A DNA stretch of 64,000 nucleotides from Verrucomicrobiia bacterium. Lineage in GTDB: Bacteria; Verrucomicrobiota; Verrucomicrobiia; Limisphaerales; UBA11358. The stretch spans positions 56,627 to 120,626 of the forward strand of contig JANWKE010000075.1 in the NCBI GenBank assembly GCA_025451535.1. The letters are read 5' to 3'. How positions within the stretch are numbered: the stretch's first letter is position 1; every line of letters begins with the position of its first letter. The notes under the pieces are model-generated. The model was not told where the DNA came from. It saw nothing but the letters and a program-made list of their open reading frames with translations, and did no database searches. The position numbers and the translations under genes are program-made. This document shows positions 1-64,000 of this stretch, in pieces.

Positions 1-82
1 GGTCCGTTGGCTGTTGCTGGGGGCGTTGCCCGGCGGTGTGCTGGCGTTGGGGGGTCTGGTCTGGCTGCGTCGCAGAAAATAA
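1..82 (+). CDS. 3' end of a GldG-like ABC-transport auxiliary protein (partial)
   Basis: Frame from position 2 reads VRWLLLGALPGGVLALGGLVWLRRRK*, a C-terminal TM helix plus basic tail typical of GldG-family proteins upstream of DUF4340 genes. The stop TAA (80-82) overlaps the next ATG (TAATG). Confidence 0.6.
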   Translation, partial: VRWLLLGALPGGVLALGGLVWLRRRK

Positions 83-1872
83 TGAACTCGAAAAACACCC
101 TTGTCTGGCTGGTCGTCGCCGCGGCGTTGTTCGCGTTTATTTTTGCGTTTGAACATTTCCTGCGGCCGAACGACACGGAACCGCCCGCTATCCTGCCGGA
201 CTTGCAGCCCGCAACGGTCACCAGCATTCAGGTGATTCCCGCCTACGCACTCGAAATTCGGGCCGACCACACAAACGGCGCATGGCTGCTGACCAGGCCC
301 ATAGCTTATCCGGCGCAATCCGCCGCCGTGGAAACCTTGTTGGCAGCGTTGCAGAAACTCACGCCCGCCATTCGCATCAGCGCCGGGGAACTGCGCGAAC
401 AACGCGGCGCGGAAGCGGATTATGGTTTCGAAACCCCAAGTGTCTCGCTCGTGGTTGAAGCCGGTGACCAGCGCTGGCAGCTCCTGGTGGGCAATAAAAC
501 CGCGCCCGGCGACCAGGTTTTTCTGCGCGTCGTCGGGACCGACGGCGCGTTTGTTACGGACGCCGACTGGCTGAAATTCCTTCCGCACTCGGCCAACGAC
601 TGGCGCGACACGGCGCTCCTGGATTTCAACGGCAATGCGCCCGATTGGATTGTTTTGACCAACGGCACGAAAGTCATCGAACTTCATCGCAACGCCACCA
701 ATCATCTCTGGCAGATGACCCGTCCGCTCGTGGCGCGCGCTAACAGCAGTCGAATTACCGAAGCCCTCCAGCGCCTCCAAACGGCAAGGGTTTCGCAATT
801 TGTCACCGATAACCCAAAAGCGGATTTGTCCGCGTATGATTTGCAGCCTGCCACTTTGGATTTGTGGTTCGGCCGGGAAACAAATTTCGTCACCGCCATC
901 CATGCCGGCAAAAGTCCGGCAACCAATTCGTCGTTGGTTTTTGCGCAGCACGACGGGTGGAACACCATCGTCACCACTGCCAAAGAACCATTATCACCCT
1001 GGTTCGGCACGGTGAACGACTTTCGCGATCCGTACCTGTTGGAGCTGTCTGCGCCCGTTGCTGAAATCGAAGTACGCGGGAAAAATGATTTTACCCTGCA
1101 AAGACAGGGCACCAACGACTGGCGCGTGGTCGGGGAAAATTTTCCAGCCGACGCCGGAAGCGTACAACAATTCATCAGGCTCCTCGCCAATCTCCGCGTG
1201 ACGGAATTCGTCAAAGACGTCGTGACGACACCGGACTGGCCGGCCTATGGACTGGCAACACCCGCCTGGCAAATTACGTTGTTTTCGGCGGCAGGTAATA
1301 CCAATGCGGTCATCGGGCAACTGCTGTTCGGCGCGACGCAGACCAATGAAGTTTACGTGCGGCGCGCAGACGAAGACTTTGTTTACGCCATTCCACTGGA
1401 GGATTTTAACCAGTTGCCGGAAGCCGGCTGGGAGCTCCGTAATCGGCGGATTTGGAGTTTTTCGGAAGCCGATGTCGCGCAAATCACCATTCATCAGAAC
1501 GGCAAGACCCGGCAAATGATTCATCATGGACCCAATCAATGGTCGCTGGCTCCCGGTTCACAGGGGATTATTGTCCCGGCGGCCATCGAGGAAACCGTAC
1601 ATCAGTTTGGCGAACTCACCGCCGCCGCCTGGCTTGCTCATGACGCAGCCGAAAGCCAGAAATTTGGATTCAAACCGGGAAATCTTTCCATCACCCTCGA
1701 ACTTAAAAACGGTACGAAAGACACTGTGGATTTTGGCATCTCAGGCTCGCAAACCGCTGTGGCCGCCGTGACGCTGAACGGCGAGCAGTGGGCCTTTGTG
1801 TTTCCGCCGGTGCTTTATCAGTTCGTCTTGAGTTATCTGTCCCTTCCGGTCCCGCCAAGCGGGACACCCTGA
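82..1872 (+). CDS. DUF4340 domain-containing periplasmic protein with about three repeated domains
   Basis: N-terminal TM anchor (MNSKNTLVWLVVAAALFAFIF) and repeated W-x-L/M-T-x-P...L..L...YG[FL]-x-P units. Start moved from 7 to ATG 82 because it is translationally coupled to the upstream stop. Confidence 0.8.
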   Translation: MNSKNTLVWLVVAAALFAFIFAFEHFLRPNDTEPPAILPDLQPATVTSIQVIPAYALEIRADHTNGAWLLTRPIAYPAQSAAVETLLAALQKLTPAIRISAGELREQRGAEADYGFETPSVSLVVEAGDQRWQLLVGNKTAPGDQVFLRVVGTDGAFVTDADWLKFLPHSANDWRDTALLDFNGNAPDWIVLTNGTKVIELHRNATNHLWQMTRPLVARANSSRITEALQRLQTARVSQFVTDNPKADLSAYDLQPATLDLWFGRETNFVTAIHAGKSPATNSSLVFAQHDGWNTIVTTAKEPLSPWFGTVNDFRDPYLLELSAPVAEIEVRGKNDFTLQRQGTNDWRVVGENFPADAGSVQQFIRLLANLRVTEFVKDVVTTPDWPAYGLATPAWQITLFSAAGNTNAVIGQLLFGATQTNEVYVRRADEDFVYAIPLEDFNQLPEAGWELRNRRIWSFSEADVAQITIHQNGKTRQMIHHGPNQWSLAPGSQGIIVPAAIEETVHQFGELTAAAWLAHDAAESQKFGFKPGNLSITLELKNGTKDTVDFGISGSQTAVAAVTLNGEQWAFVFPPVLYQFVLSYLSLPVPPSGTP

Positions 1873-1873
1873 T

Positions 1874-4525
1874 ATGCGCGATGAAACTGGCTTCTGGCGG
1901 CGGTGCCGGACGCTGCTCCGCCGTTTACGCCGCCTGCTCATTTTCCTGGTTCTCGTTTTGATTTGCGCCATTGGCTGGCTCAACCAAATCGGTCTGCCGG
2001 ATTTCCTAAAACGACCGCTCGTCGAAACGCTACGGGCGCGTGGCGTTGAATTGGAATTTGCCCGCTTGCGCCTGAGTCTACGGCACGGGTTGGTGGCCGA
2101 CGACGTTCATATCGGCCGCGCCGACAAAGCGGAAAGTCCAACGCTCTCGCTTCGGCAGGTTCAATTGCGGCTGGATTATCCGGCGTTGTTGCATCGCCAA
2201 TGGCAGATTGACGGGCTGGTGCTGCGACAGGGCAAATTCGTCTGGCCGCTCTCACTGACCAACGCGCTGGTGCTGGACCAGGTTCAGTCCGATTTGAGGT
2301 TTCAAACCAATGATATCTGGTCGCTCGATAATTTCCAGGCGGACTTCGCCGGTGCCAAGCTAAGATTGTCGGGTGATATCGCTCATGCCTCGGCCCTGCG
2401 CAACTGGGAAGTTTTCCACGGCCAAACGACCAACGCCGCCGCGTGGCGGATTCGCTGCCAAAAATTTGCGGATACGCTACGCCAAATTCATTTCGTGGGC
2501 ACGCCCCAACTGAGCCTGACCATCAATGGTGACGCGCGCGATGCCCGCTCCTTCCGGATCCACCTGACGGTCAACGCCGCCGGCGTTGACACTCCCTGGG
2601 GCCGCTCGACCAACCTTCAACTGGCTGTCAGATTGATGGCCTTCACTGGAGCACCGGCCCATTCAGAACCCTCCTGGGGCTGGTGGACCAATCTTCAACC
2701 CTATCGCATTGAATGGACTGCCCAGGTGGAGAACCTGGAATCGGAACAGGTAAACGCCCGGATCGTCAAGTGCGGCGGGTTCTGGCGCGCGCCGGAACTG
2801 GCAGTGACAAATTTTTCCGCCGAACTGGGCGGCGGCGGGCTGGATGCCGGCGCCCAATTGAACGTGGGTACCCGCGCATTCACGTTCACCAATTCATCGC
2901 ATCTTGACCCACAGGCCATTGCGGTGTTGTTGACGGAGAAAACCCGCAAGTGGCTGGCGCAGTTTTCGTGGACGCAACCGCCAAATTTGCGGGCGGCCGG
3001 TTCACTGATTTTGCCGGCGTGGACGAATCGCCAGCCCGACTGGCGCGGTGAAGTGCAACCCACGGTACGGCTTACCGGCGAATTTGCCGCAACCAACGGC
3101 GCCTTTCGCGACATAGCCATTGATTCGGCGCAGGGAAGTTTTTCCTATTCCAATCTGGTCTGGCGGCTGCCCGATCTCGCCCTGACCCGCCCCGAAGGGG
3201 GGCTCGCCCTCGCCGACGTCGAGGACGACGCCACCAAAAATTATCACTGGCATGTGCAAGGGGCACTGGCGCCGTACGCCCTCCGGCCCTTGCTGGCCAC
3301 AAACCGCGCCGAGCGGGCCATGGACCTGTTCACGTTTACCCGGCCACTGTCACTGGACGCAGACGTATGGGGTCGTTTGTATGATGATGACAGCATTGGC
3401 GCCCGGGGACACCTGGCCCTGACCAACTTCACGATCCGCGGCGAGATCGTGAATACGGTTGAAAGTGACTTCGGCTACACAAACCGGTTTCTTGAATTTT
3501 TCCAGCCACGTCTGCAAACCGGCGCGCAAAGGATGAGAGCTGACGGGGTTGCGGTGGATTTTAATGCGTGGCGGATTTATTTTACCAACGGGTTCAGCAC
3601 CGCGGACCCGCGCGCGGTGGCCCGCGCCATCGGCCCGAAGGCCGGCGAGGTCATGGACCCCTATCGCTTTGCCATACCGTGCCCGGCGCGGGTGAACGGT
3701 TACGCGCCGTTGCGCGGCATGGAGGACGCGGATTTATGGTTTGAGGCGGAAGGCGCGCCGTTCGAGTGGTTGAAGCTGAAAACTTCACGCATTACCGGAC
3801 AAATTCATTGGCTGGGTCAAACACTCGTTTTGACCAATCTGATGGCCGCGTTTTACGGTGGGGACGCGAACGGTTTTGCTCACTTTGATTTTCGTCCCAA
3901 ACCGGGCGCGGATTTTGAATTCACCGCCAATGCCAGAAACGCGAGTTTGCATCTGCTGGCAACGGACCTGGCGTCGCCCACCAACCATCTGGAAGGTGTG
4001 TTGAGCGGACGGTTTGTAATGACGAGCGCGAGCTCGTGGGATTGGCACACCTGGAACGGTTACGGGCAGGTCAACCTGCACGATGGATTAATCTGGGACG
4101 TTCCCATTTTTGGCATTTTATCGCCGGTGTTGGATGCGATCATGCCCGGTCTGGGCAGCAGCCGCGCAACGGATGCGGCGGCAAAATTCGGTATGACCAA
4201 TGGTGTGATCTTCTCGAACAATCTGGAGATCCGTTCAATGATGATGCGGCTGCAATATGCCGGCACGGTGGATTTGCGAAGCCACGTGGACGCCCGCGTG
4301 ACGGCTCAATTGCTCCGTGACACCTGGGTGGTCGGCCCGCTCCTGAGCACGGCGTTGTGGCCGGTCAGCAAGCTGTTTGAATACAAAATCACCGGCACCC
4401 TGCAGCAGCCACAAAGCGAGCCGGTTTACATTCCCAAAGTTCTGCTCCTGCCATTGCACCCGATCCGCAGTTTGGAGGAGATGCTTTCCAATGGCGTTGA
4501 CACCAACGCAGTGCCGTTAAGGTAA
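1874..4525 (+). CDS. AsmA-like (YhdP/TamB-type) envelope-bridging protein
   Basis: 883 aa with an N-terminal basic segment plus TM anchor, a long beta-rich body, and an AsmA-type C-terminus (G-x-V-D-L...FEYKITGTLQQP). Confidence 0.7.
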   Translation: MRDETGFWRRCRTLLRRLRRLLIFLVLVLICAIGWLNQIGLPDFLKRPLVETLRARGVELEFARLRLSLRHGLVADDVHIGRADKAESPTLSLRQVQLRLDYPALLHRQWQIDGLVLRQGKFVWPLSLTNALVLDQVQSDLRFQTNDIWSLDNFQADFAGAKLRLSGDIAHASALRNWEVFHGQTTNAAAWRIRCQKFADTLRQIHFVGTPQLSLTINGDARDARSFRIHLTVNAAGVDTPWGRSTNLQLAVRLMAFTGAPAHSEPSWGWWTNLQPYRIEWTAQVENLESEQVNARIVKCGGFWRAPELAVTNFSAELGGGGLDAGAQLNVGTRAFTFTNSSHLDPQAIAVLLTEKTRKWLAQFSWTQPPNLRAAGSLILPAWTNRQPDWRGEVQPTVRLTGEFAATNGAFRDIAIDSAQGSFSYSNLVWRLPDLALTRPEGGLALADVEDDATKNYHWHVQGALAPYALRPLLATNRAERAMDLFTFTRPLSLDADVWGRLYDDDSIGARGHLALTNFTIRGEIVNTVESDFGYTNRFLEFFQPRLQTGAQRMRADGVAVDFNAWRIYFTNGFSTADPRAVARAIGPKAGEVMDPYRFAIPCPARVNGYAPLRGMEDADLWFEAEGAPFEWLKLKTSRITGQIHWLGQTLVLTNLMAAFYGGDANGFAHFDFRPKPGADFEFTANARNASLHLLATDLASPTNHLEGVLSGRFVMTSASSWDWHTWNGYGQVNLHDGLIWDVPIFGILSPVLDAIMPGLGSSRATDAAAKFGMTNGVIFSNNLEIRSMMMRLQYAGTVDLRSHVDARVTAQLLRDTWVVGPLLSTALWPVSKLFEYKITGTLQQPQSEPVYIPKVLLLPLHPIRSLEEMLSNGVDTNAVPLR

Positions 4526-4539
4526 AACCCAGGCGTGTC

Positions 4540-6855
4540 CTACTGTTTTGGATATGCCACGGCATTGGTATTAACGTAGCCTTCAGGTGACACGGGCTCA
4601 AAAAATCCGCTTCCGGATGAAGAAGCTGAGGGCACCGGCCTGCCCGGCATTGGTTGCGTCTGGGATTGGTCAACCGCATTTTTCGTCGCCCCATCCGAAT
4701 CGGGCAATGAGACGGTGTTGGTATCAACCAAACCATCCTGGGGCACGGGTTGATAAGACGTATTCGGCGGCACAGGATGCAAGTGTTCCCGTCTTTGCTC
4801 CGCGCGCAAGGCCTTGCGCTGCTCCAGCTCGTCGCCCGCCATCGCCGCCGAAATTCCGGGCATACGTTGTTCTTCCTCAGTCGTCTGTGCCGCGGCTTTT
4901 TCAGGAGACCTCAGAATTGTCGGACGCATCAACACCAGTAACTCACTACGCTGGTGGTTGCTGGTACGGCTGCTGAACAGACTGCCCAGGATCGGTATGT
5001 CTTGCAGGAGGGGAACGCCATTTTTGCTCTTGTCCTTTTCCGTACGGATGAAACCGCCGAGGATGATGGTGTCGCGATCGTTGACGGCGACTTCAGAGGA
5101 AAGCTGGCGTTTGTCGGTATTCGGAACGTTGCCTACACCTTGAATAAACGTGCTGCCATTAAGGTCGTCTATTTCCTGACTGATATCCATGACCACCAGA
5201 CCAAACGGATTGATGAACGGGGTCACGTCCAGCGAGATGCCCACTTGCAATTGCGAATACGAGGAACTGGGCCCGCCGCCAATGCCGCTGTTGTAATAAA
5301 CACTGGTGACGTAAGGCACCGTGCTGCCGACGAAGAATTGGGCTTCCTTGGCCTGGGAAGTCTGGATGCGCGGGCGCTGGATGATGGAAACTGTGCTGTC
5401 TGCCGCAGCCGCGGCCACCGCCACGTCCCACGTCGGCCCGATGTTTCCGAAATAGCTAAGGCCACTCCCCAAACTGTTGCCAAAAGCGGAGCTTGCAACC
5501 GCAGTCCCATTGGTGCCGAGCGTACTGTTCAGAAAATCAAAGAAAGACTGACCGTTGTTATAACCGCCGGCACCATTCACTCCCTGGCCGACCGGGCCAC
5601 CACTGAAGTTTTTGGGAGCTTGCGACGCAGACACACCAAAATTCCACCCGCTGTTCACGTTCACGTCCATGATGACCGATTCAATCAGTACCTGCGGCAG
5701 CAACACGTCCAGTTTGGCCACAATGTCCTTGATCGTTTTCATGTCCTCCTTTGTGGCATAGACCAGCAACGAATTGCTTCGTTCGTCGGCGATGATTTTC
5801 GTCGGGCCCATCAGTTGAATTTCACCCTGCCCGCCCCCGGTCGCCGCACGCTGGATGATGGACTGTAATCGCTGGCTGAAAGTATTGCCGCCGCCGGCGC
5901 CGCCGGCAGCCGTTCCAAAGGGCCGTGTGATTTGGCCACCGGGCTGATTGATGCCGCCGGGCTGATACTGATTGCCCGTGTTGCCCATGCTGCCCGTGCC
6001 GCCGAAGGCGCCGCCCCGCGAACTGGGAGTGGTGGCATTGCCGATGGCCGAACTGGAACCGCCGAGGCTGTTCAGGGCATTGGCGATATCGTCCACCATG
6101 GCGTACTTGATCGGAATCACCTCGGAAATAAATTCCTCCGGTAAAATCACGTCCACCTTGCTGATAAACTCCAGCATCCGTTTGACGTTTTCGGCGTAGT
6201 CGCGAAGGATGAGGATGCCATTGCTGTCAATCGGGAAAACCCCGTTCGGAATCTTGCCAAATTGTTGCACGACGGGGGCAAGCTCGCTCGGCTTGATGTA
6301 TTTCAACTGGACAATGTGCGTGACGTATTGGCCGACGTCCGGCAGTTGGGTGGCCGTCTGGTTGTTGAATGCCGCACCTTCCTGGCTGGCTTGCGCCACC
6401 GGCACGGCCTTCACGAACTTATCGCCGATGTTGATCAGCGCGATGCCGTTGAGCGCGAGCACGCCCTGCAACGCCTGGACCACTTCGTCTTTGGTCAGGG
6501 GAGTCTCCGTGTAGAGAACGATCTTCGCCTGGGGCAAACCCGCCCGCAAAAGGGTGCGCCCCACATAACGGGCGTAAACGTCAAGAACTTGATCCACATC
6601 CACGCCTTGAAAATTGATGTCGCCGGCGGGGACCATTTGTGCCGAGGCAGCCGCCGGAAGTGAAGCATCAACCGGCTGGCCGGCAGTCGGCGATGACGGC
6701 AGTCCGGGCGTGGGCGCGGGCGGATTGTTGGCCGGGTTGCCGGCCGGGACTCCAGGACGTTGCGGCACGGGACGCATGCCGGGCGGCATTTGCGCCCGCA
6801 GGCCCAGGCTGGTTAAAAGCACGAGCAGGACGAACGTGGTCGTTTTCACAGTCAT
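4540..6855 (-). CDS. gspD: Type II secretion system secretin
   Basis: Signal peptide, N-domains (IADERSNSLLV), QVLIESVI, and the secretin C-terminal motifs GVPLLQDIPILGSLF and SELLVLMRPTI. Confidence 0.9.
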   Translation of the reverse strand: MTVKTTTFVLLVLLTSLGLRAQMPPGMRPVPQRPGVPAGNPANNPPAPTPGLPSSPTAGQPVDASLPAAASAQMVPAGDINFQGVDVDQVLDVYARYVGRTLLRAGLPQAKIVLYTETPLTKDEVVQALQGVLALNGIALINIGDKFVKAVPVAQASQEGAAFNNQTATQLPDVGQYVTHIVQLKYIKPSELAPVVQQFGKIPNGVFPIDSNGILILRDYAENVKRMLEFISKVDVILPEEFISEVIPIKYAMVDDIANALNSLGGSSSAIGNATTPSSRGGAFGGTGSMGNTGNQYQPGGINQPGGQITRPFGTAAGGAGGGNTFSQRLQSIIQRAATGGGQGEIQLMGPTKIIADERSNSLLVYATKEDMKTIKDIVAKLDVLLPQVLIESVIMDVNVNSGWNFGVSASQAPKNFSGGPVGQGVNGAGGYNNGQSFFDFLNSTLGTNGTAVASSAFGNSLGSGLSYFGNIGPTWDVAVAAAAADSTVSIIQRPRIQTSQAKEAQFFVGSTVPYVTSVYYNSGIGGGPSSSYSQLQVGISLDVTPFINPFGLVVMDISQEIDDLNGSTFIQGVGNVPNTDKRQLSSEVAVNDRDTIILGGFIRTEKDKSKNGVPLLQDIPILGSLFSSRTSNHQRSELLVLMRPTILRSPEKAAAQTTEEEQRMPGISAAMAGDELEQRKALRAEQRREHLHPVPPNTSYQPVPQDGLVDTNTVSLPDSDGATKNAVDQSQTQPMPGRPVPSASSSGSGFFEPVSPEGYVNTNAVAYPKQ

Positions 6856-7427
6856 TTCAATGTTGCAGTTGTGTTCTTCGAATTACCTTTGGGCGCGGCC
6901 TTCTGATAACTGGCGATCAGCCGGATGTTGGCGTTAAGATGCTGGTGCGCCGGGTCGGGCTGCAATTCCAGATCATGCACGCGAATCATGGAAGCGTCGG
7001 AACCGAGCTTGTAAAGAAAATCCACCAGTTGCTGGTCGCCGGCGGTGACGTTGATGCTTTGGGCCACTTCAACGAAAAATTCATTCGTGCGAGTCATCTG
7101 GCGGGACATGTTGACGATGCCAACACCACTCCGCGCGGACTGCGAATCAATTGTGCGGATGAAATTAATCGCCTGGTCTTCCGGGGCAACCGCCCCGCCC
7201 TGGCCTTCCATCTTTTTCACCAACACCCGGTAGTTGGCCGACTGCGCAATGGTTGTCTGGTACAGCTTTTGTTTGCGCAGGGTGTCATCCAATCGATATT
7301 GCAGCCGGCTCCAATCGGAAAAGTGCGGCCAGATGAAGACGTAATTTAACACCAGAAACAAAACCACCAGCACCGCCACCGCCAACCGGCGCTCCAGCGG
7401 ACGCAATTGGGCAAAATACTTTTTCAC
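6852..7427 (-). CDS. GspM/PilO-like assembly platform protein
   Basis: LRPLERR followed by a single TM helix, coiled coil and ferredoxin-like end (GDQQLVDFLYKL). Lies directly upstream of the secretin with a 4-nt overlap. Confidence 0.7.
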   Translation of the reverse strand: MKKYFAQLRPLERRLAVAVLVVLFLVLNYVFIWPHFSDWSRLQYRLDDTLRKQKLYQTTIAQSANYRVLVKKMEGQGGAVAPEDQAINFIRTIDSQSARSGVGIVNMSRQMTRTNEFFVEVAQSINVTAGDQQLVDFLYKLGSDASMIRVHDLELQPDPAHQHLNANIRLIASYQKAAPKGNSKNTTATLK

Positions 7428-8800
7428 TTTGCTTCCTCCTGCTTGTGTTTGAGCATGAGCGAGAATTGCCAGCTCACCGTATTGACGCTGGTGCGAAAAG
7501 TCGGGGTCTCGCCGCCATCAAACATGGGTTGGCCGTCCACCTCCGCCTTGCGCACCGCGTCATAAAAATGGTCGGTGATCTGGGAGATTTGGTCCTGCGG
7601 GACGGTTCCGTTCAGGGACAATTGCTGGCCATCGGCAAAACTCATCCGTTGCAACGTCAGGCCGGCGGGCAATTGCTCGGCCACAATCTTCCAGCAATCC
7701 AGCGCCGCGTACTTCAAATCCTGCCGTTGTTGGAGCACCTCGTACCGCGCCTTGAGCTGCAGCGCATTCGTGTAACTGCCATTCAACGCCGTCACCTGTC
7801 GCACTATCTGGTTTACGTGATACCCCAGCACCGTCGTCGCACAAAAATAAATCGTCACCCAGATGACGTATAAAATTCCTGTCGCCACCAGACCCCGCAG
7901 CCACAATCGATCCACGAATTGCTGGTGATAACGCGCGGAAAATTCAGGAGGCAACAAAGTGCTGCGCACATCGCTTTGCGTTGAACGCCGGGCGGTCCGC
8001 GCCGCCAATTCCGCGAACGGCAACGGCTTTGTCACCTGTACCGGCTCGCCGAGGCTCGCGCGCAGGGCGTTTTCCCATTCGCCGGCGACCGCGCCGTCGG
8101 CGACCAGATGCCAGGTCGGTGGGGCAGTGAGCCAACCCTCCAATTCGCCCGCCCAGGTCAGTTGGGCCAACTGGTCCTTCAGACTTTTTTCGCGATCGCC
8201 GGTCGGCGGCAAAACCACAAAACTTAAACTCCGCAACGCGCCGTTGCACCACCACGCCACCAGCGCGACATTCTGTCCGGTAAAGGCAGCGGGATAAATC
8301 CATGCGCCGTCTTCCGTCGCGGGGGTGGTTTCCAATTCATCCAACATGGGCGCTTCGAGCCGGTCGGCCAGATAGCCCTGACCTTCAAGCTTGCCGAGAA
8401 ATTCCTCAACCGCATGGCGGGCGGCGATGACGACAACGACCGTTTGCAGATCGGCCGCGGCTTGCGGCAACACATGAAGCATCCACACCACCTGCGCCAC
8501 CGGGAGGGGCGACAGCTTCTCCAACTGCAATTCCACCATGGCCAGCGTTTCTTCGAAGTTGCTCCGGGGCAACTCGATGACGCGTAGAAATACGTCTTCG
8601 GGCGGCAACCAGGCGACATTCAACCGGGGCTGCCACAGGGAGCGCCACGACTTGGCCACCAGGTTAAACGGCAATGGTTCACCAGGCGCGCCAGCATGCT
8701 CGCGATTGAACGCGAAGCCGCCGCCCCTGGCCTCGAATTGCCAGAGACGCTGCGCGTCGGCACCGACGTGGAGGATGTTGCAAAATTGCCAGCGCGGCAT
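7424..8800 (-). CDS. GspL/PilM-PilN-like assembly platform protein
   Basis: Cytoplasmic actin-like part (LPPEDVFLRVIELP...QLEKLSPLP), LLPPEF before a TM helix, and a PilN-like periplasmic end. Sits between gspE and gspM. Confidence 0.7.
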   Translation of the reverse strand: MPRWQFCNILHVGADAQRLWQFEARGGGFAFNREHAGAPGEPLPFNLVAKSWRSLWQPRLNVAWLPPEDVFLRVIELPRSNFEETLAMVELQLEKLSPLPVAQVVWMLHVLPQAAADLQTVVVVIAARHAVEEFLGKLEGQGYLADRLEAPMLDELETTPATEDGAWIYPAAFTGQNVALVAWWCNGALRSLSFVVLPPTGDREKSLKDQLAQLTWAGELEGWLTAPPTWHLVADGAVAGEWENALRASLGEPVQVTKPLPFAELAARTARRSTQSDVRSTLLPPEFSARYHQQFVDRLWLRGLVATGILYVIWVTIYFCATTVLGYHVNQIVRQVTALNGSYTNALQLKARYEVLQQRQDLKYAALDCWKIVAEQLPAGLTLQRMSFADGQQLSLNGTVPQDQISQITDHFYDAVRKAEVDGQPMFDGGETPTFRTSVNTVSWQFSLMLKHKQEEAK

Positions 8801-8814
8801 AAATCAATCTCCGC

Positions 8815-8905
8815 TTCCTGATTTCCGATTCCCGACTTTGGCAGCACGAACAACCCGCGAACAACGCGCGGCGATCGGCGATCGGCAATCGGCAATCGGC
8901 AGTTT
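8815..8905. repeat. Intergenic short tandem repeats (two heptamer tracts and an 11-mer pair)
   Basis: TTCCTGA-TTTCCGA-TTCCCGA (8815-8835), CGAACAACCCG-CGAACAACGCG (8847-8868), and GCGATCG x2 plus GCAATCG x2 (8871-8898). Confidence 0.75.
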
Positions 8906-8907
8906 CA

Positions 8908-10659
8908 TCACGCCTTGACCCACATTTCGGTTTTGGTGTCGCCGATGAGCGCCTCCATGTGTTCCTCGATCTGGGTGACACGCAGAACCTCCTCAATGGT
9001 TGTCTCGCCGGCCTTCACCTTGTTCCAGCCGTCGGTCCGCAGGGTGCGCATTCCCTGTTCGATGGCCCGGGCCGCGATGGTTGAAGCCGGGGCGCGGTTC
9101 AGAATCAACGGCCGTATGGATTCGTTCAGAATGAGCAGTTCATAAATGCCCTTGCGCCCTTGATAGCCGAGTTGCCGGCAATCTTCGCAACCGGCACCGC
9201 GCCAGAATTTCGCCGTGTCAATTTCCCTTTCGGGAAAACCGATTTTTTGCAGGTAATCACGCTCCACCTTCTGTTCGGTCTTGCAGTGCGGGCAGATGGT
9301 GCGGACGAGGCGCTGGGCCATCACCGCTTCCACCGACGAGGCCACCAGGAACGGTTCAATGCCCATATCAATCAGCCGCGTGAACGCGCTGGGCGCGTCG
9401 TTGGTATGCAGCGTGCTGAACACCAGGTGTCCCGTCAGCGACGCACGGATGGCGATTTCCGCCGTCTCCAAATCACGGATTTCCCCGACCATGATTACGT
9501 TCGGGTCCTGGCGCAAGATATGGCGCAAGCCCATCGCAAACGTCAACCCGATCTCCGGCCGCACGGCGATTTGGTTGATGCCCTTGAGTTCGTATTCGAC
9601 CGGTTCCTCAATGGTGATGATGCGCTTGTGAACGGAATTGATGGCGCTCAAAAAGGCGTAGAGTGACGTGGACTTGCCGGAACCGGTCGGGCCGGTGACG
9701 AGAAAGATTCCGTGCGGCTTGACAATGATTTCACGGATCATCGCCTCGTCCTGCGGTGCAAAACCCAGTTTGTCGAGGCTCAGGAAGATTTTCCCGCGCG
9801 TGAGCAGGCGGAGTGAAACGCTTTCACCATAGACCGTCGGCACGGTCGAGACCCGAATGTCAATTTCCTCGCCCTTGATGCGGACGTTGATACGGCCATC
9901 CTGGGGCAGGCGCTTTTCGGAGATGTTCATGCCGCTCATCACTTTAATGCGCGATATGAGGGCGGCTTGAAACCGTTTGAGTTGCGGCGGCATCGGCGTC
10001 TGATGCAGGATACCGTCAATGCGATAACGGATCCGCAGTTCGTCCTCCGCCGGCTCAAAATGAATGTCCGTCGCACGGTCCTTGTGGGCTTCCCAAATGA
10101 TCTGGTTGACGAATTTGATGACGCTGGCCTCCTGGTCGTCCTCGGTAATCTCCTTGTCGGTGGCGATTTCCAGTTCCATCGGCTCGCTCTCGCCAAGTTC
10201 GTCCAGCGTTTCCGCTCCGACGCCGTAGTATTTTTTGAGCGCCTTTTCGATTTCCGTTTTCGGCGCCAGCGCGAACTGCACCGGGCTGTGCGCGTCGAAC
10301 CGCACGGCGTTCATCATTGCCGCATCAAACGGATCGCTCACCACCACTTGCAGCGCGTCGTCGTTCACGGCGGTGGGGAGCACGAAATATTGAAATGCCA
10401 CCTTGGTGGAAAGTTTGTTCCGCGCCTCCGGCGGGATGGTGTGCTGGTGCAGGTCCACATACGGCCAGCTGAGCGCATTCGCCAGCCGCTGCAAAAAAAC
10501 GTCCTCGGCCAGACCACGCTCACGCGCAACGAATGACAACAACGACTCCGTCGAGCCGTTGTCCGCCGCCGCGCGCCACGCCTTGCGCCAATCGTCAAAC
10601 TGCCCGGGAGTCGTCTCGGCAACCGCCGCAACCAGATTTTTTACTGAGTTAAAACCCAT
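8908..10659 (-). CDS. gspE: Type II secretion/type IV pilus assembly ATPase (GspE/PilB family)
   Basis: Walker A GPTGSGKST, LRQDPNVIMVGEIRD, STLHTND, and the tetracysteine motif CPHC...CEDC. Confidence 0.92.
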   Translation of the reverse strand: MGFNSVKNLVAAVAETTPGQFDDWRKAWRAAADNGSTESLLSFVARERGLAEDVFLQRLANALSWPYVDLHQHTIPPEARNKLSTKVAFQYFVLPTAVNDDALQVVVSDPFDAAMMNAVRFDAHSPVQFALAPKTEIEKALKKYYGVGAETLDELGESEPMELEIATDKEITEDDQEASVIKFVNQIIWEAHKDRATDIHFEPAEDELRIRYRIDGILHQTPMPPQLKRFQAALISRIKVMSGMNISEKRLPQDGRINVRIKGEEIDIRVSTVPTVYGESVSLRLLTRGKIFLSLDKLGFAPQDEAMIREIIVKPHGIFLVTGPTGSGKSTSLYAFLSAINSVHKRIITIEEPVEYELKGINQIAVRPEIGLTFAMGLRHILRQDPNVIMVGEIRDLETAEIAIRASLTGHLVFSTLHTNDAPSAFTRLIDMGIEPFLVASSVEAVMAQRLVRTICPHCKTEQKVERDYLQKIGFPEREIDTAKFWRGAGCEDCRQLGYQGRKGIYELLILNESIRPLILNRAPASTIAARAIEQGMRTLRTDGWNKVKAGETTIEEVLRVTQIEEHMEALIGDTKTEMWVKA

Positions 10660-10754
10660 TCAAATTGTTCAGATTACTTTGTTATATCAACAATTGCAGC
10701 GAAAAAAAGTTGCGTTTTGGCTCGAAAAACCTGCAAAGTCCGACGCGACCAAAA

Positions 10755-11600
10755 ATGAGGCAATTTGCCACCATCACTGTCATCGGGCGCGACAAAACCG
10801 GCGTCATCGCGCGTGTCACCGCCTTTCTGTTCAAGCAAATGGCCAACATTGAGGCGTTGGAGGAACAGGTCACCCGGGGCCAATTCAGCATGACGCTTCA
10901 AGCCTCCTGGTCAAACAGCGATTGCCGTGCCGCCACCCTGCGTGCCGGTCTGGACAAATTGGCGCAGCGACTCGGCATGGAAATCAAAATCCGGTTTACC
11001 GAGCCGGACCGCCGGCAGCGTTTCGCCCTCATGGTGACCAGGGAACCGCATTGCTTTGAGGCACTCATGGCCTCCCACCGGCGGAGTGAAATCAAGGCCG
11101 ACCCCGTCCTCGTTCTGGGCAACCGGCCCGACCTCGCGCCGCTCGCCCGGAGGTTCGAGCTGCCATTCGTGCACATTCCGTGGAATGACCGCACCCGCGC
11201 CGAAGCCCGCGCCTTGCGCCTGCTCGAAGAGCACGAGATTGATTTTGTGGTGCTCGCGCGGTTCATGAAAATTCTCTCACCAAACTTCGTGTGGCGGTTC
11301 AAAAACAAAATTATCAACATCCACCCGTCGCTGCTGCCGAGTTTCCCCGGCCCGCAGGCCTACCGGCAGGCGTACGAAAGCGGCGTGAAAATCGCCGGCG
11401 TCACCGCGCACTTCGTTTCGATGCGGCTGGATGAAGGCCCGATTATTGCGCAAGGCTCGTTTCAAATCCGTCCCGGCATGACGCTCAAGGACATCGTCAC
11501 GCGTGGCCAGCAGGTTGAAGCCGACGTGCTCGTCAACGCCGTGAAGCTCTACCTTGGCAAACACCTCGACGTTTATTGGGGAGTAGTCAAGGAGGTTTAA
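10755..11600 (+). CDS. purU: Formyltetrahydrofolate deformylase
   Basis: N-terminal ACT domain (GRDKTGVIARVT) plus the motifs VLARFMKILS, INIHPSLLPSFPG, GVTAHFV and LDEGPII. Start placed at ATG 10755. Confidence 0.92.
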   Translation: MRQFATITVIGRDKTGVIARVTAFLFKQMANIEALEEQVTRGQFSMTLQASWSNSDCRAATLRAGLDKLAQRLGMEIKIRFTEPDRRQRFALMVTREPHCFEALMASHRRSEIKADPVLVLGNRPDLAPLARRFELPFVHIPWNDRTRAEARALRLLEEHEIDFVVLARFMKILSPNFVWRFKNKIINIHPSLLPSFPGPQAYRQAYESGVKIAGVTAHFVSMRLDEGPIIAQGSFQIRPGMTLKDIVTRGQQVEADVLVNAVKLYLGKHLDVYWGVVKEV

Positions 11601-11779
11601 AAAATCAACGTTCGGTAAAACGCGGAAAGCAGTAAACCTGCCCCCCTGGTTTTTCCGCTTTGGGGGCGCAGAACGGGATCAAGCACCCCTGTTTCAACCT
11701 GACGTGCGAAAACTTTCTTATTCACATGGTTGAACCAATTTTGCCCTGGCGTGTCGGAAATAAAAAAGAGGTGAATTTT

Positions 11780-12325
11780 ATGAGTACCGTTGCCAGGCAT
11801 ACAGAAACCCTTCCCGGCGCGATCTTAAAGGCCGTGATTATTTATGATGACTTTGATTCGGCCACACATGCCACGGCGTTGTTGGAGCGTGTAGCCCTGC
11901 GCGTGGACCAGACCATAAAATGGGATATCAAGCCGTGGCGAGGCGACGTCCTGAAACAACCCACGCTGGCTGCTTTGACGGTGGCGGTGGCCGCAAACGC
12001 GGATTTAATCGTGCTTGCCCTGAATCACCTCCGTCCGCCACCGCTTGGATTGCTGGACTGGCTTAAAAGTTGGGCGAAACACCGACGCATCAAAGATGCC
12101 GCCGTGCTGGCACTGCATACCGGCACACGTCAATCGCCGTCAAATTCCTGGAATGAAATCAAAGCACTCGTGGAAGCACACGGTCTGACTTTTTTGGGCG
12201 GCCATCACGTTTGGCATAACCACAGTTCAGCGCCTTTTGTTCATCGTTTGCAGCAACGAAAGCAACTGGTCGCCCCGGCATCGCGGCCGCCGTTCGCCGA
12301 AGGGCTGCCGGTGCCACATCATTGA
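11780..12325 (+). CDS. Hypothetical protein, possibly an atypical receiver-like fold
   Basis: GAGGTG ribosome-binding site before ATG 11780. Alternating beta/alpha pattern VIIYDD...ADLIVLA...VLALHT...GLTFL. Confidence 0.55.
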   Translation: MSTVARHTETLPGAILKAVIIYDDFDSATHATALLERVALRVDQTIKWDIKPWRGDVLKQPTLAALTVAVAANADLIVLALNHLRPPPLGLLDWLKSWAKHRRIKDAAVLALHTGTRQSPSNSWNEIKALVEAHGLTFLGGHHVWHNHSSAPFVHRLQQRKQLVAPASRPPFAEGLPVPHH

Positions 12326-12592
12326 GAGACCAACGAATAAATCCACCTTCAGGTTTGCTTTGCCTTCGCGGCCGGCTTAAGGTGTGATTGGCGAAAGCTG
12401 ATTTTGCGAGAGGCAAATTTGCCGCGGTGGATTTTCTGCCGCAGCGGCACGGAGTGGGTAAAACGCCCGCAAAACGGTTGAGCTCACTCCGTGTCTTGGT
12501 TTAAGAGGGAAGTTGTTGAAGTTGGGAAGATTTCTGTATCGCAAAAATCCAGGGCGCCCTGGCAACAGGCGCATAGAAAGGAATCACATCAT

Positions 12593-12886
12593 ATGGCAAA
12601 ACAGACATACCCCAAAGGCGGCAACAATGGCCGGCAACAAACCTTCGCATTCTCCGCACCCGATGCGCTGAGCGTGCAGCTGGTGGGTGATTTCACCCGG
12701 TGGCGGGAACGTCCCATCAACCTGCAAAAAGGCGCGGACGGCGTGTGGCGGACAACGGTGCAATTGTTGCCAGGCACGCACCATTATCGTTTCCTGGTGG
12801 ACGGTCAATGGCACGACGATCCCGATTGCATTCTGCGCGCTCCGAACCCTTTTGGCAGCGAAGACATGATGCGACAGGTGGCCTGA
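12593..12886 (+). CDS. Stand-alone CBM48 / isoamylase early-set glycogen-binding protein
   Basis: APDALSVQLVGDFTRW...GVW...LLPGTHHYRFLVDGQW..DP...NPFG. AGAAAGGA ribosome-binding site before ATG 12593. Confidence 0.88.
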   Translation: MAKQTYPKGGNNGRQQTFAFSAPDALSVQLVGDFTRWRERPINLQKGADGVWRTTVQLLPGTHHYRFLVDGQWHDDPDCILRAPNPFGSEDMMRQVA

Positions 12887-13287
12887 ACAGGTGGCGTCGA
12901 TTGTTTCGCCCGACTGGAACACGGAATCGCCAGGGCGGTGTTGAAATCGCGCTGGAACGGTGGGTTGTAGTTTTTACACCTTCGCACCGGGAAAACCGCC
13001 CGGAAGTTTTGCACCCTCACCGCAAGCTGACGAGCCATCAGCGGACATCGCCTGAGCGGGGTCGGCTCGCCAACAAGGCGCGGATGCATGATTCAACAAT
13101 TCAGCGGTTTCCCCTGTCCAAAGGATGGGTGATAAAGCCCGCGCAACGGCCTCGTGCTGTGAGCGCAACCACCCGGCCAATACAGCAAACACACATGAAA
13201 ACGCGCAAAGTTTGCTTTGCATGCACCCGGTCACGAACTGATTCGCAATTTTTGACCTTTATCATACCTGCGAGAAAAGGCCGCAAA

Positions 13288-13977
13288 ATGAAAATACGTT
13301 TGGGAAAATGGATATTGCCGCTGGGGTTAGTCCCGCTGCTGGTAACGGGTTGCGTAACCTACCCCATCGCCAAAAATCTCCAACAGCAGGCCAGACCGCT
13401 GACCCTGTCGCAAGTGGTGGCGGACCCTGACGCGTGCCAGGGAACCGTGGTCATCTGGGGCGGCAGAATCATCAAAGTCGTCAACGACGTCAACAGCAGC
13501 GCACTTTACGTCCTGGAAATGCCTTTGGGTGGTGATGGCCAACCGCTGGCATACGCCAATACTTCCGGGCGATTCATCGCCAGCAGCAAGGGATTTCTTG
13601 ATCCTGAAGTGTACAAACGCGGAGAGTTGGTCACCGTGGCTGGCGCTATTGCCGGATTGGAAAGCGAGCCGGTGCAGAAAGCCAAATACACCTACCCGGT
13701 CGTGGCCATTATACAAACCCACCTCTGGCCGGTGGAGCGAAAATATTACTATTACCAGCCAGACGGATATTGGTACGGATATTATCCGGACTGGTACTGG
13801 TGGGGGTGGTACCCGGCTTGGGGCTGGGGCTGGGGGTGGTATGATCGTGGCGGGGATTGGGATGGGGGCTGGCATTCTCAAGGTGGACACTGGGAGGGAG
13901 CACGTCCTGGCGGCCATTGGGGCGGGGCTTATCATTACCAGGGGGGATCTCAGGGCGGAGGCCATTGGCATCATTAG
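13288..13977 (+). CDS. Slp-family outer membrane lipoprotein with a Trp/Gly/Tyr-rich tail
   Basis: Lipobox LVTGC and Slp motifs VIWGGRI, GRFIA...GFLDPEVY..G.LVTVAG and YTYPVV....LW. Start placed at ATG 13288. Confidence 0.85.
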   Translation: MKIRLGKWILPLGLVPLLVTGCVTYPIAKNLQQQARPLTLSQVVADPDACQGTVVIWGGRIIKVVNDVNSSALYVLEMPLGGDGQPLAYANTSGRFIASSKGFLDPEVYKRGELVTVAGAIAGLESEPVQKAKYTYPVVAIIQTHLWPVERKYYYYQPDGYWYGYYPDWYWWGWYPAWGWGWGWYDRGGDWDGGWHSQGGHWEGARPGGHWGGAYHYQGGSQGGGHWHH

Positions 13978-14220
13978 AATCGGGCTCTCGCGGTGGCGAT
14001 TGGTACCAGTGACGTTGGCATCAATGTCATCTGGCACTTGTGATGGCTCAATGTCAGGGCCGCCTTATCGGCGGCCGAATAAAAATCCCGCCATCGCCAG
14101 CGGGCCAGTCTCATGACGTCAGTACAAGCAGGAACCCGAAAACTCCCTGGAACTTTTGTTTTTAAAAAATGGCACTTGCCGTGTGGTTGTCGGTCGTCAC
14201 ATTTTAGACAATTCTATGCT

Positions 14221-15090
14221 ATGAAAATTGAATCGGAAGACTTTCGCGTCCGCGAAGGCAAAGAGGTCAAATTGAAAGATTGGCCGACAAGGGTGAAACC
14301 GTTTTACAGATCCAAGGAGCATTGCCAGGAAATGCTCAGCGACCACATCAAGGTACTCAGCCGGCAACAAGGCCTGCTCTACGCTCACAACCGCTACGCG
14401 GTGCTGTTGATTTTTCAGGCGATGGACGCCGCCGGCAAGGACGGCGCCATCAAACATGTCATGTCCGGTATCAACCCGCAGGGCTGCGAGGTTTTCAGTT
14501 TTAAACATCCCGGCACCGAGGACCTGGCACATGATTTTCTCTGGCGCACGACCTGTCGTCTGCCGGAACGCGGTCGCATCGGTATTTTCAACCGCTCCTA
14601 TTACGAGGAGGTGCTTATTGTGCGCGTGCATCCGGAGATTCTTCGTGCCCAACAGATTCCGGAGGAATTGCTTGATAAAAAAAGGATCTGGGAAAAGCGC
14701 TATTGCTCCATTCTGGATTTGGAAAAACATCTGCACCGCAACGGCACATGCGTCGTTAAATTCTTCCTGCACCTGTCCAAGGACGAACAGCGCCAGCGGT
14801 TTCTTGAACGCATTGACAACCCGGAGAAAAACTGGAAATTCAGCCAGGCCGACCTCGCTGAACGGAAATTCTGGAAGGACTACATGAAGGCTTACGAAGA
14901 TTGCCTTGGAGCCACCAGTACCGACCATGCGCCGTGGTATATTGTTCCAGCCGACGACAAGGAAAACGCCCGGCTCATCATTTCACAAATTATCCTCGAT
15001 ACATTGAAATCGCTGAAAATGAGTTATCCGGAACCCGGCAAGGCGCACCGCCGGGAATTGCAGTCTGTCCGCCAATTGCTCGCAAAATAA
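14221..15090 (+). CDS. ppk2: Polyphosphate kinase 2 family protein (class III-like)
   Basis: [39 protein letters not shown] and [11 protein letters not shown]. Confidence 0.92.
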
Positions 15091-15102
15091 AAAAAGCCTG
15101 CC

Positions 15103-16365
15103 ATGACCGGCTTGATTGCCACCGTGTTTCCGGATTTTCACCAGCGGTCAGTGATTTTGGCGATTTTTGTGATTACTTACACCGGAATCGCCATGGGCCA
15201 TGTGCCGGGCTTGAAACTCAATCGCGTCGGCATCGCCTTGCTCGGTGCTATTGCGATGATGATTTTCGGCGATGTTACCACCGCCGATATCGTTTCTTAC
15301 GTCAACTGGCCCACGATTTTCTTGCTGTTCGGGTTTTTTGTCATATCGGCACAACTCCGGCTGTCGGGTTTTTATGATTTCGTGGCCGGCGGCATTGCCG
15401 CGCGGCTCGGACACCCTGCGCGATTCCTGCTGGTTTTGATGGCCGTCACCGGTGTCCTTTCGTCGTTTCTAAATCATGATATTGTTTGTTACGTTTTTAC
15501 GCCCATCGTCGGGGCAGCGCTGCTGCGCAGACAACTCAACCCTGTTCCATTTTTGATTGCCCTGGCCATCGCCAGCAACATCGGTGCGGCGGCGACCCTC
15601 ATCGGTAATCCCCAGGACATGATGATCAGCCAGGTCGCGCACCTCGATTTCGGCCGATACATTCTTTGGACCTCCGTTCCGGTGGCTTTGGCGATGGCTG
15701 CCGCCTGCGGAATCATCTGGCAACTGTCGCGGGAACGGCTGCAACTCGCCGCACCCGTTCCCAAGGAGTTGAACCAGCCAACCTATCCCTTCAACCGGCC
15801 CCACTCCATCAAAGGGATTATCATTCTGGCCGCGGCCGTCGGTTTATTTTTCACGCCGTTGCCCAAGGAAATCATCGCTTTGGCGGCCGCCGGCATTCAT
15901 CTGGCGAGCACCAAATTTCGCACCGATGATTTGCTGAGATTGGTGGAATGGCCAATTCTCGTTTTGTTCATGGGCTTGTTTGTTGTCACCGGCGCTTTTC
16001 AATCCACCGGTTATGGTGATCAAACCGTGCAACGGCTGGCCCACAGCGGTTTTAACCTGAACGCGCCGGCTGTTTTGGCCCTGACGACCGCGGGCTTGTC
16101 CAACTTGATCAACAACTCGGCGGCGGTAATGCTTTTGCTCAAGGTGGTCAATCTCTCGCAACCGAGCGCAGCTTACATCCTGGCGCTGGCGAACAGTTTT
16201 GGTGGGAGTCTCATTATCATCGGCAGCGTTTCCAATATTATCGTGGTTCAACAGGCCCGCGCGCAGGGGATCAAAATTTCCTTCCGGGACTTTGCCCGGC
16301 TGGGTATTCCGGTGACGCTGGCCGCGCTGGCCGGGCTCCTCATCTGGATTACCCTGGCAGCTTAA
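15103..16365 (+). CDS. Anion permease (ArsB/NhaD/CitMHS superfamily)
   Basis: Multi-TM protein with LNRVGIALLGA, SNIGAAATLIGNPQD and GSVSNIIV motifs. Confidence 0.82.
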   Translation: MTGLIATVFPDFHQRSVILAIFVITYTGIAMGHVPGLKLNRVGIALLGAIAMMIFGDVTTADIVSYVNWPTIFLLFGFFVISAQLRLSGFYDFVAGGIAARLGHPARFLLVLMAVTGVLSSFLNHDIVCYVFTPIVGAALLRRQLNPVPFLIALAIASNIGAAATLIGNPQDMMISQVAHLDFGRYILWTSVPVALAMAAACGIIWQLSRERLQLAAPVPKELNQPTYPFNRPHSIKGIIILAAAVGLFFTPLPKEIIALAAAGIHLASTKFRTDDLLRLVEWPILVLFMGLFVVTGAFQSTGYGDQTVQRLAHSGFNLNAPAVLALTTAGLSNLINNSAAVMLLLKVVNLSQPSAAYILALANSFGGSLIIIGSVSNIIVVQQARAQGIKISFRDFARLGIPVTLAALAGLLIWITLAA

Positions 16366-16571
16366 ACGAAAAACCCGTGGAAAACAGGAAGCTGCGGGGC
16401 GACAGGCGCGTTGGCGTGCCTCATTCCCGTAGCTGTATTTTCCCTGATTTTTTGTGAAACATTTTCCCGGGCAGCATCTTCATTCTCTGCACGTGTTGAA
16501 TGTATAAGACCCGATCCAAAATATTTCAGCATAGATAATCCTAATCTCTCTGTCTTGTCAGATTCATCATT

Positions 16572-18392
16572 ATGACTGAGCAATTCCAGGCACGCAGGTT
16601 CGTTGTGGCTTTCCTTGCGGCAGTAGTCCTGATGATCTCGCCCAGGTCCGAAGCCGTTTCCATCGTGTCGGGGCCCTCCTTTACTCCCGCAACCAACGCG
16701 CCGCTGGCAGGGCTGCTCCAGTTGACCACCGATGTGGACTCCAGAATCGGCGTCCTGGTCAGCGATGGGACGGATCTCTGGGAAAGGGATTTTTATGATT
16801 ACACTACGAATCATTCGCTGCCGCTGCTCGGATTCAAGCCCGATCAGTCGAACCAGATTCAGGTTACCGTTTACGACAAAGACCGGAATGCCTGCACGGC
16901 CCCACAACTGTTGACTTTTGTCACCGCGCCGCTGCCGACGAATTTCCCCACCTACACCGTCCTGACAAATGACCCGGGCATGATGGAGCCGGGGTATCTG
17001 TTGTTCATGATTATGAACCGAAAAGTGCCCAACGTGGGTTACATTACCATGATGAACAATTCCGGCGAGGTGGTCTGGTATTGCCCATATCCGTCGACGC
17101 TGGATGTTGATGTGCGACAAATGGAAGATGGCGATTTGTTTGTTCAACAGCAAAGTCCATCGAACAGTTTCCTGGAGATCAACATGCTGGGAGAAACGGT
17201 CAGAACCTGGAATGCGCCGGCGGGTTACCCGGTAAACGTTCATGAAGGCCTCGTGACCGATCACGGCACCATTCTCTATTTGAGCGATGTCAAGGAGATC
17301 GTGTCCAACTTTCCGAGCAGCGATACCATCTCAAACGCTCCGTTGGGAACCAGCAATATTGACGACAATCCGGTGGTCGAAATCTCATCCACCAACTCGG
17401 CGCTCCTCAACACGTGGTCGCCGCTGAGCCTGGGTCTGGTGGATCCGACGCGCGTAACCTATCTCACCTACGGCATCGCCTCCGGCTCTCCGGACGGAGT
17501 GGATAATGAGCATGCCAACGCGATCCTCGACGATACCAATGACAGTTCCATCATTCTTTCTTTGCGCAACCAAAACGCGGTCGTCAAATTCTCCCGGGTG
17601 ACGGGACAATTGAAATGGATTCTCGGGCCGCCGGCAAACTGGGGGACGAACTGGCAGCCATATCTGCTGTCACCGGTGGGCACGCCGTTTGATTGGAATT
17701 ATGGCCAGCATGCGCCAGAACTCACACCTGAAGGCACCTTGTTGGTTTACAACGACAACAACTACCAGGCCAGCCCTTACGGCCCGACTGCGCCCGACCA
17801 GGACAATCACAGCAGCGCCATTGAGTATGGCATCGATGAAACCGACAGGGAGGCGTCCGAGGTCTGGAATTCCACGTGGCAAACCAATCAAGACCGGCTC
17901 TTTACACCTTATGTAGGAAGAGTGCAGTGGCTTCCCCAAACCCGGAATGTCCTGGTGGATTACGGCGCCGTCACCTATGTCAATGGCGCCCACCCCAGTT
18001 CTTACGCACCCAGTGCGTCCATGGTCCGGATCATGGAATTTACACATGATCCGGTGCCTCAGTTGGTATTTGATCTTTCCTTTTTCGACTATGGTAACAC
18101 CAGCCCGGGTTATGCCGGGTATATCTGCTATCGCGCCTATCAGCTTCCCGATCTTTATGTCCACCCTGCCGAGCCCGTCACCGACCTTGTCATGGGTAAC
18201 GACAATCAAATACCCATTCTGGAGTTCCCAGCGGACCCGGCTTGCAGCTATCTTATCCAGGCTTCAACTGACCTGACGAACTGGATGACCATTGGCACAC
18301 CGGTACAGGAAGGAGGCATCGGTGATTATGATTTTGAGGACATGAACGCAAACCGGTTCACAACCCGCTTTTATCGCGTCGTCACGCAGTAG
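16572..18392 (+). CDS. Secreted arylsulfotransferase (ASST) family protein
   Basis: Signal peptide, Ig-like N-domain (NAPLAGLL...HSLPLLG), the motifs HEG, EHANA, SLRNQ, LKWILG and GQHAP, and a C-terminal ASTDL.NW...RFYRV domain. Confidence 0.82.
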   Translation: MTEQFQARRFVVAFLAAVVLMISPRSEAVSIVSGPSFTPATNAPLAGLLQLTTDVDSRIGVLVSDGTDLWERDFYDYTTNHSLPLLGFKPDQSNQIQVTVYDKDRNACTAPQLLTFVTAPLPTNFPTYTVLTNDPGMMEPGYLLFMIMNRKVPNVGYITMMNNSGEVVWYCPYPSTLDVDVRQMEDGDLFVQQQSPSNSFLEINMLGETVRTWNAPAGYPVNVHEGLVTDHGTILYLSDVKEIVSNFPSSDTISNAPLGTSNIDDNPVVEISSTNSALLNTWSPLSLGLVDPTRVTYLTYGIASGSPDGVDNEHANAILDDTNDSSIILSLRNQNAVVKFSRVTGQLKWILGPPANWGTNWQPYLLSPVGTPFDWNYGQHAPELTPEGTLLVYNDNNYQASPYGPTAPDQDNHSSAIEYGIDETDREASEVWNSTWQTNQDRLFTPYVGRVQWLPQTRNVLVDYGAVTYVNGAHPSSYAPSASMVRIMEFTHDPVPQLVFDLSFFDYGNTSPGYAGYICYRAYQLPDLYVHPAEPVTDLVMGNDNQIPILEFPADPACSYLIQASTDLTNWMTIGTPVQEGGIGDYDFEDMNANRFTTRFYRVVTQ

Positions 18393-18456
18393 TACCAGGA
18401 CCTGTTGCTGCTCCCCTCTTTCAGTTGTGGTGCATTGGGGCCGGAAATACGTGAAT

Positions 18457-18561
18457 CGGAGGGAGGGAACGTCCGGGAACGATTTATGGCACAGTTCAAT
18501 TGGAGCCATGGATGACAAATTTCGACATTGTGAAATGATAGACGCGCCATCCCTCCTTCCG
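18457..18561. repeat. Degenerate intergenic inverted repeat
   Basis: CGGAGGGAGGGA (18457-18468) pairs with TCCCTCCTTCCG (18550-18561) with one mismatch. Confidence 0.35.
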
Positions 18562-18598
18562 CCTCGACTCCGGGTGCCGTCGAGCTTACGTTGCAGAA

Positions 18599-19789
18599 AT
18601 GAACCAACTTCTTATCGGCCTGGTGGGTGCGTTGCTGGCAACGAACCAGCCGCAGGCCGTCAGCAATTTGATCCAGCAAAATGCCGGCGTCTCGGTCAAT
18701 CTTCCCAATCCGAACGATCCGGCCGAGAAGGAACTTGACCGGTTAATGACCGAAGACGATGCGGCCATGGCCGAGGTGGACAAATGGATTCAGGACAACA
18801 ATGCCTTCGCCGCCAAAGGCGCGGGTGAATCTAAAGCGGAACTTAACAAACGCATCATGGCCCGGCTGGATGTTGTCCGCAAGAACTACGATGACTTTTT
18901 GCGTCGTCACCCGGATTTTGCCCACGGACATCTGGCCTACGCCAGTTTTTTGAACAACATCGGCGACGAGGAGGCCGCCAAAGTTCAGAACGAAAAAGCC
19001 CGGGAACTGGATCCAAAAGATCCGGCGGCCTGGAACAATCTCGGCAATTATTACGGCGAAAACGGCCCCATCACCAACGCTTTTGTGTACTTTGCCAAAG
19101 CCATTGAGCTGGACCCGGCCGAATCGATTTATTATCAGAATCTTGCGGTAATGGTTTATCTCTATCGCGTGGATGCCAAGGCCTTTTACCATATCGACGA
19201 GCAGCAGGTCTTCGACAAGTCACTCGCACTTTATCGCAAGGCCCTGCAACTCGACCCGGATAATTTCCCGCTCGTGACCGACTACGCGGAGAGCTATTAC
19301 GGTATCCGCCCGCTCCGCACCAACGACGCGTTGGTGGCCTGGACCAATGCGCTTCAGGTCGCTCACGACGACGTCGAGCGTGAGGGTGTTTATATTCATC
19401 TCGCCCGGATTAAAATGCTGGCCGGGCGTTACACCGAAGCCCGCGCGCAACTCGAGGCCGTAACCAATGCGACGTATGCCGACCTCAAACAAACCGTCGA
19501 ACGCGCCATTACCTGGCGGGAAAACGAGGCAACCAATTCCATCGTTGGCGGCGACTCAACAAATACACCGGGTTTTCCGGCAAAAAAATTTCCTGCGCCG
19601 ACGAATGCTTTGCCCGCGGTCACGAATGCGATGACCGTCTCAACCAACTCATTGCTGGTGCTCACCAATGGGATGTTCGCTCTCACCAACCCGCCGGTTT
19701 TTTCGCCAAAGATCGTCAACACTATGACAAATGTGCCGCCGGCGCCTCCGAAGACGTCTCATTTGGTCACAGTCTTGAATGCTTTTTAG
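18599..19789 (+). CDS. Exported TPR-repeat protein with a TN-rich low-complexity tail
   Basis: Short hydrophobic N-terminus and TPR motifs (ARELDPKDPAAWNNLGNYY, AIELDP, ALQLDP). Confidence 0.8.
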   Translation: MNQLLIGLVGALLATNQPQAVSNLIQQNAGVSVNLPNPNDPAEKELDRLMTEDDAAMAEVDKWIQDNNAFAAKGAGESKAELNKRIMARLDVVRKNYDDFLRRHPDFAHGHLAYASFLNNIGDEEAAKVQNEKARELDPKDPAAWNNLGNYYGENGPITNAFVYFAKAIELDPAESIYYQNLAVMVYLYRVDAKAFYHIDEQQVFDKSLALYRKALQLDPDNFPLVTDYAESYYGIRPLRTNDALVAWTNALQVAHDDVEREGVYIHLARIKMLAGRYTEARAQLEAVTNATYADLKQTVERAITWRENEATNSIVGGDSTNTPGFPAKKFPAPTNALPAVTNAMTVSTNSLLVLTNGMFALTNPPVFSPKIVNTMTNVPPAPPKTSHLVTVLNAF

Positions 19790-19833
19790 ATTCAACTTTT
19801 GTCCCGGTGGATTTGTGCTAAAGTAGTCAACAC

Positions 19834-20223
19834 ATGGATTTTTACGACAAGCTGAAATTCGACGCCAATGGTCTGATCCCCGCCATCATTCAGGAGCGGC
19901 AAACCGGCCGCGTCCTGATGATGGCGTGGATGAATCGCGCCTCGCTGGAAAAGACCATGGAAACGGGCAAAACCCATTTCTGGAGCCGTTCCCGCCAGAA
20001 ATTCTGGATGAAAGGTGAAACCAGCGGCCATGTGCAAAACGTCAAGGATATTGCGTTCGATTGCGACGGCGACGTGCTACTCATTCAAGTTGAGCAGACC
20101 GGTGCAGCGTGCCACGAAGGTTACCACTCCTGTTTTTTCCGGTCGGTGGAAAAAAACGGGAAATCGGTTAAGATAACGGAGGCCCAACTCGAGACGCCGG
20201 AACAAATTTACGGAAAGAAGTAA
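19834..20223 (+). CDS. hisI: Phosphoribosyl-AMP cyclohydrolase
   Basis: [30 protein letters not shown] and [11 protein letters not shown]. Confidence 0.96.
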
Positions 20224-20843
20224 TGGACATCACGGTTCCATTTGATAGCCGCAAGTATCTTTTGATGCTGGGGCTGCTGGTATTCGGGCGCGGCATGGAT
20301 TTTCTCAGCACGTGGATTGCCACACCGAATCTTGCGCTCGAAGGCAATCCGCTTGCCAAAAAACTCGGCTGGAGATGGGGCTTGTTGCTCAATGTGGTGC
20401 TCGTCGCCGTCCTGGCCATGTGGCCGCTGTCGGCCATTGTCGTCGCCACCGCCAGCGTGCTGGTGGCCGCGCGCAATTTCCAATCTGCGTGGCTGATGCG
20501 CTCGCTCGGCGAGGATGCTTACCGCGAGTGGCACGTCCAGCGGGTGCAGGAGACACGCGTCACCCTTCATCTTTTTTGCCTCGCCGGCAATACCATGCTG
20601 ACGGCCGTTGTCGGCGTGGCGCTGATCGGTTTCAGCAAACCATTGGAAGTACCCTTCGCCATCGGCATGGGCATGGTGGCCTACGCCGTTGCCGTGGCAT
20701 TTTACTCCATGCTGGCCATCTGGCGCATCCACCAGGCCACCAAACGCGAAGCACGCCGGTTGCAGGCTCTTCCCCATCAGCCGCCGGACGCCGGAGCTTT
20801 GGTGGTCGAAACGTACTCGCGTCCGCCCGACCAGATTGTTTAG
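20223..20843 (+). CDS. Membrane protein, DUF5658-like
   Basis: Several TM helices and a D-x2-ST...E-G-N-P motif. TAATG-coupled to hisI. Confidence 0.6.
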   Translation: MDITVPFDSRKYLLMLGLLVFGRGMDFLSTWIATPNLALEGNPLAKKLGWRWGLLLNVVLVAVLAMWPLSAIVVATASVLVAARNFQSAWLMRSLGEDAYREWHVQRVQETRVTLHLFCLAGNTMLTAVVGVALIGFSKPLEVPFAIGMGMVAYAVAVAFYSMLAIWRIHQATKREARRLQALPHQPPDAGALVVETYSRPPDQIV

Positions 20844-20854
20844 GCTGTTGGCGC

Positions 20855-22408
20855 ATGTACTCGCCAACACTTGAAGAATTCTTGAAATTGGCCGGACAGG
20901 GAAACCTGATCCCCGTCACGCGCCGCTTGTTGGCCGACATTGAAACCCCATTGTCAGCCTACCGGAAAATTCGCGGACAGGGCGAATCCTTTCTGTTCGA
21001 GTCCGTCGAAGGCGGCGAACATCTGGGCCGCTACTCATTCGTCGGCTGCAATCCGCGCGCGGTCATCCGACAAACCGGTGACTGCGTCGAAGTTTTGGAA
21101 AATGGCAAGGTCATTGAAAACTTTTCCATTGGTAGGGACGCACTGCCGCGCGTCCAGGCCGACCAGCAGGTCGGCCCTGCCGTGCGTGATGGTCTGGTCG
21201 TCGTCGAGCGCGTAATGAAAAAATACCGGCCCGTGACACTGCCCGGTCTGCCGCGCTTCACCGGTGGCGCGGTTGGCTTCATAGGGTATGAATTCATTCA
21301 CGACGTCGAACCGGTGGTGCCGCGCCCGCCGAAGGACGAATTGGGCACGCCGACGATGGTCTTTCTCGTCGCCAATCAATTGCTGATTTTTGACCGCGTG
21401 GCGCAAACCATCACGATCCTGGTTAACGCGATTCTGGACGATGCGACCAGTCCGGCGGACGCCTATGAAAACGCGACGAGCGAGATTGAACGGCTCATTT
21501 CCCTGCTCGAACAGCCAAGCGAACATCACCCGGTAACGGTGCCCGATGATGTGCCGGTGATTTCGTTTGAATCCAATCAGACGAAGGAAAAATTTTCTGC
21601 CAACGTCCTCAAATCCAAGGAATACATCACCGCCGGCGACATCATCCAGGTCGTCGGTTCACAACGCTTTTCCGCGCCGGTCAAGGCATCGCCACTGGAC
21701 ATTTACCGCGCGGTGCGTTCCATCAATCCATCCCCCTACATGTTTTTGCTGGAATTGGAGGGCTTCTCGCTGGTTGGCGCGTCGCCGGAAATTCACGTGC
21801 GTTGCGAGGACGCCAAGGTTGAAATCCGCCCGATTGCCGGCACGCGGCGCCGCGGGAAAAACGAGGAGGAAGATTCGGCCCTGGAAAAGGAACTGCTCGC
21901 CGACCCGAAGGAACGTGCCGAGCACGTGATGCTGGTGGATCTCGCGCGCAACGACATCGGGCGCGTGTGTGATTTTGGCAGCGTGCAGGTGAAGGAATTG
22001 ATGACCATCGAGCGTTACAGCCACGTCATGCACATCGTCTCGCAGGTGGAGGGCAAACTGTCCGCCGGTAAAACGCCTTACGATTTGATGCGCGCAACCT
22101 TCCCGGCCGGCACGGTCAGCGGCGCGCCGAAAATCCGCGCCATGCAAATCATTGCCGAACTTGAGCAGACTGCGCGCGGGCCGTACGCCGGCTGCGTTGG
22201 CTACTTTTCTTTCAACGGCAATCTGGACACCTGCATCACCCTCCGGACTGCGCTCGTCAAGGACGGTAAAGCCTATATTCAAGCCGGCGGCGGTTGGGTA
22301 AACGATTCCACGCCCGACGGCGAATTTCAGGAGACGGTGAACAAATCCATGGCCATGCGCAAAGCCGTCGCCATGGCGGAAGGATTTGCGAAAAATTCCG
22401 GCGTTTGA
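20855..22408 (+). CDS. trpE: Anthranilate synthase component I
   Basis: [54 protein letters not shown] and [15 protein letters not shown]. Start placed at ATG 20855. Confidence 0.95.
21132..21180. repeat. REP-like palindrome doublet inside trpE
   Basis: GTAG-GGACGC-ACTGCCGC-GCGTCC followed by GGCCGACC-AGCA-GGTCGGCC-CTGC (a decayed CTAC end). Translated as [17 protein letters not shown]. Confidence 0.75.
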
Positions 22409-22412
22409 AGTA

Positions 22413-25400
22413 TCAATGCTTTTCTTCGCGTGGGTTGCGGTTGTGGGCCATGAAGTAAAGCAATGGCACGGCCACCGGCGCGATGATCATCGAAACCAGG
22501 CTGCCGGCCATCAGCGAAATCGCCAGCCCCTGGAAAATCGGGTCGAACAGGATCACCGTCGCCCCCACCACCACTGCCAGCGCCGTGAGCATGATAGGCC
22601 GGAACCGGATCATGCCCGCCTCGACGACGGCTTCCTTCAGTGGTCGGCCTTCCGCCAACCGCAGCTCGATGAAGTCCACGAGGATAATGGAATTGCGTAC
22701 CACAATGCCCGCCCCGGCCATGAAACCAATCATCGAAGTTGCCGTGAAGAAGGCATCCAACACGCCGTGCGCCGGCAAAATGCCCACCAGCGAGAAGGGA
22801 ATTACCACCATGACAATCAACGGCGTGAGGAACGAGCGAAACCAGCCGACCATCAGGATGTAAATCAGTACCAGCACCGCCGCGAACGCCAGGCCGAGGT
22901 CGCGAAAAACTTCAATCGTGATGTGCCATTCTCCGTCCCATTTGATGGCAGGCGCGTTGTCGGTGAACGGCTGGACGGCGTTGTAAATCCTTACCGTAGC
23001 CGCGCTCGTAAGAGCGCGGCCATCCCGGCTTGAAGCCGAAGAAGTTTGCTGCGGACTCACGTTCGCAGCTACGCCGCCAAAATTCCGCGCATCGAGTTGC
23101 CGGATCGCCTTGTTCATTTTCAGAATTGCGTAAACCGGGCTCTCGATGGAACCGGCCACGTCGCCGATGACATAGGTCACGGGCATGAGGTTTTTGTGAT
23201 AAATACTTTTGTCAGTGATGGTGTGCTCGACGGTTACCAGTTCACGCAACGGCACGAGCGGCGCTGCCGTATTCGCCGACCCCGGTTCGGGCAGAGCGTT
23301 GGCGTCACCGGACCGCACGCGCAGCGCGAGCAATTCCTCCGGGCTGGTCCGGCTCGCCAGCGGCAGTTGGAAAACAATGTTTACGTCCTCCTTTTCGCGG
23401 GGAACGTGGAGCAGATCCACGGATTCGCCGCCGACCGCCACCCGCAGCGTTTCGGAAATGGTCTCGGCGCTGATGCCATGCAACGCGGCCTTCTCCTTGT
23501 CGATGACGAAACGCACCTTCGGCTGGTCGGCCTCAATATACCAGTCGGTGTCCACCACACCGGAAGTGTTATGGAAAATATCAATGACCTTTCGTGCGAG
23601 TAAGAGGCGGCTCTGCTCGTCCGGGCCGTAAATTTCTGCGACCAACGTCTGCAACACCGGCGGGCCGGGCGGAACTTCGGCGACTGCTGCTCGCGCACCG
23701 TATTGGGCAGCGATGGCGGCAACGCGCGGACGCACCCGTTTGGCAATCTCGTGGCTCTGCGCGCGGCGTTCGTTCTTCGGCAGCAAATTGATTTGAATGT
23801 CGGCGATGTTCGCGCCGCGCCGCATGAAATAATGGCGCACGAGGCCGTTGAAATTGAATGGCGACGCAACACCGGCATAGACCTGGTAATCGGTCACTTC
23901 CGGCTCGGTGCGCACGGCGGCGGCGATTTCGCGCGCGGCCTCGGTGGTGCGCTCCAGGGAACTGCCCTCCGGCATGTTGAGGATGATCTGGAATTCGCTC
24001 TTGTTGTCGAACGGCAGCATTTTGACTTTCACGAAGCCGATGGCGACGAGCGTCATCGAAACCAGGAGCAGCACGACGAGGCCGCCGAGAAAAACGAATC
24101 GCCGGCGCGACTGTGCGATGAGTGGTTCCATCAGCAGCAAATAAACACGGCTGAAGAGATTTTCTTTGTAGGAGCCGACGTGAGGAGGCTCTAACTTGCT
24201 ATCACTTTCCACTTTTTCTGTCAGAGCCTCATTACCTCGGCTCCTACGTTTCCATTGGAGAATCCGGATGCTGGCCCAGGGCGTAACCATGAACGCGATG
24301 GCCAGCGAGAAGAACATCGCGGCGCTCGAACCGATGGGAATCGGCCGCATGTATGGCCCCATCAATCCGCCGACAAATGCCATGGGCAGCACGGCAGCGA
24401 TTACCGCAAACGTGGCGAGGATGGTCGGGTTGCCGACTTCGTTGATGGCCTCGACGGCGATGGCGCTCCATTTTCGGCCCTGGTTGCCGGGCAGATGAAA
24501 ATGGCGGACGATATTTTCAACCACCACCACGGCGTCGTCCACCAGGATGCCGATGCTGAAAATGAGCGCAAAGAGCGTGATGCGGTTCAGCGTGAAACCA
24601 TAGAGATAAAAGACCAGCAGGGTGAGCGCAAGCGTGGACGGAATGGCGATGGCCACGATGAGGGACTCACGCCAGCCCAGCGCCAGCAGAATCAGGAGTG
24701 ACACGCCAACGACCGCGATGAGCATGTGCCAGAGCAGTTCGTTGGATTTTTCCTCCGCGGTTACGCCGTAATTCCGTGTGACCGACACCTGCACGTCGGC
24801 GGGAATAATGCGACCCTTGAGCGTGTCAATTTTTCTGAGAACTGTATTGGCGACGGTGATGGCGTTGGCCCCTGGTCGTTTGGCGATAGCCAGGGTGACG
24901 GCGGGTTGTTCATCGTAGCGCAGGCTTCCAGCCTGCGGGTTCACGGAGCCTCCCGGCTCCGTGTTTCGACCGGCGGCAGGGATGCCGCCAGAACTCGCAG
25001 GCTGGATGCCTGCGCTACCAGTCGCTGCGCCGTTACCAAACAGCACATATTGATTCGGCTCTTCCGCGCCGTCCACGATGACCGCTACGTCGCGCAGGTA
25101 AACCGGCTTGCCGCCGAAAACGCCCACGACCACGCTGCCGACGTCCTCGGCGCCGGCCAGGAAGCCACCGGTTTCGATCACAACCTCCTTGTTGTTACTG
25201 GTCAAGCCACCGGCGACATACTGGCGATTGGCTTGCTGCAGCATGGGAATCAAACCCACGGGACTGAGGTTGCGTGAAGCCAGTTTGGCCGGGTCAAGCA
25301 GCACCCGCACTTCGCGCCGGCTGCCGCCGATGAGGGTGGTCCCGGCCACTTGCGGCACCTGTTTCACCGCATCATCCACCTGCGCCACGAGCCGGCGCAG

Positions 25401-25901
25401 CGTCAAATGATCGTAACGTGCGCTGTGAAACGTCAGGCAGAGAACCGGCACGTCGTCAATGGACCACGCCTTGATGAGCGGTTGCGAAACGCCATGCGGG
25501 ATTTTGTCGTAGTTGGATTGCAACTTCTGGTTGAGCTTCACAAGGCTGAGTTGCATGTCCTCGCCGACTTTGAACCGTACGATCGCCAACGATTGGCCTT
25601 CGCTCGAAGTGGAATAGATGTATTCGACGCCGGGAATTTCCCACAGCAGTTTCTCCATCGGCCGGGTAACGCGTTCCTCGACTTCCCTGGCGCCGGCGCC
25701 GGGCATGGTGACAAGCACGTCCACCATCGGTACCTTGATTTGCGGCTCCTCCTCGCGCGGCAGCAAGAGTACCGCGAACACACCGAGCAACACCGACGCG
25801 ATGATGATGAGCGGCGTGAGTTTGGACTCAATGAACGCCTGTGCCACGCGGCCGGCAATGCCCAGCGGCGCGGGAGTTGAAATTGGAATTTCAGATTTCA
25901 T
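22413..25901 (-). CDS. RND efflux permease (AcrB/AcrD/AcrF family)
   Basis: [35 protein letters not shown] and RFRPIMLT. Start placed at ATG 25901 because the ORF-track extension is translated repeat DNA. Confidence 0.92.
22996..23072. repeat. REP doublet inside the RND permease (insert C)
   Basis: GTAG-CCGCGCTC-GTAA-GAGCGCGG ... CTGCGGAC-TCAC-GTTCGCAG-CTAC. Confidence 0.8.
24168..24247. repeat. REP doublet inside the RND permease (insert B)
   Basis: GTAGGAGCCGACGTGAGGAGGCTCT ... AGAGCCTCATTACCTCGGCTCCTAC, inverted copies around an AT-rich spacer. Confidence 0.85.
24915..25018. repeat. REP doublet inside the RND permease (insert A, four hairpins)
   Basis: GTAGCGCAGGCTTCCAGCCTGCG ... CGCAGGCTGGATGCCTGCGCTAC, with the inner hairpins CACGGAGCC/GGCTCCGTG and GGCGGCA/TGCCGCC. 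Confidence 0.88.
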
Positions 25902-25947
25902 GCCGGGAGACAGAGCGGGCCGACAAAATGTTGAGGCTTGTTTACAC

Positions 25948-26144
25948 TCGCCCTCACCCCGGCCCTCTCCCCCGGGGAGAGGGAGAGCGAAGTGACGCCG
26001 CTGGATAACTCGCAAGTCCTGGTTGCAATCACCCGCACCAAGTGATTCACGGCAAAGAATATCTGGTCACCAAGCCTGTTCGATGCGCTAGCTGACGGGA
26101 TAATTTTCTCCCTCTCCTGGGGGAGAGGGCCGGGGTGAGGGCGA
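25948..26144. repeat. Inverted pair of CCCTCACCCCGGCCCTCTCCC-type palindromic repeats
   Basis: TCGCCCTCACCCCGGCCCTCTCCCCCGGGGAGAGGGAGA (25948-25986) and a near-identical reverse complement (26107-26144), between the adaptor and permease genes. Confidence 0.88.
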
Positions 26145-26148
26145 ACGT

Positions 26149-27171
26149 TCATTTCACCTCCACCGGCTGCCCGTCGGTCAGCCGGGCGGCGCCGCCGACC
26201 ACCACCCGTTCACCCCCTTCCACGCCTGAAACCAGTTCGACCTCGTCGCCAACACGTTTGCCGGTTTTGACGATGCGCAATTGCGCGTGGTCGCCCGTCA
26301 CTACGAATACCAGTTCCATTTCCCCGCGCTGTAACACGGCCGCGGCCGGCACACGCAGCGCCGAAGTTTCGCCGACCGGCACGGCCACCCGGCCGAACTG
26401 GCCGGCGCGCGGACCGGGTGTCGATGGCAAATCCAGTTTGACCAGGAACGTGCGGCTGTTGGGATCGGCAGACGGCGCAATTTCGCTGACGACACCGGCG
26501 AGTTCGTTGCTGACGCCGGATAAGCGCACGCCCAGCTTGTCGCCAAGCGCGAGTCGGTCGATAACTGCTTCCGGCACGTCGGTTTCAAGCTGCAAATCAC
26601 GGGCATCCTCCATTTCCAGCAACGGCTTGCCGGGCGCAGCGAGATCGCCCACGTCGGCATATTTACGGGTGATGACCCCCGCAAAGGGCGCGGTGACCCT
26701 GGTGTAACCGAGCAGGGTCTTTGCTTCCGTCGCCGCCGCATCGGCCACACGGAATTTTGATTGGGCACTGTCGTATTCGGATTGCGAAAGGATTTTCTGC
26801 TGGATCAGATCCGTGGCGCGTTTCAAATCACTTTCGGCCTGCTGGCGCACGGCGATGGCTTGATCTGTCTGAGCCTGGACTTCGCGCGCATCGAGTTGGA
26901 CCAACAGCTCACCCGCCTTCACATCCTGGCCGGGCACGACCTGCATCTGCTCGATCTTGCCGCTGACCTTGGCTTCGATGACAGAGTGCAATTTGGCGCG
27001 CACTGTGCCCACGACCTCCTCCGTGGCCACGCGGCTTTTGCTTTCGGCAACCTGTGCCTGCACGGAAACTGCCGGCAAAGCCTTCGCGACGTCCGCGGGT
27101 TTGCGTCCGCAACCGTTCAAAATGAGTGCCACCAGCAACAGCGCGGCAGTGGGGAAATTGAGCCGGTTCAT
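26149..27171 (-). CDS. RND efflux periplasmic adaptor (membrane fusion lipoprotein)
   Basis: Lipobox LNGC, AKVSGKI...V..G..VKAGELLVQLD, YTRVTAPFAGVI and ADPNSRTF. Confidence 0.9.
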   Translation of the reverse strand: MNRLNFPTAALLLVALILNGCGRKPADVAKALPAVSVQAQVAESKSRVATEEVVGTVRAKLHSVIEAKVSGKIEQMQVVPGQDVKAGELLVQLDAREVQAQTDQAIAVRQQAESDLKRATDLIQQKILSQSEYDSAQSKFRVADAAATEAKTLLGYTRVTAPFAGVITRKYADVGDLAAPGKPLLEMEDARDLQLETDVPEAVIDRLALGDKLGVRLSGVSNELAGVVSEIAPSADPNSRTFLVKLDLPSTPGPRAGQFGRVAVPVGETSALRVPAAAVLQRGEMELVFVVTGDHAQLRIVKTGKRVGDEVELVSGVEGGERVVVGGAARLTDGQPVEVK

Positions 27172-27407
27172 TTTCCCTGTGCCGGTTGAGCCGGCTCGAC
27201 CGCACAGCAGCTTCCGGCATCACGACCGACGCAAATTTTCTTCAAAATCATTTCCATCGGGCAAACGTTGGTAAATGACGATTGAAACAGGTTGAAGCCG
27301 ACGAAGGCCGTAAACCAGAGCCAGTAACGACTGTGATAATACGCCAGCAACAGGCTGGCGAGGATGAACGCGCCGGCAAACCGGCGGATGAGCATGTGCA
27401 TTTTCAT
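27168..27407 (-). CDS. DUF2892 (YgaP-like) membrane protein
   Basis: Two TM helices and FVGFNLFQSSFTNVCP. Confidence 0.85.
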   Translation of the reverse strand: MKMHMLIRRFAGAFILASLLLAYYHSRYWLWFTAFVGFNLFQSSFTNVCPMEMILKKICVGRDAGSCCAVEPAQPAQGK

Positions 27408-27431
27408 AACAGGTTTTTGATTGGTTTGGGA

Positions 27432-27605
27432 TTAATGAAAACTGGTCGCGATCAGCCCGCCCACGACCATGCCGTAGAGAGTGCTGATGAACGGATTACT
27501 TGTCAACGGGCACGCACCGGTCGGGCAACCGGTCGATCCCGCAATGCGGGACCAGCCGAAGCCGAGAACGGCCCCGGCGACCGCACCGATGAGCATACGC
27601 AGCAT
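27432..27605 (-). CDS. Small DUF6132-like membrane protein (57 aa, absent from the ORF track)
   Basis: Hand translation gives MLRMLIGAVAGAVLGFGWSRIAGSTGCPTGACPLTSNPFISTLYGMVVGGLIATSFH*, with a GC.TG.CP.TSNP..STLYG motif. Confidence 0.8.
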   Translation of the reverse strand: MLRMLIGAVAGAVLGFGWSRIAGSTGCPTGACPLTSNPFISTLYGMVVGGLIATSFH

Positions 27606-27661
27606 CACAACCCGCCCCCGCTCCGGGATGATAATTCCGGTTGAAGGTTTAAGTCAATCAT

Positions 27662-27690
27662 GTTATAATCATATAACTAAATAGTAATAT
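27662..27690. promoter_or_regulatory. Putative ArsR operator in the divergent promoter
   Basis: Overlapping palindromes GTTATA-ATCA-TATAAC (27662-27677) and ATATAACTA-AA-TAGTAATAT (27671-27690). The second overlaps the ArsR start codon. Confidence 0.6.
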
Positions 27691-27997
27691 GTCAAAGGAA
27701 AAGTTTGGACGTGTGGTTGTCGCGGAGGAACTCCAACGAATCGCGACCCGGTTCAAGATGCTGGGCGAGCCGATGCGGCTGCGGATTTTGCAGGCAGTCT
27801 GCCAGGAACCGCACACGGTGAACGACATTGTGAACGCCACCGGCTCGACGCAAGCGAATGTGTCCAAGCACCTGGCGCTGTTGGCTGCCGCCGGCATCCT
27901 CACCCGTAAAAAGGACGGTCAGCGCGTCTATTACGGCATGAAGGACCAAATGACGGTCAAATTATGCGAGTTGGTGCGGTCACAGCTGGTAGAGTAA
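27689..27997 (+). CDS. ArsR/SmtB-family transcriptional repressor
   Basis: FKMLGEPMRLRIL...TQANVSKHLALL..AGIL.RKKDG.RVYY. Divergent from the efflux cluster. Confidence 0.92.
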   Translation: MSKEKFGRVVVAEELQRIATRFKMLGEPMRLRILQAVCQEPHTVNDIVNATGSTQANVSKHLALLAAAGILTRKKDGQRVYYGMKDQMTVKLCELVRSQLVE

Positions 27998-28063
27998 TCA
28001 CGGTGACGAAATTGTTTGCAGCGGCCGCGGCCTCTGTTAGCCTGAGATTGAAGTCAGAAAGTT

Positions 28064-29335
28064 ATGAAGCGTTGGGGTTTCATCGTAATCGCGGGACTGC
28101 TCCTGGGAACGGCGGTTCAGGCCACACAGGTCGGGCTGATCAAAATTGACGGCGCCATCGGCCCGGCCACCGCCAATTACATTTCGCGCGCCATTGATGT
28201 CGCAACTAAACAAGCCGACGCGTGTCTTATCATCCAACTGAACACCCCCGGTGGCCTCGTCAATTCCATGGACGACATTGTTCAGGAATTTTATGCATCG
28301 CCGATCCCCACGGTGGTTTACATCGCGCCGGAAGGCGCGATGGCCGGCAGTGCGGGCGTTTACATCACGCTCGCCGCGGATATTGCGGCCATGGCCCCGC
28401 ACACCACCATCGGCGCGGCGCATCCGGTCGAACTGGAAAACGAAGGTGAGACGACCAACAGCATCATGATGCAAAAAATCGGCAATGCCTACACCAAGGT
28501 GATGCAGACCATTGCCGAGAAACGGCATCGCAACGTCGAATGGGCCAAATCATCCGTCACGGAAAGCAAGGCCATTACTTCCGAAGAAGCGTTAAAAATG
28601 AAAGTGATTGATTTGATCGCAACGAACGTTCCTGATTTGCTGCTAAAATTGAACGGGAAAAAGATTGATGACAAAACGTTGCATACCGCGGATGCAAGCA
28701 TCGTGGAAATCCCGATGAGCGCCGGCGAAAAATTTTTCCAATTGTTCTGGCAGCCCGAAGTAATGATGCTGCTGATGCTCGTCGCCATCTATGGCATTAT
28801 CGCAGAGATGAGCCATCCGGGTGCGATTTTCCCTGGCGTTGCGGGTGCGCTTGCGCTGATTTTATTGCTCTACATGTCGGCGACCCTGCCACTCAATATC
28901 GCCGGGCTGGCCTTGATTGTTTTGGCGATTGCGCTGTTCATCATGGATATTTTTGCGCCGACGCACGGCGTGTTGACCGGCGGCGGCATCATCGCTTTTT
29001 TTCTTGGTGTGTTGATGCTGTTCAACCACGAGCCGGCCGGCTATCATCTGCCCATGACCTGGGTGATTTCAACCACGCTCGTCACCGCGGCATTTTTTAT
29101 TTTATTCGTCAGCAAAGGCATTCGCGCCCAATTTTTGCCCAAGCGTGCCGGCATGGAAACCATGATTGGTAAAACGGTCAATACGCTGTCACGAATTGAT
29201 CCGACGGGTGGCAAGGTTTTTATCGAAGGCGAAAATTGGAATGCGGTGAGCGAAACGACGATTGAAACCGGACAGCCGGTTGAAATTGTCGGAATCGAAG
29301 GGCTGACTTTGAAAGTGCGACGGAAAACAAATTAA
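28064..29335 (+). CDS. nfeD: NfeD-family membrane-bound serine protease (long form)
   Basis: LNTPGG, AGSAG, MAPHTTIGAAHPV, a TM region, and a C-terminal OB fold (GKVFIEGENWNA). Confidence 0.9.
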   Translation: MKRWGFIVIAGLLLGTAVQATQVGLIKIDGAIGPATANYISRAIDVATKQADACLIIQLNTPGGLVNSMDDIVQEFYASPIPTVVYIAPEGAMAGSAGVYITLAADIAAMAPHTTIGAAHPVELENEGETTNSIMMQKIGNAYTKVMQTIAEKRHRNVEWAKSSVTESKAITSEEALKMKVIDLIATNVPDLLLKLNGKKIDDKTLHTADASIVEIPMSAGEKFFQLFWQPEVMMLLMLVAIYGIIAEMSHPGAIFPGVAGALALILLLYMSATLPLNIAGLALIVLAIALFIMDIFAPTHGVLTGGGIIAFFLGVLMLFNHEPAGYHLPMTWVISTTLVTAAFFILFVSKGIRAQFLPKRAGMETMIGKTVNTLSRIDPTGGKVFIEGENWNAVSETTIETGQPVEIVGIEGLTLKVRRKTN

Positions 29336-29347
29336 CGGAGAAAAATT

Positions 29348-30124
29348 ATGGACCAACAACCAATAGAACATCTCGTCGGTGGCGGACTTGCCATCATCGT
29401 TCCGGTTTTAATCGTTCTGGTCGTTATTTTGCCGCAGGCCCTGCGTATCCTGCGCGAATACGAACGCGGCGTTATTTTCCGGCTCGGCAAACTGCTGGGC
29501 GCCAAAGGGCCGGGCATCATCTTTCTTATCCCCATCGTGGACAAGATGGTGCGGATGGATTTGCGCGTCGTGACCATTGACGTTTCCAAACAGGAAATTA
29601 TGACCAGGGACAACGTGCCGGCCACGGTGGACGCCGTGGTTTATTTCCGTGTCATCAATCCGATGGACGCCGTGGTGAAGGTGGAGAACTTCTGGAAAGC
29701 GACCTCGCTCATCGCACAAACGACGCTGCGCAGCGTGCTCGGCCAGGCCTCGCTGGATGATTTGCTCTCGCAACGCGACGTCATCAATCAAAAGTTGCAG
29801 GAAATCATTGATCGCCAGACCGAGCCGTGGGGCATCAAGGTGACCGCCGTCGAAATCAAGGACGTGGCGCTGCCGGACAGCATGAAACGCGCAATGGCCA
29901 AGCAGGCCGAAGCCGAACGTGAACGCCGCGCGAAGGTTGTGAATGCCGAGGGTGAATTTCAGGCCGCCGAAAAAATGGTGCAGGCCGCCGCGATGATCAG
30001 CAAGGAACCGATTGCCTTGCAACTCCGCTACCTCCAGACCATGCGCGAAATGGCCAGCGAACACAACACGACGACGTTCCTGCCGCTGCCGATCGATTTG
30101 TTCAGCGCGTTTTTGAAGAAATAA
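29348..30124 (+). CDS. Slipin / SPFH (stomatin-like) protein
   Basis: [42 protein letters not shown] and LQLRYLQT. Canonical partner of nfeD. Confidence 0.93.
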
Positions 30125-30237
30125 GGAGACGAATCGAAGTTGAATTTATTGGCATCGCCGGCCGGTTCCGTATTCAGGAGCTGACTGATTTGATAATTCC
30201 ATTCGACAATCAATTACCGAAAACCGAAATTAGTCCC

Positions 30238-30483
30238 GTGCCTCTTTACGAATACGAGTTGTGTGAAGGCGAGTGCAAGGTGTGCGGCGGGCGGTTCACG
30301 CTGCGCCGGCCGCTGTCGGCCAAACCGCTCACGAACTGTCCGGCCTGCAAAAAGCCGGTGCGCAAAATTATTTCCGGCTTCAATACCCCCACCAAACTCA
30401 AGCCGTTGTCCATTTCCGACGCCAAAAAAGCCGGGTTCACGGTGCTTAAAAAGGTCAGCAAGGGCGAGTACGAACGGCAGTAG
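30238..30483 (+). CDS. FmdB-family zinc ribbon protein
   Basis: GTG start giving MPLYEY..C...CKVCG...CPAC. Confidence 0.82.
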   Translation: MPLYEYELCEGECKVCGGRFTLRRPLSAKPLTNCPACKKPVRKIISGFNTPTKLKPLSISDAKKAGFTVLKKVSKGEYERQ

Positions 30484-30528
30484 ATCCGTTTTGACGCATG
30501 AGGTAATGTGCGGTAGGGTGAGGGTTGA

Positions 30529-31578
30529 ATGGATAGCCGCCCGCTTAGTTTAAGGTTGTCACTGTTTTTTGCCCTCGTGGCTCTGGCGATGGTGTCATTC
30601 GTTGAGGCCCAACCGGCGGCGACCAATGCCTGGAAACCCATTATTTTTTCAGCGCCGGCCGAAAACGATGTTTCCTCCAACCCCATTTCGCCCTCAACCC
30701 AGCCGGTGGCGCCGGCGGATCTTCGGGGCCTGTTTCAAGGCGCGACGCCCTTAGCTTCATTCAACAACTTCGCTCCGGCGGCGGCGCCGAACGCCGGAAG
30801 GCGGATCCCGAAAACCGCCGAGGACAGTCAGGATTGGATTTTTATGACGCCCGCGGAAATCATGGGTGTGTCGTCGGACCAAATCCTGCAAACCGGGAAA
30901 AACAAGGAGAATGGCAGGCAGGCAGGCTCAACGCCGATGGAACGCTACCTGGCAAGGCGAGACCCGTCCGCCCGGTTTAATCTGTCCGGCAATCCATCGC
31001 GGTCACGCAATTTTGAGGAACAGGGAAACGACCAGACGAACAGCGACATTAGTTCTTACGGTCTGATGAACAACAGTCCGGATGACCTGCAGGCCACAAA
31101 GGATGCCGGCCCGTTCGTGAACACGACGCCGAATAATTATTTATTCGCGAACCCAAATGAGGATTCAACCTGGTCAAAAGCATTTGGTGCTCCGGCGCGG
31201 CAAGCACCTACCAGTTCTTCTGATCGCGCCCAACAACAGGCGCATCAACAGGCGGAAATGGATCAGTTTCAGCAGTTGCTCAATCCAGGCTCCGTGCCCG
31301 TGACCGCGGCGACGATAGTGCCCGACAACCCCGCTGCTTTTAAGGCGCAAAACATCTCACCGATTACCGATTCGACCCAACCGCTGGTTAATCCAATCGG
31401 CGCCTCCTTCGCGCCATTAAATAGCGGCATTGGCCAACCGGCTGCTTTGACGCCCCTTCCGGGTATCACCCGGCCGGCCGGCATCCCGGCTGTGACCGCG
31501 CCAGCCTGGGCACCGCAGCCGGCTCCCTGGATGTCGCAAAACCCGCAGCCGTTTGCTGTTCCCCAGCGTAAATTCTGA
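30529..31578 (+). CDS. Exported Pro/Ala/Gln/Asn-rich hypothetical protein
   Basis: Signal peptide ending VEA-Q and a largely low-complexity body. Convergent with the downstream ATPase gene. Confidence 0.65.
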   Translation: MDSRPLSLRLSLFFALVALAMVSFVEAQPAATNAWKPIIFSAPAENDVSSNPISPSTQPVAPADLRGLFQGATPLASFNNFAPAAAPNAGRRIPKTAEDSQDWIFMTPAEIMGVSSDQILQTGKNKENGRQAGSTPMERYLARRDPSARFNLSGNPSRSRNFEEQGNDQTNSDISSYGLMNNSPDDLQATKDAGPFVNTTPNNYLFANPNEDSTWSKAFGAPARQAPTSSSDRAQQQAHQQAEMDQFQQLLNPGSVPVTAATIVPDNPAAFKAQNISPITDSTQPLVNPIGASFAPLNSGIGQPAALTPLPGITRPAGIPAVTAPAWAPQPAPWMSQNPQPFAVPQRKF

Positions 31579-31592
31579 AGCTGCGGCGCAAA

Positions 31593-33329
31593 TCAGTGCG
31601 ACGAAGTCATCACGATGACCTGTTCCAGCGTGGAAACGCCTTCCCGCGCACGATCCAGTGCGACCATCCGCAACGTACGCATTCCCTGGCTGATGGCCAC
31701 CTTGGCCAGCTCGCGCGTATTGGCGCGCGCAATGATAAGTTTGCGGATTTGATCGGACACAGTCATGGCCTCAATGATCGCGAGGCGACCGCTGTAACCG
31801 GAATTTTTGCACCGTTCGCAACCGCGTCCACGCCAAAGCTGCATGCCATTGAGCGTGGTGGGGTCAATCCCGAGGTCTTCAAACATTTTTGGCGGATAGG
31901 TCACCAGCTCTTTGCAATGCGGACAGATACGGCGCAGCAGGCGTTGGGCACAGGAAAGAATGACCGAGGAGGAGATCAAAAACGGGGCGATACCCATGTC
32001 ATCAAGCCGGGCAATGGCGCCGGGCGCGTCATTGCAGTGCATGGTGCTGAGGACCTGATGACCGGTAAGCGCGGCTTCGATCGCGATCTCGGCGGTCTCC
32101 GTGTCACGGATTTCCCCGATCATGATGATGTCCGGATCCTGGCGGAGGATGGAACGCAACGCGTTGGCAAACGTCAGGCCAATCTCCTTTTTGGTGGGCA
32201 CCTGGTTGATGCCGGGAATTTGAAATTCCACCGGGTCTTCGACGGTGACGATGTTGAAAATGGGGTTGTTGAGCTCGTTCAGCGCGGAGTAAAGCGTTGT
32301 CGTTTTTCCTGAACCGGTCGGGCCGGTAACGAGAATCAATCCGTGCGGGGCATCAATGGCGGCTTTGAATTGTTTGAAGGTTTCGCCGTCCAATCCCAGT
32401 TTGTCAACACTGGCGGAAAGATTGGTCTTGTCGAGCACGCGCAGCACGATTTTCTCGCCGTGCACGGTGGGCAGCACCGAAACGCGCAGGTCGTAGTCCT
32501 TGCCGCTCACACGCACCCGCATGCGGCCGTCTTGCGGCAGGCGCCGCTCGGCAATGTCGAGGCTGCTCATGATTTTGAAGCGCGAGGCCAGAGCCAGTTG
32601 CATCTGCTTGGGCGGGGGTGTGGCGTCAATCAATACACCGTCAACGCGATAGCGCAGTCGCATAACCTTCTCGAACGGCTCCAAATGCACGTCGCTGGCG
32701 TGGTCCTTGATGGCTTGAACCACGATCAGGTTGGCCAGTTTGATAACCGGCGCCTCGCCGCTGGAGGCGGCCAGCTGGTCGAGATTGACTTCTTCGAGGG
32801 TTTCTTTGATGGTTTCGATGGAGGCGTCTTCCTCACCTTCACGCTGTTTTTCAGCGTCCTGAATGATGTCTTCCATCGAGCCGCTCTTGGCGGAATCAAT
32901 CGCGGTGAGCTTTTCGAGAATCGCTTTCTCCGAGGCAATCAAGGGGGCGATTTCCAGACGGGTAAGCCGCTTGACGTCATCGAGCGCCAGCACATTCAAC
33001 GGGTCGGCCATCGCCAGAAACAACTTGTTTTCCAGTCGTGAAATGGGAACCACTTTGTAATTGTGCGCGGCGTCCCGCGGCAGCAATTCGGCGATTTCAG
33101 CCGGAATGGTCAAACGGGCGAGATTGACGGAGGGCACGTTCAGGACGCGGCCCATGGAAACCGTCAAATCCTGTTCGCTGACGTAGGCTTTTTCGATGAT
33201 CAATTTGACGAGTCGCGTGCCTCCCTTCTTCTGTTCCTCGAGCAACGTCTCCACCTGTTGGGACGTCAGCAGGCCATCTTCGACGAGGGCGTCAGCAATG
33301 CGTTCTCCGAATGATTTGACTTTGGCCAT
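31593..33329 (-). CDS. Second PilB/GspE-family assembly ATPase
   Basis: MshEN-like N-terminus, GPTGSGKTTT, LRQDPDIIMIGEIRD, STMHCND and CPHC...CERC. Confidence 0.92.
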   Translation of the reverse strand: MAKVKSFGERIADALVEDGLLTSQQVETLLEEQKKGGTRLVKLIIEKAYVSEQDLTVSMGRVLNVPSVNLARLTIPAEIAELLPRDAAHNYKVVPISRLENKLFLAMADPLNVLALDDVKRLTRLEIAPLIASEKAILEKLTAIDSAKSGSMEDIIQDAEKQREGEEDASIETIKETLEEVNLDQLAASSGEAPVIKLANLIVVQAIKDHASDVHLEPFEKVMRLRYRVDGVLIDATPPPKQMQLALASRFKIMSSLDIAERRLPQDGRMRVRVSGKDYDLRVSVLPTVHGEKIVLRVLDKTNLSASVDKLGLDGETFKQFKAAIDAPHGLILVTGPTGSGKTTTLYSALNELNNPIFNIVTVEDPVEFQIPGINQVPTKKEIGLTFANALRSILRQDPDIIMIGEIRDTETAEIAIEAALTGHQVLSTMHCNDAPGAIARLDDMGIAPFLISSSVILSCAQRLLRRICPHCKELVTYPPKMFEDLGIDPTTLNGMQLWRGRGCERCKNSGYSGRLAIIEAMTVSDQIRKLIIARANTRELAKVAISQGMRTLRMVALDRAREGVSTLEQVIVMTSSH

Positions 33330-33333
33330 GTCT

Positions 33334-34188
33334 TTAACGGAAAGCTTTGCGGATATTTTGCATCAGTTCGGTCTGCGACGCCAGATACCAGAGCAACCGG
33401 TTGGTGGTGGTTTCGGCCAATTCCTTGGCCGCTTGTTGGTTGAACGGATTTGCGGTGGCCACCAAAATAGCCTTGCTCATCCGGTCGAACGGCAACAGGC
33501 ACCACCGACGACACGTGGCCATCGGGAATCCCCGCGCCAATTCCATGTCCACTTCATATTTATCCAGCGGCAAATAAGCCAGACGCGACTTGTCGGACAG
33601 CAGTTTGAGCGACTTCTCGATCGGCAAAACCCCTTTTTCTGAAAGTGCGTTGATGAACGGTTCAACCACATCCGAAGGCGCTTTGGTCAGGTCCGCCGAC
33701 CGCCACCATAAATCGAAATCGCCGGCATTGATGATCCGACCTTCGACAAACACCTTATGCATCACCTTGCGACCATCATCTATTTCCTCCGCCGCCGTTG
33801 CCCGCGTCTTTTTTCTGAATCGCGCCGTGTCGGAGGACATCGTCAGCGCCGTCGGTTCCACCCCCACGATTTGTTGAACGGCCACATTGTTGGCCTTGTC
33901 TTCAATCTGCTTGAGCGCCAATTGCACATCCGTATCGTTCGGGCGCCTCTGCAAAACTGTCTCGTATTCCAAAATCGCCGAGGAAAGTTGTCCCATTTGG
34001 AGGTAGGCCTGCGCAATGCGCTTGGAGGTGGTGATGACCTCCTGCTCACGACCGAGCTTGGTGTACGCTTCCTTGAGAATTTCCAGCGACTGGCAATCGT
34101 TTGGCTGCGACTGGACAATAACCTCGAACATCTCAATTGTCTGCTGCAATTGAGCTTCTTCACTTGCATTTAACGTCGCCGTAGTCAT
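33334..34188 (-). CDS. TPR-like plus GspE N-terminal-like domain protein with no ATPase domain
   Basis: N-terminal TPR-like helices (LKEAYTKLG, IAQAYLQMGQ..AILEY) and a C-terminal CRRWCLLPFD...VATANPF resembling the GspE N1 domain. Start placed at ATG 34188. Confidence 0.65.
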   Translation of the reverse strand: MTTATLNASEEAQLQQTIEMFEVIVQSQPNDCQSLEILKEAYTKLGREQEVITTSKRIAQAYLQMGQLSSAILEYETVLQRRPNDTDVQLALKQIEDKANNVAVQQIVGVEPTALTMSSDTARFRKKTRATAAEEIDDGRKVMHKVFVEGRIINAGDFDLWWRSADLTKAPSDVVEPFINALSEKGVLPIEKSLKLLSDKSRLAYLPLDKYEVDMELARGFPMATCRRWCLLPFDRMSKAILVATANPFNQQAAKELAETTTNRLLWYLASQTELMQNIRKAFR

Positions 34189-34373
34189 GCCTCGAAATTT
34201 GCCGTCGCCATTCTCACCCAGCACATGCGGTAAGGCATCCTTTTTCAGCAATTTCCCTGCCACCTTAAATTATCACTGCTGCCCGCAAACCCCCAAGGTG
34301 AAGCCTCTTTTGAATATTCGAGGAATTCACTTTTGCAATTTATATCCCTGCCTTTTCATGTTAAAAAACCCCT

Positions 34374-37300
34374 GTGGAACAACCGGTCCCAACCATGACG
34401 CCCGCACCCGGCGAACGCCTGGTGCGTTTCGTCGGTGATCACGTTCGTTTCACGTTGCGCGATGGCCGGCCATCCGGAAATCCGGCCCAGGTGGAAGAGG
34501 CGCAGGGTCGCTGGCGCGGTTTGCTCCGCACCAATCTTGGCCGCGGCGCCGCGCGTCGTCGTGAAATTATCGCCGCCCACGCCGGCGGAGTGGGCCAGGC
34601 GGGAACTTCGTGGCACGACGTGCCGATGCAAAAAAACGGCGACGTTTGGGAAATTGAACTGCCGCTCGTCGAGGTCGGGTTTTTCAAGGCCAAACCTTAT
34701 TTGCAGGACGCCAAAGGCTGGCAGCACTGGCCGGAAGGGCATGACGTTGGCATCAGTGTTCACCCGGATTTTTGCCGCACGGCCAATGCCATTTACTGTG
34801 CCTTTACCCGACTGTTCGGGGCGACACGCACCGCCGCGATCGGTGTGGACCCGGAATTGAATTTTCAGCTTAATCCCCTCGACTCCCAAGGGTACACCGT
34901 CATCCCGCCGTCCGGCAAATTGCGCGACTTGACGCAGCAATTGCCCCACATCGTGCAGACCCTCGGCTGTCGTATCCTGCATTTGCTGCCGGTCCATCCC
35001 ACGCCGACAACGTACGCGCGGTTCGGGCGATTTGGCAGCCCGTATGCCGCGCTTGACTTGACGGCGGTTGACCCGGCGCTCGCTGAATTTGATCACCGCA
35101 CCACCGCCATCGACCAGTTTTGCGAACTCACCTCCGCCGCACATGCACTCGGAGCGCGGGTGTTTCTCGATATCGTCATTAATCACACCGGCTGGGGTGC
35201 GGTCCTGCAGGAAAATCATCCTGAATTTTTTCTGCGGCAGCCGGATGGCACCTTTGCCAGTCCCGGCGCGTGGGGCGTCACGTGGGGCGACCTTGTTGAA
35301 ATGAAACAGGATGGGGTCGCGCTCTGGGATATCATCGCCGGCGCACTGCTGACGTGGTGCCGTCGCGGTGTTGACGGATTCCGATGCGACGCCGGCTACA
35401 AAATTCCCGCCTCCGCCTGGCAATACATTATCGCCCGGGTCCAGGAGGAATTTCCCGAAACCATTTTTTTGCTCGAAGGATTGGGCGGTTCCTGGGAAGC
35501 CACCGAAAACCTGCTCACTGAGGGAGGAATGCAATGGGCCTACTCCGAACTGTTCCAGAATTATTCCGGACCGGAGGTAGCCAATTATCTCGACTACGCC
35601 CTGCGCCAGGGCGCGCGCATCGGGTTATACGTGCATTACAGTGAAACGCATGACAACGAGCGCCTTGCCAAGCGTGGTCGGGCGTGGTCGTTAATGCGCA
35701 ATCGCCTTTGCGCGCTGACGAGCGTGAGCGGCGGGTTTGGCTTTACCTGCGGGGTTGAATGGCTCGCCGCCGAAAATATCAAGGTTCACGACTGTACGGG
35801 ACTTTCCTGGGACAGCCACAATAACATCGTTCCCGAACTGGCACGATTAAACCAATTGCTGGCCGACCACCCTTGCTTCTTTGATGGCGCGAAACTCACG
35901 CGCTTGAGTGCGCCGGATTCTCCGATTTATGTCCTGCGGCGCGAATCCGCCGGAGAGAAGGATTCGGTTCTTGTGCTCATCAATACCGATCTCGAAAAGG
36001 AAAATTCAATCACGCTTGCCGGCTCCGAACTACAAATTCCGCACTGCGAATTTGAGTTGCTCGGCCAGCCGCTGCCGAAAACTGTCGCGGCTGGGAGCAA
36101 AATCACCTTCACGCTGCCGGCGGGAGCGTGTCATTGTCTCGCACCGACGGCGGAACCGCAGGGTTTGAGTGGTAACGCCTACCGCCGGATTCGGGCCCAG
36201 GCGGCGTTTGCCGTCCAAGCGATGAGATGTGTTCTACCCACCGAATCAATTCCCGTTCTGCCGTGGCAAGGACTGGCGAATCTGATTGATGAAGCACCGG
36301 CCCGACTCCTCGCAGCCATCACCGATTTGGCCGGTGAATTTTCTCAGGCCCAGAAGAACCATTCTGATTTTTCGACGATGGCCGCCCGGTTGACAGCGCT
36401 TGCGAAATCGCTGCAAAAATATCCGCGGGTGGTCGTGTGGACATTGCTCGACCGTCGCCGGATTACACCCGTACCGCCCGGCCATTGGCTGTTGATTGAG
36501 GACAGCACCCCGTTCCGGGCCGTACTGGAAATCAGAAACGGCAATGGCCAGGGACGAACATCGCAACATGTCCAATCGATCGCGGTTCGCAACGGATTCG
36601 CCGCCTGTTTTCCGCCGCAAACAAACGCGGCGGAGGCCGGATTGGGTTTGGAGCGCTACGCCGCGACTTCACAAAGGGTTTCCGCCGTTATTCGTTTTCT
36701 TCCGGCAGAACCGAAATCCGAAATCCGAAATCCGAAACCGGAAGACCTCGCCCTCCTGACCAACGGGATCGGTGGCATGGCGCGCATTTATGCGGACCTG
36801 AGCCGCGTCAATTCCAAATACGACTGTGTGCTCGGTGCGAATCTGCATCCGAGCGTGCCGGTGGACCGTCATGTTTTCGTCAAACGCATCCGTGCCTGGG
36901 TAAGTGCCGATGGTTTTCTCTCGCCGCTCGACTTCAAGAACCTGACGTCGTTTGTGCCAGGGCCCCCGGCGATCTGGCGGTTTGTGGCCAATGCCGGTGA
37001 CGGGCGCACCGTCGAAATTGAGTTGCGTGCCGAAATGCTTGAGGGTAAAAACACAACGATTTTCCGGTTCAGCCGTCCAACTGCCGAACGGGCCAGCGGC
37101 AAACAATTGCCCGGCGACGCGGACGTGCGTCTGACCGTCCGATTCGACATTGAAGATCGAAACTTCCATTCGGAAACCAGGCGCAATGGCGGCGCGGACT
37201 ACCATTTTTCGACGAACACTCATGATCTCCAAACCCCAAACTCAAAATCCGGGAACTTGACCGGTTTTGCCTTCACGCCCGCGCCTGAACGTCAGTTGCG

Positions 37301-38762
37301 CGTGTTCGTGGACGCCGGTGAATATCATCCGCAACCGGAATGGAGTGAAAATATTCCGCATCCGGTCGAACAGAGCCGTGGCCAGACTGGCAGTGGTGAC
37401 GCTTACAGTCCGGGCTGGTTTGAACTGCCATTGCCCAAGGGTGGAAGCGTAATGCTGATCGCGACAGCGGAAAAAGACGCCGAAGCCCAGGTTTCAGCTG
37501 GTAAAGCCGGTACCCTGAAGCGTGAATTTCAACAAACTGAACCTCCCCTCATTCCGTTTGAAAAGCAGCTTTTGTGCGCCGCCAAACAATTTGTCGTCCG
37601 TCGCGACCGAGGTAAAACCGTCATTGCCGGATATCCCTGGTTTTTGGATTGGGGGCGGGACACGCTGGTCTGTGCGCGCGGCCTGCTGGCCGCCGGAATG
37701 GCCGAAGACGTCAGGCAAATCCTGCTTACTTTCGCGAAATTCGAAAAAGACGGGACTTTGCCCAATGCGATTTATGGTGACAACACCTCGAACTGCGATA
37801 CCGCCGACGCCCCGTTATGGTTCGCCATCGCGTGCGAGGAATTTGCGGAGACTGCACCTCACGATTTTTATTCAACGCCCGTTGGCACCAACCGTACCAT
37901 CCACGACGTGCTGGCGAGCATTGCAGAAAATTATTCGCGCGGCACCCCCAACGGTATTTGCCTGGACACGGATTCAGCATTGATTTGGTGTCCAGGTCAT
38001 TTCACCTGGATGGACACGAACCATCCCGCCGGCACACCGCGTGAGGGTTATCCGGTGGAAATCCAGGTTTTGTGGATTCGATTATTACGCCAACTCGAGA
38101 AAGTGGCCGCGCCCGCTGATCAAAAGAAATGGCGCGACCTGGCCAACCGTGCGACGGCTTCGTTTACGAAGCTGTTCTGGCTGGAAGACCGGAGTTGGCT
38201 CGCCGATGTGTTACTTGCCGGGCCGCGCGTTATGGCCCACGAGGCCACGCCCAGTGACGCGCTCCGCAGCAATTGTCTGTTTGGCGTGAGCCTCGGTCTG
38301 GTGACCGGCGAACGTGCAAAACGCTGTGTCGAAGCGGCGCTGCGTTATCTGGTCGTGCCGGGCGCGTTGCGAACGCTTGCGCCGCTTCCGGTGTCTGTGG
38401 CATTGCCGGTTTACGACAAAAATGGCGGGCTTTTGAACAATCCCACCGAACCGTATTGGCCGCATTACGAAGGTGACGAAGACACGCGCCGCAAACCGGC
38501 TTACCACAACGGCACGGCGTGGACGTGGACGTTCCCGACCTTTTGCGAGGCGCTCGCCCGCGCGTGGGATTTTGCGCCGGACGCCGTGGCCACGGCGAAA
38601 GCGTATTTAGGCAGCATGGAAAAATTAATGAACGAGGGTTGCCTCGGCCAGATTCCCGAAATTCTGGACGGCGACGCGCCGCACACCCAGCGCGGCTGTG
38701 ACGCACAGGCGTGGGGAGCAACGGAGGCATTGCGGGTTTGGAAACTGCTGGATGGTCGTTGA
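34374..38762 (+). CDS. Fused glycogen debranching enzyme (GH13-like domain plus GDE N-domain and amylo-alpha-1,6-glucosidase)
   Basis: GH13 regions DIVINH, GFRCDAG, LLEG and ETHDN. C-terminal half has LLTNGIGG, AGYPWFLDWGRDT, FTWMD, AYHNG and CDAQAW. Confidence 0.88.
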   Translation: MEQPVPTMTPAPGERLVRFVGDHVRFTLRDGRPSGNPAQVEEAQGRWRGLLRTNLGRGAARRREIIAAHAGGVGQAGTSWHDVPMQKNGDVWEIELPLVEVGFFKAKPYLQDAKGWQHWPEGHDVGISVHPDFCRTANAIYCAFTRLFGATRTAAIGVDPELNFQLNPLDSQGYTVIPPSGKLRDLTQQLPHIVQTLGCRILHLLPVHPTPTTYARFGRFGSPYAALDLTAVDPALAEFDHRTTAIDQFCELTSAAHALGARVFLDIVINHTGWGAVLQENHPEFFLRQPDGTFASPGAWGVTWGDLVEMKQDGVALWDIIAGALLTWCRRGVDGFRCDAGYKIPASAWQYIIARVQEEFPETIFLLEGLGGSWEATENLLTEGGMQWAYSELFQNYSGPEVANYLDYALRQGARIGLYVHYSETHDNERLAKRGRAWSLMRNRLCALTSVSGGFGFTCGVEWLAAENIKVHDCTGLSWDSHNNIVPELARLNQLLADHPCFFDGAKLTRLSAPDSPIYVLRRESAGEKDSVLVLINTDLEKENSITLAGSELQIPHCEFELLGQPLPKTVAAGSKITFTLPAGACHCLAPTAEPQGLSGNAYRRIRAQAAFAVQAMRCVLPTESIPVLPWQGLANLIDEAPARLLAAITDLAGEFSQAQKNHSDFSTMAARLTALAKSLQKYPRVVVWTLLDRRRITPVPPGHWLLIEDSTPFRAVLEIRNGNGQGRTSQHVQSIAVRNGFAACFPPQTNAAEAGLGLERYAATSQRVSAVIRFLPAEPKSEIRNPKPEDLALLTNGIGGMARIYADLSRVNSKYDCVLGANLHPSVPVDRHVFVKRIRAWVSADGFLSPLDFKNLTSFVPGPPAIWRFVANAGDGRTVEIELRAEMLEGKNTTIFRFSRPTAERASGKQLPGDADVRLTVRFDIEDRNFHSETRRNGGADYHFSTNTHDLQTPNSKSGNLTGFAFTPAPERQLRVFVDAGEYHPQPEWSENIPHPVEQSRGQTGSGDAYSPGWFELPLPKGGSVMLIATAEKDAEAQVSAGKAGTLKREFQQTEPPLIPFEKQLLCAAKQFVVRRDRGKTVIAGYPWFLDWGRDTLVCARGLLAAGMAEDVRQILLTFAKFEKDGTLPNAIYGDNTSNCDTADAPLWFAIACEEFAETAPHDFYSTPVGTNRTIHDVLASIAENYSRGTPNGICLDTDSALIWCPGHFTWMDTNHPAGTPREGYPVEIQVLWIRLLRQLEKVAAPADQKKWRDLANRATASFTKLFWLEDRSWLADVLLAGPRVMAHEATPSDALRSNCLFGVSLGLVTGERAKRCVEAALRYLVVPGALRTLAPLPVSVALPVYDKNGGLLNNPTEPYWPHYEGDEDTRRKPAYHNGTAWTWTFPTFCEALARAWDFAPDAVATAKAYLGSMEKLMNEGCLGQIPEILDGDAPHTQRGCDAQAWGATEALRVWKLLDGR
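36711..36738 (+). repeat. Heptamer tandem repeat (CCGAAAT)x3 plus CCGAAAC inside the debranching enzyme
   Basis: Read directly from the sequence. Translated as PKSEIRNPKP. Confidence 0.85.
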
Positions 38763-38774
38763 GCCAAAGATCGC

Positions 38775-40109
38775 ATGACGATTTCCTTGTTTCAGTTGTT
38801 GGTTTGTCTGACAGCGGGTGTTGCCCTCATCGTTTTGCTTACCGCAAAATACCGGGTACATGCCTTTTTCGCCCTCCTGATTGCCTCATTCGTGGTGGGA
38901 TTGGGCGCACAACTGCCCTTACCCGTTATCATCAATGCCATGAAAGACGGGTTTGGCAGCATCATGAAATCATTGGGGTTCATCATCGTGCTGGGAACAG
39001 CCCTGGGCATTTTGCTGGAACATACCGGCAGCACCCGGGTGATGGCTGCCTACATTCTACGAAAAGTCGGTGAACGACACGCCATGCTGGCCATCGGCAT
39101 CACGGGTTTCATCGTGGGATTGCCTGTTTTTTGCGACTCGGGATACATTGTGCTCAGCGGCTTGAATCGTTCCCTGGCCCGGCGCACCGGCATCTCCATG
39201 GCGGCAATGGCGGCTTCGCTGGCGGCCGGTTTGTATTCGGTGCACTGCCTGATTCCACCGCATCCCGGTGCGACGGCCGCCGCCAGTGTCATCGGTGTGG
39301 ACTTCGGAAAACTGATCCTGTTCGGAATTATGGTGGCGATTCCAGCCACGTTGGCCGGCTATTTCTGGGCCAATTTTGCCGGGCGAAAGATTCCCGTGAT
39401 GGTGGCTGAGGAGCAAATCATGGCCGAAGAAACATCGCGGCCGCCCTCCGTAACCAGGGCATTTCTGCCCGTGGTCGTGCCCATCATTTTAATCGGGGCC
39501 CGATCTTTTTTCACCATCCAGCCATCTGCCGTCAACGGCTGGTGGTTTTCCGCCTTGCTTTCATTGGGCGATCCGGTGATTGCTTTGTCCGTCGGCGTGC
39601 TGTTGGCGTTTAATGGTCATCGGACCTGGAACAAGGAAAGCGTCGGGCGTTTGTCGCAGGAAGCGGCGGAAAAAGCCGGCGGCATATTGGTCATCATTGG
39701 GGCCGGCGGGGCGTTCGGAGCCGTGCTGGCGGCAACCGAAATCGGCCGGCATTTCGGCCAGGCAGTGGCTTTGGACAGTTTGGGCGTTTTATTCCCTTTT
39801 TTTCTTACCTCGGTTTTAAAAACCGCGCAGGGGTCGTCCACCGTCGCCATTATTACCGCGGCATCCATCATTCAACCCTTGCTGCCGGCCCTGGGCCTGG
39901 CGACGGAAAAAGGCCAGCTCCTCGCCGTGCTGGCCATGGGCGCAGGTTCGATGATGATTTCACACGTGAACGACGCTTATTTTTGGGTGATTACCAGGTT
40001 CTCCGGACTGGATATGAAAACCATGCTGAAGGTCTATTCGGTCGCCTCGGTGCTGATGGGGCTGGTTTCATTGCTGGTGATTTATTTGTTGTCCCTGATC
40101 CTGCGCTAA
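38775..40109 (+). CDS. GntP-family permease
   Basis: HAFFALL, PVFCDSG, IPPHPG, KTAQGSSTVA and SHVNDAYFW. Confidence 0.9.
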   Translation: MTISLFQLLVCLTAGVALIVLLTAKYRVHAFFALLIASFVVGLGAQLPLPVIINAMKDGFGSIMKSLGFIIVLGTALGILLEHTGSTRVMAAYILRKVGERHAMLAIGITGFIVGLPVFCDSGYIVLSGLNRSLARRTGISMAAMAASLAAGLYSVHCLIPPHPGATAAASVIGVDFGKLILFGIMVAIPATLAGYFWANFAGRKIPVMVAEEQIMAEETSRPPSVTRAFLPVVVPIILIGARSFFTIQPSAVNGWWFSALLSLGDPVIALSVGVLLAFNGHRTWNKESVGRLSQEAAEKAGGILVIIGAGGAFGAVLAATEIGRHFGQAVALDSLGVLFPFFLTSVLKTAQGSSTVAIITAASIIQPLLPALGLATEKGQLLAVLAMGAGSMMISHVNDAYFWVITRFSGLDMKTMLKVYSVASVLMGLVSLLVIYLLSLILR

Positions 40110-40181
40110 TCACAACCTGCGTACTTTGAAAGCATGAATATGGACGTTGCCAAGCAGCGCCGGGTGGACAAAAATTGCGGC

Positions 40182-40667
40182 GTGCATTTTCGTGACAAGA
40201 TCATTGCGTGGGACAAACTACCAACCTGGCGCACGGCCTTTCGCGCAACCGGCAAAAAACTGGTCGTAACCAATGGCTGTTTCGACATTCTGCACCTGGG
40301 GCACGTCACTTATCTTGAAACCGCGCGCGACCTCGGCGATGCCCTGCTGGTGGGTGTGAATGGCGATGAGTCCGCGCGGCAATTGAAGGGTGAGGGTCGC
40401 CCCGTGAACTCGGAAGCTGACCGTGGTGCCGTTTTGGCGGCCCTGGCCAGCGTGGCCGGCGTTTGTATTTTCGCGGAAAAAACGGCCGTAAAATTCCTGA
40501 CGGCGGCACAACCGGACATTTATGTCAAAGGTGGTGATTATACCCCGAACACGCTGAACCAGGACGAACGTTGCGCGGTTGAATCTGCCGGCGGGAAAAT
40601 CGTGATTATTCCATTTGTCCCCGGCAAATCCACGACGGCGATACTGGAAAAGATTTCGCGGTTGTGA
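40182..40667 (+). CDS. rfaE2: Heptose 1-phosphate adenylyltransferase (HldE domain II / HldC)
   Basis: VTNGCFDILHLGH, LKGEGRP, VKGGDY and GKSTT. GTG start at 40182 preferred, ATG 40134 possible. Confidence 0.88.
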   Translation: MHFRDKIIAWDKLPTWRTAFRATGKKLVVTNGCFDILHLGHVTYLETARDLGDALLVGVNGDESARQLKGEGRPVNSEADRGAVLAALASVAGVCIFAEKTAVKFLTAAQPDIYVKGGDYTPNTLNQDERCAVESAGGKIVIIPFVPGKSTTAILEKISRL

Positions 40668-41728
40668 AAATCCTGGTCATTTCCCTTGCCGGCATCGGCG
40701 ATACACTCATCGCCACGCCGTTCATCCGTGAGTTACGCGAGAATGTCCCGGCCATGGCCATCGATGCGCTGGTGAGATGGCCGGGCGCGAAGGATTTGCT
40801 GGAACACAATCCGAACATCAACCGGGTGTTCCAGAAGAACCTGATGTCGTGCGGAAAGTTTGAGGCGCTGCGCTTCTTCCGGATGCTGAGACGGGAGCGT
40901 TACCAGCTTTCCATCAACACGCACCCGCAGGGCCCGAGGCTCTATCGTGTCGCGGCGTGGCTGGCGGGCGCAGAGGTGCGCATCAGCCACGAATACGAAC
41001 GCTTTACCTGGCTTGACCGGCTGTTGGTCACCGGCACCTTGCCGCAGGATTATTCGCGACACTCAATTGAAAATAATTTCGACGTGCTGCCATTGATTGG
41101 CGCAAAGAAAAAACTTGCGTCGCATGAAATGGAATTTTTTCTCGAGCCCGGCGACGAACGGCTGGCGGATGATTTTCTGGCAAAACACCAATTATCCGGT
41201 CAGAAAATTCTTGGCATCCACGTCGGCTCCGGCGGAACAAAGAATCTCCGGCTCAAACGCTGGCCGTTAAAGAACTATGCCGGCCTGGCGCGGCGGTTGA
41301 ACCAGGGGCGGCCGGACATCCGTATCCTGCTGTTTGGCGGGCCGGAGGAAATCACCGACCATCCGGTGGTACTGGCGCAGGCAAACCGCGATTTGACGCT
41401 GGAAGTCAAAACCCAAAACCTGCGGCAGACGGCGGCGTTGATGAAGCGGTGCAGCGCGTTCCTGAGCGTGGACACGGTGCTCATGCACGTCGCCGCTGCA
41501 ATGAAGGTGCCCAACCAGATCGTCATCGAAGCGCCGACATTAAACCCGACGAATCTGCCTTATGGACATCCCTTCACCCTGATAAAAAATCCCGCTGTGG
41601 CAGGGCGGAATCTGAATTACTACCGTTACGACGGCAGCGACATCAAAGGCACGCGCGAAGAATTGCTGGCCTGCATGGCATCCATCACGATTGAAAACGT
41701 CTACGAGACGGTGAACAGGCTGATTTGA
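40664..41728 (+). CDS. Glycosyltransferase family 9 (heptosyltransferase-like)
   Basis: KILVISLAGIGDTLIATP, KRWP..NY, GGPEE and FLSVDTVLMHVAAA. Confidence 0.88.
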   Translation: MKILVISLAGIGDTLIATPFIRELRENVPAMAIDALVRWPGAKDLLEHNPNINRVFQKNLMSCGKFEALRFFRMLRRERYQLSINTHPQGPRLYRVAAWLAGAEVRISHEYERFTWLDRLLVTGTLPQDYSRHSIENNFDVLPLIGAKKKLASHEMEFFLEPGDERLADDFLAKHQLSGQKILGIHVGSGGTKNLRLKRWPLKNYAGLARRLNQGRPDIRILLFGGPEEITDHPVVLAQANRDLTLEVKTQNLRQTAALMKRCSAFLSVDTVLMHVAAAMKVPNQIVIEAPTLNPTNLPYGHPFTLIKNPAVAGRNLNYYRYDGSDIKGTREELLACMASITIENVYETVNRLI

Positions 41729-41740
41729 CCCCCGATTAAA

Positions 41741-42460
41741 CTACAACGAAAATCCTGCCGCCTTGGCGTCGACGGCAAACATTTTCACGGTGTCCAGCGA
41801 CATTTCCGGCAAACCGGTTCCCACCAGCTTCATCGCCTTGTTCAGAATGTCATGCGGTACGGTCACAATTTTACAGCCGCATTCCTCGGCTTGAAAAATA
41901 TTGAGTACTTCACGAACACTGGCCCAAAGCAACTCGGCCTGCGGCAGCCCGGCAAGGATTTTATTCGCATTGCGCATGTGCGGCATCGGGTCCTCACCGA
42001 CATCAGCAATGCGACCGGCAAACACGGAAACCACGGCAGGCACTTTGGGATTGAGCGCCTTCGCCACCCCCGTCACCTGTTCCTCGGTGAACATGGCGGT
42101 GATATTGAGCTTCACCCCTTCCTGGGCCAGTTCGCGCACGAGCGGCAATGAAGATTCGCTTCGCGTGTTGGTAATGGGAATTTTGACATAGACGTTTTTT
42201 GCCCAGTCCTTGATTTTCAGCGCCTGCCGCCGCATTTCCGCAAACTCGTCAGAGAAGACTTCGAACGAAATCGGTTTTTCCGTGATGCTTTTCAAGATGT
42301 CACGCGCGAACGCCTCGTAATCATGAACCCCCACTTTGCGCATGAGCGAAGGATTGGTGGTCATGCCTTTGATCAGCGGGTTGGCATTCAGTTGGAGCAT
42401 TCCGGTTTTGTCCGCGCCATCGGCGAAAAGTTTTACTTTGAGACTGGCTAAGTTTTTCAT
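41741..42460 (-). CDS. tal: Short transaldolase (TalC type)
   Basis: TTNPSL, SFEV, VYVKIP (Schiff-base Lys), SVFAGRIAD and WASVR. The Glu/Phe pair indicates transaldolase rather than FSA. Confidence 0.88.
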   Translation of the reverse strand: MKNLASLKVKLFADGADKTGMLQLNANPLIKGMTTNPSLMRKVGVHDYEAFARDILKSITEKPISFEVFSDEFAEMRRQALKIKDWAKNVYVKIPITNTRSESSLPLVRELAQEGVKLNITAMFTEEQVTGVAKALNPKVPAVVSVFAGRIADVGEDPMPHMRNANKILAGLPQAELLWASVREVLNIFQAEECGCKIVTVPHDILNKAMKLVGTGLPEMSLDTVKMFAVDAKAAGFSL

Positions 42461-42498
42461 GCAGCCCACAACATAAAACAACCTTGCCAATCTTCAAC

Positions 42499-43035
42499 TT
42501 ATTTTGCGCCGGCGAGGATAATTCCGGCCGCTTCCAACAGATTTTTAGCGCGAAAATCAGGTTGCTGTTTCAATTCCTCGGCATAACCGCGATCAATGAA
42601 GATGGTCCGGCAACCGGCTGCGTGACCGCAATCCACGTCGCGCCAGCGGTCGCCCACCATCCAGCTTTGCACAAGATCAATGTGCAATTCGCGTGCAGCG
42701 CGCAGCAGCATGCCCGGCTTTGGCTTGCGGCAATCGCAACCCGACAAACCTTTGCCCGGGTGATAACAAACCTCCACCCGATCCAACGGCAACTGTCGGC
42801 GCATTTCCGCGTGAATCTCTTCGACCGCCTCCTGTTTCAGGGTGCCGCGACCGACATCGGGCTGGTTGGTGGCCACCACGAGCAAATAGCCGGCTTGCTT
42901 CAAGCGCCGGCAGGCTTCCGGCACCTCCGGAAAAATTTCGAATTCACCCAGGCTCGCTGAAGGATACGGTTTGCCATCGCGTTCCAGGGCACGGTTGATG
43001 ACGCCATCGCGGTCGAGGAAAACGGCGCGGCTCAT
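42499..43035 (-). CDS. gmhB: Heptose/octose bisphosphate phosphatase (HAD IIIA)
   Basis: FLDRDGVIN, ATNQ, CYH...CDCRKPKPGML and MVGDRWRD. Confidence 0.88.
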   Translation of the reverse strand: MSRAVFLDRDGVINRALERDGKPYPSASLGEFEIFPEVPEACRRLKQAGYLLVVATNQPDVGRGTLKQEAVEEIHAEMRRQLPLDRVEVCYHPGKGLSGCDCRKPKPGMLLRAARELHIDLVQSWMVGDRWRDVDCGHAAGCRTIFIDRGYAEELKQQPDFRAKNLLEAAGIILAGAK

Positions 43036-43043
43036 TTCAGATT

Positions 43044-43640
43044 TTACTTCGTTGATTCCCACTTGGTTTGGGCAACCTTGAGTTTTGGATGGGAAACGAA
43101 CAGATGCCAGATGACAGCCTGAAACGCCTCGCTATGCGGTGTGACGTGAGTCGGGTTCACCGTTGGCACGATCACACAGGCTGTTGCCTCTTTGGCCGTG
43201 TAACCGCCGTCACGTCCGACTACGCCAATGACGGAAGCACCAACTTTTTTGGCGAGTTGAATGGCGCTGACCAGATTCGGGCTGACATTTTTTTCCAGAT
43301 TGCCGCCACCTACGGAAAAAATCAGCAAGCCATCCTTTGCGTTCAAGCGGCTGCCTTTGAGCCACTCGGCAAAAATCGTTGCCCAGCCTTCGTCGTTGGT
43401 TCTTGCGGTCAGTTCGGAAACGTTGTCCGTGGGCGCGTACGCCTCGAAACCACAGATTTTGCGGAAATCATTCACGGCATGGCCCGCGTTGCCCGCGCTG
43501 CCGCCCACACCAAGGATGAACAACCGCCCGCCGCGCTCCCGCACGCGTGCCAGTTCATCGGCGGCCTTTTCAATGGCGTCAACGTTCAATTGCGTGACAA
43601 CTTGCTGGACTTCATCAAGGAATTGTTTGGCAAAGCTCAT
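43044..43640 (-). CDS. gmhA: SIS-domain sugar-phosphate isomerase, divergent GmhA-like
   Basis: GVGGSAGNAGH, LTARTNDEGW..IF and SPNLV.A. Several canonical GmhA residues differ. Confidence 0.75.
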   Translation of the reverse strand: MSFAKQFLDEVQQVVTQLNVDAIEKAADELARVRERGGRLFILGVGGSAGNAGHAVNDFRKICGFEAYAPTDNVSELTARTNDEGWATIFAEWLKGSRLNAKDGLLIFSVGGGNLEKNVSPNLVSAIQLAKKVGASVIGVVGRDGGYTAKEATACVIVPTVNPTHVTPHSEAFQAVIWHLFVSHPKLKVAQTKWESTK

Positions 43641-44353
43641 GGTGATTTTGATTGTAGCAGTGATTCCAGTTCCGCCAAGCCTGCGGGTGAACCCATTTCG
43701 TAAAAGCGCTCACGCACTTCATAGCCGGCCAGTTGTTTTTCATGGACCAGCCCGCCCATGACTTGGGCCAGATCCAGGGGCTGGTCGGGAGGGTACGTAT
43801 TAAAGACCACCGCTTTAAACAGGCTCAATCCATAGTCAATATGTTGCATCTCCGGTACGCGGTTCTTTTTATCGTAAACCACAATTCCACCGTCCCGGAA
43901 AACGACGTTGCTGGTGTCGTAGCGGCCGGCATTGCGATAGACGGTCATGCAACCCGGTTTGCCGCTGCGATGGAAAAATTCCGCCACCGGACGGTATTCC
44001 ACCGGCAGATAGGAATCGCCATAGAGCACAAAAAACTCGTCTCCGAGCAGGGGCAGCGCCCGTTTGACCGCGCCACCGGTGCCGAGCAATTGGGGACCAT
44101 CAAACGAATAATCAAGCCTCAGGCCAAAAGCCGAGCCCTCACCAAAATCCCGTTGAATCATCTCCCCGAGATACCCGACGCATAAAACCACACGCCGAAT
44201 TCCACGTGAGCGCAGCAATTCCAGCTGATGCGCCAGGAATGGTTTCCCGGCCACCGGCACCAGTGATTTGGGAATTTTTTCCGTGATGGGCCGCAAGCGG
44301 GTCGCCAATCCACCCGCGAGAACGGCGACAGGAATTTCGAGCGAGGCACTCAC
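43637..44353 (-). CDS. hddC: Sugar-1-phosphate guanylyltransferase (HddC-like)
   Basis: LAGGLATRL.P....PK, LLGTGGA and YGDSY. Confidence 0.78.
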   Translation of the reverse strand: MSASLEIPVAVLAGGLATRLRPITEKIPKSLVPVAGKPFLAHQLELLRSRGIRRVVLCVGYLGEMIQRDFGEGSAFGLRLDYSFDGPQLLGTGGAVKRALPLLGDEFFVLYGDSYLPVEYRPVAEFFHRSGKPGCMTVYRNAGRYDTSNVVFRDGGIVVYDKKNRVPEMQHIDYGLSLFKAVVFNTYPPDQPLDLAQVMGGLVHEKQLAGYEVRERFYEMGSPAGLAELESLLQSKSP

Positions 44354-45330
44354 GAAATCAACAGCTTGGTGCCTTCAAAGTCAAAACGGAAGCGGACTTC
44401 CTTGAGGCCTGCTTCACGCATGGCCTGTCGCAATTTCACCTTGTCCTCGGCGTAAAACATCAGAAATCCACCGCCGCCGGCACCGATGAGCTTGCCGCCC
44501 AGCGCACCGCTGGCCATCGCCCGGTCATACCACTCATTTATCTTCGGATTGGTCATGCCACCACTGCGTTGTTTTTTACGCTGCCAATGTACGTCCATGA
44601 GCCGGGCAAACTCCCGGAGATTTCCGGACTCAAGCGCGCGCTGGCTTTGCAGACCGAGCTCCTTGACGAAGTGCAGGTTTTCAATCATGGCCGCATCCGC
44701 CTGCTTTGATTTTTGATCCTGCTCCTTCAAAATAGTCGAGGCCGAACGGGAATAACCGGTGAAGAACAGCAGCAGATTGTCTTCCAAATTATCACGCGTC
44801 TCATCGGAAATCTTCAACGGCCACGCCTCCACTTTGCCATCCGGCAAAAAATTGAAACAGGTGACCCCGCCGTAAGCGGCGATGTATTGGTCCTGTTTGC
44901 CAATCGGCGCCTTCAACCGGTCGAGTTCAACTTCGCACGCCTGGGCCGCCAGCTCCGCCGGGTGAACCAGATTTTTTTTATGGGCATGCAGTGCCTTGAG
45001 CAGCGCGGTTGTGAAGCTGCCGGAAGAACCAAGACCGGTTCCGGCCGGAATGTCCGCCATCGAAGTCAATTCCAGCGCATGACCAGCCATACCGACGAGC
45101 GCGAACGCTTCGCGAAGAATCGGGTGTTTCAATGTTGTCGCGTCCGGTACCCGCTCCAACTCCGAATACTTCACGATCAAATCCGACACGAACGTGTCGT
45201 GCAACGTAATATAGACGTATTTATCAATCGCCGCCGCGATGAGGAAGCCACCGAACTTTTCATAGTAGGACGGCAAATCCGTCCCGCCGCCACCGAGGGT
45301 AACGCGAAGGGGAGAGCGTGCGATAATCAT
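44350..45330 (-). CDS. hddA: GHMP sugar-phosphate kinase (HddA-like)
   Basis: PLRVTLGGGGTD, PAGTGLGSSG, GKQDQY and GGKLIGAGGGGF. Confidence 0.85.
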   Translation of the reverse strand: MIIARSPLRVTLGGGGTDLPSYYEKFGGFLIAAAIDKYVYITLHDTFVSDLIVKYSELERVPDATTLKHPILREAFALVGMAGHALELTSMADIPAGTGLGSSGSFTTALLKALHAHKKNLVHPAELAAQACEVELDRLKAPIGKQDQYIAAYGGVTCFNFLPDGKVEAWPLKISDETRDNLEDNLLLFFTGYSRSASTILKEQDQKSKQADAAMIENLHFVKELGLQSQRALESGNLREFARLMDVHWQRKKQRSGGMTNPKINEWYDRAMASGALGGKLIGAGGGGFLMFYAEDKVKLRQAMREAGLKEVRFRFDFEGTKLLIS

Positions 45331-45370
45331 TTCAAATTGGGCTGTTACGTCCGGGTTCTCGGACTAGGAT

Positions 45371-46378
45371 TTAGAGTTTTGGCGGCGCGGAGTCAAAGGT
45401 AATTCCACTTTGCCGGTAAATTTTGCCGACGACTTGAAGCGTGGCTTTAGCCTCCTTTAATCCCGCATCCGGTTTCCGCTGCAACTGGATATCCTTTTCA
45501 AATTCGGTCATTTCGATCCGCCATGATTCGTCGGGACCGGGAAATTCGTAAACCTGCGTATCGGGAATGCCCATCTCCGGCTTCATCTGGTAGTGATACA
45601 GTTTTTCGATGCCGTAACTGCCGCCCAGCCCTTCGATGTGCAGCTTCGTGTTACGGCCGTAAATCTCGAATGAGAAAAGATTTTTCCACTCTGTGCAACT
45701 GACGTGCAGCCACGCGGTCTGACCTTTGGCCGTTCGCAGACTCAAAAATGCGTTGTCATCCACCGGCATCTTCCAGAAATAGGTCGTGGCGTAGCCGTCA
45801 ATTTTTTGGAAATCGCCAAGAAACCAGTGCGCCAAATCAATCAGGTGGATACCCTGGTCAATCAATTCACCGCCGCCGGAAAGTTTCGGATTCGCGCGCC
45901 ACTCCTTGTCGTAGCCAACCCGCCCGCCGTGACCGTAGCGGGCGCGGACGAACATCAATTCGCCCATCACGCCGGATTCAAAAATCTCCCGCGCCTTGAG
46001 GAACGCCGGATGATAGCGATGATTGAAGCCGACACGGACGCAAACGCCGTGTTTTTTGGCCAGTGCGATTAACCCATCAATCTGCTTCGCGGAAACGCCC
46101 GCCGGTTTTTCCACGAGTACAGGTTTGCCCGCGCGAATCGCGGCGGCGGAAACTTCGGCGAGAGCGGCATTGACGGTTGCCACAATCACCGCGTCCACCT
46201 GCGAACTCACGACAGCTTGTTTGAAATCGACAACCGGCCGGCCGGCCGCGGCCAGCCTCACAAGTTCTTCGGCTCGGGCGAGATTCGTGTCACAGGCAAC
46301 CGCGAGCCGTGAACCCGCCGGCAATCCTGCCAGCCGCTTTTTCCCAATCAATCCGCAACCGATAATGGCGTAGTTCAT
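45371..46378 (-). CDS. Gfo/Idh/MocA-family oxidoreductase
   Basis: IIGCGLIG, VLVEKP, GFNHRY and GGGELIDQGIHLID. Confidence 0.9.
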   Translation of the reverse strand: MNYAIIGCGLIGKKRLAGLPAGSRLAVACDTNLARAEELVRLAAAGRPVVDFKQAVVSSQVDAVIVATVNAALAEVSAAAIRAGKPVLVEKPAGVSAKQIDGLIALAKKHGVCVRVGFNHRYHPAFLKAREIFESGVMGELMFVRARYGHGGRVGYDKEWRANPKLSGGGELIDQGIHLIDLAHWFLGDFQKIDGYATTYFWKMPVDDNAFLSLRTAKGQTAWLHVSCTEWKNLFSFEIYGRNTKLHIEGLGGSYGIEKLYHYQMKPEMGIPDTQVYEFPGPDESWRIEMTEFEKDIQLQRKPDAGLKEAKATLQVVGKIYRQSGITFDSAPPKL

Positions 46379-47238
46379 TTGTCGCCCCAGGTTTTACCGC
46401 GGTCCTTTGGCGCAATGCGGCGCAACGTGTAAATGTCGCTGTTCAAGTCATTCTTGAATTCGTGCAATTTTTCCCACGGATCCCATTGCGCGCTGATGAG
46501 TTTGCCGGTAATGCCGTCGCTCTCCGCGCTGGCGAGATAAACCGCGAGCCGCGCGCCGAGTTCCAACGGCGTCGCGCCCTTTTCCTTCCACTGCCTGTTC
46601 TTCTCGATAAAAGCGGCGCCGACCTTTTCCGGCCCGGCGGCGAGCACCTCATCCACGAGCCGTGTTGCCAGCGCGCCCGGTGCGATCGCATTCACGTCCA
46701 CGTGAAACGGCTTCAACTCCTCGGCCAGGGTCTCGGCGAGGCGGACGACGGCGGCCTTTGACGCAGCGTAGGAGCTGATGTTCGGCAGTGGATTCGTTGC
46801 GCCTCCGCCGGAAAGAACCATGATTTTGCCCCGACCGGTTTTTTTGAAATACGGAATGACGGCACGGCACGGCAGCAAAACGCCGCAGAGATTGATGTCC
46901 AGCGCGCGACGCCATTCAACGAGCGAAACGGATTCCGTCGGTCCCATCGGTCCGTAAACGCCGGCGTTCAGCACGAGCGCCTGGAGCGAACCCAGTTCGC
47001 GCACTGCGAAGGCAACAAGTTCATTGGCCTGCCCTTCATTTGATACATCGCAGGTTTTCGCCAAAACCTTCTGCGCGGAGAATTTGGTCGCCAGTTCATC
47101 GCGGGTGGCGAGCAATTCCTTTTCGCCACGGGCGCAAAGGACGACACTCGCACCTTCGCGCAGGAAATGCTCAGCGATGGCTTTGCCGAGTCCCTGGCTG
47201 CCGCCGGTGATGAGCGCGTTGACGTTTTTCAGTTTCAT
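46375..47238 (-). CDS. Short-chain dehydrogenase/reductase
   Basis: TGGSQGLG, LNAG, YAASK and VNAIAPG. Confidence 0.9.
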   Translation of the reverse strand: MKLKNVNALITGGSQGLGKAIAEHFLREGASVVLCARGEKELLATRDELATKFSAQKVLAKTCDVSNEGQANELVAFAVRELGSLQALVLNAGVYGPMGPTESVSLVEWRRALDINLCGVLLPCRAVIPYFKKTGRGKIMVLSGGGATNPLPNISSYAASKAAVVRLAETLAEELKPFHVDVNAIAPGALATRLVDEVLAAGPEKVGAAFIEKNRQWKEKGATPLELGARLAVYLASAESDGITGKLISAQWDPWEKLHEFKNDLNSDIYTLRRIAPKDRGKTWGDK

Positions 47239-48506
47239 TTTGCGCGTCCGACGGAAAGATGCTCGACCCCGGCGATGCTTTTCAATTCCTTTTCCAGAAA
47301 CCGGTTGGCGTCCACAAAAACCGGCTGTTTCATCGCCTGAACCGTTTTCGGCCAGTCAATCTGACGGAACTGCGGCCATTCGGTGCAAATGACGGTGGCG
47401 TCCGCGCCGTCCAAGGCGGCAGCGACATCGACTGCAAGTGAAACCTTGCTCAAATTGTTCGGCAGACTCTTCACGGCCGGATCAAAAGCGGCCACCCTGG
47501 CGCCCGCCTTCAAAAGCTGTTGGCACAATTCAACCGCGGCGCTGCGGCGGAGCGTGTCGGTGCTTGTCGTGTAAGTCAGGCCCAGGACGGCGATTTTCCT
47601 GCCGCGCAGTTTTCCAAGACGCGACTGCAATCGCCGGAACGCCCAGCCGCGATGTAAATCGTTGCTCTGCTTGATGGCCGGAATAACGGATATTTTTTCA
47701 CCTTCGGCTTTGGCGAGTTTCGTTAAAGTCACCACATCGCGCGCGAGCGTGCCGCCGGCGAACGGCCCGCCGGGGCCGAGATACGCCTTCGGCCCGATGC
47801 GCGGCTCGCTCTTCAGCCCGGCGGAAACCTCCTTTGCGTCCGCGCCGACGTGCTCGCACAACCGCGCGATTTCGTTGATGAAGGTGATGGACAGCGCGAG
47901 GAACGAATTCAACGCATGCTTGACCATCTCCGCTGACTCAGAGCGCATGAACAAAATCTGCGACGTGAACGGCGCGAACAATTTTTCGAGCAGCGCCCTT
48001 TTGGTGCCGTCACGGATACCAACGATGACGCGCCCGGCCTTTTCAAACGCGTCAATCGCCTTGCCGAGCCGGAGATTTTCCGGCGAGCAGGCGAAGTGAA
48101 ATTGTGGGAATTTCTTTTCCAGCTTCGCGCATGCACCGACCGGCAATTGCGAGGAAATCAAAACCAGCGCATCTTCCGGCAAATGGGGCAGCGCCTTGCG
48201 AAGATTTGCCAAAACCGATTCCACGTCTGATTCGTCGTGCTCGTTCACGGGCGTGTCGTAACAAAGCCAGAGCACGTCGGCATGGGCGCAGGCGATGGGC
48301 GCGTCGGCCGTGAATGAAAGTTTCCGGGCGGCAATCCCGGCGGCAATGAGTTCGTTAAGGCCCGGCTCAAACAACGGCGCCTGGCCCTGGTTCAGCTTCG
48401 TAACGGTCACTGCATCGAAATCCAGGCCGGTGACCTGAAAATGTTTCGCGCAGCACGCAGCGGTGACGCAGCCGAGGTGCCAGAGGCCCTGGACGACAAT
48501 CTTCAT
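47235..48506 (-). CDS. UDP-glucose/GDP-mannose dehydrogenase-family protein lacking the catalytic Cys
   Basis: PLFEPGL, SPENLRLG, SAEMVKHALN and PRIG. GPFAGGTLARD replaces GGxCxPKD. Start at 48506 is ATGA-coupled. Confidence 0.85.
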   Translation of the reverse strand: MKIVVQGLWHLGCVTAACCAKHFQVTGLDFDAVTVTKLNQGQAPLFEPGLNELIAAGIAARKLSFTADAPIACAHADVLWLCYDTPVNEHDESDVESVLANLRKALPHLPEDALVLISSQLPVGACAKLEKKFPQFHFACSPENLRLGKAIDAFEKAGRVIVGIRDGTKRALLEKLFAPFTSQILFMRSESAEMVKHALNSFLALSITFINEIARLCEHVGADAKEVSAGLKSEPRIGPKAYLGPGGPFAGGTLARDVVTLTKLAKAEGEKISVIPAIKQSNDLHRGWAFRRLQSRLGKLRGRKIAVLGLTYTTSTDTLRRSAAVELCQQLLKAGARVAAFDPAVKSLPNNLSKVSLAVDVAAALDGADATVICTEWPQFRQIDWPKTVQAMKQPVFVDANRFLEKELKSIAGVEHLSVGRAK

Positions 48507-49474
48507 CGTCGTTCGAGCACCCATTGGTTTTGCTGGAGCCATTGCAGCGTGCGAACAATGCCCTGTTCAATTGTCAGCGAAGTTTTCCAGCCGGTGGCAC
48601 GGACTTTTTTTGTGTCGAGGAAAATGAACGGGTTGTCACCCACCCACCCTTTGTTGCCGCCGGAGTATTCAAGCCTGGGCTTAAGGCCAAGTGCGCTGCA
48701 AATAAAACCGACAGAATCGTTGACTTGAACGTATTCATCCGTTCCCAGGTTATAAGTCTCCACGCGGTGTTTCGCCTTCTTCGCCATGCCTTGCGCAATA
48801 ACGTGGAGCATCGCCGCGAGACAATCGCCGATGTAGAGGTAGGATTTTTTCTGCATACCATCGCCGAGGATTTTCAAGCAGTCGGGGTGAGCGGTTAGTT
48901 GTTTGTAAAAATCCAGGACATGGCCATGCGTGTAACGTTCGCCGAGAATTGAAACAAACCGGAAAATGTATCCCTCAAAACCGTAGCCTTCGCAGTAAGC
49001 ATGGATGAATCCTTCACAAGCCAGTTTCGAGGCTCCATAAAGCGAAGTTTGCACGGGAAACGGCGCATTTTCCGGTGTCGGGATGATTTCCGACTCTCCA
49101 TAAACGCTGCCGGTGGAGCTGAAGGCGATGCCCTTGATATTGTTGGTGCGCATGGCTTCGAGCACGTTGAAAGTGGCTACGGCATTTTGTTGAAAATCCT
49201 TATGCGGGTGGTCAAGGCCGAATCGCACATCGGCGTTGGCAGCCAGATGAAAAACAAAATCGCAGCCAGCCATTGCGCGAGTCAGGGCGGACAAATCCAG
49301 GCAGTCCCCTTCGATGAGTTTGAACCTTGAATGAGCGCGCGCCGTCTGAAGAAATTCCTGTTGTCCGGTGGAGAAATTGTCCCAGCCAACGACCTTCTTG
49401 CCATCGCTCAAAAGCCGATCCACCAGGTTACTGCCAATGAAACCAGCCGCACCGGTGACAAAAACTTTTTCCAT
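48503..49474 (-). CDS. NAD-dependent nucleotide-sugar epimerase/dehydratase
   Basis: TGAAGFIG, HLAANADV, SSTGSVYG, YGASK and GWVGD. Confidence 0.9.
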   Translation of the reverse strand: MEKVFVTGAAGFIGSNLVDRLLSDGKKVVGWDNFSTGQQEFLQTARAHSRFKLIEGDCLDLSALTRAMAGCDFVFHLAANADVRFGLDHPHKDFQQNAVATFNVLEAMRTNNIKGIAFSSTGSVYGESEIIPTPENAPFPVQTSLYGASKLACEGFIHAYCEGYGFEGYIFRFVSILGERYTHGHVLDFYKQLTAHPDCLKILGDGMQKKSYLYIGDCLAAMLHVIAQGMAKKAKHRVETYNLGTDEYVQVNDSVGFICSALGLKPRLEYSGGNKGWVGDNPFIFLDTKKVRATGWKTSLTIEQGIVRTLQWLQQNQWVLERR

Positions 49475-49669
49475 GATTGGGCGGGAAGCTTAATGCGGAC
49501 GGGCAAAGTTCGCCAGTGTTTTTGAAAGCCGCAGCGGCCCGTACCGTTCTGAAGAAAATTCCGGCGATCGCGGCTGAAAGCGCTCCAGCTTTCCTTGACA
49601 GCCGCCGCCGCTCTTTTTAGCGTTCGCAACAGTGAATTTCAAAAATCATGGGCTCCAAAATCCTCGCGC

Positions 49670-50911
49670 ATGAAAAATGTCTGGCGCAGCGGAATCATTT
49701 TTACGGCAATCAGTTTCCTGACCAGCATCGTCTTTTATCTGTTCCAAATGATCGTCAGCCGGCAATTTCGCAATGCTCCGGGCGAGTTCGGGCTGATGAA
49801 CAACACCATCACCTTCATTGGTTTCCTCGCTCTTCCGCTGCCCATGGCCACGCAAGCGGTCACGCATTACATCGCGCGTTTTCATTTCGGCGGCGATGAC
49901 GCGCGCCTGCACGGGCTGCTGGCCGGCTGCCGTAAATTCCTTTTCCACATCACGATCGTCGGTTCGGTCATCGCCCTCATTCTCGTCCGGCCGCTGGGCG
50001 ATTTTTTTCACGTCTCGCGGACCAGTCTCACGTTCATCGCCCTCGCTTGCGTCCTCGGCGGACTTTGGGCGTCGTATGTGACGGCGCTCTGCCAGGGACT
50101 GGGCTGGTTCAAGCGATTGGCCTTGATTGGCTTGCTCGGCGCAACCGCGCGGGTTTTGTTCGGCTGGCCGACCACGCATTTTCAACCCGTCGCCGAATGG
50201 GGCGTGCTCGCGTCGGCGGCGATGTTGCTGCCCAATTTAATCCTGCTGTTCTGGCGCAAGGAATTCCCCCGCCGGACCGATGTGGCAACGTCTCCGTGGA
50301 CTTCGGAATTTGTCCGGTTTCTCATCGTCAGCGCCGCCTATGTCATCGGTTCAAACCTCTTCAATCTCGGGGACAATCTCGTGGCGCAACGATATTTTTC
50401 CAATGCTGATCGCGATGCCTATTCCGTCGCCGAAAAACTGGCGGTGGCCCTGCCGACCGCGGTTGGACCGCTCCTGATTGTTTTGTTTACGCACCGTTCC
50501 AGCCATCATCACGCTGACGCGCGGCTGGAACAATTGAAACTGGCCGGCCTTTATGCCGCCGGGCTGGTTTCCGGGGCGGTTTGCCTTTTTCTGCTGCGAA
50601 AATTTTGCGTGCATCTTTTGAATCCCAACACGCCGGAAGCCGCCACGATGGTTGGCCGCCTCTCCCTGACCATGATTTTCGCCGGGTTGCTGCAATTGCT
50701 CGGCATCTGGTCGCTCGCCAGCCGCTGGTTGAAGATCTCGCTGCTCTACGGTGGCCTTGGACTCGTTTATTGGGCGCTATTGCTGTACTTTGGTAAATCG
50801 CCCGCAAACCTGTTGTACGTGATGCCCATAACCGCCGGAACCGCCTGTGGAATTCTATTCCTTGTCTGGCTCATGACGATGCGCCGGCATAGATCCATTC
50901 CACAAAGCTGA
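49670..50911 (+). CDS. Polysaccharide flippase-like (Wzx/MOP) membrane protein
   Basis: About 12 TM helices, first gene of the plus-strand glycan operon. Start placed at ATG 49670. Confidence 0.6.
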   Translation: MKNVWRSGIIFTAISFLTSIVFYLFQMIVSRQFRNAPGEFGLMNNTITFIGFLALPLPMATQAVTHYIARFHFGGDDARLHGLLAGCRKFLFHITIVGSVIALILVRPLGDFFHVSRTSLTFIALACVLGGLWASYVTALCQGLGWFKRLALIGLLGATARVLFGWPTTHFQPVAEWGVLASAAMLLPNLILLFWRKEFPRRTDVATSPWTSEFVRFLIVSAAYVIGSNLFNLGDNLVAQRYFSNADRDAYSVAEKLAVALPTAVGPLLIVLFTHRSSHHHADARLEQLKLAGLYAAGLVSGAVCLFLLRKFCVHLLNPNTPEAATMVGRLSLTMIFAGLLQLLGIWSLASRWLKISLLYGGLGLVYWALLLYFGKSPANLLYVMPITAGTACGILFLVWLMTMRRHRSIPQS

Positions 50912-50947
50912 TTTGAATTTGCCGCCGGTTTCGGTCAGACTCGCCTC

Positions 50948-51961
50948 ATGCCGTCCGGTCCGGAAAATCTACCGCGCGTCAGTTTCATCATGCCGACACT
51001 CAATGTTGAGATGTTGCTGGATAATGCCCTGTCATCGATCGCAAACCAGACCTACTCGCGCAACCGATACGAAATTCTGCTGGCTGATGCACATTCGACC
51101 GACCGGACGCGCGAAATCGCCACAAAATACGGCGCGAGGGTCCTCGACGATGACGGCAAAAACATGGAGGAAGGCAAACGGCTCGCACTCCGCCACGCCA
51201 CCGGCGAATACGTCGTCTTCATGGATGCCGATAATGAAATCACCCATCCCGATTATATTGAACTCGCCGTGAAAGCCTTGTCAGCAAACCCACAAGCACT
51301 CGGGGTGGAGGGCTATTATTTGCCATCGCCGAAAATGAGTTCGTTCTGCACCTACCTGACGCATCGACTGCACATCAGCGATCCGATTGCCTGGTTGATG
51401 AGTACGAAACCAAGGCTCGTGGCGCGCGATGGGGAAGCAGAACGCTGGACGTTGCCGAGTAATTCGCTTTCTTACCCGCTCGGCGCGAACGGCTTCGTCT
51501 TTCGCCGCGCAGATTTGGGATCGGTGAAGGTGGACGAACAATTCCAGGATACCCACGCGGCGTTGTACCTCATGCGGGCAGGCAAACGCGAATGGTTGCG
51601 GATCCGCGGGCGGGGAGTACATCATTATTATGTGCAAACCTGGTGGGGGTTCGTACAAAAACGCCGTCGGGCCACCGTGCATTTCCTGCGCGTGCAGGAA
51701 GAAGCCAGGACGAATTGGATGAAGGAAAAACCGCGGGTGCCGCTCTGGCTGGCAGCGGTTTATTGCGTCACCTGGATCGGTCCACTCTGGCATACCCTCT
51801 GCGGTTTAATTGGTGACCGCGATTTGTGCTGGCTCTGGCACACGCCCGCGTGCCTGGCCAGTGTTTTCGGCGATGCCTGGGGCGTGTGGACTTATAAACG
51901 GCGCGGCAAGGGAAAAAAGCTGATTGCCGAATTACAGGTGAAACAAACCTTGAAGCGGTGA
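50948..51961 (+). CDS. Glycosyltransferase family 2
   Basis: VSFIMPTLN, DAHSTDRT and FMDAD. Confidence 0.88.
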   Translation: MPSGPENLPRVSFIMPTLNVEMLLDNALSSIANQTYSRNRYEILLADAHSTDRTREIATKYGARVLDDDGKNMEEGKRLALRHATGEYVVFMDADNEITHPDYIELAVKALSANPQALGVEGYYLPSPKMSSFCTYLTHRLHISDPIAWLMSTKPRLVARDGEAERWTLPSNSLSYPLGANGFVFRRADLGSVKVDEQFQDTHAALYLMRAGKREWLRIRGRGVHHYYVQTWWGFVQKRRRATVHFLRVQEEARTNWMKEKPRVPLWLAAVYCVTWIGPLWHTLCGLIGDRDLCWLWHTPACLASVFGDAWGVWTYKRRGKGKKLIAELQVKQTLKR

Positions 51962-53160
51962 ACCCCACGACACATTTTGTGCGCGGAAAAATCCATTTCA
52001 TCTCCAACGGTATTTTCAGCACCAGGATTGCCGGAGGCGATGTTCATTTTCTAAAACTGGCTGCAGCGGCCGGACGCGCAGGCTACGAGCTGAATTTTTT
52101 TGGTGGTCATGCGCTGGCAGAGGTCATTGCCCGACACAATCTGCCAGGGTCAGTAACCCTGACGGACGACCGCACCATGAACGAAGTGAATCAAGGCGCA
52201 CTGGGTGGCCAGGTAGCCATGTTCCGCGACTTTTATCGGCGTTACCGGCGTAGCTTGCAGCTACTCCATCAAATCGCACCGGATGACTTTGCCTACGCCG
52301 CGAGCGACTACTGGTTCGATGTATTGCCGGTCGTCCGCTGCCCCGCACGCCGCAAGCTGATGGTACTTCACATGGAAGCGCCCCGGCTTGGCCAGATTAT
52401 CATGCGCAGCCGTCCCGACGTTGATCCGCTGCGTCTGGCATCGCTGCATTACTGGGCCAGCCAGCGATGGTCGCTGCGCCGTTTTGCCAAATGCAAAACC
52501 AAGCGTCTTTTGTATCTGCACCCACTCATGGAGCCACGTCTTCGCAAATCAGGCGTGCGTGACAACGAGGTAACTTTAATATCCTACGGACTGGACGTTG
52601 CCGCTACAGACGCCGTACCAGCCCAAACGCGCACTTACGACGCCGTCTGGATCGGCCGTGTGCATCGACAAAAAGGCATTGATGACCTGCTGGCCACACT
52701 CGCTTACCTCGCCCCGCGGTTGGGAAATTTTCGCGCCGTTTTAATTGGCAATGTGCGCGAGGGGATTTTGCCGCACGTGAAGAAGTTCGGCATTGAAAAA
52801 AATGTGGAGTTCAGCGGTTTTGTCAGTGAAATGGAAAAAATCCGTATATTCAAAGCCAGCCGTGTTTTTCTGATGCCGAGCAAACACGAGGGGAGCCCGC
52901 GCGTCATTGGCGAGAGCCTCGTTGCCGGCACACCGGTTGTGGCTTACGACATTCCCAATTACCGCCCATTGTTTGATGACCTCGTCCGTTACGCGCCGCC
53001 ATTCAAGCTTGAGGCTTTTCAGCAAACCGCCGAGCGTGAAATACAGGAAATGCGCGCCGGTAAAAATTATCTGGATACTCGTAATCTGGCTGATTTCAAA
53101 CGTGAGAATTCCTGGGAGGCGACCCGGGGGAAATTCATCCAGACCCTGGAAAGCCTGTAA
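51958..53160 (+). CDS. Glycosyltransferase family 4
   Basis: GRVHRQKG and PSKHEGSPRVIGES...GTPVV. Confidence 0.85.
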   Translation: MNPTTHFVRGKIHFISNGIFSTRIAGGDVHFLKLAAAAGRAGYELNFFGGHALAEVIARHNLPGSVTLTDDRTMNEVNQGALGGQVAMFRDFYRRYRRSLQLLHQIAPDDFAYAASDYWFDVLPVVRCPARRKLMVLHMEAPRLGQIIMRSRPDVDPLRLASLHYWASQRWSLRRFAKCKTKRLLYLHPLMEPRLRKSGVRDNEVTLISYGLDVAATDAVPAQTRTYDAVWIGRVHRQKGIDDLLATLAYLAPRLGNFRAVLIGNVREGILPHVKKFGIEKNVEFSGFVSEMEKIRIFKASRVFLMPSKHEGSPRVIGESLVAGTPVVAYDIPNYRPLFDDLVRYAPPFKLEAFQQTAEREIQEMRAGKNYLDTRNLADFKRENSWEATRGKFIQTLESL

Positions 53161-53241
53161 AATACCGACCCAAAAACGAAATCCGGATTGCATGCGGGAT
53201 CGGCGCTGAAACAGTACTTTCCTTTTGGCAAAATTTGAGAT

Positions 53242-53997
53242 TTGATGACGCGAAACTCTATGTTCAGAAATCTGTCTTTTCGATTCAGGAAATTCTTGTT
53301 CAAAGGTGTGGTTCTGGCATCGCTGATCGCACGGCATGGTTTGAATTTTACGCGAATTCAGGAACTTAAGAACATCCCTTTGGAACGCCAGCGTCGCGCC
53401 CTGGCCACGACCGTTGATTTTGTGGAAAGGAATTTACGCCTGGTGGATTCGACGGGATCAAAAACGGAATTGTTGACCAGGGCTTTCAAACGGGCAGAAG
53501 TTTCAGGGAACCGGCTCGTCTGCGAGTTCGGTGTTTTCACGGGCGTGTCCATTAATCACATTGCAAAAATGACCGAACAACGCGTCTTCGGTTTCGATTC
53601 TTTTGAAGGATTGCCCGAACGCTGGTGGGATGGCTGGAAGATTGGTGCGTTTGCCGTTCCTAAACTCCCCAGGGTCCGCGGGAATGTCACGCTGGTTAAA
53701 GGTTGGTTCAACGAAACGCTGCCTGGTTTCCTGAAGGAGAATCCCGGCAACGTCGGTTTCCTTCACGTGGACAGCGACCTCTATTCGTCTGCCAAAACCA
53801 TCTTTGAATTGCTCGAACCGCGACTAAAACCCGGCGCCGTCATCGTGTTTGACGAGTATTTCAATTATCCCGAATGGGAACAGGGCGAACATAAGGCGTT
53901 CACGGAATTTTTGGGGCGGACGGGTTATTCGGTTGAATACATTGGCTATGCCCGCAATGAAGAACAGTTGGCCGTCATTTTAAGGGAGAACAAGTAA
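53242..53997 (+). CDS. TylF/MycF/NovP-like sugar O-methyltransferase
   Basis: EFGVFTG.S, FDSFEGLP, KGWFNETLP, HVDSDLYSS and VFDEY. Start could be 53245 or 53260. Confidence 0.82.
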   Translation: MMTRNSMFRNLSFRFRKFLFKGVVLASLIARHGLNFTRIQELKNIPLERQRRALATTVDFVERNLRLVDSTGSKTELLTRAFKRAEVSGNRLVCEFGVFTGVSINHIAKMTEQRVFGFDSFEGLPERWWDGWKIGAFAVPKLPRVRGNVTLVKGWFNETLPGFLKENPGNVGFLHVDSDLYSSAKTIFELLEPRLKPGAVIVFDEYFNYPEWEQGEHKAFTEFLGRTGYSVEYIGYARNEEQLAVILRENK

Positions 53998-54009
53998 CCA
54001 ATCGAATTT

Positions 54010-54825
54010 ATGCGAATCCCCGGTGTTTCCTGGGCATGGGAGTTGATTCGAACCGGCCAGACAAACTACTTGTTCGCCGATGCCTGGATGCGTTTTTACA
54101 AGTTCATCCAGGAGGGGATCTTCTTCCTGCATTTTCGGGTGTTCGGCAAACTGCCGGCGCCGGTTGACCATACGATCCGGTTGGACACGCAGCACACCGT
54201 CGCTTTTGAATCACCTGACCATCGGATTCCCTGGGGCACGAGCCGTGACAACAGCACCAACAAAAAATTTGTGAGGTTCATGCGCGGGTGCATCGAGCGC
54301 GAATTTCCCGATACGACGTGCGGAGCTTTGGATTTGGGGTGTTCCGGCGGCCAACTCGTAGCCGACTTTCGCAGCTTGGGCTGGCTGGCGGTCGGCCTGG
54401 AAGGTTCGGATTTTTCCCTCAAACACGGTCGTGCCAACTGGCCCGCGCTGGCGGGGAAAAATTTATTTACCTGCGATATCACCAAACCTTTCAAAATCAC
54501 CGACGATGGGCAGCCTGCGAAATTTCATCTGATCACCATGTGGGAAGTTTTGGAACACATTCCGACACAGGATTTGCCACAACTTTTTGACAACATTGTC
54601 AATCACCTGGCAAAGGGCGGTTACTTCATCGCCTCGACAACCTCGGCACCGGATATTCATGACGGTGTTGACCTGCATCAAACAAAATGGACGAACGACC
54701 AGTGGCAAGGGTGGCTCTCAAAGACACATCCTGAATTGGAAACCGCCCCCCTCCGCCTGAAATATTACCAATTCGTCCGCCATAACGAGGAGCGATCATT
54801 TCTAATTTACAGAAAGACGAGTTGA
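54010..54825 (+). CDS. Class I SAM-dependent methyltransferase
   Basis: LDLGCSGG and WEVLEHI. Confidence 0.82.
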   Translation: MRIPGVSWAWELIRTGQTNYLFADAWMRFYKFIQEGIFFLHFRVFGKLPAPVDHTIRLDTQHTVAFESPDHRIPWGTSRDNSTNKKFVRFMRGCIEREFPDTTCGALDLGCSGGQLVADFRSLGWLAVGLEGSDFSLKHGRANWPALAGKNLFTCDITKPFKITDDGQPAKFHLITMWEVLEHIPTQDLPQLFDNIVNHLAKGGYFIASTTSAPDIHDGVDLHQTKWTNDQWQGWLSKTHPELETAPLRLKYYQFVRHNEERSFLIYRKTS

Positions 54826-54924
54826 ACCGTTTACGGATCGTCAAACGGGCAAAACCAACCTGATCAATGCTTGCGGAGAAAAACTGGCCTTGCCCCCAAA
54901 AAGCAGTCTGGCAGGCTGAGCCCA

Positions 54925-55794
54925 ATGTTCAAAATTCTGGTAACCGGTGGTGATGGACTGCTCGCTCATGCGTTGCGTGAGCTTCAGCCGGCGGATTGCG
55001 ACCTGGTTTTTCTTTCCCATTCGGACTTCGACTTGACCGCGCCAGCACGCATGCAGGAGCAACTGGACGAGATCGCCCCGCACGTCGTCATCAACACCGC
55101 CGCGTATAATCTGGTGGACCATTGCGAAACCGAGCGTGAACTTTCCTGGGCAGTCAACGCAGTGGGTCCACAACGCCTCGCGGAATTTTGTGCGCGCGCT
55201 GACATTCGCCTCGTTCACTACGGAACGGATTATGTATTCGACGGTAAGAAAACATCTCCCTACTTCGAAGCCGACACGCCGAATCCATTGAATCATTACG
55301 CGGGCGGAAAACTCGCAGGCGAACAAGCCGTATTACGAACGTCGACGAAACATCTTGTTCTGCGTACGAGCTGGGTCTTTGGCTGGCACCCCACTCAAAC
55401 GAAGACGTTCGTTCATACCATCTTACGCGCGGCGTGCAAGGGTCACGAATTAAAAGCCACTACCGATCAAGTGTCCGTACCAACCTTTGCCCCTGATCTG
55501 GCACAGTGGACATTGGAACTGATCCGCCTTGGCGCTACGGGTTTGATACACGCGGTCAACGATGAAGGCGTGAGCCGCTACGACTGGACACGCGCGATTT
55601 TGGAAGAGGCGGTGCGGGCAGGATTGACCCCGCAAGCACCGCCGGTGGAAAAGGTGACGACGGCGTTCTTCAATTCCACCATGCGACGTCCAACGTACAC
55701 CGTGATGAGCAACGAAAAGTTGACAAAATTACTGAACCACCGGATGGGTTCATGGCGTCCGGGCCTGCGGAAAATGCTCGCTCAAATGAAATGA
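54925..55794 (+). CDS. rmlD: dTDP-4-dehydrorhamnose reductase family protein
   Basis: ILVTGGDGLL, NTAAY, TDYVFDG, YAGGK, LRTSWVF and DQ...PT. Confidence 0.85.
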   Translation: MFKILVTGGDGLLAHALRELQPADCDLVFLSHSDFDLTAPARMQEQLDEIAPHVVINTAAYNLVDHCETERELSWAVNAVGPQRLAEFCARADIRLVHYGTDYVFDGKKTSPYFEADTPNPLNHYAGGKLAGEQAVLRTSTKHLVLRTSWVFGWHPTQTKTFVHTILRAACKGHELKATTDQVSVPTFAPDLAQWTLELIRLGATGLIHAVNDEGVSRYDWTRAILEEAVRAGLTPQAPPVEKVTTAFFNSTMRRPTYTVMSNEKLTKLLNHRMGSWRPGLRKMLAQMK

Positions 55795-55815
55795 TTTCGG
55801 GTAGCCTGCGCTGAC

Positions 55816-56331
55816 ATGACCACAAGCTGGCAACCTGTCGAAGTGCACGGGTTTTTCGAGATTCCCGGATTGCCCGGTGTGCGTGTTGAGGCCTTGCCGG
55901 TTTTCACCGACCCGCGCGGCAGTCTTCACGAACTGTATCGTTCGGACGAAATTCCGAAGGATTTTAAGCCGGTGATGGCCTGTTGCTCCTGGTCAATTCC
56001 AGGGGTGACGCGCGGGCCACATCAGCATGTTTTTCAGGACGATTATTTCGTTTTTGCCGGCCCGTCGGATTTTCGTGTTTATTTGTGGGACGACCGCTCC
56101 GGTTCCCCCAAGGCGGCAAAAGGCTGGTTCATCAATACCGGTGCCAGCGCGCCGGCTCGAATCTATGTCCCGCGGGGAGTCGTCCACGCCTATCGTAACA
56201 CCGGCGCTGTGCCGGGCATAGTCGTGACCGTCACCAGCCTGCTCTTCAAGGGTGAAGGCCGCCGGGAGCCGGTGGATGAAATCCGTCACGAATTGGACCC
56301 CCATTCGCCTTATCGCCCTCCTCAACCATGA
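55816..56331 (+). CDS. rmlC: dTDP-4-dehydrorhamnose 3,5-epimerase family protein
   Basis: DPRG, S.PGVTRGPH, DDR.GSP and VPRGVVHAY. Confidence 0.82.
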   Translation: MTTSWQPVEVHGFFEIPGLPGVRVEALPVFTDPRGSLHELYRSDEIPKDFKPVMACCSWSIPGVTRGPHQHVFQDDYFVFAGPSDFRVYLWDDRSGSPKAAKGWFINTGASAPARIYVPRGVVHAYRNTGAVPGIVVTVTSLLFKGEGRREPVDEIRHELDPHSPYRPPQP

Positions 56332-57575
56332 TTTACGAACGCACGCATTGCCGCACCTGCGGCTCGAAAAATCTCCGGCTCATCCTCGATCTCGGCAGGA
56401 CGGCGCTGGCCAATGATTTTCTTAATCCCGAGGAAGTTGCCAATTACAAAATCTCACTGCCGCTGCGTGTCGTGTTGTGCCAGGACTGTTCATTGGTGCA
56501 GTTGGCCGATACGGTTGACCCGAAGATCCTCTACTCACGCTACGCCTACATCACCTCAACCTCCCGGACAATGGATGCGCACTTGAATGACCAGTCGGCG
56601 CATCTCCTGTCGATCGGTCATTTCGGTGCACGGCCAAAGATTCTGGAAATTGCCAGCAATACCGGCGTGTTCCTGAAAAAGTTCAAGGCGCGTGGTTGTG
56701 AAGTGCTCGGCGTGGAACCGGCGGAAAACATATGTGAGGTTGCCGTAAAGTCCGGCATCCCGACCCGGGGCGAATTTTTCAACGCCGCCAGCGCCAATAA
56801 AATCAGGGCGGATTGGGGTGCGGCGGATTTGATTTTGGGCCGGCACGTCTTCGCGCACATCGATGACCTGCGCGATTTGCTCGCCGGACTGGAGACCGTT
56901 TCACACAAGGAAACGCTGATTGCCTTCGAAGTGCCCTATCTGGTTGATTTCTTCGAGCGCACGGAATACGACACGATTTACCATGAACATTTGTCCTACA
57001 TCCCGGTTCGCGCGCTGGAAGCACTGGTCAAGGATTCGCCGTTTTCCCTGTTCCGGATCGACCACTACCAGATTCATGGTGGTTCGATTTTATTTCATCT
57101 GCGTCACCGCTCGTCGAAAGTAGCCGTGCACGAAAGTGTCGCGAAGGCCCTGGAAGGGGAACGCCGTATGAAGCTGGCTGAACCAGACACCTGGAGGAAG
57201 TTTACCGAAAGGGTCGATCACATCCGGACCGAACTGCCCGCCCTCATCCGCAAACTCAAGTCGCAAGGCAAACGCATCATCGGCTATGGAGCGTCCGCCA
57301 AGGGCAACACCCTGCTCAACACCTGCGGCCTGGGGATAAAGGAAATGAACTACGTCATTGATAATACACCGTTTAAACAAAATAAAGTCGCGCCCGGCTC
57401 GTGGCTGCCAATTCGCCCGCCGGAAACCTTGCTCCAGGAACAGCCGGACTTTGCATTGTTACTGGCGTGGAATTTCGCACCGGAAATCATCGGGCGCGAA
57501 ACAGAATTTCAAAAGCGGGGCGGGCGGTTTATCGTGCCGATTCCTGAGCCAAAAATTATTGAATTTCGAGCATAA
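56328..57575 (+). CDS. NDP-hexose C-methyltransferase (NovU/TylCIII type)
   Basis: Zinc site CRTC...CQDC.LVQL, plus EIASN.G, DTIYHEHLSY, HGGS, YGASAKGNTLL and LAWNF. Confidence 0.88.
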   Translation: MIYERTHCRTCGSKNLRLILDLGRTALANDFLNPEEVANYKISLPLRVVLCQDCSLVQLADTVDPKILYSRYAYITSTSRTMDAHLNDQSAHLLSIGHFGARPKILEIASNTGVFLKKFKARGCEVLGVEPAENICEVAVKSGIPTRGEFFNAASANKIRADWGAADLILGRHVFAHIDDLRDLLAGLETVSHKETLIAFEVPYLVDFFERTEYDTIYHEHLSYIPVRALEALVKDSPFSLFRIDHYQIHGGSILFHLRHRSSKVAVHESVAKALEGERRMKLAEPDTWRKFTERVDHIRTELPALIRKLKSQGKRIIGYGASAKGNTLLNTCGLGIKEMNYVIDNTPFKQNKVAPGSWLPIRPPETLLQEQPDFALLLAWNFAPEIIGRETEFQKRGGRFIVPIPEPKIIEFRA

Positions 57576-57605
57576 TTATCCGACGGGAAAGCCATCAAAA
57601 CGACA

Positions 57606-58673
57606 ATGAATTCTCGCGGCACAACGAATCAGTCCTTCCTCGTCAGCGTCGTGGTGGTGAATTACAACTGCAAAAAATGGCTTGAACGTTTTTTCCTATC
57701 GTTGCGCGCGCAAACGATTTTTGACCGCACCGAGGTTATCATGGTGGATAATACGTCCAAAGATGGTTCGGCCGAAATTTGTGAAAAAGAAATGGCAACA
57801 TGGCCAAACGGGGTCTTTCTCCAAACTGGCGGCAATTATGGCTTTGGCGGCGGCAGTAACCGCGGCGCAAAAATTGCCCGTGGCAAATATCTTTTCTTTC
57901 TGAATCCTGATGTCTGGCTGGAACCTGATTGTCTGGAAGAGCTTGTCCGGTGCGCCGAAGGCAATAAAGTGAAAACCGCCGGCCCGCTCGTGCTGGATTA
58001 TGACAGTAACCATATACAGGTGATAGGGGCGTCAGGTTTCGACCTGTTCGGCGGCATGATTCCGGTCCGTCCTGACGAGAATTGCGACCAATTGTTTGCC
58101 ATTGGGACTTTTTTTTTCATCGAGCGCGAATTTTTTGAGAAGCTTGGAAGGTTTGATGACGAATTGTTTCTTTATAATGAGGAAATGGACTTGTCATGGC
58201 GCGCCTGGATAGCGGGCGAATCGATTGTGCCCGCCTCCTCCGCCCGCATCCACCATCAAGGCGCATCATCCGGCGAGCGGGCTGTGGAAAACCGAACCAA
58301 CGAAACAAAGCGCTTCTACGCAAACCGCAACCAGCTGCTTGTCATTTTCAAAAACACCCAATTTCTGCTCCTGGGGTTGGCGTTGAGTCAGACCACGCTC
58401 ATAATGGCCGAAGCGGTAATGGGCGCCTGTCTGGCGCGGCGACCTTCCTTCTTCTACTGGGCACTGTTGAAACCGGTAACGGATTGCTGGCGCCTGCGTC
58501 GGCACATTTGGAAACAACGGGGGGAAAATCGCTTGATTCGCCGACGTGGGGACTGGTGGATATTGAAGCATTTCTTCCGTTTTGGTTTTGGCCGATGGAC
58601 GGATGTGAAGCGCTTATTCAAATTCGGCGTCAAGATCGACCCATCACGGTCAACAACCGCATCCAAAAAATAA
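57606..58673 (+). CDS. Glycosyltransferase family 2 (rhamnosyltransferase-like)
   Basis: VSVVVVNYN, NYGFGGGSN, FLNPD and FLYNEEMDLSWR. Confidence 0.88.
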   Translation: MNSRGTTNQSFLVSVVVVNYNCKKWLERFFLSLRAQTIFDRTEVIMVDNTSKDGSAEICEKEMATWPNGVFLQTGGNYGFGGGSNRGAKIARGKYLFFLNPDVWLEPDCLEELVRCAEGNKVKTAGPLVLDYDSNHIQVIGASGFDLFGGMIPVRPDENCDQLFAIGTFFFIEREFFEKLGRFDDELFLYNEEMDLSWRAWIAGESIVPASSARIHHQGASSGERAVENRTNETKRFYANRNQLLVIFKNTQFLLLGLALSQTTLIMAEAVMGACLARRPSFFYWALLKPVTDCWRLRRHIWKQRGENRLIRRRGDWWILKHFFRFGFGRWTDVKRLFKFGVKIDPSRSTTASKK

Positions 58674-58797
58674 AGTTCGATCACTGATATAGAGTATTCC
58701 TCCTGTTGACCGGATAATCGTAAACAGCAGAACTGATTTGCCGGGGTTGCCAATTACGCCCGATAACGCCACACTGGGCTAAAACGTCAACAGCTCG

Positions 58798-59571
58798 ATG
58801 GAAAGCCCTTCGCCCAATCCCAGTAGTCCGCCGCTGAAACTCTTGTCCGTGGTGATTCCCGCCCGCGACGAGGAGGGCTGTATTGCGTCCACAGTGGAGC
58901 ACTTGCATTTGGAACTGCGCCTGCAAAACATACCACACGAAATTGTGGTGGTCGACGACGGGAGCACGGATACAACCTGGAAAATTTTGTCTGCCTTGAA
59001 AACTGAGATCCCGGTTTTAAATCCATGCCAGAACCCGCCGCCGCACGGCTTCGGACGGGCCGTGATTTGGGGTTTGGATCATTCGAGCGGTGACGCCGTG
59101 GTCATCATGATGGCCGATGAATCAGATGACTCCCGGGACGTCGTCAAGTATTGGAAATTGTTGGGGGAAGGCTATGATTGCGTGTTCGGCAGCCGGTTCG
59201 TAGCCGGTGGCGGTGTGATTGATTATCCACGGGTCAAACTGTTGCTCAATCGGCTGGCCAATCTGTTTATCCGCATCTTATTCCGAATCAAACTCAACGA
59301 CACGACCAACGCGTTCAAGACTTATCGGCGTGAAGTCATTGATGGTTGCCGGCCTTTAATTTCACCACACTTCAATTTGACGGTGGAGTTGCCACTCAAG
59401 GCCATTGTGCGCGGCTTCTCATGGACGACCATGCCCATCACGTGGCGCAATCGCCGGGCGGGAAAGCCGAAACTAAAAATCAAGGAAATGGGCAGCCGTT
59501 ATCTTTTTATCTGCCTTTACGTTTGGCTGGAAAAATACTTTAGCCGGGGTGATTATCGCCGAAAACTATGA
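58798..59571 (+). CDS. Glycosyltransferase family 2, polyprenol-phosphate (DPM1-like) type
   Basis: SVVIPARDEE, VDDGSTD, MAD.SD, GSRF and DTTNAFK. Confidence 0.82.
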   Translation: MESPSPNPSSPPLKLLSVVIPARDEEGCIASTVEHLHLELRLQNIPHEIVVVDDGSTDTTWKILSALKTEIPVLNPCQNPPPHGFGRAVIWGLDHSSGDAVVIMMADESDDSRDVVKYWKLLGEGYDCVFGSRFVAGGGVIDYPRVKLLLNRLANLFIRILFRIKLNDTTNAFKTYRREVIDGCRPLISPHFNLTVELPLKAIVRGFSWTTMPITWRNRRAGKPKLKIKEMGSRYLFICLYVWLEKYFSRGDYRRKL

Positions 59572-60296
59572 CTCATAGCGACAGCGAACTTGCCGTCATT
59601 TATGACCAGCGGTTTAAAGGCAGGCAAAATTACCGCAATCGCGTCTGGCGAATCCTGATTGATGATTTCATTCAAACTTACGTTCCGCTTGAAGCCGCAG
59701 TACTGGATATTGGTTGCGGCTATGGAGAATTTATCAACAACGTCCGGTGCCGTGCCAAATTTGGAATGGATTTGAATCCGAATACAGCCAAACTATTGTC
59801 AGCCGATGTGCAATTTCTCCAGCAGGATTGTTCCACAACATGGAATCTTCCGGAAGCCCCGTTGGATGTGGTTTTTACAAGCAATTTTTTTGAGCATCTT
59901 CCCAGCAAGCCAGCACTAGCCTCGACCTTGAAGCAAGCATATTGCTCTTTGCGTCCCGGGGGAAACCTGATCGCGATGGGGCCCAACATTAAATACTTGC
60001 CGGGGGCCTACTGGGATTTTTGGGATCACTATCTTCCACTAACTGCAACGTCTTTAAAGGAAGGCCTCAAAATTCACGGCTTCGAAATGATTCGTTGCGT
60101 AGATAGATTTCTGCCTTACACCATGGCTCATGGAGTCCAATATCCAATCATTTTCCTTAAGCTGTATTTGAAGATTCCATTAGCCTGGCGTTTTTTGGGA
60201 AAGCAGTTTTTCCTGGTTGCACAGAAGCCGAAAGCCGGTTCGGATTCCGCTAAGGATTGTGCTCAAACTATCCACCACCCCCGTGCCATGCCTTGA
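59568..60296 (+). CDS. Class I SAM-dependent methyltransferase
   Basis: LDIGCGYG, SNFFEHL and LRPGG. Confidence 0.85.
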   Translation: MTHSDSELAVIYDQRFKGRQNYRNRVWRILIDDFIQTYVPLEAAVLDIGCGYGEFINNVRCRAKFGMDLNPNTAKLLSADVQFLQQDCSTTWNLPEAPLDVVFTSNFFEHLPSKPALASTLKQAYCSLRPGGNLIAMGPNIKYLPGAYWDFWDHYLPLTATSLKEGLKIHGFEMIRCVDRFLPYTMAHGVQYPIIFLKLYLKIPLAWRFLGKQFFLVAQKPKAGSDSAKDCAQTIHHPRAMP

Positions 60297-60306
60297 ATTG
60301 AACCGG

Positions 60307-61377
60307 ATGAAGACGTTAAAGACAAAATTTGTTTGTTCCTTTGTGGCTCTGTCGCTGGCTGTTACCTATTACTATATCGTCAAGCCCTTCGCCATGGGGA
60401 CTCCGGGAAACGGAACGAATTTCTGGGTTTTTTCCGCCATGTCCCAAACCAGCCCCCATTTAAATACCATTTACCCTGTCTGGCGTTCCCGCATTGGAGG
60501 CATGTGGATTTCAGGCAAACTGGTGGATGGTGAGGTAAAAGATGGCCAACTTCGTGTTGAGGATGCACAGGAGGTATTTGGGATTTACCACTCGGCGTGG
60601 CTTTTCCTTTTTTTCTTGATGCTGATTTTTCTTGTGGACGACCCGTTGTTTGCCATTACGGCTTGTTTCGCATGCATGTTGTACATGTTCACACCCAAGG
60701 CGAGTTATTACGCCTATCCGTGGGACATACCAGGGATGACCTTCTTCACTTTAAATTACCTTCTCTGGCGGAAGAAGCATTATAATTCAATGTTATTGGT
60801 GATGTTTGTTGGCTACTTCTTCAAGGAAACCATTGTTTTATCCGGCGTGCTTTTCTTTTTCACCGATCTAACCAAAGGGAACAAGGTTCGATATCTTGCA
60901 GCCACCGCCGCTATTGCTCTCGTCATGAAAGTCGGAATCACCCTGGCGATTGACGGTAAAATTTCACTCGTTACCAACCAGTTCATTTCCGGCACGCAGA
61001 AAAACCTCTTCAGGGATTCCACATTTTTCCTCAACCTTAAAGAATTAACCACCCCAAGTCTGAACCACTTCATTTTCGTTAATGGCGGTACTTTTATCAT
61101 CTCCCTGTTGCTGCCAATGCGAACAAAAATCGAAAAAGGCACCAAGGCGGTGATCGGCATTTTCTCTCTGGCTGCATTGCTGGCAGGGGCTTTGAATGAA
61201 TTTCGTATCATGCTAGATATCCTGCCGATTTCGATTCTAGCCATCCGTGAGCATCTCGTGAATTCAAGTGGAAACATTCTGCCCGCACAAGTATCCGACA
61301 AACGGCCTCCCTCCAAAAATGAGCGGACGGGCAAAGCTGCTAATTCCCAGAAAAATGACGCTGACAACAAAAAATGA
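60307..61377 (+). CDS. Multi-TM membrane protein, possibly a GT-C-like glycosyltransferase
   Basis: Many TM helices and YPWD and FKET motifs, in a glycan locus with an AT-richer composition. Start placed at ATG 60307. Confidence 0.55.
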   Translation: MKTLKTKFVCSFVALSLAVTYYYIVKPFAMGTPGNGTNFWVFSAMSQTSPHLNTIYPVWRSRIGGMWISGKLVDGEVKDGQLRVEDAQEVFGIYHSAWLFLFFLMLIFLVDDPLFAITACFACMLYMFTPKASYYAYPWDIPGMTFFTLNYLLWRKKHYNSMLLVMFVGYFFKETIVLSGVLFFFTDLTKGNKVRYLAATAAIALVMKVGITLAIDGKISLVTNQFISGTQKNLFRDSTFFLNLKELTTPSLNHFIFVNGGTFIISLLLPMRTKIEKGTKAVIGIFSLAALLAGALNEFRIMLDILPISILAIREHLVNSSGNILPAQVSDKRPPSKNERTGKAANSQKNDADNKK

Positions 61378-61402
61378 CCCGTCGGAAAATGGTATTCAAT
61401 TC

Positions 61403-62482
61403 TTAAAAGTCGGCCGAAAGTTCCAGCCAGTTTTCATGCTCCTGGGCATGACGCGCAACTTCGTCAAAGATTTCCGCCAATTTTGTTTGAGGAAGCCACT
61501 TCCAAAAGGCGCCAGCGCGATTGGAGTCCATTACCATCCAGGGAATGTCAAACCGCCGCGGCGCAGGGTCAGCTTCAATCTTATGTTCGCCAAACCGTTC
61601 AACACACCAGCGGCTGAGTTGCAGCAACGAAAACGAATTAGCCGGTCCGCCGCCAAAATTGAAAATCCGTGTTTCCGGCTGGCCATGATAATCAAACTGT
61701 TTGAACAACAACGGCACCAAATCGCGCGGGTGCAGCACATCACGCGTTTGATGGCCGTGACTGCCGAAACCGATGTATTTGAGCGGGCGACGGCGCAAGC
61801 AGGCATTAATCCAAAAACTGACGATGCCTTGATCGGCTCGCCCGAATTGTCCCGCGCCCGCCAGCAGGCCGCAGCGGTTGATCCAAACCGGCAGGCCAAA
61901 TGCCTCACCATATTCGAGCGCGAGAAATTCCGAAGCCAGTTTGCTGGCGCCATAGAGGGAAAGTGGCGGCATGGTGGAAAATTCTTCGGACACGCCCTGT
62001 GCAGAAACTCCCCCGGGCAACGGCTTGTTGAAATCGAGTGTAAATGCTCCGTCTTTCTCCAACATCGGCAGGCCAGCCAGTGCTGGGATGGAGTAAACAC
62101 GGCTCGTACTCAATAAAATGAAACCCGCTTTGTGGCGTTTGCAAAGTTCCAGCACGTTGACGGTGGACAAAAGATTATGGTCAAGCATCTGCCGGGTGCT
62201 GGTCTTGCCATCCACGCCCGCCAGCACGCTCGGATTGGCCGCTGCGTCAATAACCCAGTCGAACGAAGGCAATGCGTCCAAGTCCGGCGCCAGGCGCAAA
62301 TCGCCATGATAAAATTTTATCCCGCGCTGTTTGAGGGTGCGCCGGTTTGTTTCGCTGCCGGCGCGGGAAAAATTGTCCACGCCAAAAATCGTTAATGCTT
62401 CACCGGCACGGCGTTGGTCCTGCAAAGCACAGGCTATGGTTGACCCAGCAAACCCGCAAATTCCGGTAATCAACAGCTTCAT
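61403..62482 (-). CDS. NAD-dependent epimerase, CDP-paratose 2-epimerase (RfbE)-like
   Basis: ITGICGFAG, AANPSV, STSRVY, YGASK, DQG and QTRDVLH. Confidence 0.8.
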   Translation of the reverse strand: MKLLITGICGFAGSTIACALQDQRRAGEALTIFGVDNFSRAGSETNRRTLKQRGIKFYHGDLRLAPDLDALPSFDWVIDAAANPSVLAGVDGKTSTRQMLDHNLLSTVNVLELCKRHKAGFILLSTSRVYSIPALAGLPMLEKDGAFTLDFNKPLPGGVSAQGVSEEFSTMPPLSLYGASKLASEFLALEYGEAFGLPVWINRCGLLAGAGQFGRADQGIVSFWINACLRRRPLKYIGFGSHGHQTRDVLHPRDLVPLLFKQFDYHGQPETRIFNFGGGPANSFSLLQLSRWCVERFGEHKIEADPAPRRFDIPWMVMDSNRAGAFWKWLPQTKLAEIFDEVARHAQEHENWLELSADF

Positions 62483-62616
62483 CTTTGTGGACTTATGTTA
62501 GAGCGGCGGAGGTGGGCAAAGGCAAGATTTAGTTTCGCAAGGTTCACCAGTGCAGCCTTGACACTCGTTTGGAGGAAAACTATGAGTATGCACACGTTTC
62601 GCCAGACAGTGCATCT

Positions 62617-64000
62617 ATGAAACCAGTCAATTCGATTCAAAAACCGAAATCACATGCGTTAGAGGTACTGGCACTGCTGGCCATCATCCTGGGATTGCTC
62701 TTCTGGAAATGTTTTTTGCCGGGTTATGTCCATTTTTCCAACGACGGGCCCCTGGGACAGCAAAATGCCGCATGGCTCAAGCTTCCCGCCGGCTTTACAG
62801 GATGCTGGTATGACTTGAATGACGTTGGCAGTAATGTCGGTACCGTCGTGCCATCTTTGAGCATGATGATTCATTGGGCAATTGGTCCTGTTGGTTATGC
62901 TAAATTCCTCACCCCGATCGCGTTGTTTATTTTGGGGTTCGGCGCCTGGACTTTTTTCAGGCAATTGAAACTCTCATCCTTGGCAGCGACTTTGGGCGCG
63001 TTGGCCGCTGCCCTTACTTCCACGTTCTTTTCGGATGCTTGCTGGGGCACGGCTCCACATCAGGTCGCTTTTGGCATGGATTTCTTTGCGTTGGCCTTGA
63101 TGATTTCAAATTCAACCACGACACCATGGTTCGTTCGTTGGACGCGGCTGGCTTTGGCAGGATTCGCTGTCGGCAACAACGTGGTTGAAGCAGCGGACAT
63201 CGGCGCCATTTTTAGTTTGTTCGTTGCCGCGTTTGCTCTGTTCCAATCGCTCGCGGAAGAGGGCGCCGTGGCAAAAAAAATAGGTCGCGGAATTGGACGC
63301 ACTGCGGTCATTGGGCTATTTGCGGCATTCTTCGCCGCTCAAACCATTCAAGCGCTGGTTGGTACCAACATTCAGGGCATCCTCGGCATGAAACAAAATG
63401 AGGAGACAAAAGCCGAACATTGGGACTGGGCCACCCAATGGAGTCTCCCCAAGATTGAAACGTTCGGAATCATTGTGCCGGGGTTGTTTGGCTATCGGAT
63501 GGACACACCCGATGGCGGCAATTACTGGGGCGCCGTAGGACGTGACCCGTCATGGGATCGTTATTTTGCCAACGGTGAACAGGGTTCACCCAAAGGGTTC
63601 CAACGTTTTTGTGGCACTGGCAATTACGCCGGTATACTGGTCATTCTGGTGGCCTTGTGGGCAATTGCCCAATCGTTGCGAGGGCAAAACTCCGTATTTT
63701 CTGAAAGCCACCGACGATTTCTCTGGTTCTGGACGGGGGTGTTGATTGTTTCACTGCTTTTGGCATTTGGCCGGTTCGCGCCGTTTTACCAGCTGGTCTA
63801 TGCGCTGCCATATTTTTCGACGATTCGCAATCCCATCAAGTTCCTCTTCGTTTTTTCGTGGGCCATCGTCATCCTTTTCGCCTACGGTATTCATGGGTTG
63901 AGCCGGCGCTATATGGAAATTCCGGCCGCGAGCTCCGCTTCGCCCCTGGCCCAGTTCAAAACGTGGTGGGCAAAAGCCCGCGGTTTCGATCGGAACTGGA
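62617..64000 (+). CDS. YfhO-like / GT-C-fold membrane protein (partial, runs off the window)
   Basis: Frame from ATG 62617 is open at the start and end I translated (MKPVNSIQKPKSHALEVLALLAIILGLLFWKCFLPGYVHFSNDGPLG...WATQWSLP..E...PGLFG...YWG...IRNPIKF). Absent from the ORF track because it has no stop in the window. Confidence 0.72.
   Translation, partial: MKPVNSIQKPKSHALEVLALLAIILGLLFWKCFLPGYVHFSNDGPLGQQNAAWLKLPAGFTGCWYDLNDVGSNVGTVVPSLSMMIHWAIGPVGYAKFLTPIALFILGFGAWTFFRQLKLSSLAATLGALAAALTSTFFSDACWGTAPHQVAFGMDFFALALMISNSTTTPWFVRWTRLALAGFAVGNNVVEAADIGAIFSLFVAAFALFQSLAEEGAVAKKIGRGIGRTAVIGLFAAFFAAQTIQALVGTNIQGILGMKQNEETKAEHWDWATQWSLPKIETFGIIVPGLFGYRMDTPDGGNYWGAVGRDPSWDRYFANGEQGSPKGFQRFCGTGNYAGILVILVALWAIAQSLRGQNSVFSESHRRFLWFWTGVLIVSLLLAFGRFAPFYQLVYALPYFSTIRNPIKFLFVFSWAIVILFAYGIHGLSRRYMEIPAASSASPLAQFKTWWAKARGFDRNW

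Follow-up and report, generated by a model that had tools for sequence, protein, structure and literature searches.

Exported proteins encoded in the window, by which we mean the whole 64,000-nucleotide stretch of Verrucomicrobiia DNA analyzed here, are rich in the ordered dipeptide Thr-Asn (TN), which raises the question of what selects it. The top carrier is an AsmA/YhdP-like protein with an N-terminal anchor (883 aa, 1874..4525, forward strand; Pfam YhdP and AsmA), which has 39 Asn, 17 TN and a single NT where 2.6 TN are expected (Poisson p = 2.4e-9). A signal-peptide-bearing DUF4340 protein (596 aa, 82..1872, forward; PF14238, E = 7.9e-46) has 8 TN and 2–3 NT, with 2.4 TN expected from its own composition. 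For an ASST (Arylsulfotrans) family protein with a signal peptide (16572..18392, forward; PF05935, E = 2.5e-51) composition predicts 3.6 TN and 9 are found, with 2 NT; for an exported TPR protein (396 aa, 18599..19789, forward; Pfam TPR families) it predicts 2.1, and 13 TN and 2 NT are found. In the latter, TN stands at helix starts, and the C-terminal tail (aa 312–378) holds eight TN at intervals of 7 or 14 residues.

Cytoplasmic controls behave differently. The GspE ATPase (8908..10659, reverse strand; Pfam T2SSE) has 1 TN for 1.0 expected, GspE paralogues (n = 13) have 13 for 12.5, and TrpE (20855..22408; Pfam Chorismate_bind) has none. Two further proteins are internal exceptions: a GspD-like secretin (4540..6855, reverse; Pfam Secretin; 3 TN, 6 NT, 2.7 TN expected) and an RND pump of the AcrB family (22413..25901, reverse; Pfam ACR_tran; 0 TN, 4 NT, 1.9 TN expected). 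The hand counts of the first-pass annotation all reproduced on recount, and Pfam confirmed its names for the proteins above. It had also argued from codon variety that the AsmA sites are no DNA repeat, and five different codon pairs do encode the 17 sites (ACCAAC 8, ACCAAT 5, ACAAAC 2, ACAAAT 1 and ACGAAT 1). A 1455-aa ORF (34395..38762) has 6 TN for 3.4 expected.

The TN excess in the exported proteome

The genome (4.4 Mb, 97.9% complete) was searched with in-house heuristics for genes and signal peptides rather than a trained predictor, giving an exported class of 1,340 signal-peptide proteins in a classification where some calls and localizations are visibly wrong. The expected number of TN was calculated protein by protein from each one's own composition. 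The excess survived this correction, a test set beforehand: exported proteins contain 4,152 TN against 2,132 expected (observed/expected 1.95, z = 43.8), which places TN at the top of 400 dipeptides, the runner-up being NG (z = 14.3). The TN excess is thus confirmed as real and as reaching well past the window; the proteome holds about 4,150 TN sites, roughly 2,000 above the prediction from composition.

The bias had been described as compartment-restricted and order-specific; it is far weaker in the cytoplasm and depends on the order of the two residues. Cytoplasmic TN is at 1.17 overall and at 1.03–1.06 for proteins shorter than 400 aa. Among exported proteins NT is at 0.78, SN at 0.84 and TQ at 0.66, and T-x-N and wider Thr/Asn spacings are at 0.97–0.99. 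Most exported proteins are shifted: the median ratio is 1.99 for the 286 with an expectation of at least 2, every length class lies at 1.6–2.1, and lipoproteins reach 2.09. The TN codon mix is identical in the exported and cytoplasmic classes, and the motif ACNAAY is more frequent in exported than in cytoplasmic genes only in frame 0 (2.63 versus 0.77 per kb; frame 1, 0.78 versus 1.03; frame 2, 0.23 versus 0.24). Selection acts at the protein level on TN, with the two residues adjacent and in that order, in proteins that leave by the Sec route and are exposed to the periplasm; TN density is a crude reporter of periplasmic exposure in this organism.

Four classes of protein consistently lack the excess: RND pumps, secretins, TolC-like channels and Tat substrates. 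Eighteen canonical twin-arginine proteins contain 10 TN and 16 NT for 15.7 TN expected (0.64), which differs from the Sec rate (Poisson p = 1.2e-5). Five secretin paralogues have 13 TN for 13.9 expected (0.94), and TolC-like channels are at 0.78. The first-pass annotation had listed both the RND pump and its adaptor as lacking enrichment. This stands for the pump, with 5 TN for 9.1 expected in five paralogues (0.55); the adaptor (26149..27171) is uninformative at an expectation of 0.1, and eight adaptor paralogues genome-wide have 16 TN for 7.4 expected (2.15).

Lineage, conservation and sequence context

The TN bias is confined to one order of Verrucomicrobiae (records titled Limisphaerales or Pedosphaera). 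A genome of the same genus (G011) is at 1.73, and six other families of the order are at 1.52 pooled (range 0.84–3.0; G105 alone, 3.02). With the identical pipeline, four genomes from other Verrucomicrobiota orders or classes give 0.74 pooled (0.64–0.89 singly) and E. coli gives 0.69. Absence from unrelated orthologues had also been set beforehand as a test, and neither orthologues nor proteomes of the other Verrucomicrobiota, nor E. coli, show an excess. Every preset test that was run favored the finding. In 68 related loci the exported neighbors are at 2.4–3.9. Of 41 order genomes, 37 have an AsmA orthologue with seven or more TN; orthologues from other orders, or from the base of this one, have 1–5. 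One member of the order, G100, has no bias in its exported proteome (81 TN for 97 expected, over 300 kb). Its DUF4340 and AsmA orthologues have 10 TN each (DUF4340 expectation, 1.6), and because they keep these without the wider bias, TN could have a structural role in the two proteins.

TN sites are conserved. At 1,394 aligned sites (35–75% identity) TN was kept in 60% and NT in 16%, the highest rank of 274 dipeptides. Leaving out the AsmA cluster lowers TN retention to 53%, still first of 171 dipeptides, but the conservation ratio (2.03) then barely exceeds those of SN (1.93) and TD (1.76), a point against a modification motif. In the AsmA-like protein, 13 of the 17 sites are retained as TN by 83 or more of 120 homologues. 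The 41 AsmA orthologues contain 98 distinct TN columns, and since nine are common to at least 20 sequences and 51 are singletons, a conserved core coexists with ongoing gain.

The sequence around TN follows the pattern T-N-x-(hydrophobic or Pro). Two residues after the Asn, Arg is four-fold depleted (0.27) and Lys is at 0.47, while Pro (1.50) and Val (1.47) are favored; for the control dipeptides SN, TD, AN, TS and NT, Arg at the equivalent position is at 0.94–1.08. Distances of 2–4 residues between TN sites are reduced to 0.10–0.39 of the null. Strict order, strict adjacency and an Arg loss peculiar to TN make the dipeptide look as if it were read by one binding site.

Possible readers of the motif

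Our preferred reading, at a probability of about 0.45, is that TN serves as the acceptor site for a general modification in the periplasm, probably O-glycosylation of its Thr. More tentatively, we suggest that this order of soil and peat Verrucomicrobia, mostly uncultured, runs an undescribed general protein modification directed to T-N-x-(hydrophobic or Pro, not basic) in Sec-translocated chains before folding, at some 2,000 extra sites per proteome. The enzyme would sit in the membrane, bind its substrate through a TPR domain and, most likely, O-glycosylate the Thr of T-N-x-(hydrophobic or Pro, neither Arg nor Lys) on the still-unfolded chain after Sec translocation. Its mode of action would be like that of Bacteroidota general O-glycosylation, with a resemblance to eukaryotic TMEM260-/TMTC-type O-mannosylation, whose target sequence ends up as β-strand. 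Use of the motif may have begun in a few proteins of the envelope, those of an ABC-GldG-DUF4340-AsmA-like module that is TN-rich even in low-bias genomes, and spread from there to most exported proteins.

Several results weaken the proposal. Most O-glycosyltransferases accept Ser, yet SN is not enriched, and no enzyme follows the TN bias across the order genomes. A general Sec-route modification also sits uneasily with secretins, TolC-like channels and RND pumps, since these are Sec substrates without excess. The Tat result is only suggestive, because actinobacterial O-mannosylation reaches Tat substrates too (PMC11727336). Of the first-pass proposal that TN is a modification sequon, the bias in compartment, order and lineage holds; the step to a sequon is interpretive, and a folding or quality-control role is viable.

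That role is the main rival, and we consider it somewhat less likely. TN would then serve folding, capping or quality control non-covalently, either as Thr before a turn-forming or helix-capping Asn or as a binding motif for a lineage-specific periplasmic chaperone or protease. In the AlphaFold2 model of the AsmA-like protein (mean pLDDT 72.9), T536 and T775 are strand ends ahead of hairpins and one site is at a helix end, as such a motif would have it; taken together, however, the 17 sites share no single structural context, with seven inside strands, two strand-final, four in loops, one at the helix end and three in low-confidence or disordered regions. (The first-pass annotation had proposed mapping the sites for surface loops; with seven in predicted β-strands and flanks that are hydrophobic and charge-poor, the sites are atypical as exposed-loop sites, which counts against the modification reading.) Helices of the TPR protein begin at TN, but the tail that carries eight of its sites is apparently unstructured. 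Where TN columns of AsmA are conserved, relatives poor in TN often retain Asn after another residue (KN, SN, GN or DN), suggesting an older structural Asn; the TN retained by AsmA and DUF4340 of G100 also fits a folding role. A general folding preference would, however, be expected in other bacteria, yet the four other Verrucomicrobiota and E. coli lie below 1, and the strict order and adjacency together with the Arg loss resemble recognition at one site. Tat substrates fold in the cytoplasm, and their missing excess suits periplasmic folding equally; outer-membrane channels also fold outside the cytoplasm, yet they show no excess.

A further reading, which we judge improbable, places the modification on the Asn of TN (N-glycosylation or a different amide modification); an enzyme unrelated to STT3/PglB would read the hydroxyl residue at −1 rather than +2. 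Conservation in AsmA proteins is much higher for the Asn of TN than for their other Asn (0.82 versus 0.53, p = 0.0009), and the Thr stands out less clearly (0.79 versus 0.66, p = 0.07). Thr precedes 15.0% of all exported Asn and 6.6% of cytoplasmic Asn, and the commonest substitute for the Thr is Ser (SN, 61 times), reminiscent of N-x-S/T. That sequon is itself not enriched, at 1.05 in exported and 1.03 in cytoplasmic proteins, and it occurs at only 3 of the 17 AsmA sites, which upholds the earlier view that classical N-glycosylation does not suffice. A search for STT3 (PF02516) gave no match in this 97.9% complete genome and matched four archaea as controls, and our literature search found no STT3-free class of periplasmic N-glycosylating enzyme.

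An artefact or neutral by-product (Thr/Asn-rich composition, a few repeat or paralogue families, a DNA motif or mutational bias, or gene-calling errors) is close to refuted and very improbable: Thr and Asn are both commoner in exported proteins (7.1% versus 5.3% and 5.5% versus 3.5%), some heuristic calls are wrong and short periodic stretches hold some TN sites, but each expectation uses the protein's own composition, NT with that composition is depleted, the shift spans all length classes, the excess is confined to frame 0, three TN at exact 7-residue spacing occur in only 6 windows of the whole proteome, the same pipeline finds no excess in the four other Verrucomicrobiota or E. coli, and the window proteins are backed by Pfam and by 120 database homologues (TN 1,660, NT 233, expected 376).

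The leading candidate enzymes for a modification would be two proteins with TPR repeats. One is a TMEM260-like protein of 968 aa (C172:38215-41121; PF11028, E = 2e-8), the other a Wzy_C protein (C75:2847-4811; Wzy_C, E = 2.9e-21, then TPR) encoded on the same contig as the window, 52 kb upstream. A second TMEM260-like protein with TPR repeats has 1296 aa (C74:14040-17930; PF11028, E = 4e-19), and three more proteins of the genome pair PMT_2 with TPR. The TMEM260-like proteins gave no solved-structure match outside the TPR part; the TPR domain is TN-rich (9 for 1.9 expected), as expected for a periplasmic domain. Among 14 control genomes, Bacteroides thetaiotaomicron was the sole match to the TMEM260-like family.

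All 11 order genomes tested have both the 968-aa type and the Wzy_C gene with TPR; of the 4 outgroups none has the former, and one gives a weak partial match to the latter. No candidate tracks the TN bias cleanly in this comparison of order genomes and outgroups. In a wider set, 59 of 61 order genomes carry the TMEM260-like gene with TPR, low-bias G100, G081, G103 and G117 among them, a distribution confounded with phylogeny; G020 (94% complete) yielded no copy, yet its AsmA orthologue has 16 TN for 4.4 expected. The 968-aa type is frameshifted in low-bias G110 and intact in low-bias G100 and G081, and Wzy_C orthologues are intact in G105, G116 and G100. O-antigen ligases and polymerases have the Wzy_C domain too, so this candidate may be unconnected with protein modification.

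To our knowledge, sequon-directed general glycosylation in bacteria is limited to PglB N-glycosylation and the Bacteroidota O-system. If the modification reading is correct, this would be the second known bacterial sequon-directed general O-glycosylation system, discovered by sequence statistics alone. It would provide a two-residue tag for glyco-engineering, an entry point to the envelope biology of soil Verrucomicrobia, which are abundant but barely cultured, and a candidate transferase set that may help to locate the missing Bacteroidota enzyme. Ordered-dipeptide statistics split by export route can expose modification systems from genomes alone. Even without covalent modification, such lineage- and compartment-specific selection on an ordered dipeptide is currently unexplained.

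Comparison with known systems

PglB/STT3 of Campylobacterota (D/E-x-N-x-S/T) is likewise a general periplasmic system acting on exported proteins through a short sequon with Asn and a hydroxyl residue. It differs in that no STT3 homologue is found here, N-x-S/T is not enriched, and the hydroxyl residue adjoins the Asn at −1. The PglL/PilO type shares the Wzy_C domain, which this genome encodes with a TPR tail and which is order-restricted in that form among the 15 genomes tested. According to a 2025 review (PMC12871550), PglL enzymes have no strict sequon, in contrast to the TN motif.

Like TMEM260 and TMTC enzymes (GT-C plus TPR), the genome's two TMEM260-like proteins have a Pfam TMEM260-like domain followed by TPR, a match at Pfam level only. 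The human TMEM260 sequon ends in the acceptor Thr, tolerates Ser and lies within β-strands (bioRxiv 10.64898/2026.09.21.753134); many TN sites are likewise inside predicted strands or at their ends. Human TMEM260 is specific to IPT domains and reads a long, degenerate sequon, whereas TN is a proteome-wide two-residue motif.

The closest parallel is Bacteroidota O-glycosylation (D-S/T-A/I/L/V/M/T), whose motif we regard as analogous to TN. The Bacteroidota system is an established glycosylation and TN is known from sequence alone. The partner residue is Asp before the hydroxyl in one and Asn after it in the other, Ser is accepted in Bacteroidota but not used here, and TN belongs to a single Verrucomicrobiae order. 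In this genome the Bacteroidota motif shows no enrichment (exported, 1,326 for 1,406 expected, 0.94; cytoplasmic, 0.98). The transferase of the Bacteroidota system is still undiscovered, according to the 2025 review (PMC12871550). The review also reports enrichment of the motif in predicted noncytoplasmic proteins of the phylum, which supports the analogy drawn in the first-pass annotation. Both motifs are very short, occur in noncytoplasmic proteins above chance across most but not all members of one large lineage, and favor a hydrophobic residue just downstream.

An ordered Thr-Asn excess in exported proteins

The Thr-Asn (TN) counts made by hand in the first-pass annotation were exactly reproduced in four proteins encoded on the plus strand of the window, and its family names for the window proteins agree with Pfam. 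The AsmA/YhdP-like protein (1874..4525) has 17 TN and 1 NT where its own composition predicts 2.6 TN; the TPR protein (18599..19789), ASST (16572..18392) and DUF4340 (82..1872) have 13, 9 and 8 TN (2.1, 3.6 and 2.4 expected) and 2, 2 and 3 NT, respectively. The cytoplasmic controls were low, as annotated, with 0–1 TN in TrpE, GspE and the other cytoplasmic window ORFs, and the codon pairs do differ among the AsmA-like sites.

The whole assembly (4.40 Mb, 188 contigs, 57% G+C; the window is C75:56627-120626) was analyzed with a purpose-written, self-trained hexamer log-odds gene finder, whose 3,660 gene calls give a coding density of 87%, and with purpose-written rule-based localization classes built on signal peptides, lipoboxes and transmembrane segments. 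Both tools are crude and certain window genes are visibly misclassified, which dilutes the contrasts rather than creating them. The expected number of TN was calculated protein by protein as nT×nN/L. The 1,144 proteins with a signal peptide and no further transmembrane segment contain 3,564 TN against 1,813 expected, an observed/expected ratio (O/E) of 1.97, and the 196 with a signal peptide and one transmembrane segment contain 592 against 321 (1.84). The ratio was 1.17 for 1,620 proteins with no export signal (1,093 against 931) and 1.23 for 494 multi-pass proteins (431 against 351). TN ranks first of 400 dipeptides (z = 43.8), followed by NG (z = 14.3), and Thr precedes 15.0% of Asn residues in exported proteins versus 6.6% in cytoplasmic ones.

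A handful of giant or repeat proteins was rejected as the source, because exported proteins of all length classes are raised (1.61–2.14) and their ratios show a single peak around 2. The median is 1.99 (n = 286 exported proteins with an expectation of at least 2), 73 of the 398 exported proteins with an expectation of at least 1.5 fall below 1, and Poisson p < 1e-3 was reached by 61 exported versus 6 cytoplasmic proteins. Cytoplasmic proteins shorter than 400 aa gave 1.03–1.06. Along the protein the excess is flat, at 1.8–2.2 in every decile. Composition or local Thr/Asn richness was rejected because NT has an O/E of 0.78 in exported proteins under the same expectation (0.83 in cytoplasmic proteins); the excess thus survives the per-protein correction. 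A DNA motif or codon-pair effect is ruled out by the reading frame and by an identical choice of Thr and Asn codons in the two classes. ACNAAY occurs in frame 0 at 2.63 per kb of exported genes versus 0.77 in cytoplasmic genes, in frame 1 at 0.78 versus 1.03 and in frame 2 at 0.23 versus 0.24; only frame 0 is raised, in line with the annotation's argument against a DNA repeat. Gapped motifs and classical sequons were also rejected: Thr and Asn separated by one to three residues gave 0.97–0.99 (T-x-N 0.98), N-x-S/T 1.05 and the Bacteroidota motif 0.94. The related dipeptides SN and TQ stand at 0.84 and 0.66. We regard an artefact or a neutral by-product as a highly improbable explanation of the excess.

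A loose twin-arginine pattern selected 31 proteins, 29 of them long enough to score, with 27 TN and 24 NT against 24.0 expected. The strict Tat set was narrowed to the 18 proteins that fit [STNG]-R-R-x-F-[LIVMF]; the 11 that did not were dropped, among them ASST, whose N-terminus resembles a Sec signal. These 18 proteins have 10 TN and 16 NT against 15.7 expected (hand-summed O/E 0.64; Poisson p = 1.2e-5 versus the Sec rate). Paralogue families gave 5 TN against 9.1 expected for five RND pumps (0.55), 13 against 13.9 for five secretins (0.94), 6 against 7.7 for seven TolC-like OEP (0.78) and 13 against 12.5 for 13 GspE-like ATPases (1.04), with eight periplasmic adaptors at 16 against 7.4 (2.15). 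The annotation had reported no enrichment in the RND pump and its adaptor; this held for the pump, and the adaptor paralogues of the genome, taken together, are enriched. Loops of multi-pass proteins gave 1.25 outside and 0.95 inside, a weak test that uses a crude positive-inside rule.

Lineage distribution

Pedosphaera parvula Ellin514 and Limisphaera ngatamarikiensis are cultured members of the order. The same pipeline was applied to 100–300 kb samples of other genomes, mostly small, the related genomes among them not being independent. A member of the same genus (G011) gave an exported TN O/E of 1.73 (115 against 67). Genomes from other families of the order gave 3.02 (G105; 65 against 22), 1.68 (G120), 1.63 (G112), 1.37 (G016), 1.31 (G102) and 1.20 (G116; 14 against 12), as well as 1.02 (G110; 300 kb, 61 against 60), 0.99 (G081) and 0.84 (G100; 300 kb, 81 against 97); these last three are referred to as low-bias genomes. 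The 65 kb sample of G020 holds 7 TN against 4 expected, numbers too small to use. Four outgroups from other orders or classes (G080, G074, G026 and G043) gave 0.64, 0.89, 0.71 and 0.79, and 0.74 when pooled (103 against 138). A 150 kb sample of E. coli K-12, from another phylum, gave 27 against 39 (0.69); neither these other Verrucomicrobiota nor E. coli show the excess. Since this baseline lies below 1 (0.64–0.89 in the outgroups), as NT mostly does too, the true enrichment relative to relatives is nearer 2.6-fold than 2-fold. Cytoplasmic classes ranged over 0.4–1.2 in single samples and 0.71–1.01 in pooled groups. TN heads the dipeptide ranking in G011, G105 and G120 and takes second or third place in that of G016 and G112; it lies outside the top five in every low-bias and outgroup sample. 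Across 68 related loci, exported proteins gave 2.4–3.9 in each of four bins set by AsmA identity, and this held with the AsmA cluster removed; two of the six search patterns that retrieved these loci included TN, which biases for the AsmA gene and not for its neighbors.

In G100 the bias is limited to a few proteins, including the syntenic DUF4340 (10 against 1.6) and AsmA-like (10 against 2.4) proteins. The genome under study (G000) carries these two genes in a five-gene module (C75:53505-61151) with an ABC ATPase, an ABC permease and a putative GldG-like protein; the ABC–GldG-like–DUF4340–AsmA arrangement is syntenic with G100:C6:18917-27129 at 32–69% identity. The set resembles an envelope transport module in which an ABC exporter is joined to an AsmA-like bridge. 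The AsmA-like gene is followed immediately by a convergent type II secretion/type IV pilus-like cluster (window 4540..10659, minus strand), which comprises a secretin, two ORFs that match no Pfam family and a GspE ATPase. G100 also contains a Thr/Asn-rich ORF of 2,865 aa (C6:36084-44681), absent from G000, with 0 TN against 12.8 expected and 4 NT, a depletion as striking as the enrichment elsewhere. AsmA-like genes with 35–88% identity were found in twelve loci whose titles name unrelated taxa (L176, L179, L194, L202, L206, L209, L210, L217, L223, L230, L234 and L235). The titles include Limnocylindrales, Acidiferrales, Sulfopaludibacter, Bifidobacteriaceae, Acidoferrum, Binatia, Limnocylindria and Kapaibacterium; mislabelling or contamination of the bins is the probable cause.

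Retention, surroundings and structure of the sites

Together, 120 homologues retrieved from databases for the AsmA-like protein (53–98% identity) contain 1,660 TN and 233 NT against 376 expected, and at least 83 of them keep TN at each of 13 of the 17 window sites. Orthologues were compared from 41 genomes, one for each of 41 families of the order. Of these proteins, 37 carry 7–21 TN and 0–6 NT; the four TN-poor members are those of G081 (5), G089 (4), G103 (3) and G117 (3). Partial orthologues outside the order have 2 (G043) and 1 (G074). The 41 sequences define 98 distinct TN columns, 9 common to at least 20 sequences and 51 singletons, so the family combines a conserved core with continuing lineage-specific gain. 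Conservation is 0.82 for the Asn of TN versus 0.53 for other Asn (p = 0.0009), and 0.79 versus 0.66 for Thr (p = 0.07). Low-TN lineages often retain the Asn at conserved columns, where the commonest non-TN residues are SN (61 cases).

In 270 best-hit alignments (35–75% identity) between exported G000 proteins and relatives, TN was kept at 60% of 1,394 sites, with NT at 16%, SN at 29%, TD at 29% and NG at 39%; relative to single-residue rates TN ranks first of 274 dipeptides in this set, which is dominated by the AsmA cluster. When AsmA, DUF4340 and GldG-like proteins were excluded (116 alignments, 62 proteins), TN was kept at 53%, and its ratio of 2.03 ranks first of 171, yet close to SN (1.93) and TD (1.76).

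The sites have few charged and many aromatic and aliphatic residues in their flanks. Relative to the local background, Arg (0.27), Lys (0.47) and Gly (0.63) are depleted at N+2, and Pro (1.50), Val (1.47), Trp (1.34), Ile (1.33) and Phe (1.29) are raised; the equivalent position after SN, TD, AN, TS and NT has Arg at 0.94–1.08. Gly is raised at −1 and +1. Pairs of TN are rare at distances of 2, 3 and 4 residues (0.10, 0.17 and 0.39 of the within-protein null) and reach 1.05–1.95 times the null at distances 7–19. For the AsmA-like protein, an AF2 model was built from a 61-sequence alignment (mean pLDDT 72.9); hand assignment placed 7 of the 17 sites within strands, 2 with Thr as the final strand residue before a hairpin, 4 in loops, 1 at a helix end and 3 in low-confidence or terminal stretches. 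A single structural context was rejected because of this mixture.

Four helices of the TPR protein start with TN. Its C-terminal tail (window 19532..19735, residues 312–378) carries eight TN spaced by 7 or 14 residues in units of TN-x-hydrophobic-hydrophobic-x-x; three TN at exact 7-residue spacing occur in only six windows proteome-wide, three of them in this tail. Outside the window, two G000 proteins of more than 1,100 aa (C187:22338-26282 and C45:54947-58117) resemble each other over their last ~45 residues, in which three TN are spaced by 7 residues (S-T-N-L ... T-N-W ... T-N-x-F-D); this stretch may represent a C-terminal domain common to both. Our rules class one of the pair as cytoplasmic; it probably uses another export route or has a miscalled start.

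Candidate enzymes and readings of the motif

Family matches in G000 comprise ten PMT_2, four Wzy_C and two TMEM260-like proteins, and six of these have TPR repeats after the membrane domain. Among 15 genomes, a 968-aa TMEM260-like+TPR protein is present in 11 of 11 from the order and 0 of 4 outgroups; a 654-aa Wzy_C+TPR protein is likewise present in 11 of 11, with a weak partial match in one outgroup and intact orthologue ORFs of 636, 635 and 624 aa. Sequence searches of both types against solved structures matched only TPR proteins. A PMT-like protein (C11:38359-40077) was rejected as the determinant because it was not found in G105, which has the strongest bias, and a 1296-aa TMEM260-like protein (C74) is not lineage-specific, since it also occurs in the outgroup G043 (35% identity). 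In the low-bias genome G110 (C12:137800-141800, locus L247), the 968-aa type is split across two frames near residue 100, with query residues 13–117 in one frame and 100–968 in another, owing to either a frameshift or an assembly error. The split lies upstream of most of the protein and takes out the region matching Asp52, given as the catalytic residue of human TMEM260 in a preprint (bioRxiv 10.64898/2026.09.21.753134). The 968-aa gene occurs in 59 of 61 genomes of the order, among them the low-bias G100 and G081, both with an intact copy. The search did not find it in G020, where the AsmA orthologue carries 16 TN. Its profile is therefore uninformative beyond being order-restricted. In a control search with PF11028, Bacteroides thetaiotaomicron alone among 14 control genomes had the TMEM260-like family; it belongs to the phylum whose O-glycosylation transferase is undiscovered.

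The pair is ordered, adjacent and specific for Thr and Asn, with a flanking exclusion of its own; within a single lineage it is selected in Sec-exported proteins, both soluble ones and lipoproteins, and the excess is absent from proteins that fold before export. Taken together, these properties call for one recognition event that would act on chains crossing the membrane unfolded. The most economical account, and one with direct precedent, is a general modification for which TN would be the acceptor motif; we assign it a probability of roughly 0.45. Against it, none of the candidate enzymes follows the bias, outer-membrane channels lack the excess, and the AsmA module keeps TN in genomes without a general bias. 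Many sites also appear to lie within β-strands in uncharged surroundings, judging from the model. The main rival, which we consider somewhat less probable, is a non-covalent folding or quality-control motif; the mixed secondary structure of the AsmA-like sites counts against it. That TN marks an Asn-linked modification, with which the conservation of its Asn would agree, seems unlikely; no STT3 was found in the G000 genome.

Literature searches turned up neither a TN motif nor any account of general glycosylation in Verrucomicrobiota. Precedent for the acceptor-motif reading comes from the Bacteroidota. A review (PMC12871550) describes the O-glycosylation motif of that phylum as over-represented among predicted noncytoplasmic proteins, chiefly within the phylum itself, and the system as the sole sequence-motif O-system known in bacteria; its transferase is given as undiscovered and its pathway is likened to eukaryotic O-mannosylation. 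The sequon of human TMEM260 is described as degenerate, with Thr at its end, and as lying within β-strands (bioRxiv 10.64898/2026.09.21.753134), and actinobacterial O-mannosylation is reported not to be strictly Sec-dependent (PMC11727336).

Follow-up and report, generated by a model that had tools for sequence, protein, structure and literature searches.

The question raised by this locus was whether a bacterium of the class Verrucomicrobiia makes an eight-carbon sugar for its cell surface with the enzymes of an antibiotic pathway. In Streptomyces, the lincosamide proteins Lmb/Ccb R, N, P, K and O produce GDP-octose, which M, L, Z and S convert into GDP-lincosamide. The original prediction, made from the DNA of the window (the whole stretch analysed, 64,000 nucleotides), was that a nine-gene operon matches this pathway with a reductase in place of the aminotransferase.

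A nine-gene operon in a surface-glycan locus

The ORF check of the window recovered nine co-directional reading frames on the minus strand at 41741-49474, at the coordinates given beforehand, and Pfam and NCBIfam assigned them to the nine predicted families. In operon order, these were:

48503..49474, minus strand: extended-SDR NDP-sugar epimerase, LmbM/CcbM-like, gene 1 of the operon (323 aa; PF01370 Epimerase, 162.9 bits)
47235..48542, minus strand: LmbL/CcbL-like member of the UGD family that lacks the catalytic Cys (435 aa; UDPG_MGDP_dh N, central and C domains; TIGR03026, 296 bits)
46375..47238, minus strand: classical SDR, candidate final ketoreductase (287 aa; adh_short, 171 bits)
45371..46378, minus strand: Gfo/Idh/MocA oxidoreductase, LmbZ/CcbZ-like (335 aa; Pfam GFO_IDH_MocA)
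44350..45330, minus strand: GHMP sugar-1-kinase of the HddA/LmbP family (326 aa; GHMP_kinases N and C)
43637..44353, minus strand: sugar-1-phosphate nucleotidyltransferase of the HddC/LmbO family (238 aa; NTP_transferase)
43044..43640, minus strand: SIS sugar-phosphate isomerase, LmbN/CcbN-like (198 aa; SIS_2)
42499..43062, minus strand: HAD-IIIA sugar-bisphosphate phosphatase, LmbK/CcbK-like (187 aa; matches HAD-IIIA and GmhB-like models without reaching the equivalog cut-off)
41741..42490, minus strand: short-type transaldolase, candidate entry enzyme (249 aa; TAL_FSA; TIGR02134, 310 bits against a cut-off of 282)

Four of the junctions were 4-base overlaps, one was a 19-base overlap, and two were gaps of 8 and 40 bases. 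The remaining junction, between the epimerase and UGD-like genes, becomes a fifth 4-base overlap if the UGD-like gene begins at codon 13 (48506), the likely true start, since all of its homologues begin there. The homologues of the transaldolase also started about 10 codons downstream of its annotated start. The junctions are tight, and the nine genes are translationally coupled.

Both flanks carried plus-strand genes of glycan metabolism:

40134..40667, plus strand: RfaE-domain-II-like heptose-1-phosphate adenylyltransferase, LPS core context (TIGR02199, 179.6 bits against a cut-off of 181.5)
40664..41728, plus strand: GT9 heptosyltransferase-like glycosyltransferase (PF01075; LPS heptosyltransferase models scored below their cut-offs)
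49595..50911, plus strand: polytopic membrane protein, possibly a polymerase, ligase or flippase (nine hydrophobic segments; kept in relatives)
50948..53160, plus strand: GT2 and GT4 glycosyltransferases that may use the product (Pfam; kept in relatives)

The first two genes are convergent with the operon. The RfaE-domain-II-like gene was kept beside the cassette in relatives, and the GT9 gene adjoined it there and also adjoined an alternative heptose module in the sister genome G003. The membrane protein, for which Pfam and NCBIfam searches returned zero matches, is divergent from the operon together with the GT2 and GT4 genes, methyltransferases and RmlD/RmlC-like genes. With LPS-core heptose genes on one flank and glycosyltransferases on the other, the proposed surface-glycan setting was upheld.

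The UGD-like protein and the SDR

The UGD-like protein reads GGTLARD where UGDs read GGSCFPKD, so that the catalytic Cys is a Thr and the neighbouring Lys an Arg; its dinucleotide loop reads GLWHLG, with WH in the loop, in place of GxGYVG (GxGxxG). The Thr was present in 142 of 151 aligned rows of the UGD-like subfamily and in all four aligned L-type proteins. Loss of the catalytic Cys is a derived signature common to the UGD-like and L-type proteins. Furthermore, the cassette, lmb-type and ccb L proteins formed one clade, split from nine canonical UGDs (100/99), and the host genome retains a canonical UGD elsewhere.

In 77 of the 80 related loci the SDR gene came after the UGD-like gene, and the two were fused in five representatives. 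Zero DegT genes were found inside the cassette, either here or in the 80 related loci, which bears out the claim that the SDR occupies the place of the aminotransferase.

Conservation and spread of the cassette

In the species-genome scan, 38 of the 80 loci with a relative of the UGD-like gene had the full set of nine, and 30 of these kept the gene order and strand seen here. When only the 48 loci with sufficient flank were considered, 33 were complete and 15 lacked at least one of the nine genes nearby. Loci with the full cassette spanned many phyla, including archaeal Methanoperedens MAGs, and the cultured Rhizobium jaguaris carries it as well. This repeated co-occurrence of the nine genes marks the cassette as a unit; the grouping is more than chance, and the cassette is widespread among environmental microbes. 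The literature search turned up no work on it except in antibiotic producers.

The arrangement also varied. Among the loci of 12 relatives, four had an identical gene order and a fifth had that order plus one inserted ORF, and the transaldolase and phosphatase were non-adjacent to the cassette in three. In two genomes of the same genus, the cassette had another SDR and lacked the UGD-like gene, and therefore the L/Z pairing is not obligatory. At the same locus, G003 held a heptose-type module composed of a kinase, a fused nucleotidyltransferase-GmhB and epimerases, which comes without a dedicated transaldolase or isomerase. In three more distant relatives, the kinase and the epimerase/UGD-like genes were found on separate contigs.

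Comparison with the lincosamide proteins

The comparison set consisted of four Streptomyces genomes with sugar-gene blocks, two of them with celesticetin-type clusters recognised by content (Ccb2-, 3-, 4-, 5-, C-, F-, Q- and S-like genes, plus a Z gene extended at the C-terminus). The cassette proteins were searched against these genomes (forward), and the Ccb-type proteins against the whole host genome, G000 (reverse). Identity between cassette and Ccb/Lmb proteins was only 27-47%.

In the reverse direction, all eight Ccb-type sugar proteins had the corresponding cassette gene as top match in the whole host genome. The N-, K-, Z- and L-type proteins were mutual best hits of the cassette isomerase, phosphatase, Gfo protein and UGD-like protein, with canonical GmhA, HAD-IIIA/GmhB-like, Gfo and UGD paralogues present on both sides of the comparison. 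For the Gfo protein, the Z gene came top in all four genomes with a wide margin (153-183 bits against at most 72; reverse, 170 against 94). For the phosphatase, K also came top in all four (149-157 bits where the cluster is celesticetin-type and 86-91 in the remaining two genomes, against at most 60; reverse, 154 against 65). The N gene was the best match of the isomerase in four of four genomes, and the L gene that of the UGD-like protein in two of four.

The nucleotidyltransferase and the epimerase gave mixed results. Ccb-type O selected the cassette nucleotidyltransferase in the host genome (95.9 against 48.5 bits), but in the forward direction the block O gene ranked only third where the cluster is celesticetin-type and much lower in the remaining pair of genomes. 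Ccb-type M preferred the cassette epimerase narrowly (219 against 209 bits), and the M protein encoded in the lmb-type block had its best match in another epimerase, on contig C155. Neither the nucleotidyltransferase nor the epimerase is specifically Lmb-like.

The kinase had heptose kinases as its best PDB hits and grouped with HddA-like paralogues from transaldolase-free settings (SH-aLRT 99), the Lmb/Ccb P proteins lying on a separate long branch. The predicted family-for-family match held for most proteins, in all eight reverse searches and in the mutual pairs N, K, Z and L. The tree, however, sets the kinase with the heptose type, and the nucleotidyltransferase is not a forward best hit.

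The isomerase scored 45 bits on the gmhA model (cut-off 209), on which the GmhA of contig C2 scored 170, and was split from six GmhAs in the tree (SH-aLRT 89). Shared derived residues were found at one position for cassette and Lmb/Ccb, three for cassette and GmhA, and two for Lmb/Ccb and GmhA. Since the host genome encodes this GmhA and, on contig C101, a classical transaldolase, the cassette copies of both enzymes are extra.

A TIGR02134 transaldolase was present in 23 of 24 relatives with a cassette-type kinase and in none of 17 without it, an association that held even where the genes were non-adjacent; in five genomes the transaldolase was located elsewhere. An R-type protein scored 78 bits on TIGR02134 and 88 on the Fsa/TalC model, against 310 on TIGR02134 for the cassette enzyme, and the two belong to different subfamilies; the outgroup of the transaldolase tree comprised only three rows. 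The TIGR02134 model was defined on housekeeping transaldolases.

An envelope origin of the antibiotic pathway, also proposed beforehand, was not demonstrated, since in the trees, which are unrooted, the Lmb/Ccb proteins branch next to the cassette clade and not within it; CcbK alone fell inside, and only weakly.

Proposed pathway and alternatives

The best reading, which we hold to be somewhat more probable than all others together, is that the operon encodes a cell-envelope version of the lincosamide-type octose pathway ending in a reductase. With fructose-6-P or sedoheptulose-7-P as donor of three carbons and ribose-5-P as acceptor, the transaldolase would form octulose-8-P, which the SIS isomerase would turn into octose-8-P. 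The GHMP kinase would then add a phosphate at C1, the HAD phosphatase would take off the 8-phosphate, and the nucleotidyltransferase would form an NDP-octose, probably GDP-octose. Epimerisation, oxidation and dehydration of the side chain may then fall to the epimerase, the Gfo/Idh/MocA protein and the Cys-less UGD-like protein, in the manner of LmbM/LmbL/LmbZ, and the classical SDR may reduce the keto intermediate at the step that is a transamination in the antibiotic pathway. The predicted product is a neutral NDP-8-deoxy-octose, which the glycosyltransferases of the LPS-type locus would pass to a surface glycan. The chemistry of each step is inferred, as are chain length, nucleotide, acceptor glycan and the 8-deoxy product. 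Octulose formation by LmbR from ribose-5-P and either fructose-6-P or sedoheptulose-7-P has been reported (PMC5854111), and LmbN, K and O are described as C8 enzymes (PMC4351081). No octose of this kind was found in the glycan literature searched.

An unlikely alternative, although one to be taken seriously, is a modified NDP-heptose pathway, in which the transaldolase does no more than top up sedoheptulose-7-P, the isomerase, kinase, phosphatase and nucleotidyltransferase yield GDP-glycero-manno-heptose, and this heptose is then modified by the epimerase and by the Gfo, UGD-like and SDR proteins. All four activation enzymes do belong to the GmhA/HddA/GmhB/HddC superfamilies, the kinase clusters with heptose-type paralogues, TIGR02134 enzymes carry an ordinary-transaldolase annotation, and the operon adjoins ADP-heptose and GT9 genes at a site where G003 has a plain heptose module. 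However, that module does without its own transaldolase or isomerase, the host already has a classical transaldolase and GmhA, and the cassette transaldolase tracks the cassette kinase. Moreover, the isomerase and the phosphatase, the two enzymes that contact the distal end of the chain, are mutual best hits of the C8 enzymes CcbN and CcbK rather than of GmhA or GmhB-like paralogues, and L/Z-type side-chain dehydration should, on chemical logic, require three exocyclic carbons.

Less probable still is a scheme in which another aldose phosphate takes the place of ribose-5-P as transaldolase substrate, giving a different higher-carbon sugar, such as a nine-carbon one. The acceptor is unconstrained by the present results, the cassette transaldolase is not of the R-type subfamily, and the tailoring set differs between alleles; nevertheless, five proteins pair specifically with celesticetin-type C8 enzymes, and the cassette contains no additional gene to supply such an aldose phosphate. 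Hardly credible is the joining of two unrelated modules in one operon, heptose activation and a dehydrogenase/3-oxidoreductase pair of the WbpA/WbpB kind that makes a uronic or keto sugar. Pairs of UGD-family and Gfo/Idh/MocA proteins are familiar from UDP-2,3-diacetamido-uronic acid pathways, and the separate contigs of the three distant relatives would fit such an origin. Against this, the UGD-like protein lacks the Cys required for uronic acid formation, the cassette has no aminotransferase or acetyltransferase, its nine genes co-travel across phyla, and its L and Z proteins pair with CcbL and CcbZ.

Relation to known systems

The GDP-D-glycero-alpha-D-manno-heptose pathway (GmhA, HddA, GmhB, HddC) serves capsules, O-antigens and S-layer glycans. 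It shares with the octose pathway proposed here the four superfamilies, a phylogenetically close kinase and the order of reactions (isomerisation, 1-phosphorylation, removal of the distal phosphate, nucleotidylation). In contrast, the cassette proteins remained below its equivalogs (gmhA 45/209, HddA 164/600, GmhB 133/178 and HddC 94/300 bits), and the cassette adds its own transaldolase, a second isomerase besides the housekeeping GmhA, and the Gfo, UGD-like and SDR tailoring set.

The UGD-like protein has all three domains of the UDP-glucose/GDP-mannose 6-dehydrogenases, exceeds the TIGR03026 subfamily cut-off and is 30-35% identical to canonical UGDs, but it lacks their catalytic Cys and is often fused to a classical SDR. 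WbpA/WbpB-type pairs of UGD and Gfo/Idh/MocA proteins act in UDP-diacetamido-uronic acid synthesis and resemble the cassette in having both families side by side in a glycan locus. They differ in that the cassette UGD-like protein should be unable to form a uronic acid, no aminotransferase/acetyltransferase accompanies it, and the cassette pair travels with a transaldolase-primed activation module.

The lincosamide pathway has in common with the cassette eight of its nine enzyme families, the adjacency of an epimerase gene followed by a UGD-like gene, an L protein that has lost the UGD catalytic Cys, and N, K, Z and L as mutual best hits. It differs in its otherwise distinct gene order and in its S aminotransferase, for which the cassette has a classical SDR. 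The cassette transaldolase is of another subfamily and its kinase is nearer to heptose-type kinases. Finally, the cassette lies in an LPS-type glycan locus free of thiol, amino-acid and resistance genes, and it is distributed over many phyla.

An Operon of Nine Genes in a Surface-Glycan Locus

Nine co-directional ORFs were found at exactly 41741-49474, as the original prediction of a tightly coupled minus-strand operon had it, and Pfam together with NCBIfam assigned all nine to the enzyme families that it had named. In transcription order, the features are:

Operon, 41741-49474, minus strand
Gene 1, minus strand: extended-SDR epimerase (Pfam/NCBIfam)
Gene 2, minus strand: UDP-glucose/GDP-mannose-dehydrogenase-family protein (UGD-like), three domains
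Gene 3, minus strand: classical SDR
Gene 4, minus strand: Gfo/Idh/MocA oxidoreductase
Gene 5, minus strand: GHMP kinase, with HddA as the best named model
Gene 6, minus strand: sugar-phosphate nucleotidyltransferase
Gene 7, minus strand: SIS isomerase
Gene 8, minus strand: HAD-IIIA phosphatase
Gene 9, minus strand, end of the operon: short transaldolase, TIGR02134 (310.1 bits, cut-off 281.95)

Adjacent genes overlapped by 4 bases at four junctions and by 19 bases at one, and intergenic gaps measured 8 bases in one place and 40 in another; taking codon 13 of the UGD-like gene, the start shared by all of its homologues, as the true start gives a fifth 4-base overlap.

The surface-glycan setting that had been proposed was borne out by LPS-type glycan genes on both flanks. 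Convergent on the operon were genes for a GT9 heptosyltransferase-like protein and an RfaE-domain-II-like adenylyltransferase (179.6 bits against a cut-off of 181.5), and divergent from it were genes for a nine-segment membrane protein without a family, GT2, GT4, methyltransferases, RmlD, an RmlC-like protein and a sugar C-methyltransferase. The last three, RmlD, the RmlC-like cupin and the sugar C-methyltransferase (Methyltransf_13/14), were consecutive at 54871-57575, which points to the synthesis of another, branched-chain deoxy-sugar at this locus. Additionally, a 1462-aa ORF at 34374-38762, adjoining a GntP permease gene, encoded glycogen-debranching N and C domains along with an alpha-amylase catalytic domain. 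The DNA of the operon was partly represented in soil and rhizosphere DNA runs, and no RNA runs were listed. Nearly identical proteins bear names that put the organism in the Acidobacteriota.

The same genome (G000) encoded elsewhere a classical transaldolase (contig C101), a partial transaldolase at a contig end, a GmhA (C2; 170 bits on the GmhA model, compared with 45 for the cassette isomerase) and a canonical UGD (C100). Hence, the operon was not borrowing adjacent housekeeping genes. The idea of a housekeeping transaldolase lying in the operon by chance adjacency was rejected, given the other transaldolase present in the genome.

The UGD-Like Protein, Its SDR and the Absent Aminotransferase

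When aligned with solved UGDs, the UGD-like protein had 'GGTLARD' in place of 'GGSCFPKD', with the catalytic Cys changed to Thr and the Lys to Arg, and its dinucleotide loop read 'GLWHLG' in place of GxGYVG; the canonical UGD of the same genome kept 'GGSCFPKD' and 'GTGYVG'. Both hallmarks of a UGD 6-dehydrogenase, the Cys in GGxCxxKD and the GxGxxG loop, were thus missing from the UGD-like protein and, judged by these residues, it is not a usual dehydrogenase. An exhaustive search gave 3,110 representatives at E ≤1e-30. When the best 150 of these 3,110 were aligned with the query, Thr occupied the catalytic site in 142 of the 151 rows (the query and 141 others), and the loop Trp was found in 117, with 17 rows gapped at that position. 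An octose product would also delimit a large UGD-like subfamily, its members unable to act as ordinary dehydrogenases, given the Thr for Cys in those 141 representatives.

Five of the eight over-long UGD-like representatives were fusions with a classical SDR, in either order, and an SDR followed the UGD-like gene in 77 of the 80 related loci among the matches listed. These results indicated that the two proteins form a unit. A different join was seen in P0146, a 556-aa protein in which the C-terminal part of an epimerase is linked to a UGD-like domain and which would be a fusion or a read-through of cassette genes 1 and 2. Prediction of a complex between the UGD-like and Gfo proteins returned a score of zero, which counts as no answer and has no bearing on binding either way.

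An SDR had been noted in place of the aminotransferase, and indeed the cassette contained a classical SDR and lacked a DegT of the S type (LmbS/CcbS). No DegT homologue was detected on the window's contig at E <1e-10, and none lay between the UGD-like and Gfo genes in the 80 related loci among the matches listed. A Thermoanaerobaculia MAG (L092, 20019-21143) had a DegT gene, its product 46% identical to Ccb-type S, about 4 kb downstream from the transaldolase gene of the cassette; this locus is a possible amino-sugar variant.

Comparison With Lincosamide-Type Clusters of Streptomyces

Through an actinobacterial locus of the genome scan, a sample of 401 Actinomycetota genomes was reached, 10 of which were chaplin-bearing and 7-10 Mb in size; a TIGR02134 transaldolase was present in six of the 401. 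A second sample comprised 401 genomes of the chaplin-bearing genus, taken to be Streptomyces on the basis of size and gene content, where a short transaldolase was found in six genomes and in none above the TIGR02134 cut-off. In two of these six, G780 and G645, a cluster included acyl-CoA ligase, chorismate-binding, O-methyltransferase, Zn-dehydrogenase, adenylation, PLP, PmbA/TldD and DegT genes, as well as a Gfo gene whose product is longer by about 100 residues at the C terminus. This content matches the published celesticetin cluster, whose make-up, with a carrier domain encoded by the 3' end of ccbZ, is described in two sources (PMC12945683, Table 1; PMC4351081).

Four further genomes (G437, G816, G621 and G556; loci L134-L137) carried a complete amino-octose block in the order R-S-O-P-Z-N-M-L-K (letters as in the Lmb/Ccb protein names), in agreement with the published lmbRSOPZNML order, with aminoshikimate-type genes adjoining. 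Its neighbours were class II DAHP-synthase, dehydroquinate-synthase, shikimate-dehydrogenase, second DegT and Gfo genes, and its N and Z proteins had no carrier domain. The block may belong to an undescribed natural product with a lincosamine-like sugar outside the lincosamides. No Lmb/Ccb sugar enzymes matching the cassette proteins were found in the PDB, and neither the clusters of ten high-G+C representatives nor the matches of a profile search bore an Lmb name.

The cassette proteins were searched against Streptomyces genomes (forward) and the Streptomyces proteins against G000 (reverse). In the reverse direction, the best match in the whole genome was the corresponding cassette gene for all eight Ccb-type proteins and for seven of the eight from the other block. 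Ccb-type R matched nothing in the genome but the cassette transaldolase; an R-type protein scored 88 bits on Fsa/TalC and 78 on TIGR02134, and for this reason the two enzymes are assigned to different short-type subfamilies.

The isomerase was a mutual best hit between all four Streptomyces genomes and G000, though GmhA genes were present on both sides; forward, it matched the block N gene at 61-71 bits and the Streptomyces GmhA not at all. The Gfo protein was likewise a mutual best hit with a wide margin (Z best in 4/4, 153-183 bits vs ≤72). The phosphatase found K in 4/4 (celesticetin-type pair, 149-157 bits; block pair, 86-91 bits; other hits, ≤60 bits), and reverse scores were 154 vs 65 bits. 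For the UGD-like protein, L came first in both genomes of the celesticetin type (212-216 against about 171 bits), but the canonical UGD outscored it in G437 and G621. The kinase was a mutual best hit (4/4 forward), but as the sole member of its family in either genome. The nucleotidyltransferase was recovered in reverse (95.9 vs 48.5 bits) but in 0/4 genomes forward, taking third place in G780 and G645 and a far lower rank in G437 and G621. Ccb-type M favored the cassette epimerase narrowly (219 vs 209 bits), whereas lmb-type M favored another epimerase of the genome (241 vs 217 bits).

Trees were built of the same families. A UGD tree of 30 rows separated nine canonical proteins (E. coli, Streptomyces, own genome) from 15 cassette, four lmb-type and two ccb rows with 100/99 support; in the four aligned lmb-type L rows, 'DWHLA' and 'AGATLHRD' gave the derived Cys-to-Thr/WH signature in common with the cassette. 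Six GmhAs stood apart from the cassette and N-type isomerases (SH-aLRT 89, long branches), and derived residues of the isomerase gave no clear grouping, with one position common to cassette and Lmb/Ccb, three to cassette and GmhA, and two to Lmb/Ccb and GmhA. Cassette kinases grouped (99) with five HddA-like paralogues of relatives lacking the transaldolase, and P-type kinases lay on a separate long branch. CcbK fell inside the cassette phosphatases and lmb-type K near GmhB-like proteins, both placements being weakly supported, and the transaldolase tree had just three outgroup rows, no basis for sisterhood. With three clades and no root, the trees show grouping, not descent.

The original prediction of a family-for-family match to Lmb/Ccb proteins was thus upheld for R, N, K, L and Z, and met mixed evidence for the kinase, which groups with HddA-like proteins, for the nucleotidyltransferase, matched in reverse alone, and for the epimerase, for which lmb-type M prefers another partner. 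Of the checks attached to it, reciprocal best hits were obtained for N, K and Z (4/4) and, with the celesticetin type, for L, but not forward for the nucleotidyltransferase (0/4); the trees joined the UGD-like protein to L (100/99) and the isomerase to N, but the kinase to HddA-like proteins. It was the enzymes of the far end and side chain (isomerase, distal phosphatase, Gfo, UGD-like) that paired specifically with the lincosamide C8 enzymes, and the C1-acting kinase and nucleotidyltransferase showed no such specific pairing. This would be the expected pattern for an eight-carbon substrate.

Distribution of the Cassette

A one-genome-per-species scan with a profile of the UGD-like subfamily gave at least 600 stretches, 571 of them confirmed, and at least 80 loci. 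The cassette-related loci among the matches listed came from Acidobacteriota, Chloroflexota, Verrucomicrobiota, Nitrospirota, Planctomycetota, Myxococcota, Pseudomonadota, Bdellovibrionota, Actinomycetota (Baekduia, Conexibacter) and archaeal Methanoperedens MAGs. All nine genes were present in 38 of the 80 loci listed, 30 of these with the same order and strand. Among the 48 well-flanked loci of those listed, 33 had all nine (26 in order) and 15 were without one or more nearby. Inserted ORFs occurred within otherwise kept cassettes at L020 (13730-16480, 916 aa), L023 (12528-13889, 453 aa) and L026 (14468-15322, 284 aa). Three Candidatus Methanoperedens MAGs (L065, L079, L086) had all nine genes in order in a bacterial-type cassette, which reflects either inter-domain transfer or a binning error.

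Some loci (L094, L114, L049, L076) bore titles such as 'uncultured Bifidobacteriaceae', 'Enterobacteriaceae' and 'Rhizobium sp.' The labels of L094 and L114 look wrong, because these loci are 74-91% identical to the acidobacterial locus of the window, GT9 and RfaE-II neighbors included; L049 and L076 are just 48-70% identical to the window locus. On pRCCGE525c, the cultured Rhizobium jaguaris CCGE525 carries all of the cassette genes in unchanged order (48-71% identity), and therefore the octose question is now directly testable. Plasmid 3 of Lawsonia intracellularis holds eight cassette genes under generic RefSeq names, and public annotation of the cassette genes reads 'galactokinase', 'transaldolase', 'nucleotide sugar dehydrogenase' and similar.

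Closer to the window, 41 genomes from its genus and order were searched. The UGD-like orthologue (≥58% identity) was found in 16, the cassette-type kinase (≥74% identity) in 24 and a TIGR02134 transaldolase in 23; inside the genus, the distribution was patchy. The transaldolase was present in 23 of the 24 relatives with the cassette kinase and in none of the 17 without it, a count over kin genomes and so not a statistical test. In the single exception, an assembly of 440 contigs, the kinase gene lay at the end of a contig, and in five relatives the transaldolase lay far off or on a different contig, yet still co-occurred with the kinase. Inspection of 12 relatives' loci revealed the identical nine-gene order in four, the same order with an inserted ORF in one, fragmented matches to all nine genes in one, no downstream phosphatase or transaldolase in three, only the epimerase and UGD-like genes in two loci from other families, and a cut by the contig end in one.

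Three Alternative Forms of One Locus

In genomes of the same genus, shared flanks (RfaE-II, GT9, GT2, GT4, membrane protein) enclosed three alternative forms. The first was the nine-gene cassette. The second (G016 at L172, G010 at L173) had eight genes: in place of the UGD-like gene and its SDR stood a single other SDR, sharing 39% identity with that of the window, and the remaining genes and flanks were 75-96% identical; the unit formed by these two proteins fits their joint replacement. The third (G003, L138), between GT9/RfaE-II and GT2/GT4, was a heptose-type module with an HddA-like kinase, a fused nucleotidyltransferase-GmhB, two extended SDRs and two methyltransferases, one FkbM-type, and had neither a transaldolase nor an isomerase of its own. 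The pattern is typical of O-antigen-like diversification. The series is also a natural control: the heptose module needs no transaldolase, and both octose-candidate forms always have one. If the product is an octose, such alleles at one LPS locus would provide a natural series for assigning the role of each tailoring enzyme.

Discussion

In the lincosamide pathway, L and Z are said to perform a 6,8-dehydration jointly, within a reported scheme of 6-epimerization, 6,8-dehydration and transamination by LmbM, L, Z and S. The pathway starts with LmbR, which is reported to make D-glycero-D-altro-octulose from ribose-5-P, the donor being fructose-6-P or sedoheptulose-7-P (PMC5854111), and continues with LmbN, K and O, described as C8 isomerase, phosphatase and guanylyltransferase (PMC4351081). 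GDP-octose is then converted into GDP-lincosamide by LmbM, LmbL, CcbZ and CcbS, according to a review.

For the cassette, a division of labor can be drawn from the eight-gene variant, in which the Gfo protein would oxidize and an SDR would reduce. To these the UGD-like protein, with no Cys and an altered dinucleotide loop, would add the dehydration step. As there is no DegT in the cassette, reduction of the keto intermediate by the SDR would yield a neutral 8-deoxy-octose, which is the counterpart of lincosamine with a hydroxy group.

The serious rival to this lincosamide-type octose pathway is a tailored heptose pathway with its own sedoheptulose supply, which we consider unlikely on balance. 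The heptose context of the locus and the kinase tree, with the cassette kinases beside HddA-like paralogues, are what such a pathway would lead one to expect; nevertheless, it would leave the transaldolase and isomerase redundant in G000, and both the co-occurrence of transaldolase and kinase and the pairing of isomerase and phosphatase with N and K argue against it. That the product is a sugar of another chain length appears distinctly less probable still, and two unrelated modules in one operon would be a very improbable arrangement.

The octose pathway with an SDR ending remains the favored reading, somewhat more likely than not, and forms part of a wider proposal. The neutral 8-deoxy-octose may be a common, unrecognized surface-glycan unit in some archaea and in many phyla of soil and freshwater bacteria, made by a mobile nine-gene cassette; the Cys-less UGD-like protein may be a redox-inactive dehydratase partner of a Gfo/Idh/MocA oxidase and an SDR reductase, and the lincosamide sugar pathway a specialized offshoot of the envelope one. 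Taken jointly, these claims are tentative, a real possibility that falls somewhat short of being probable. If the product is indeed an octose, a sugar class so far known in just a few antibiotics would be widespread in cell envelopes. No paper on the cassette outside antibiotic producers, or on 8-deoxy-octose in a glycan, was found in literature searches that covered few of the subscription journals.

Another of the close known systems is the GDP-D-glycero-alpha-D-manno-heptose pathway, and the cassette proteins scored below its equivalog cut-offs (GmhA 45/209, HddA 164/600, GmhB 133/178 and HddC 94/300 bits). The HddA model is narrow, as kinase paralogues of the same genus, from heptose-type or unexamined contexts, also scored 126-172 bits; this NCBIfam model was rejected as a discriminator, since cassette kinases and other-context paralogues scored about equally. 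Furthermore, the GDP-heptose pathway takes its sedoheptulose-7-P from the pentose-phosphate pathway and has no transaldolase of its own; the G003 module of the same genus likewise lacks a transaldolase, whereas the cassette has its own.
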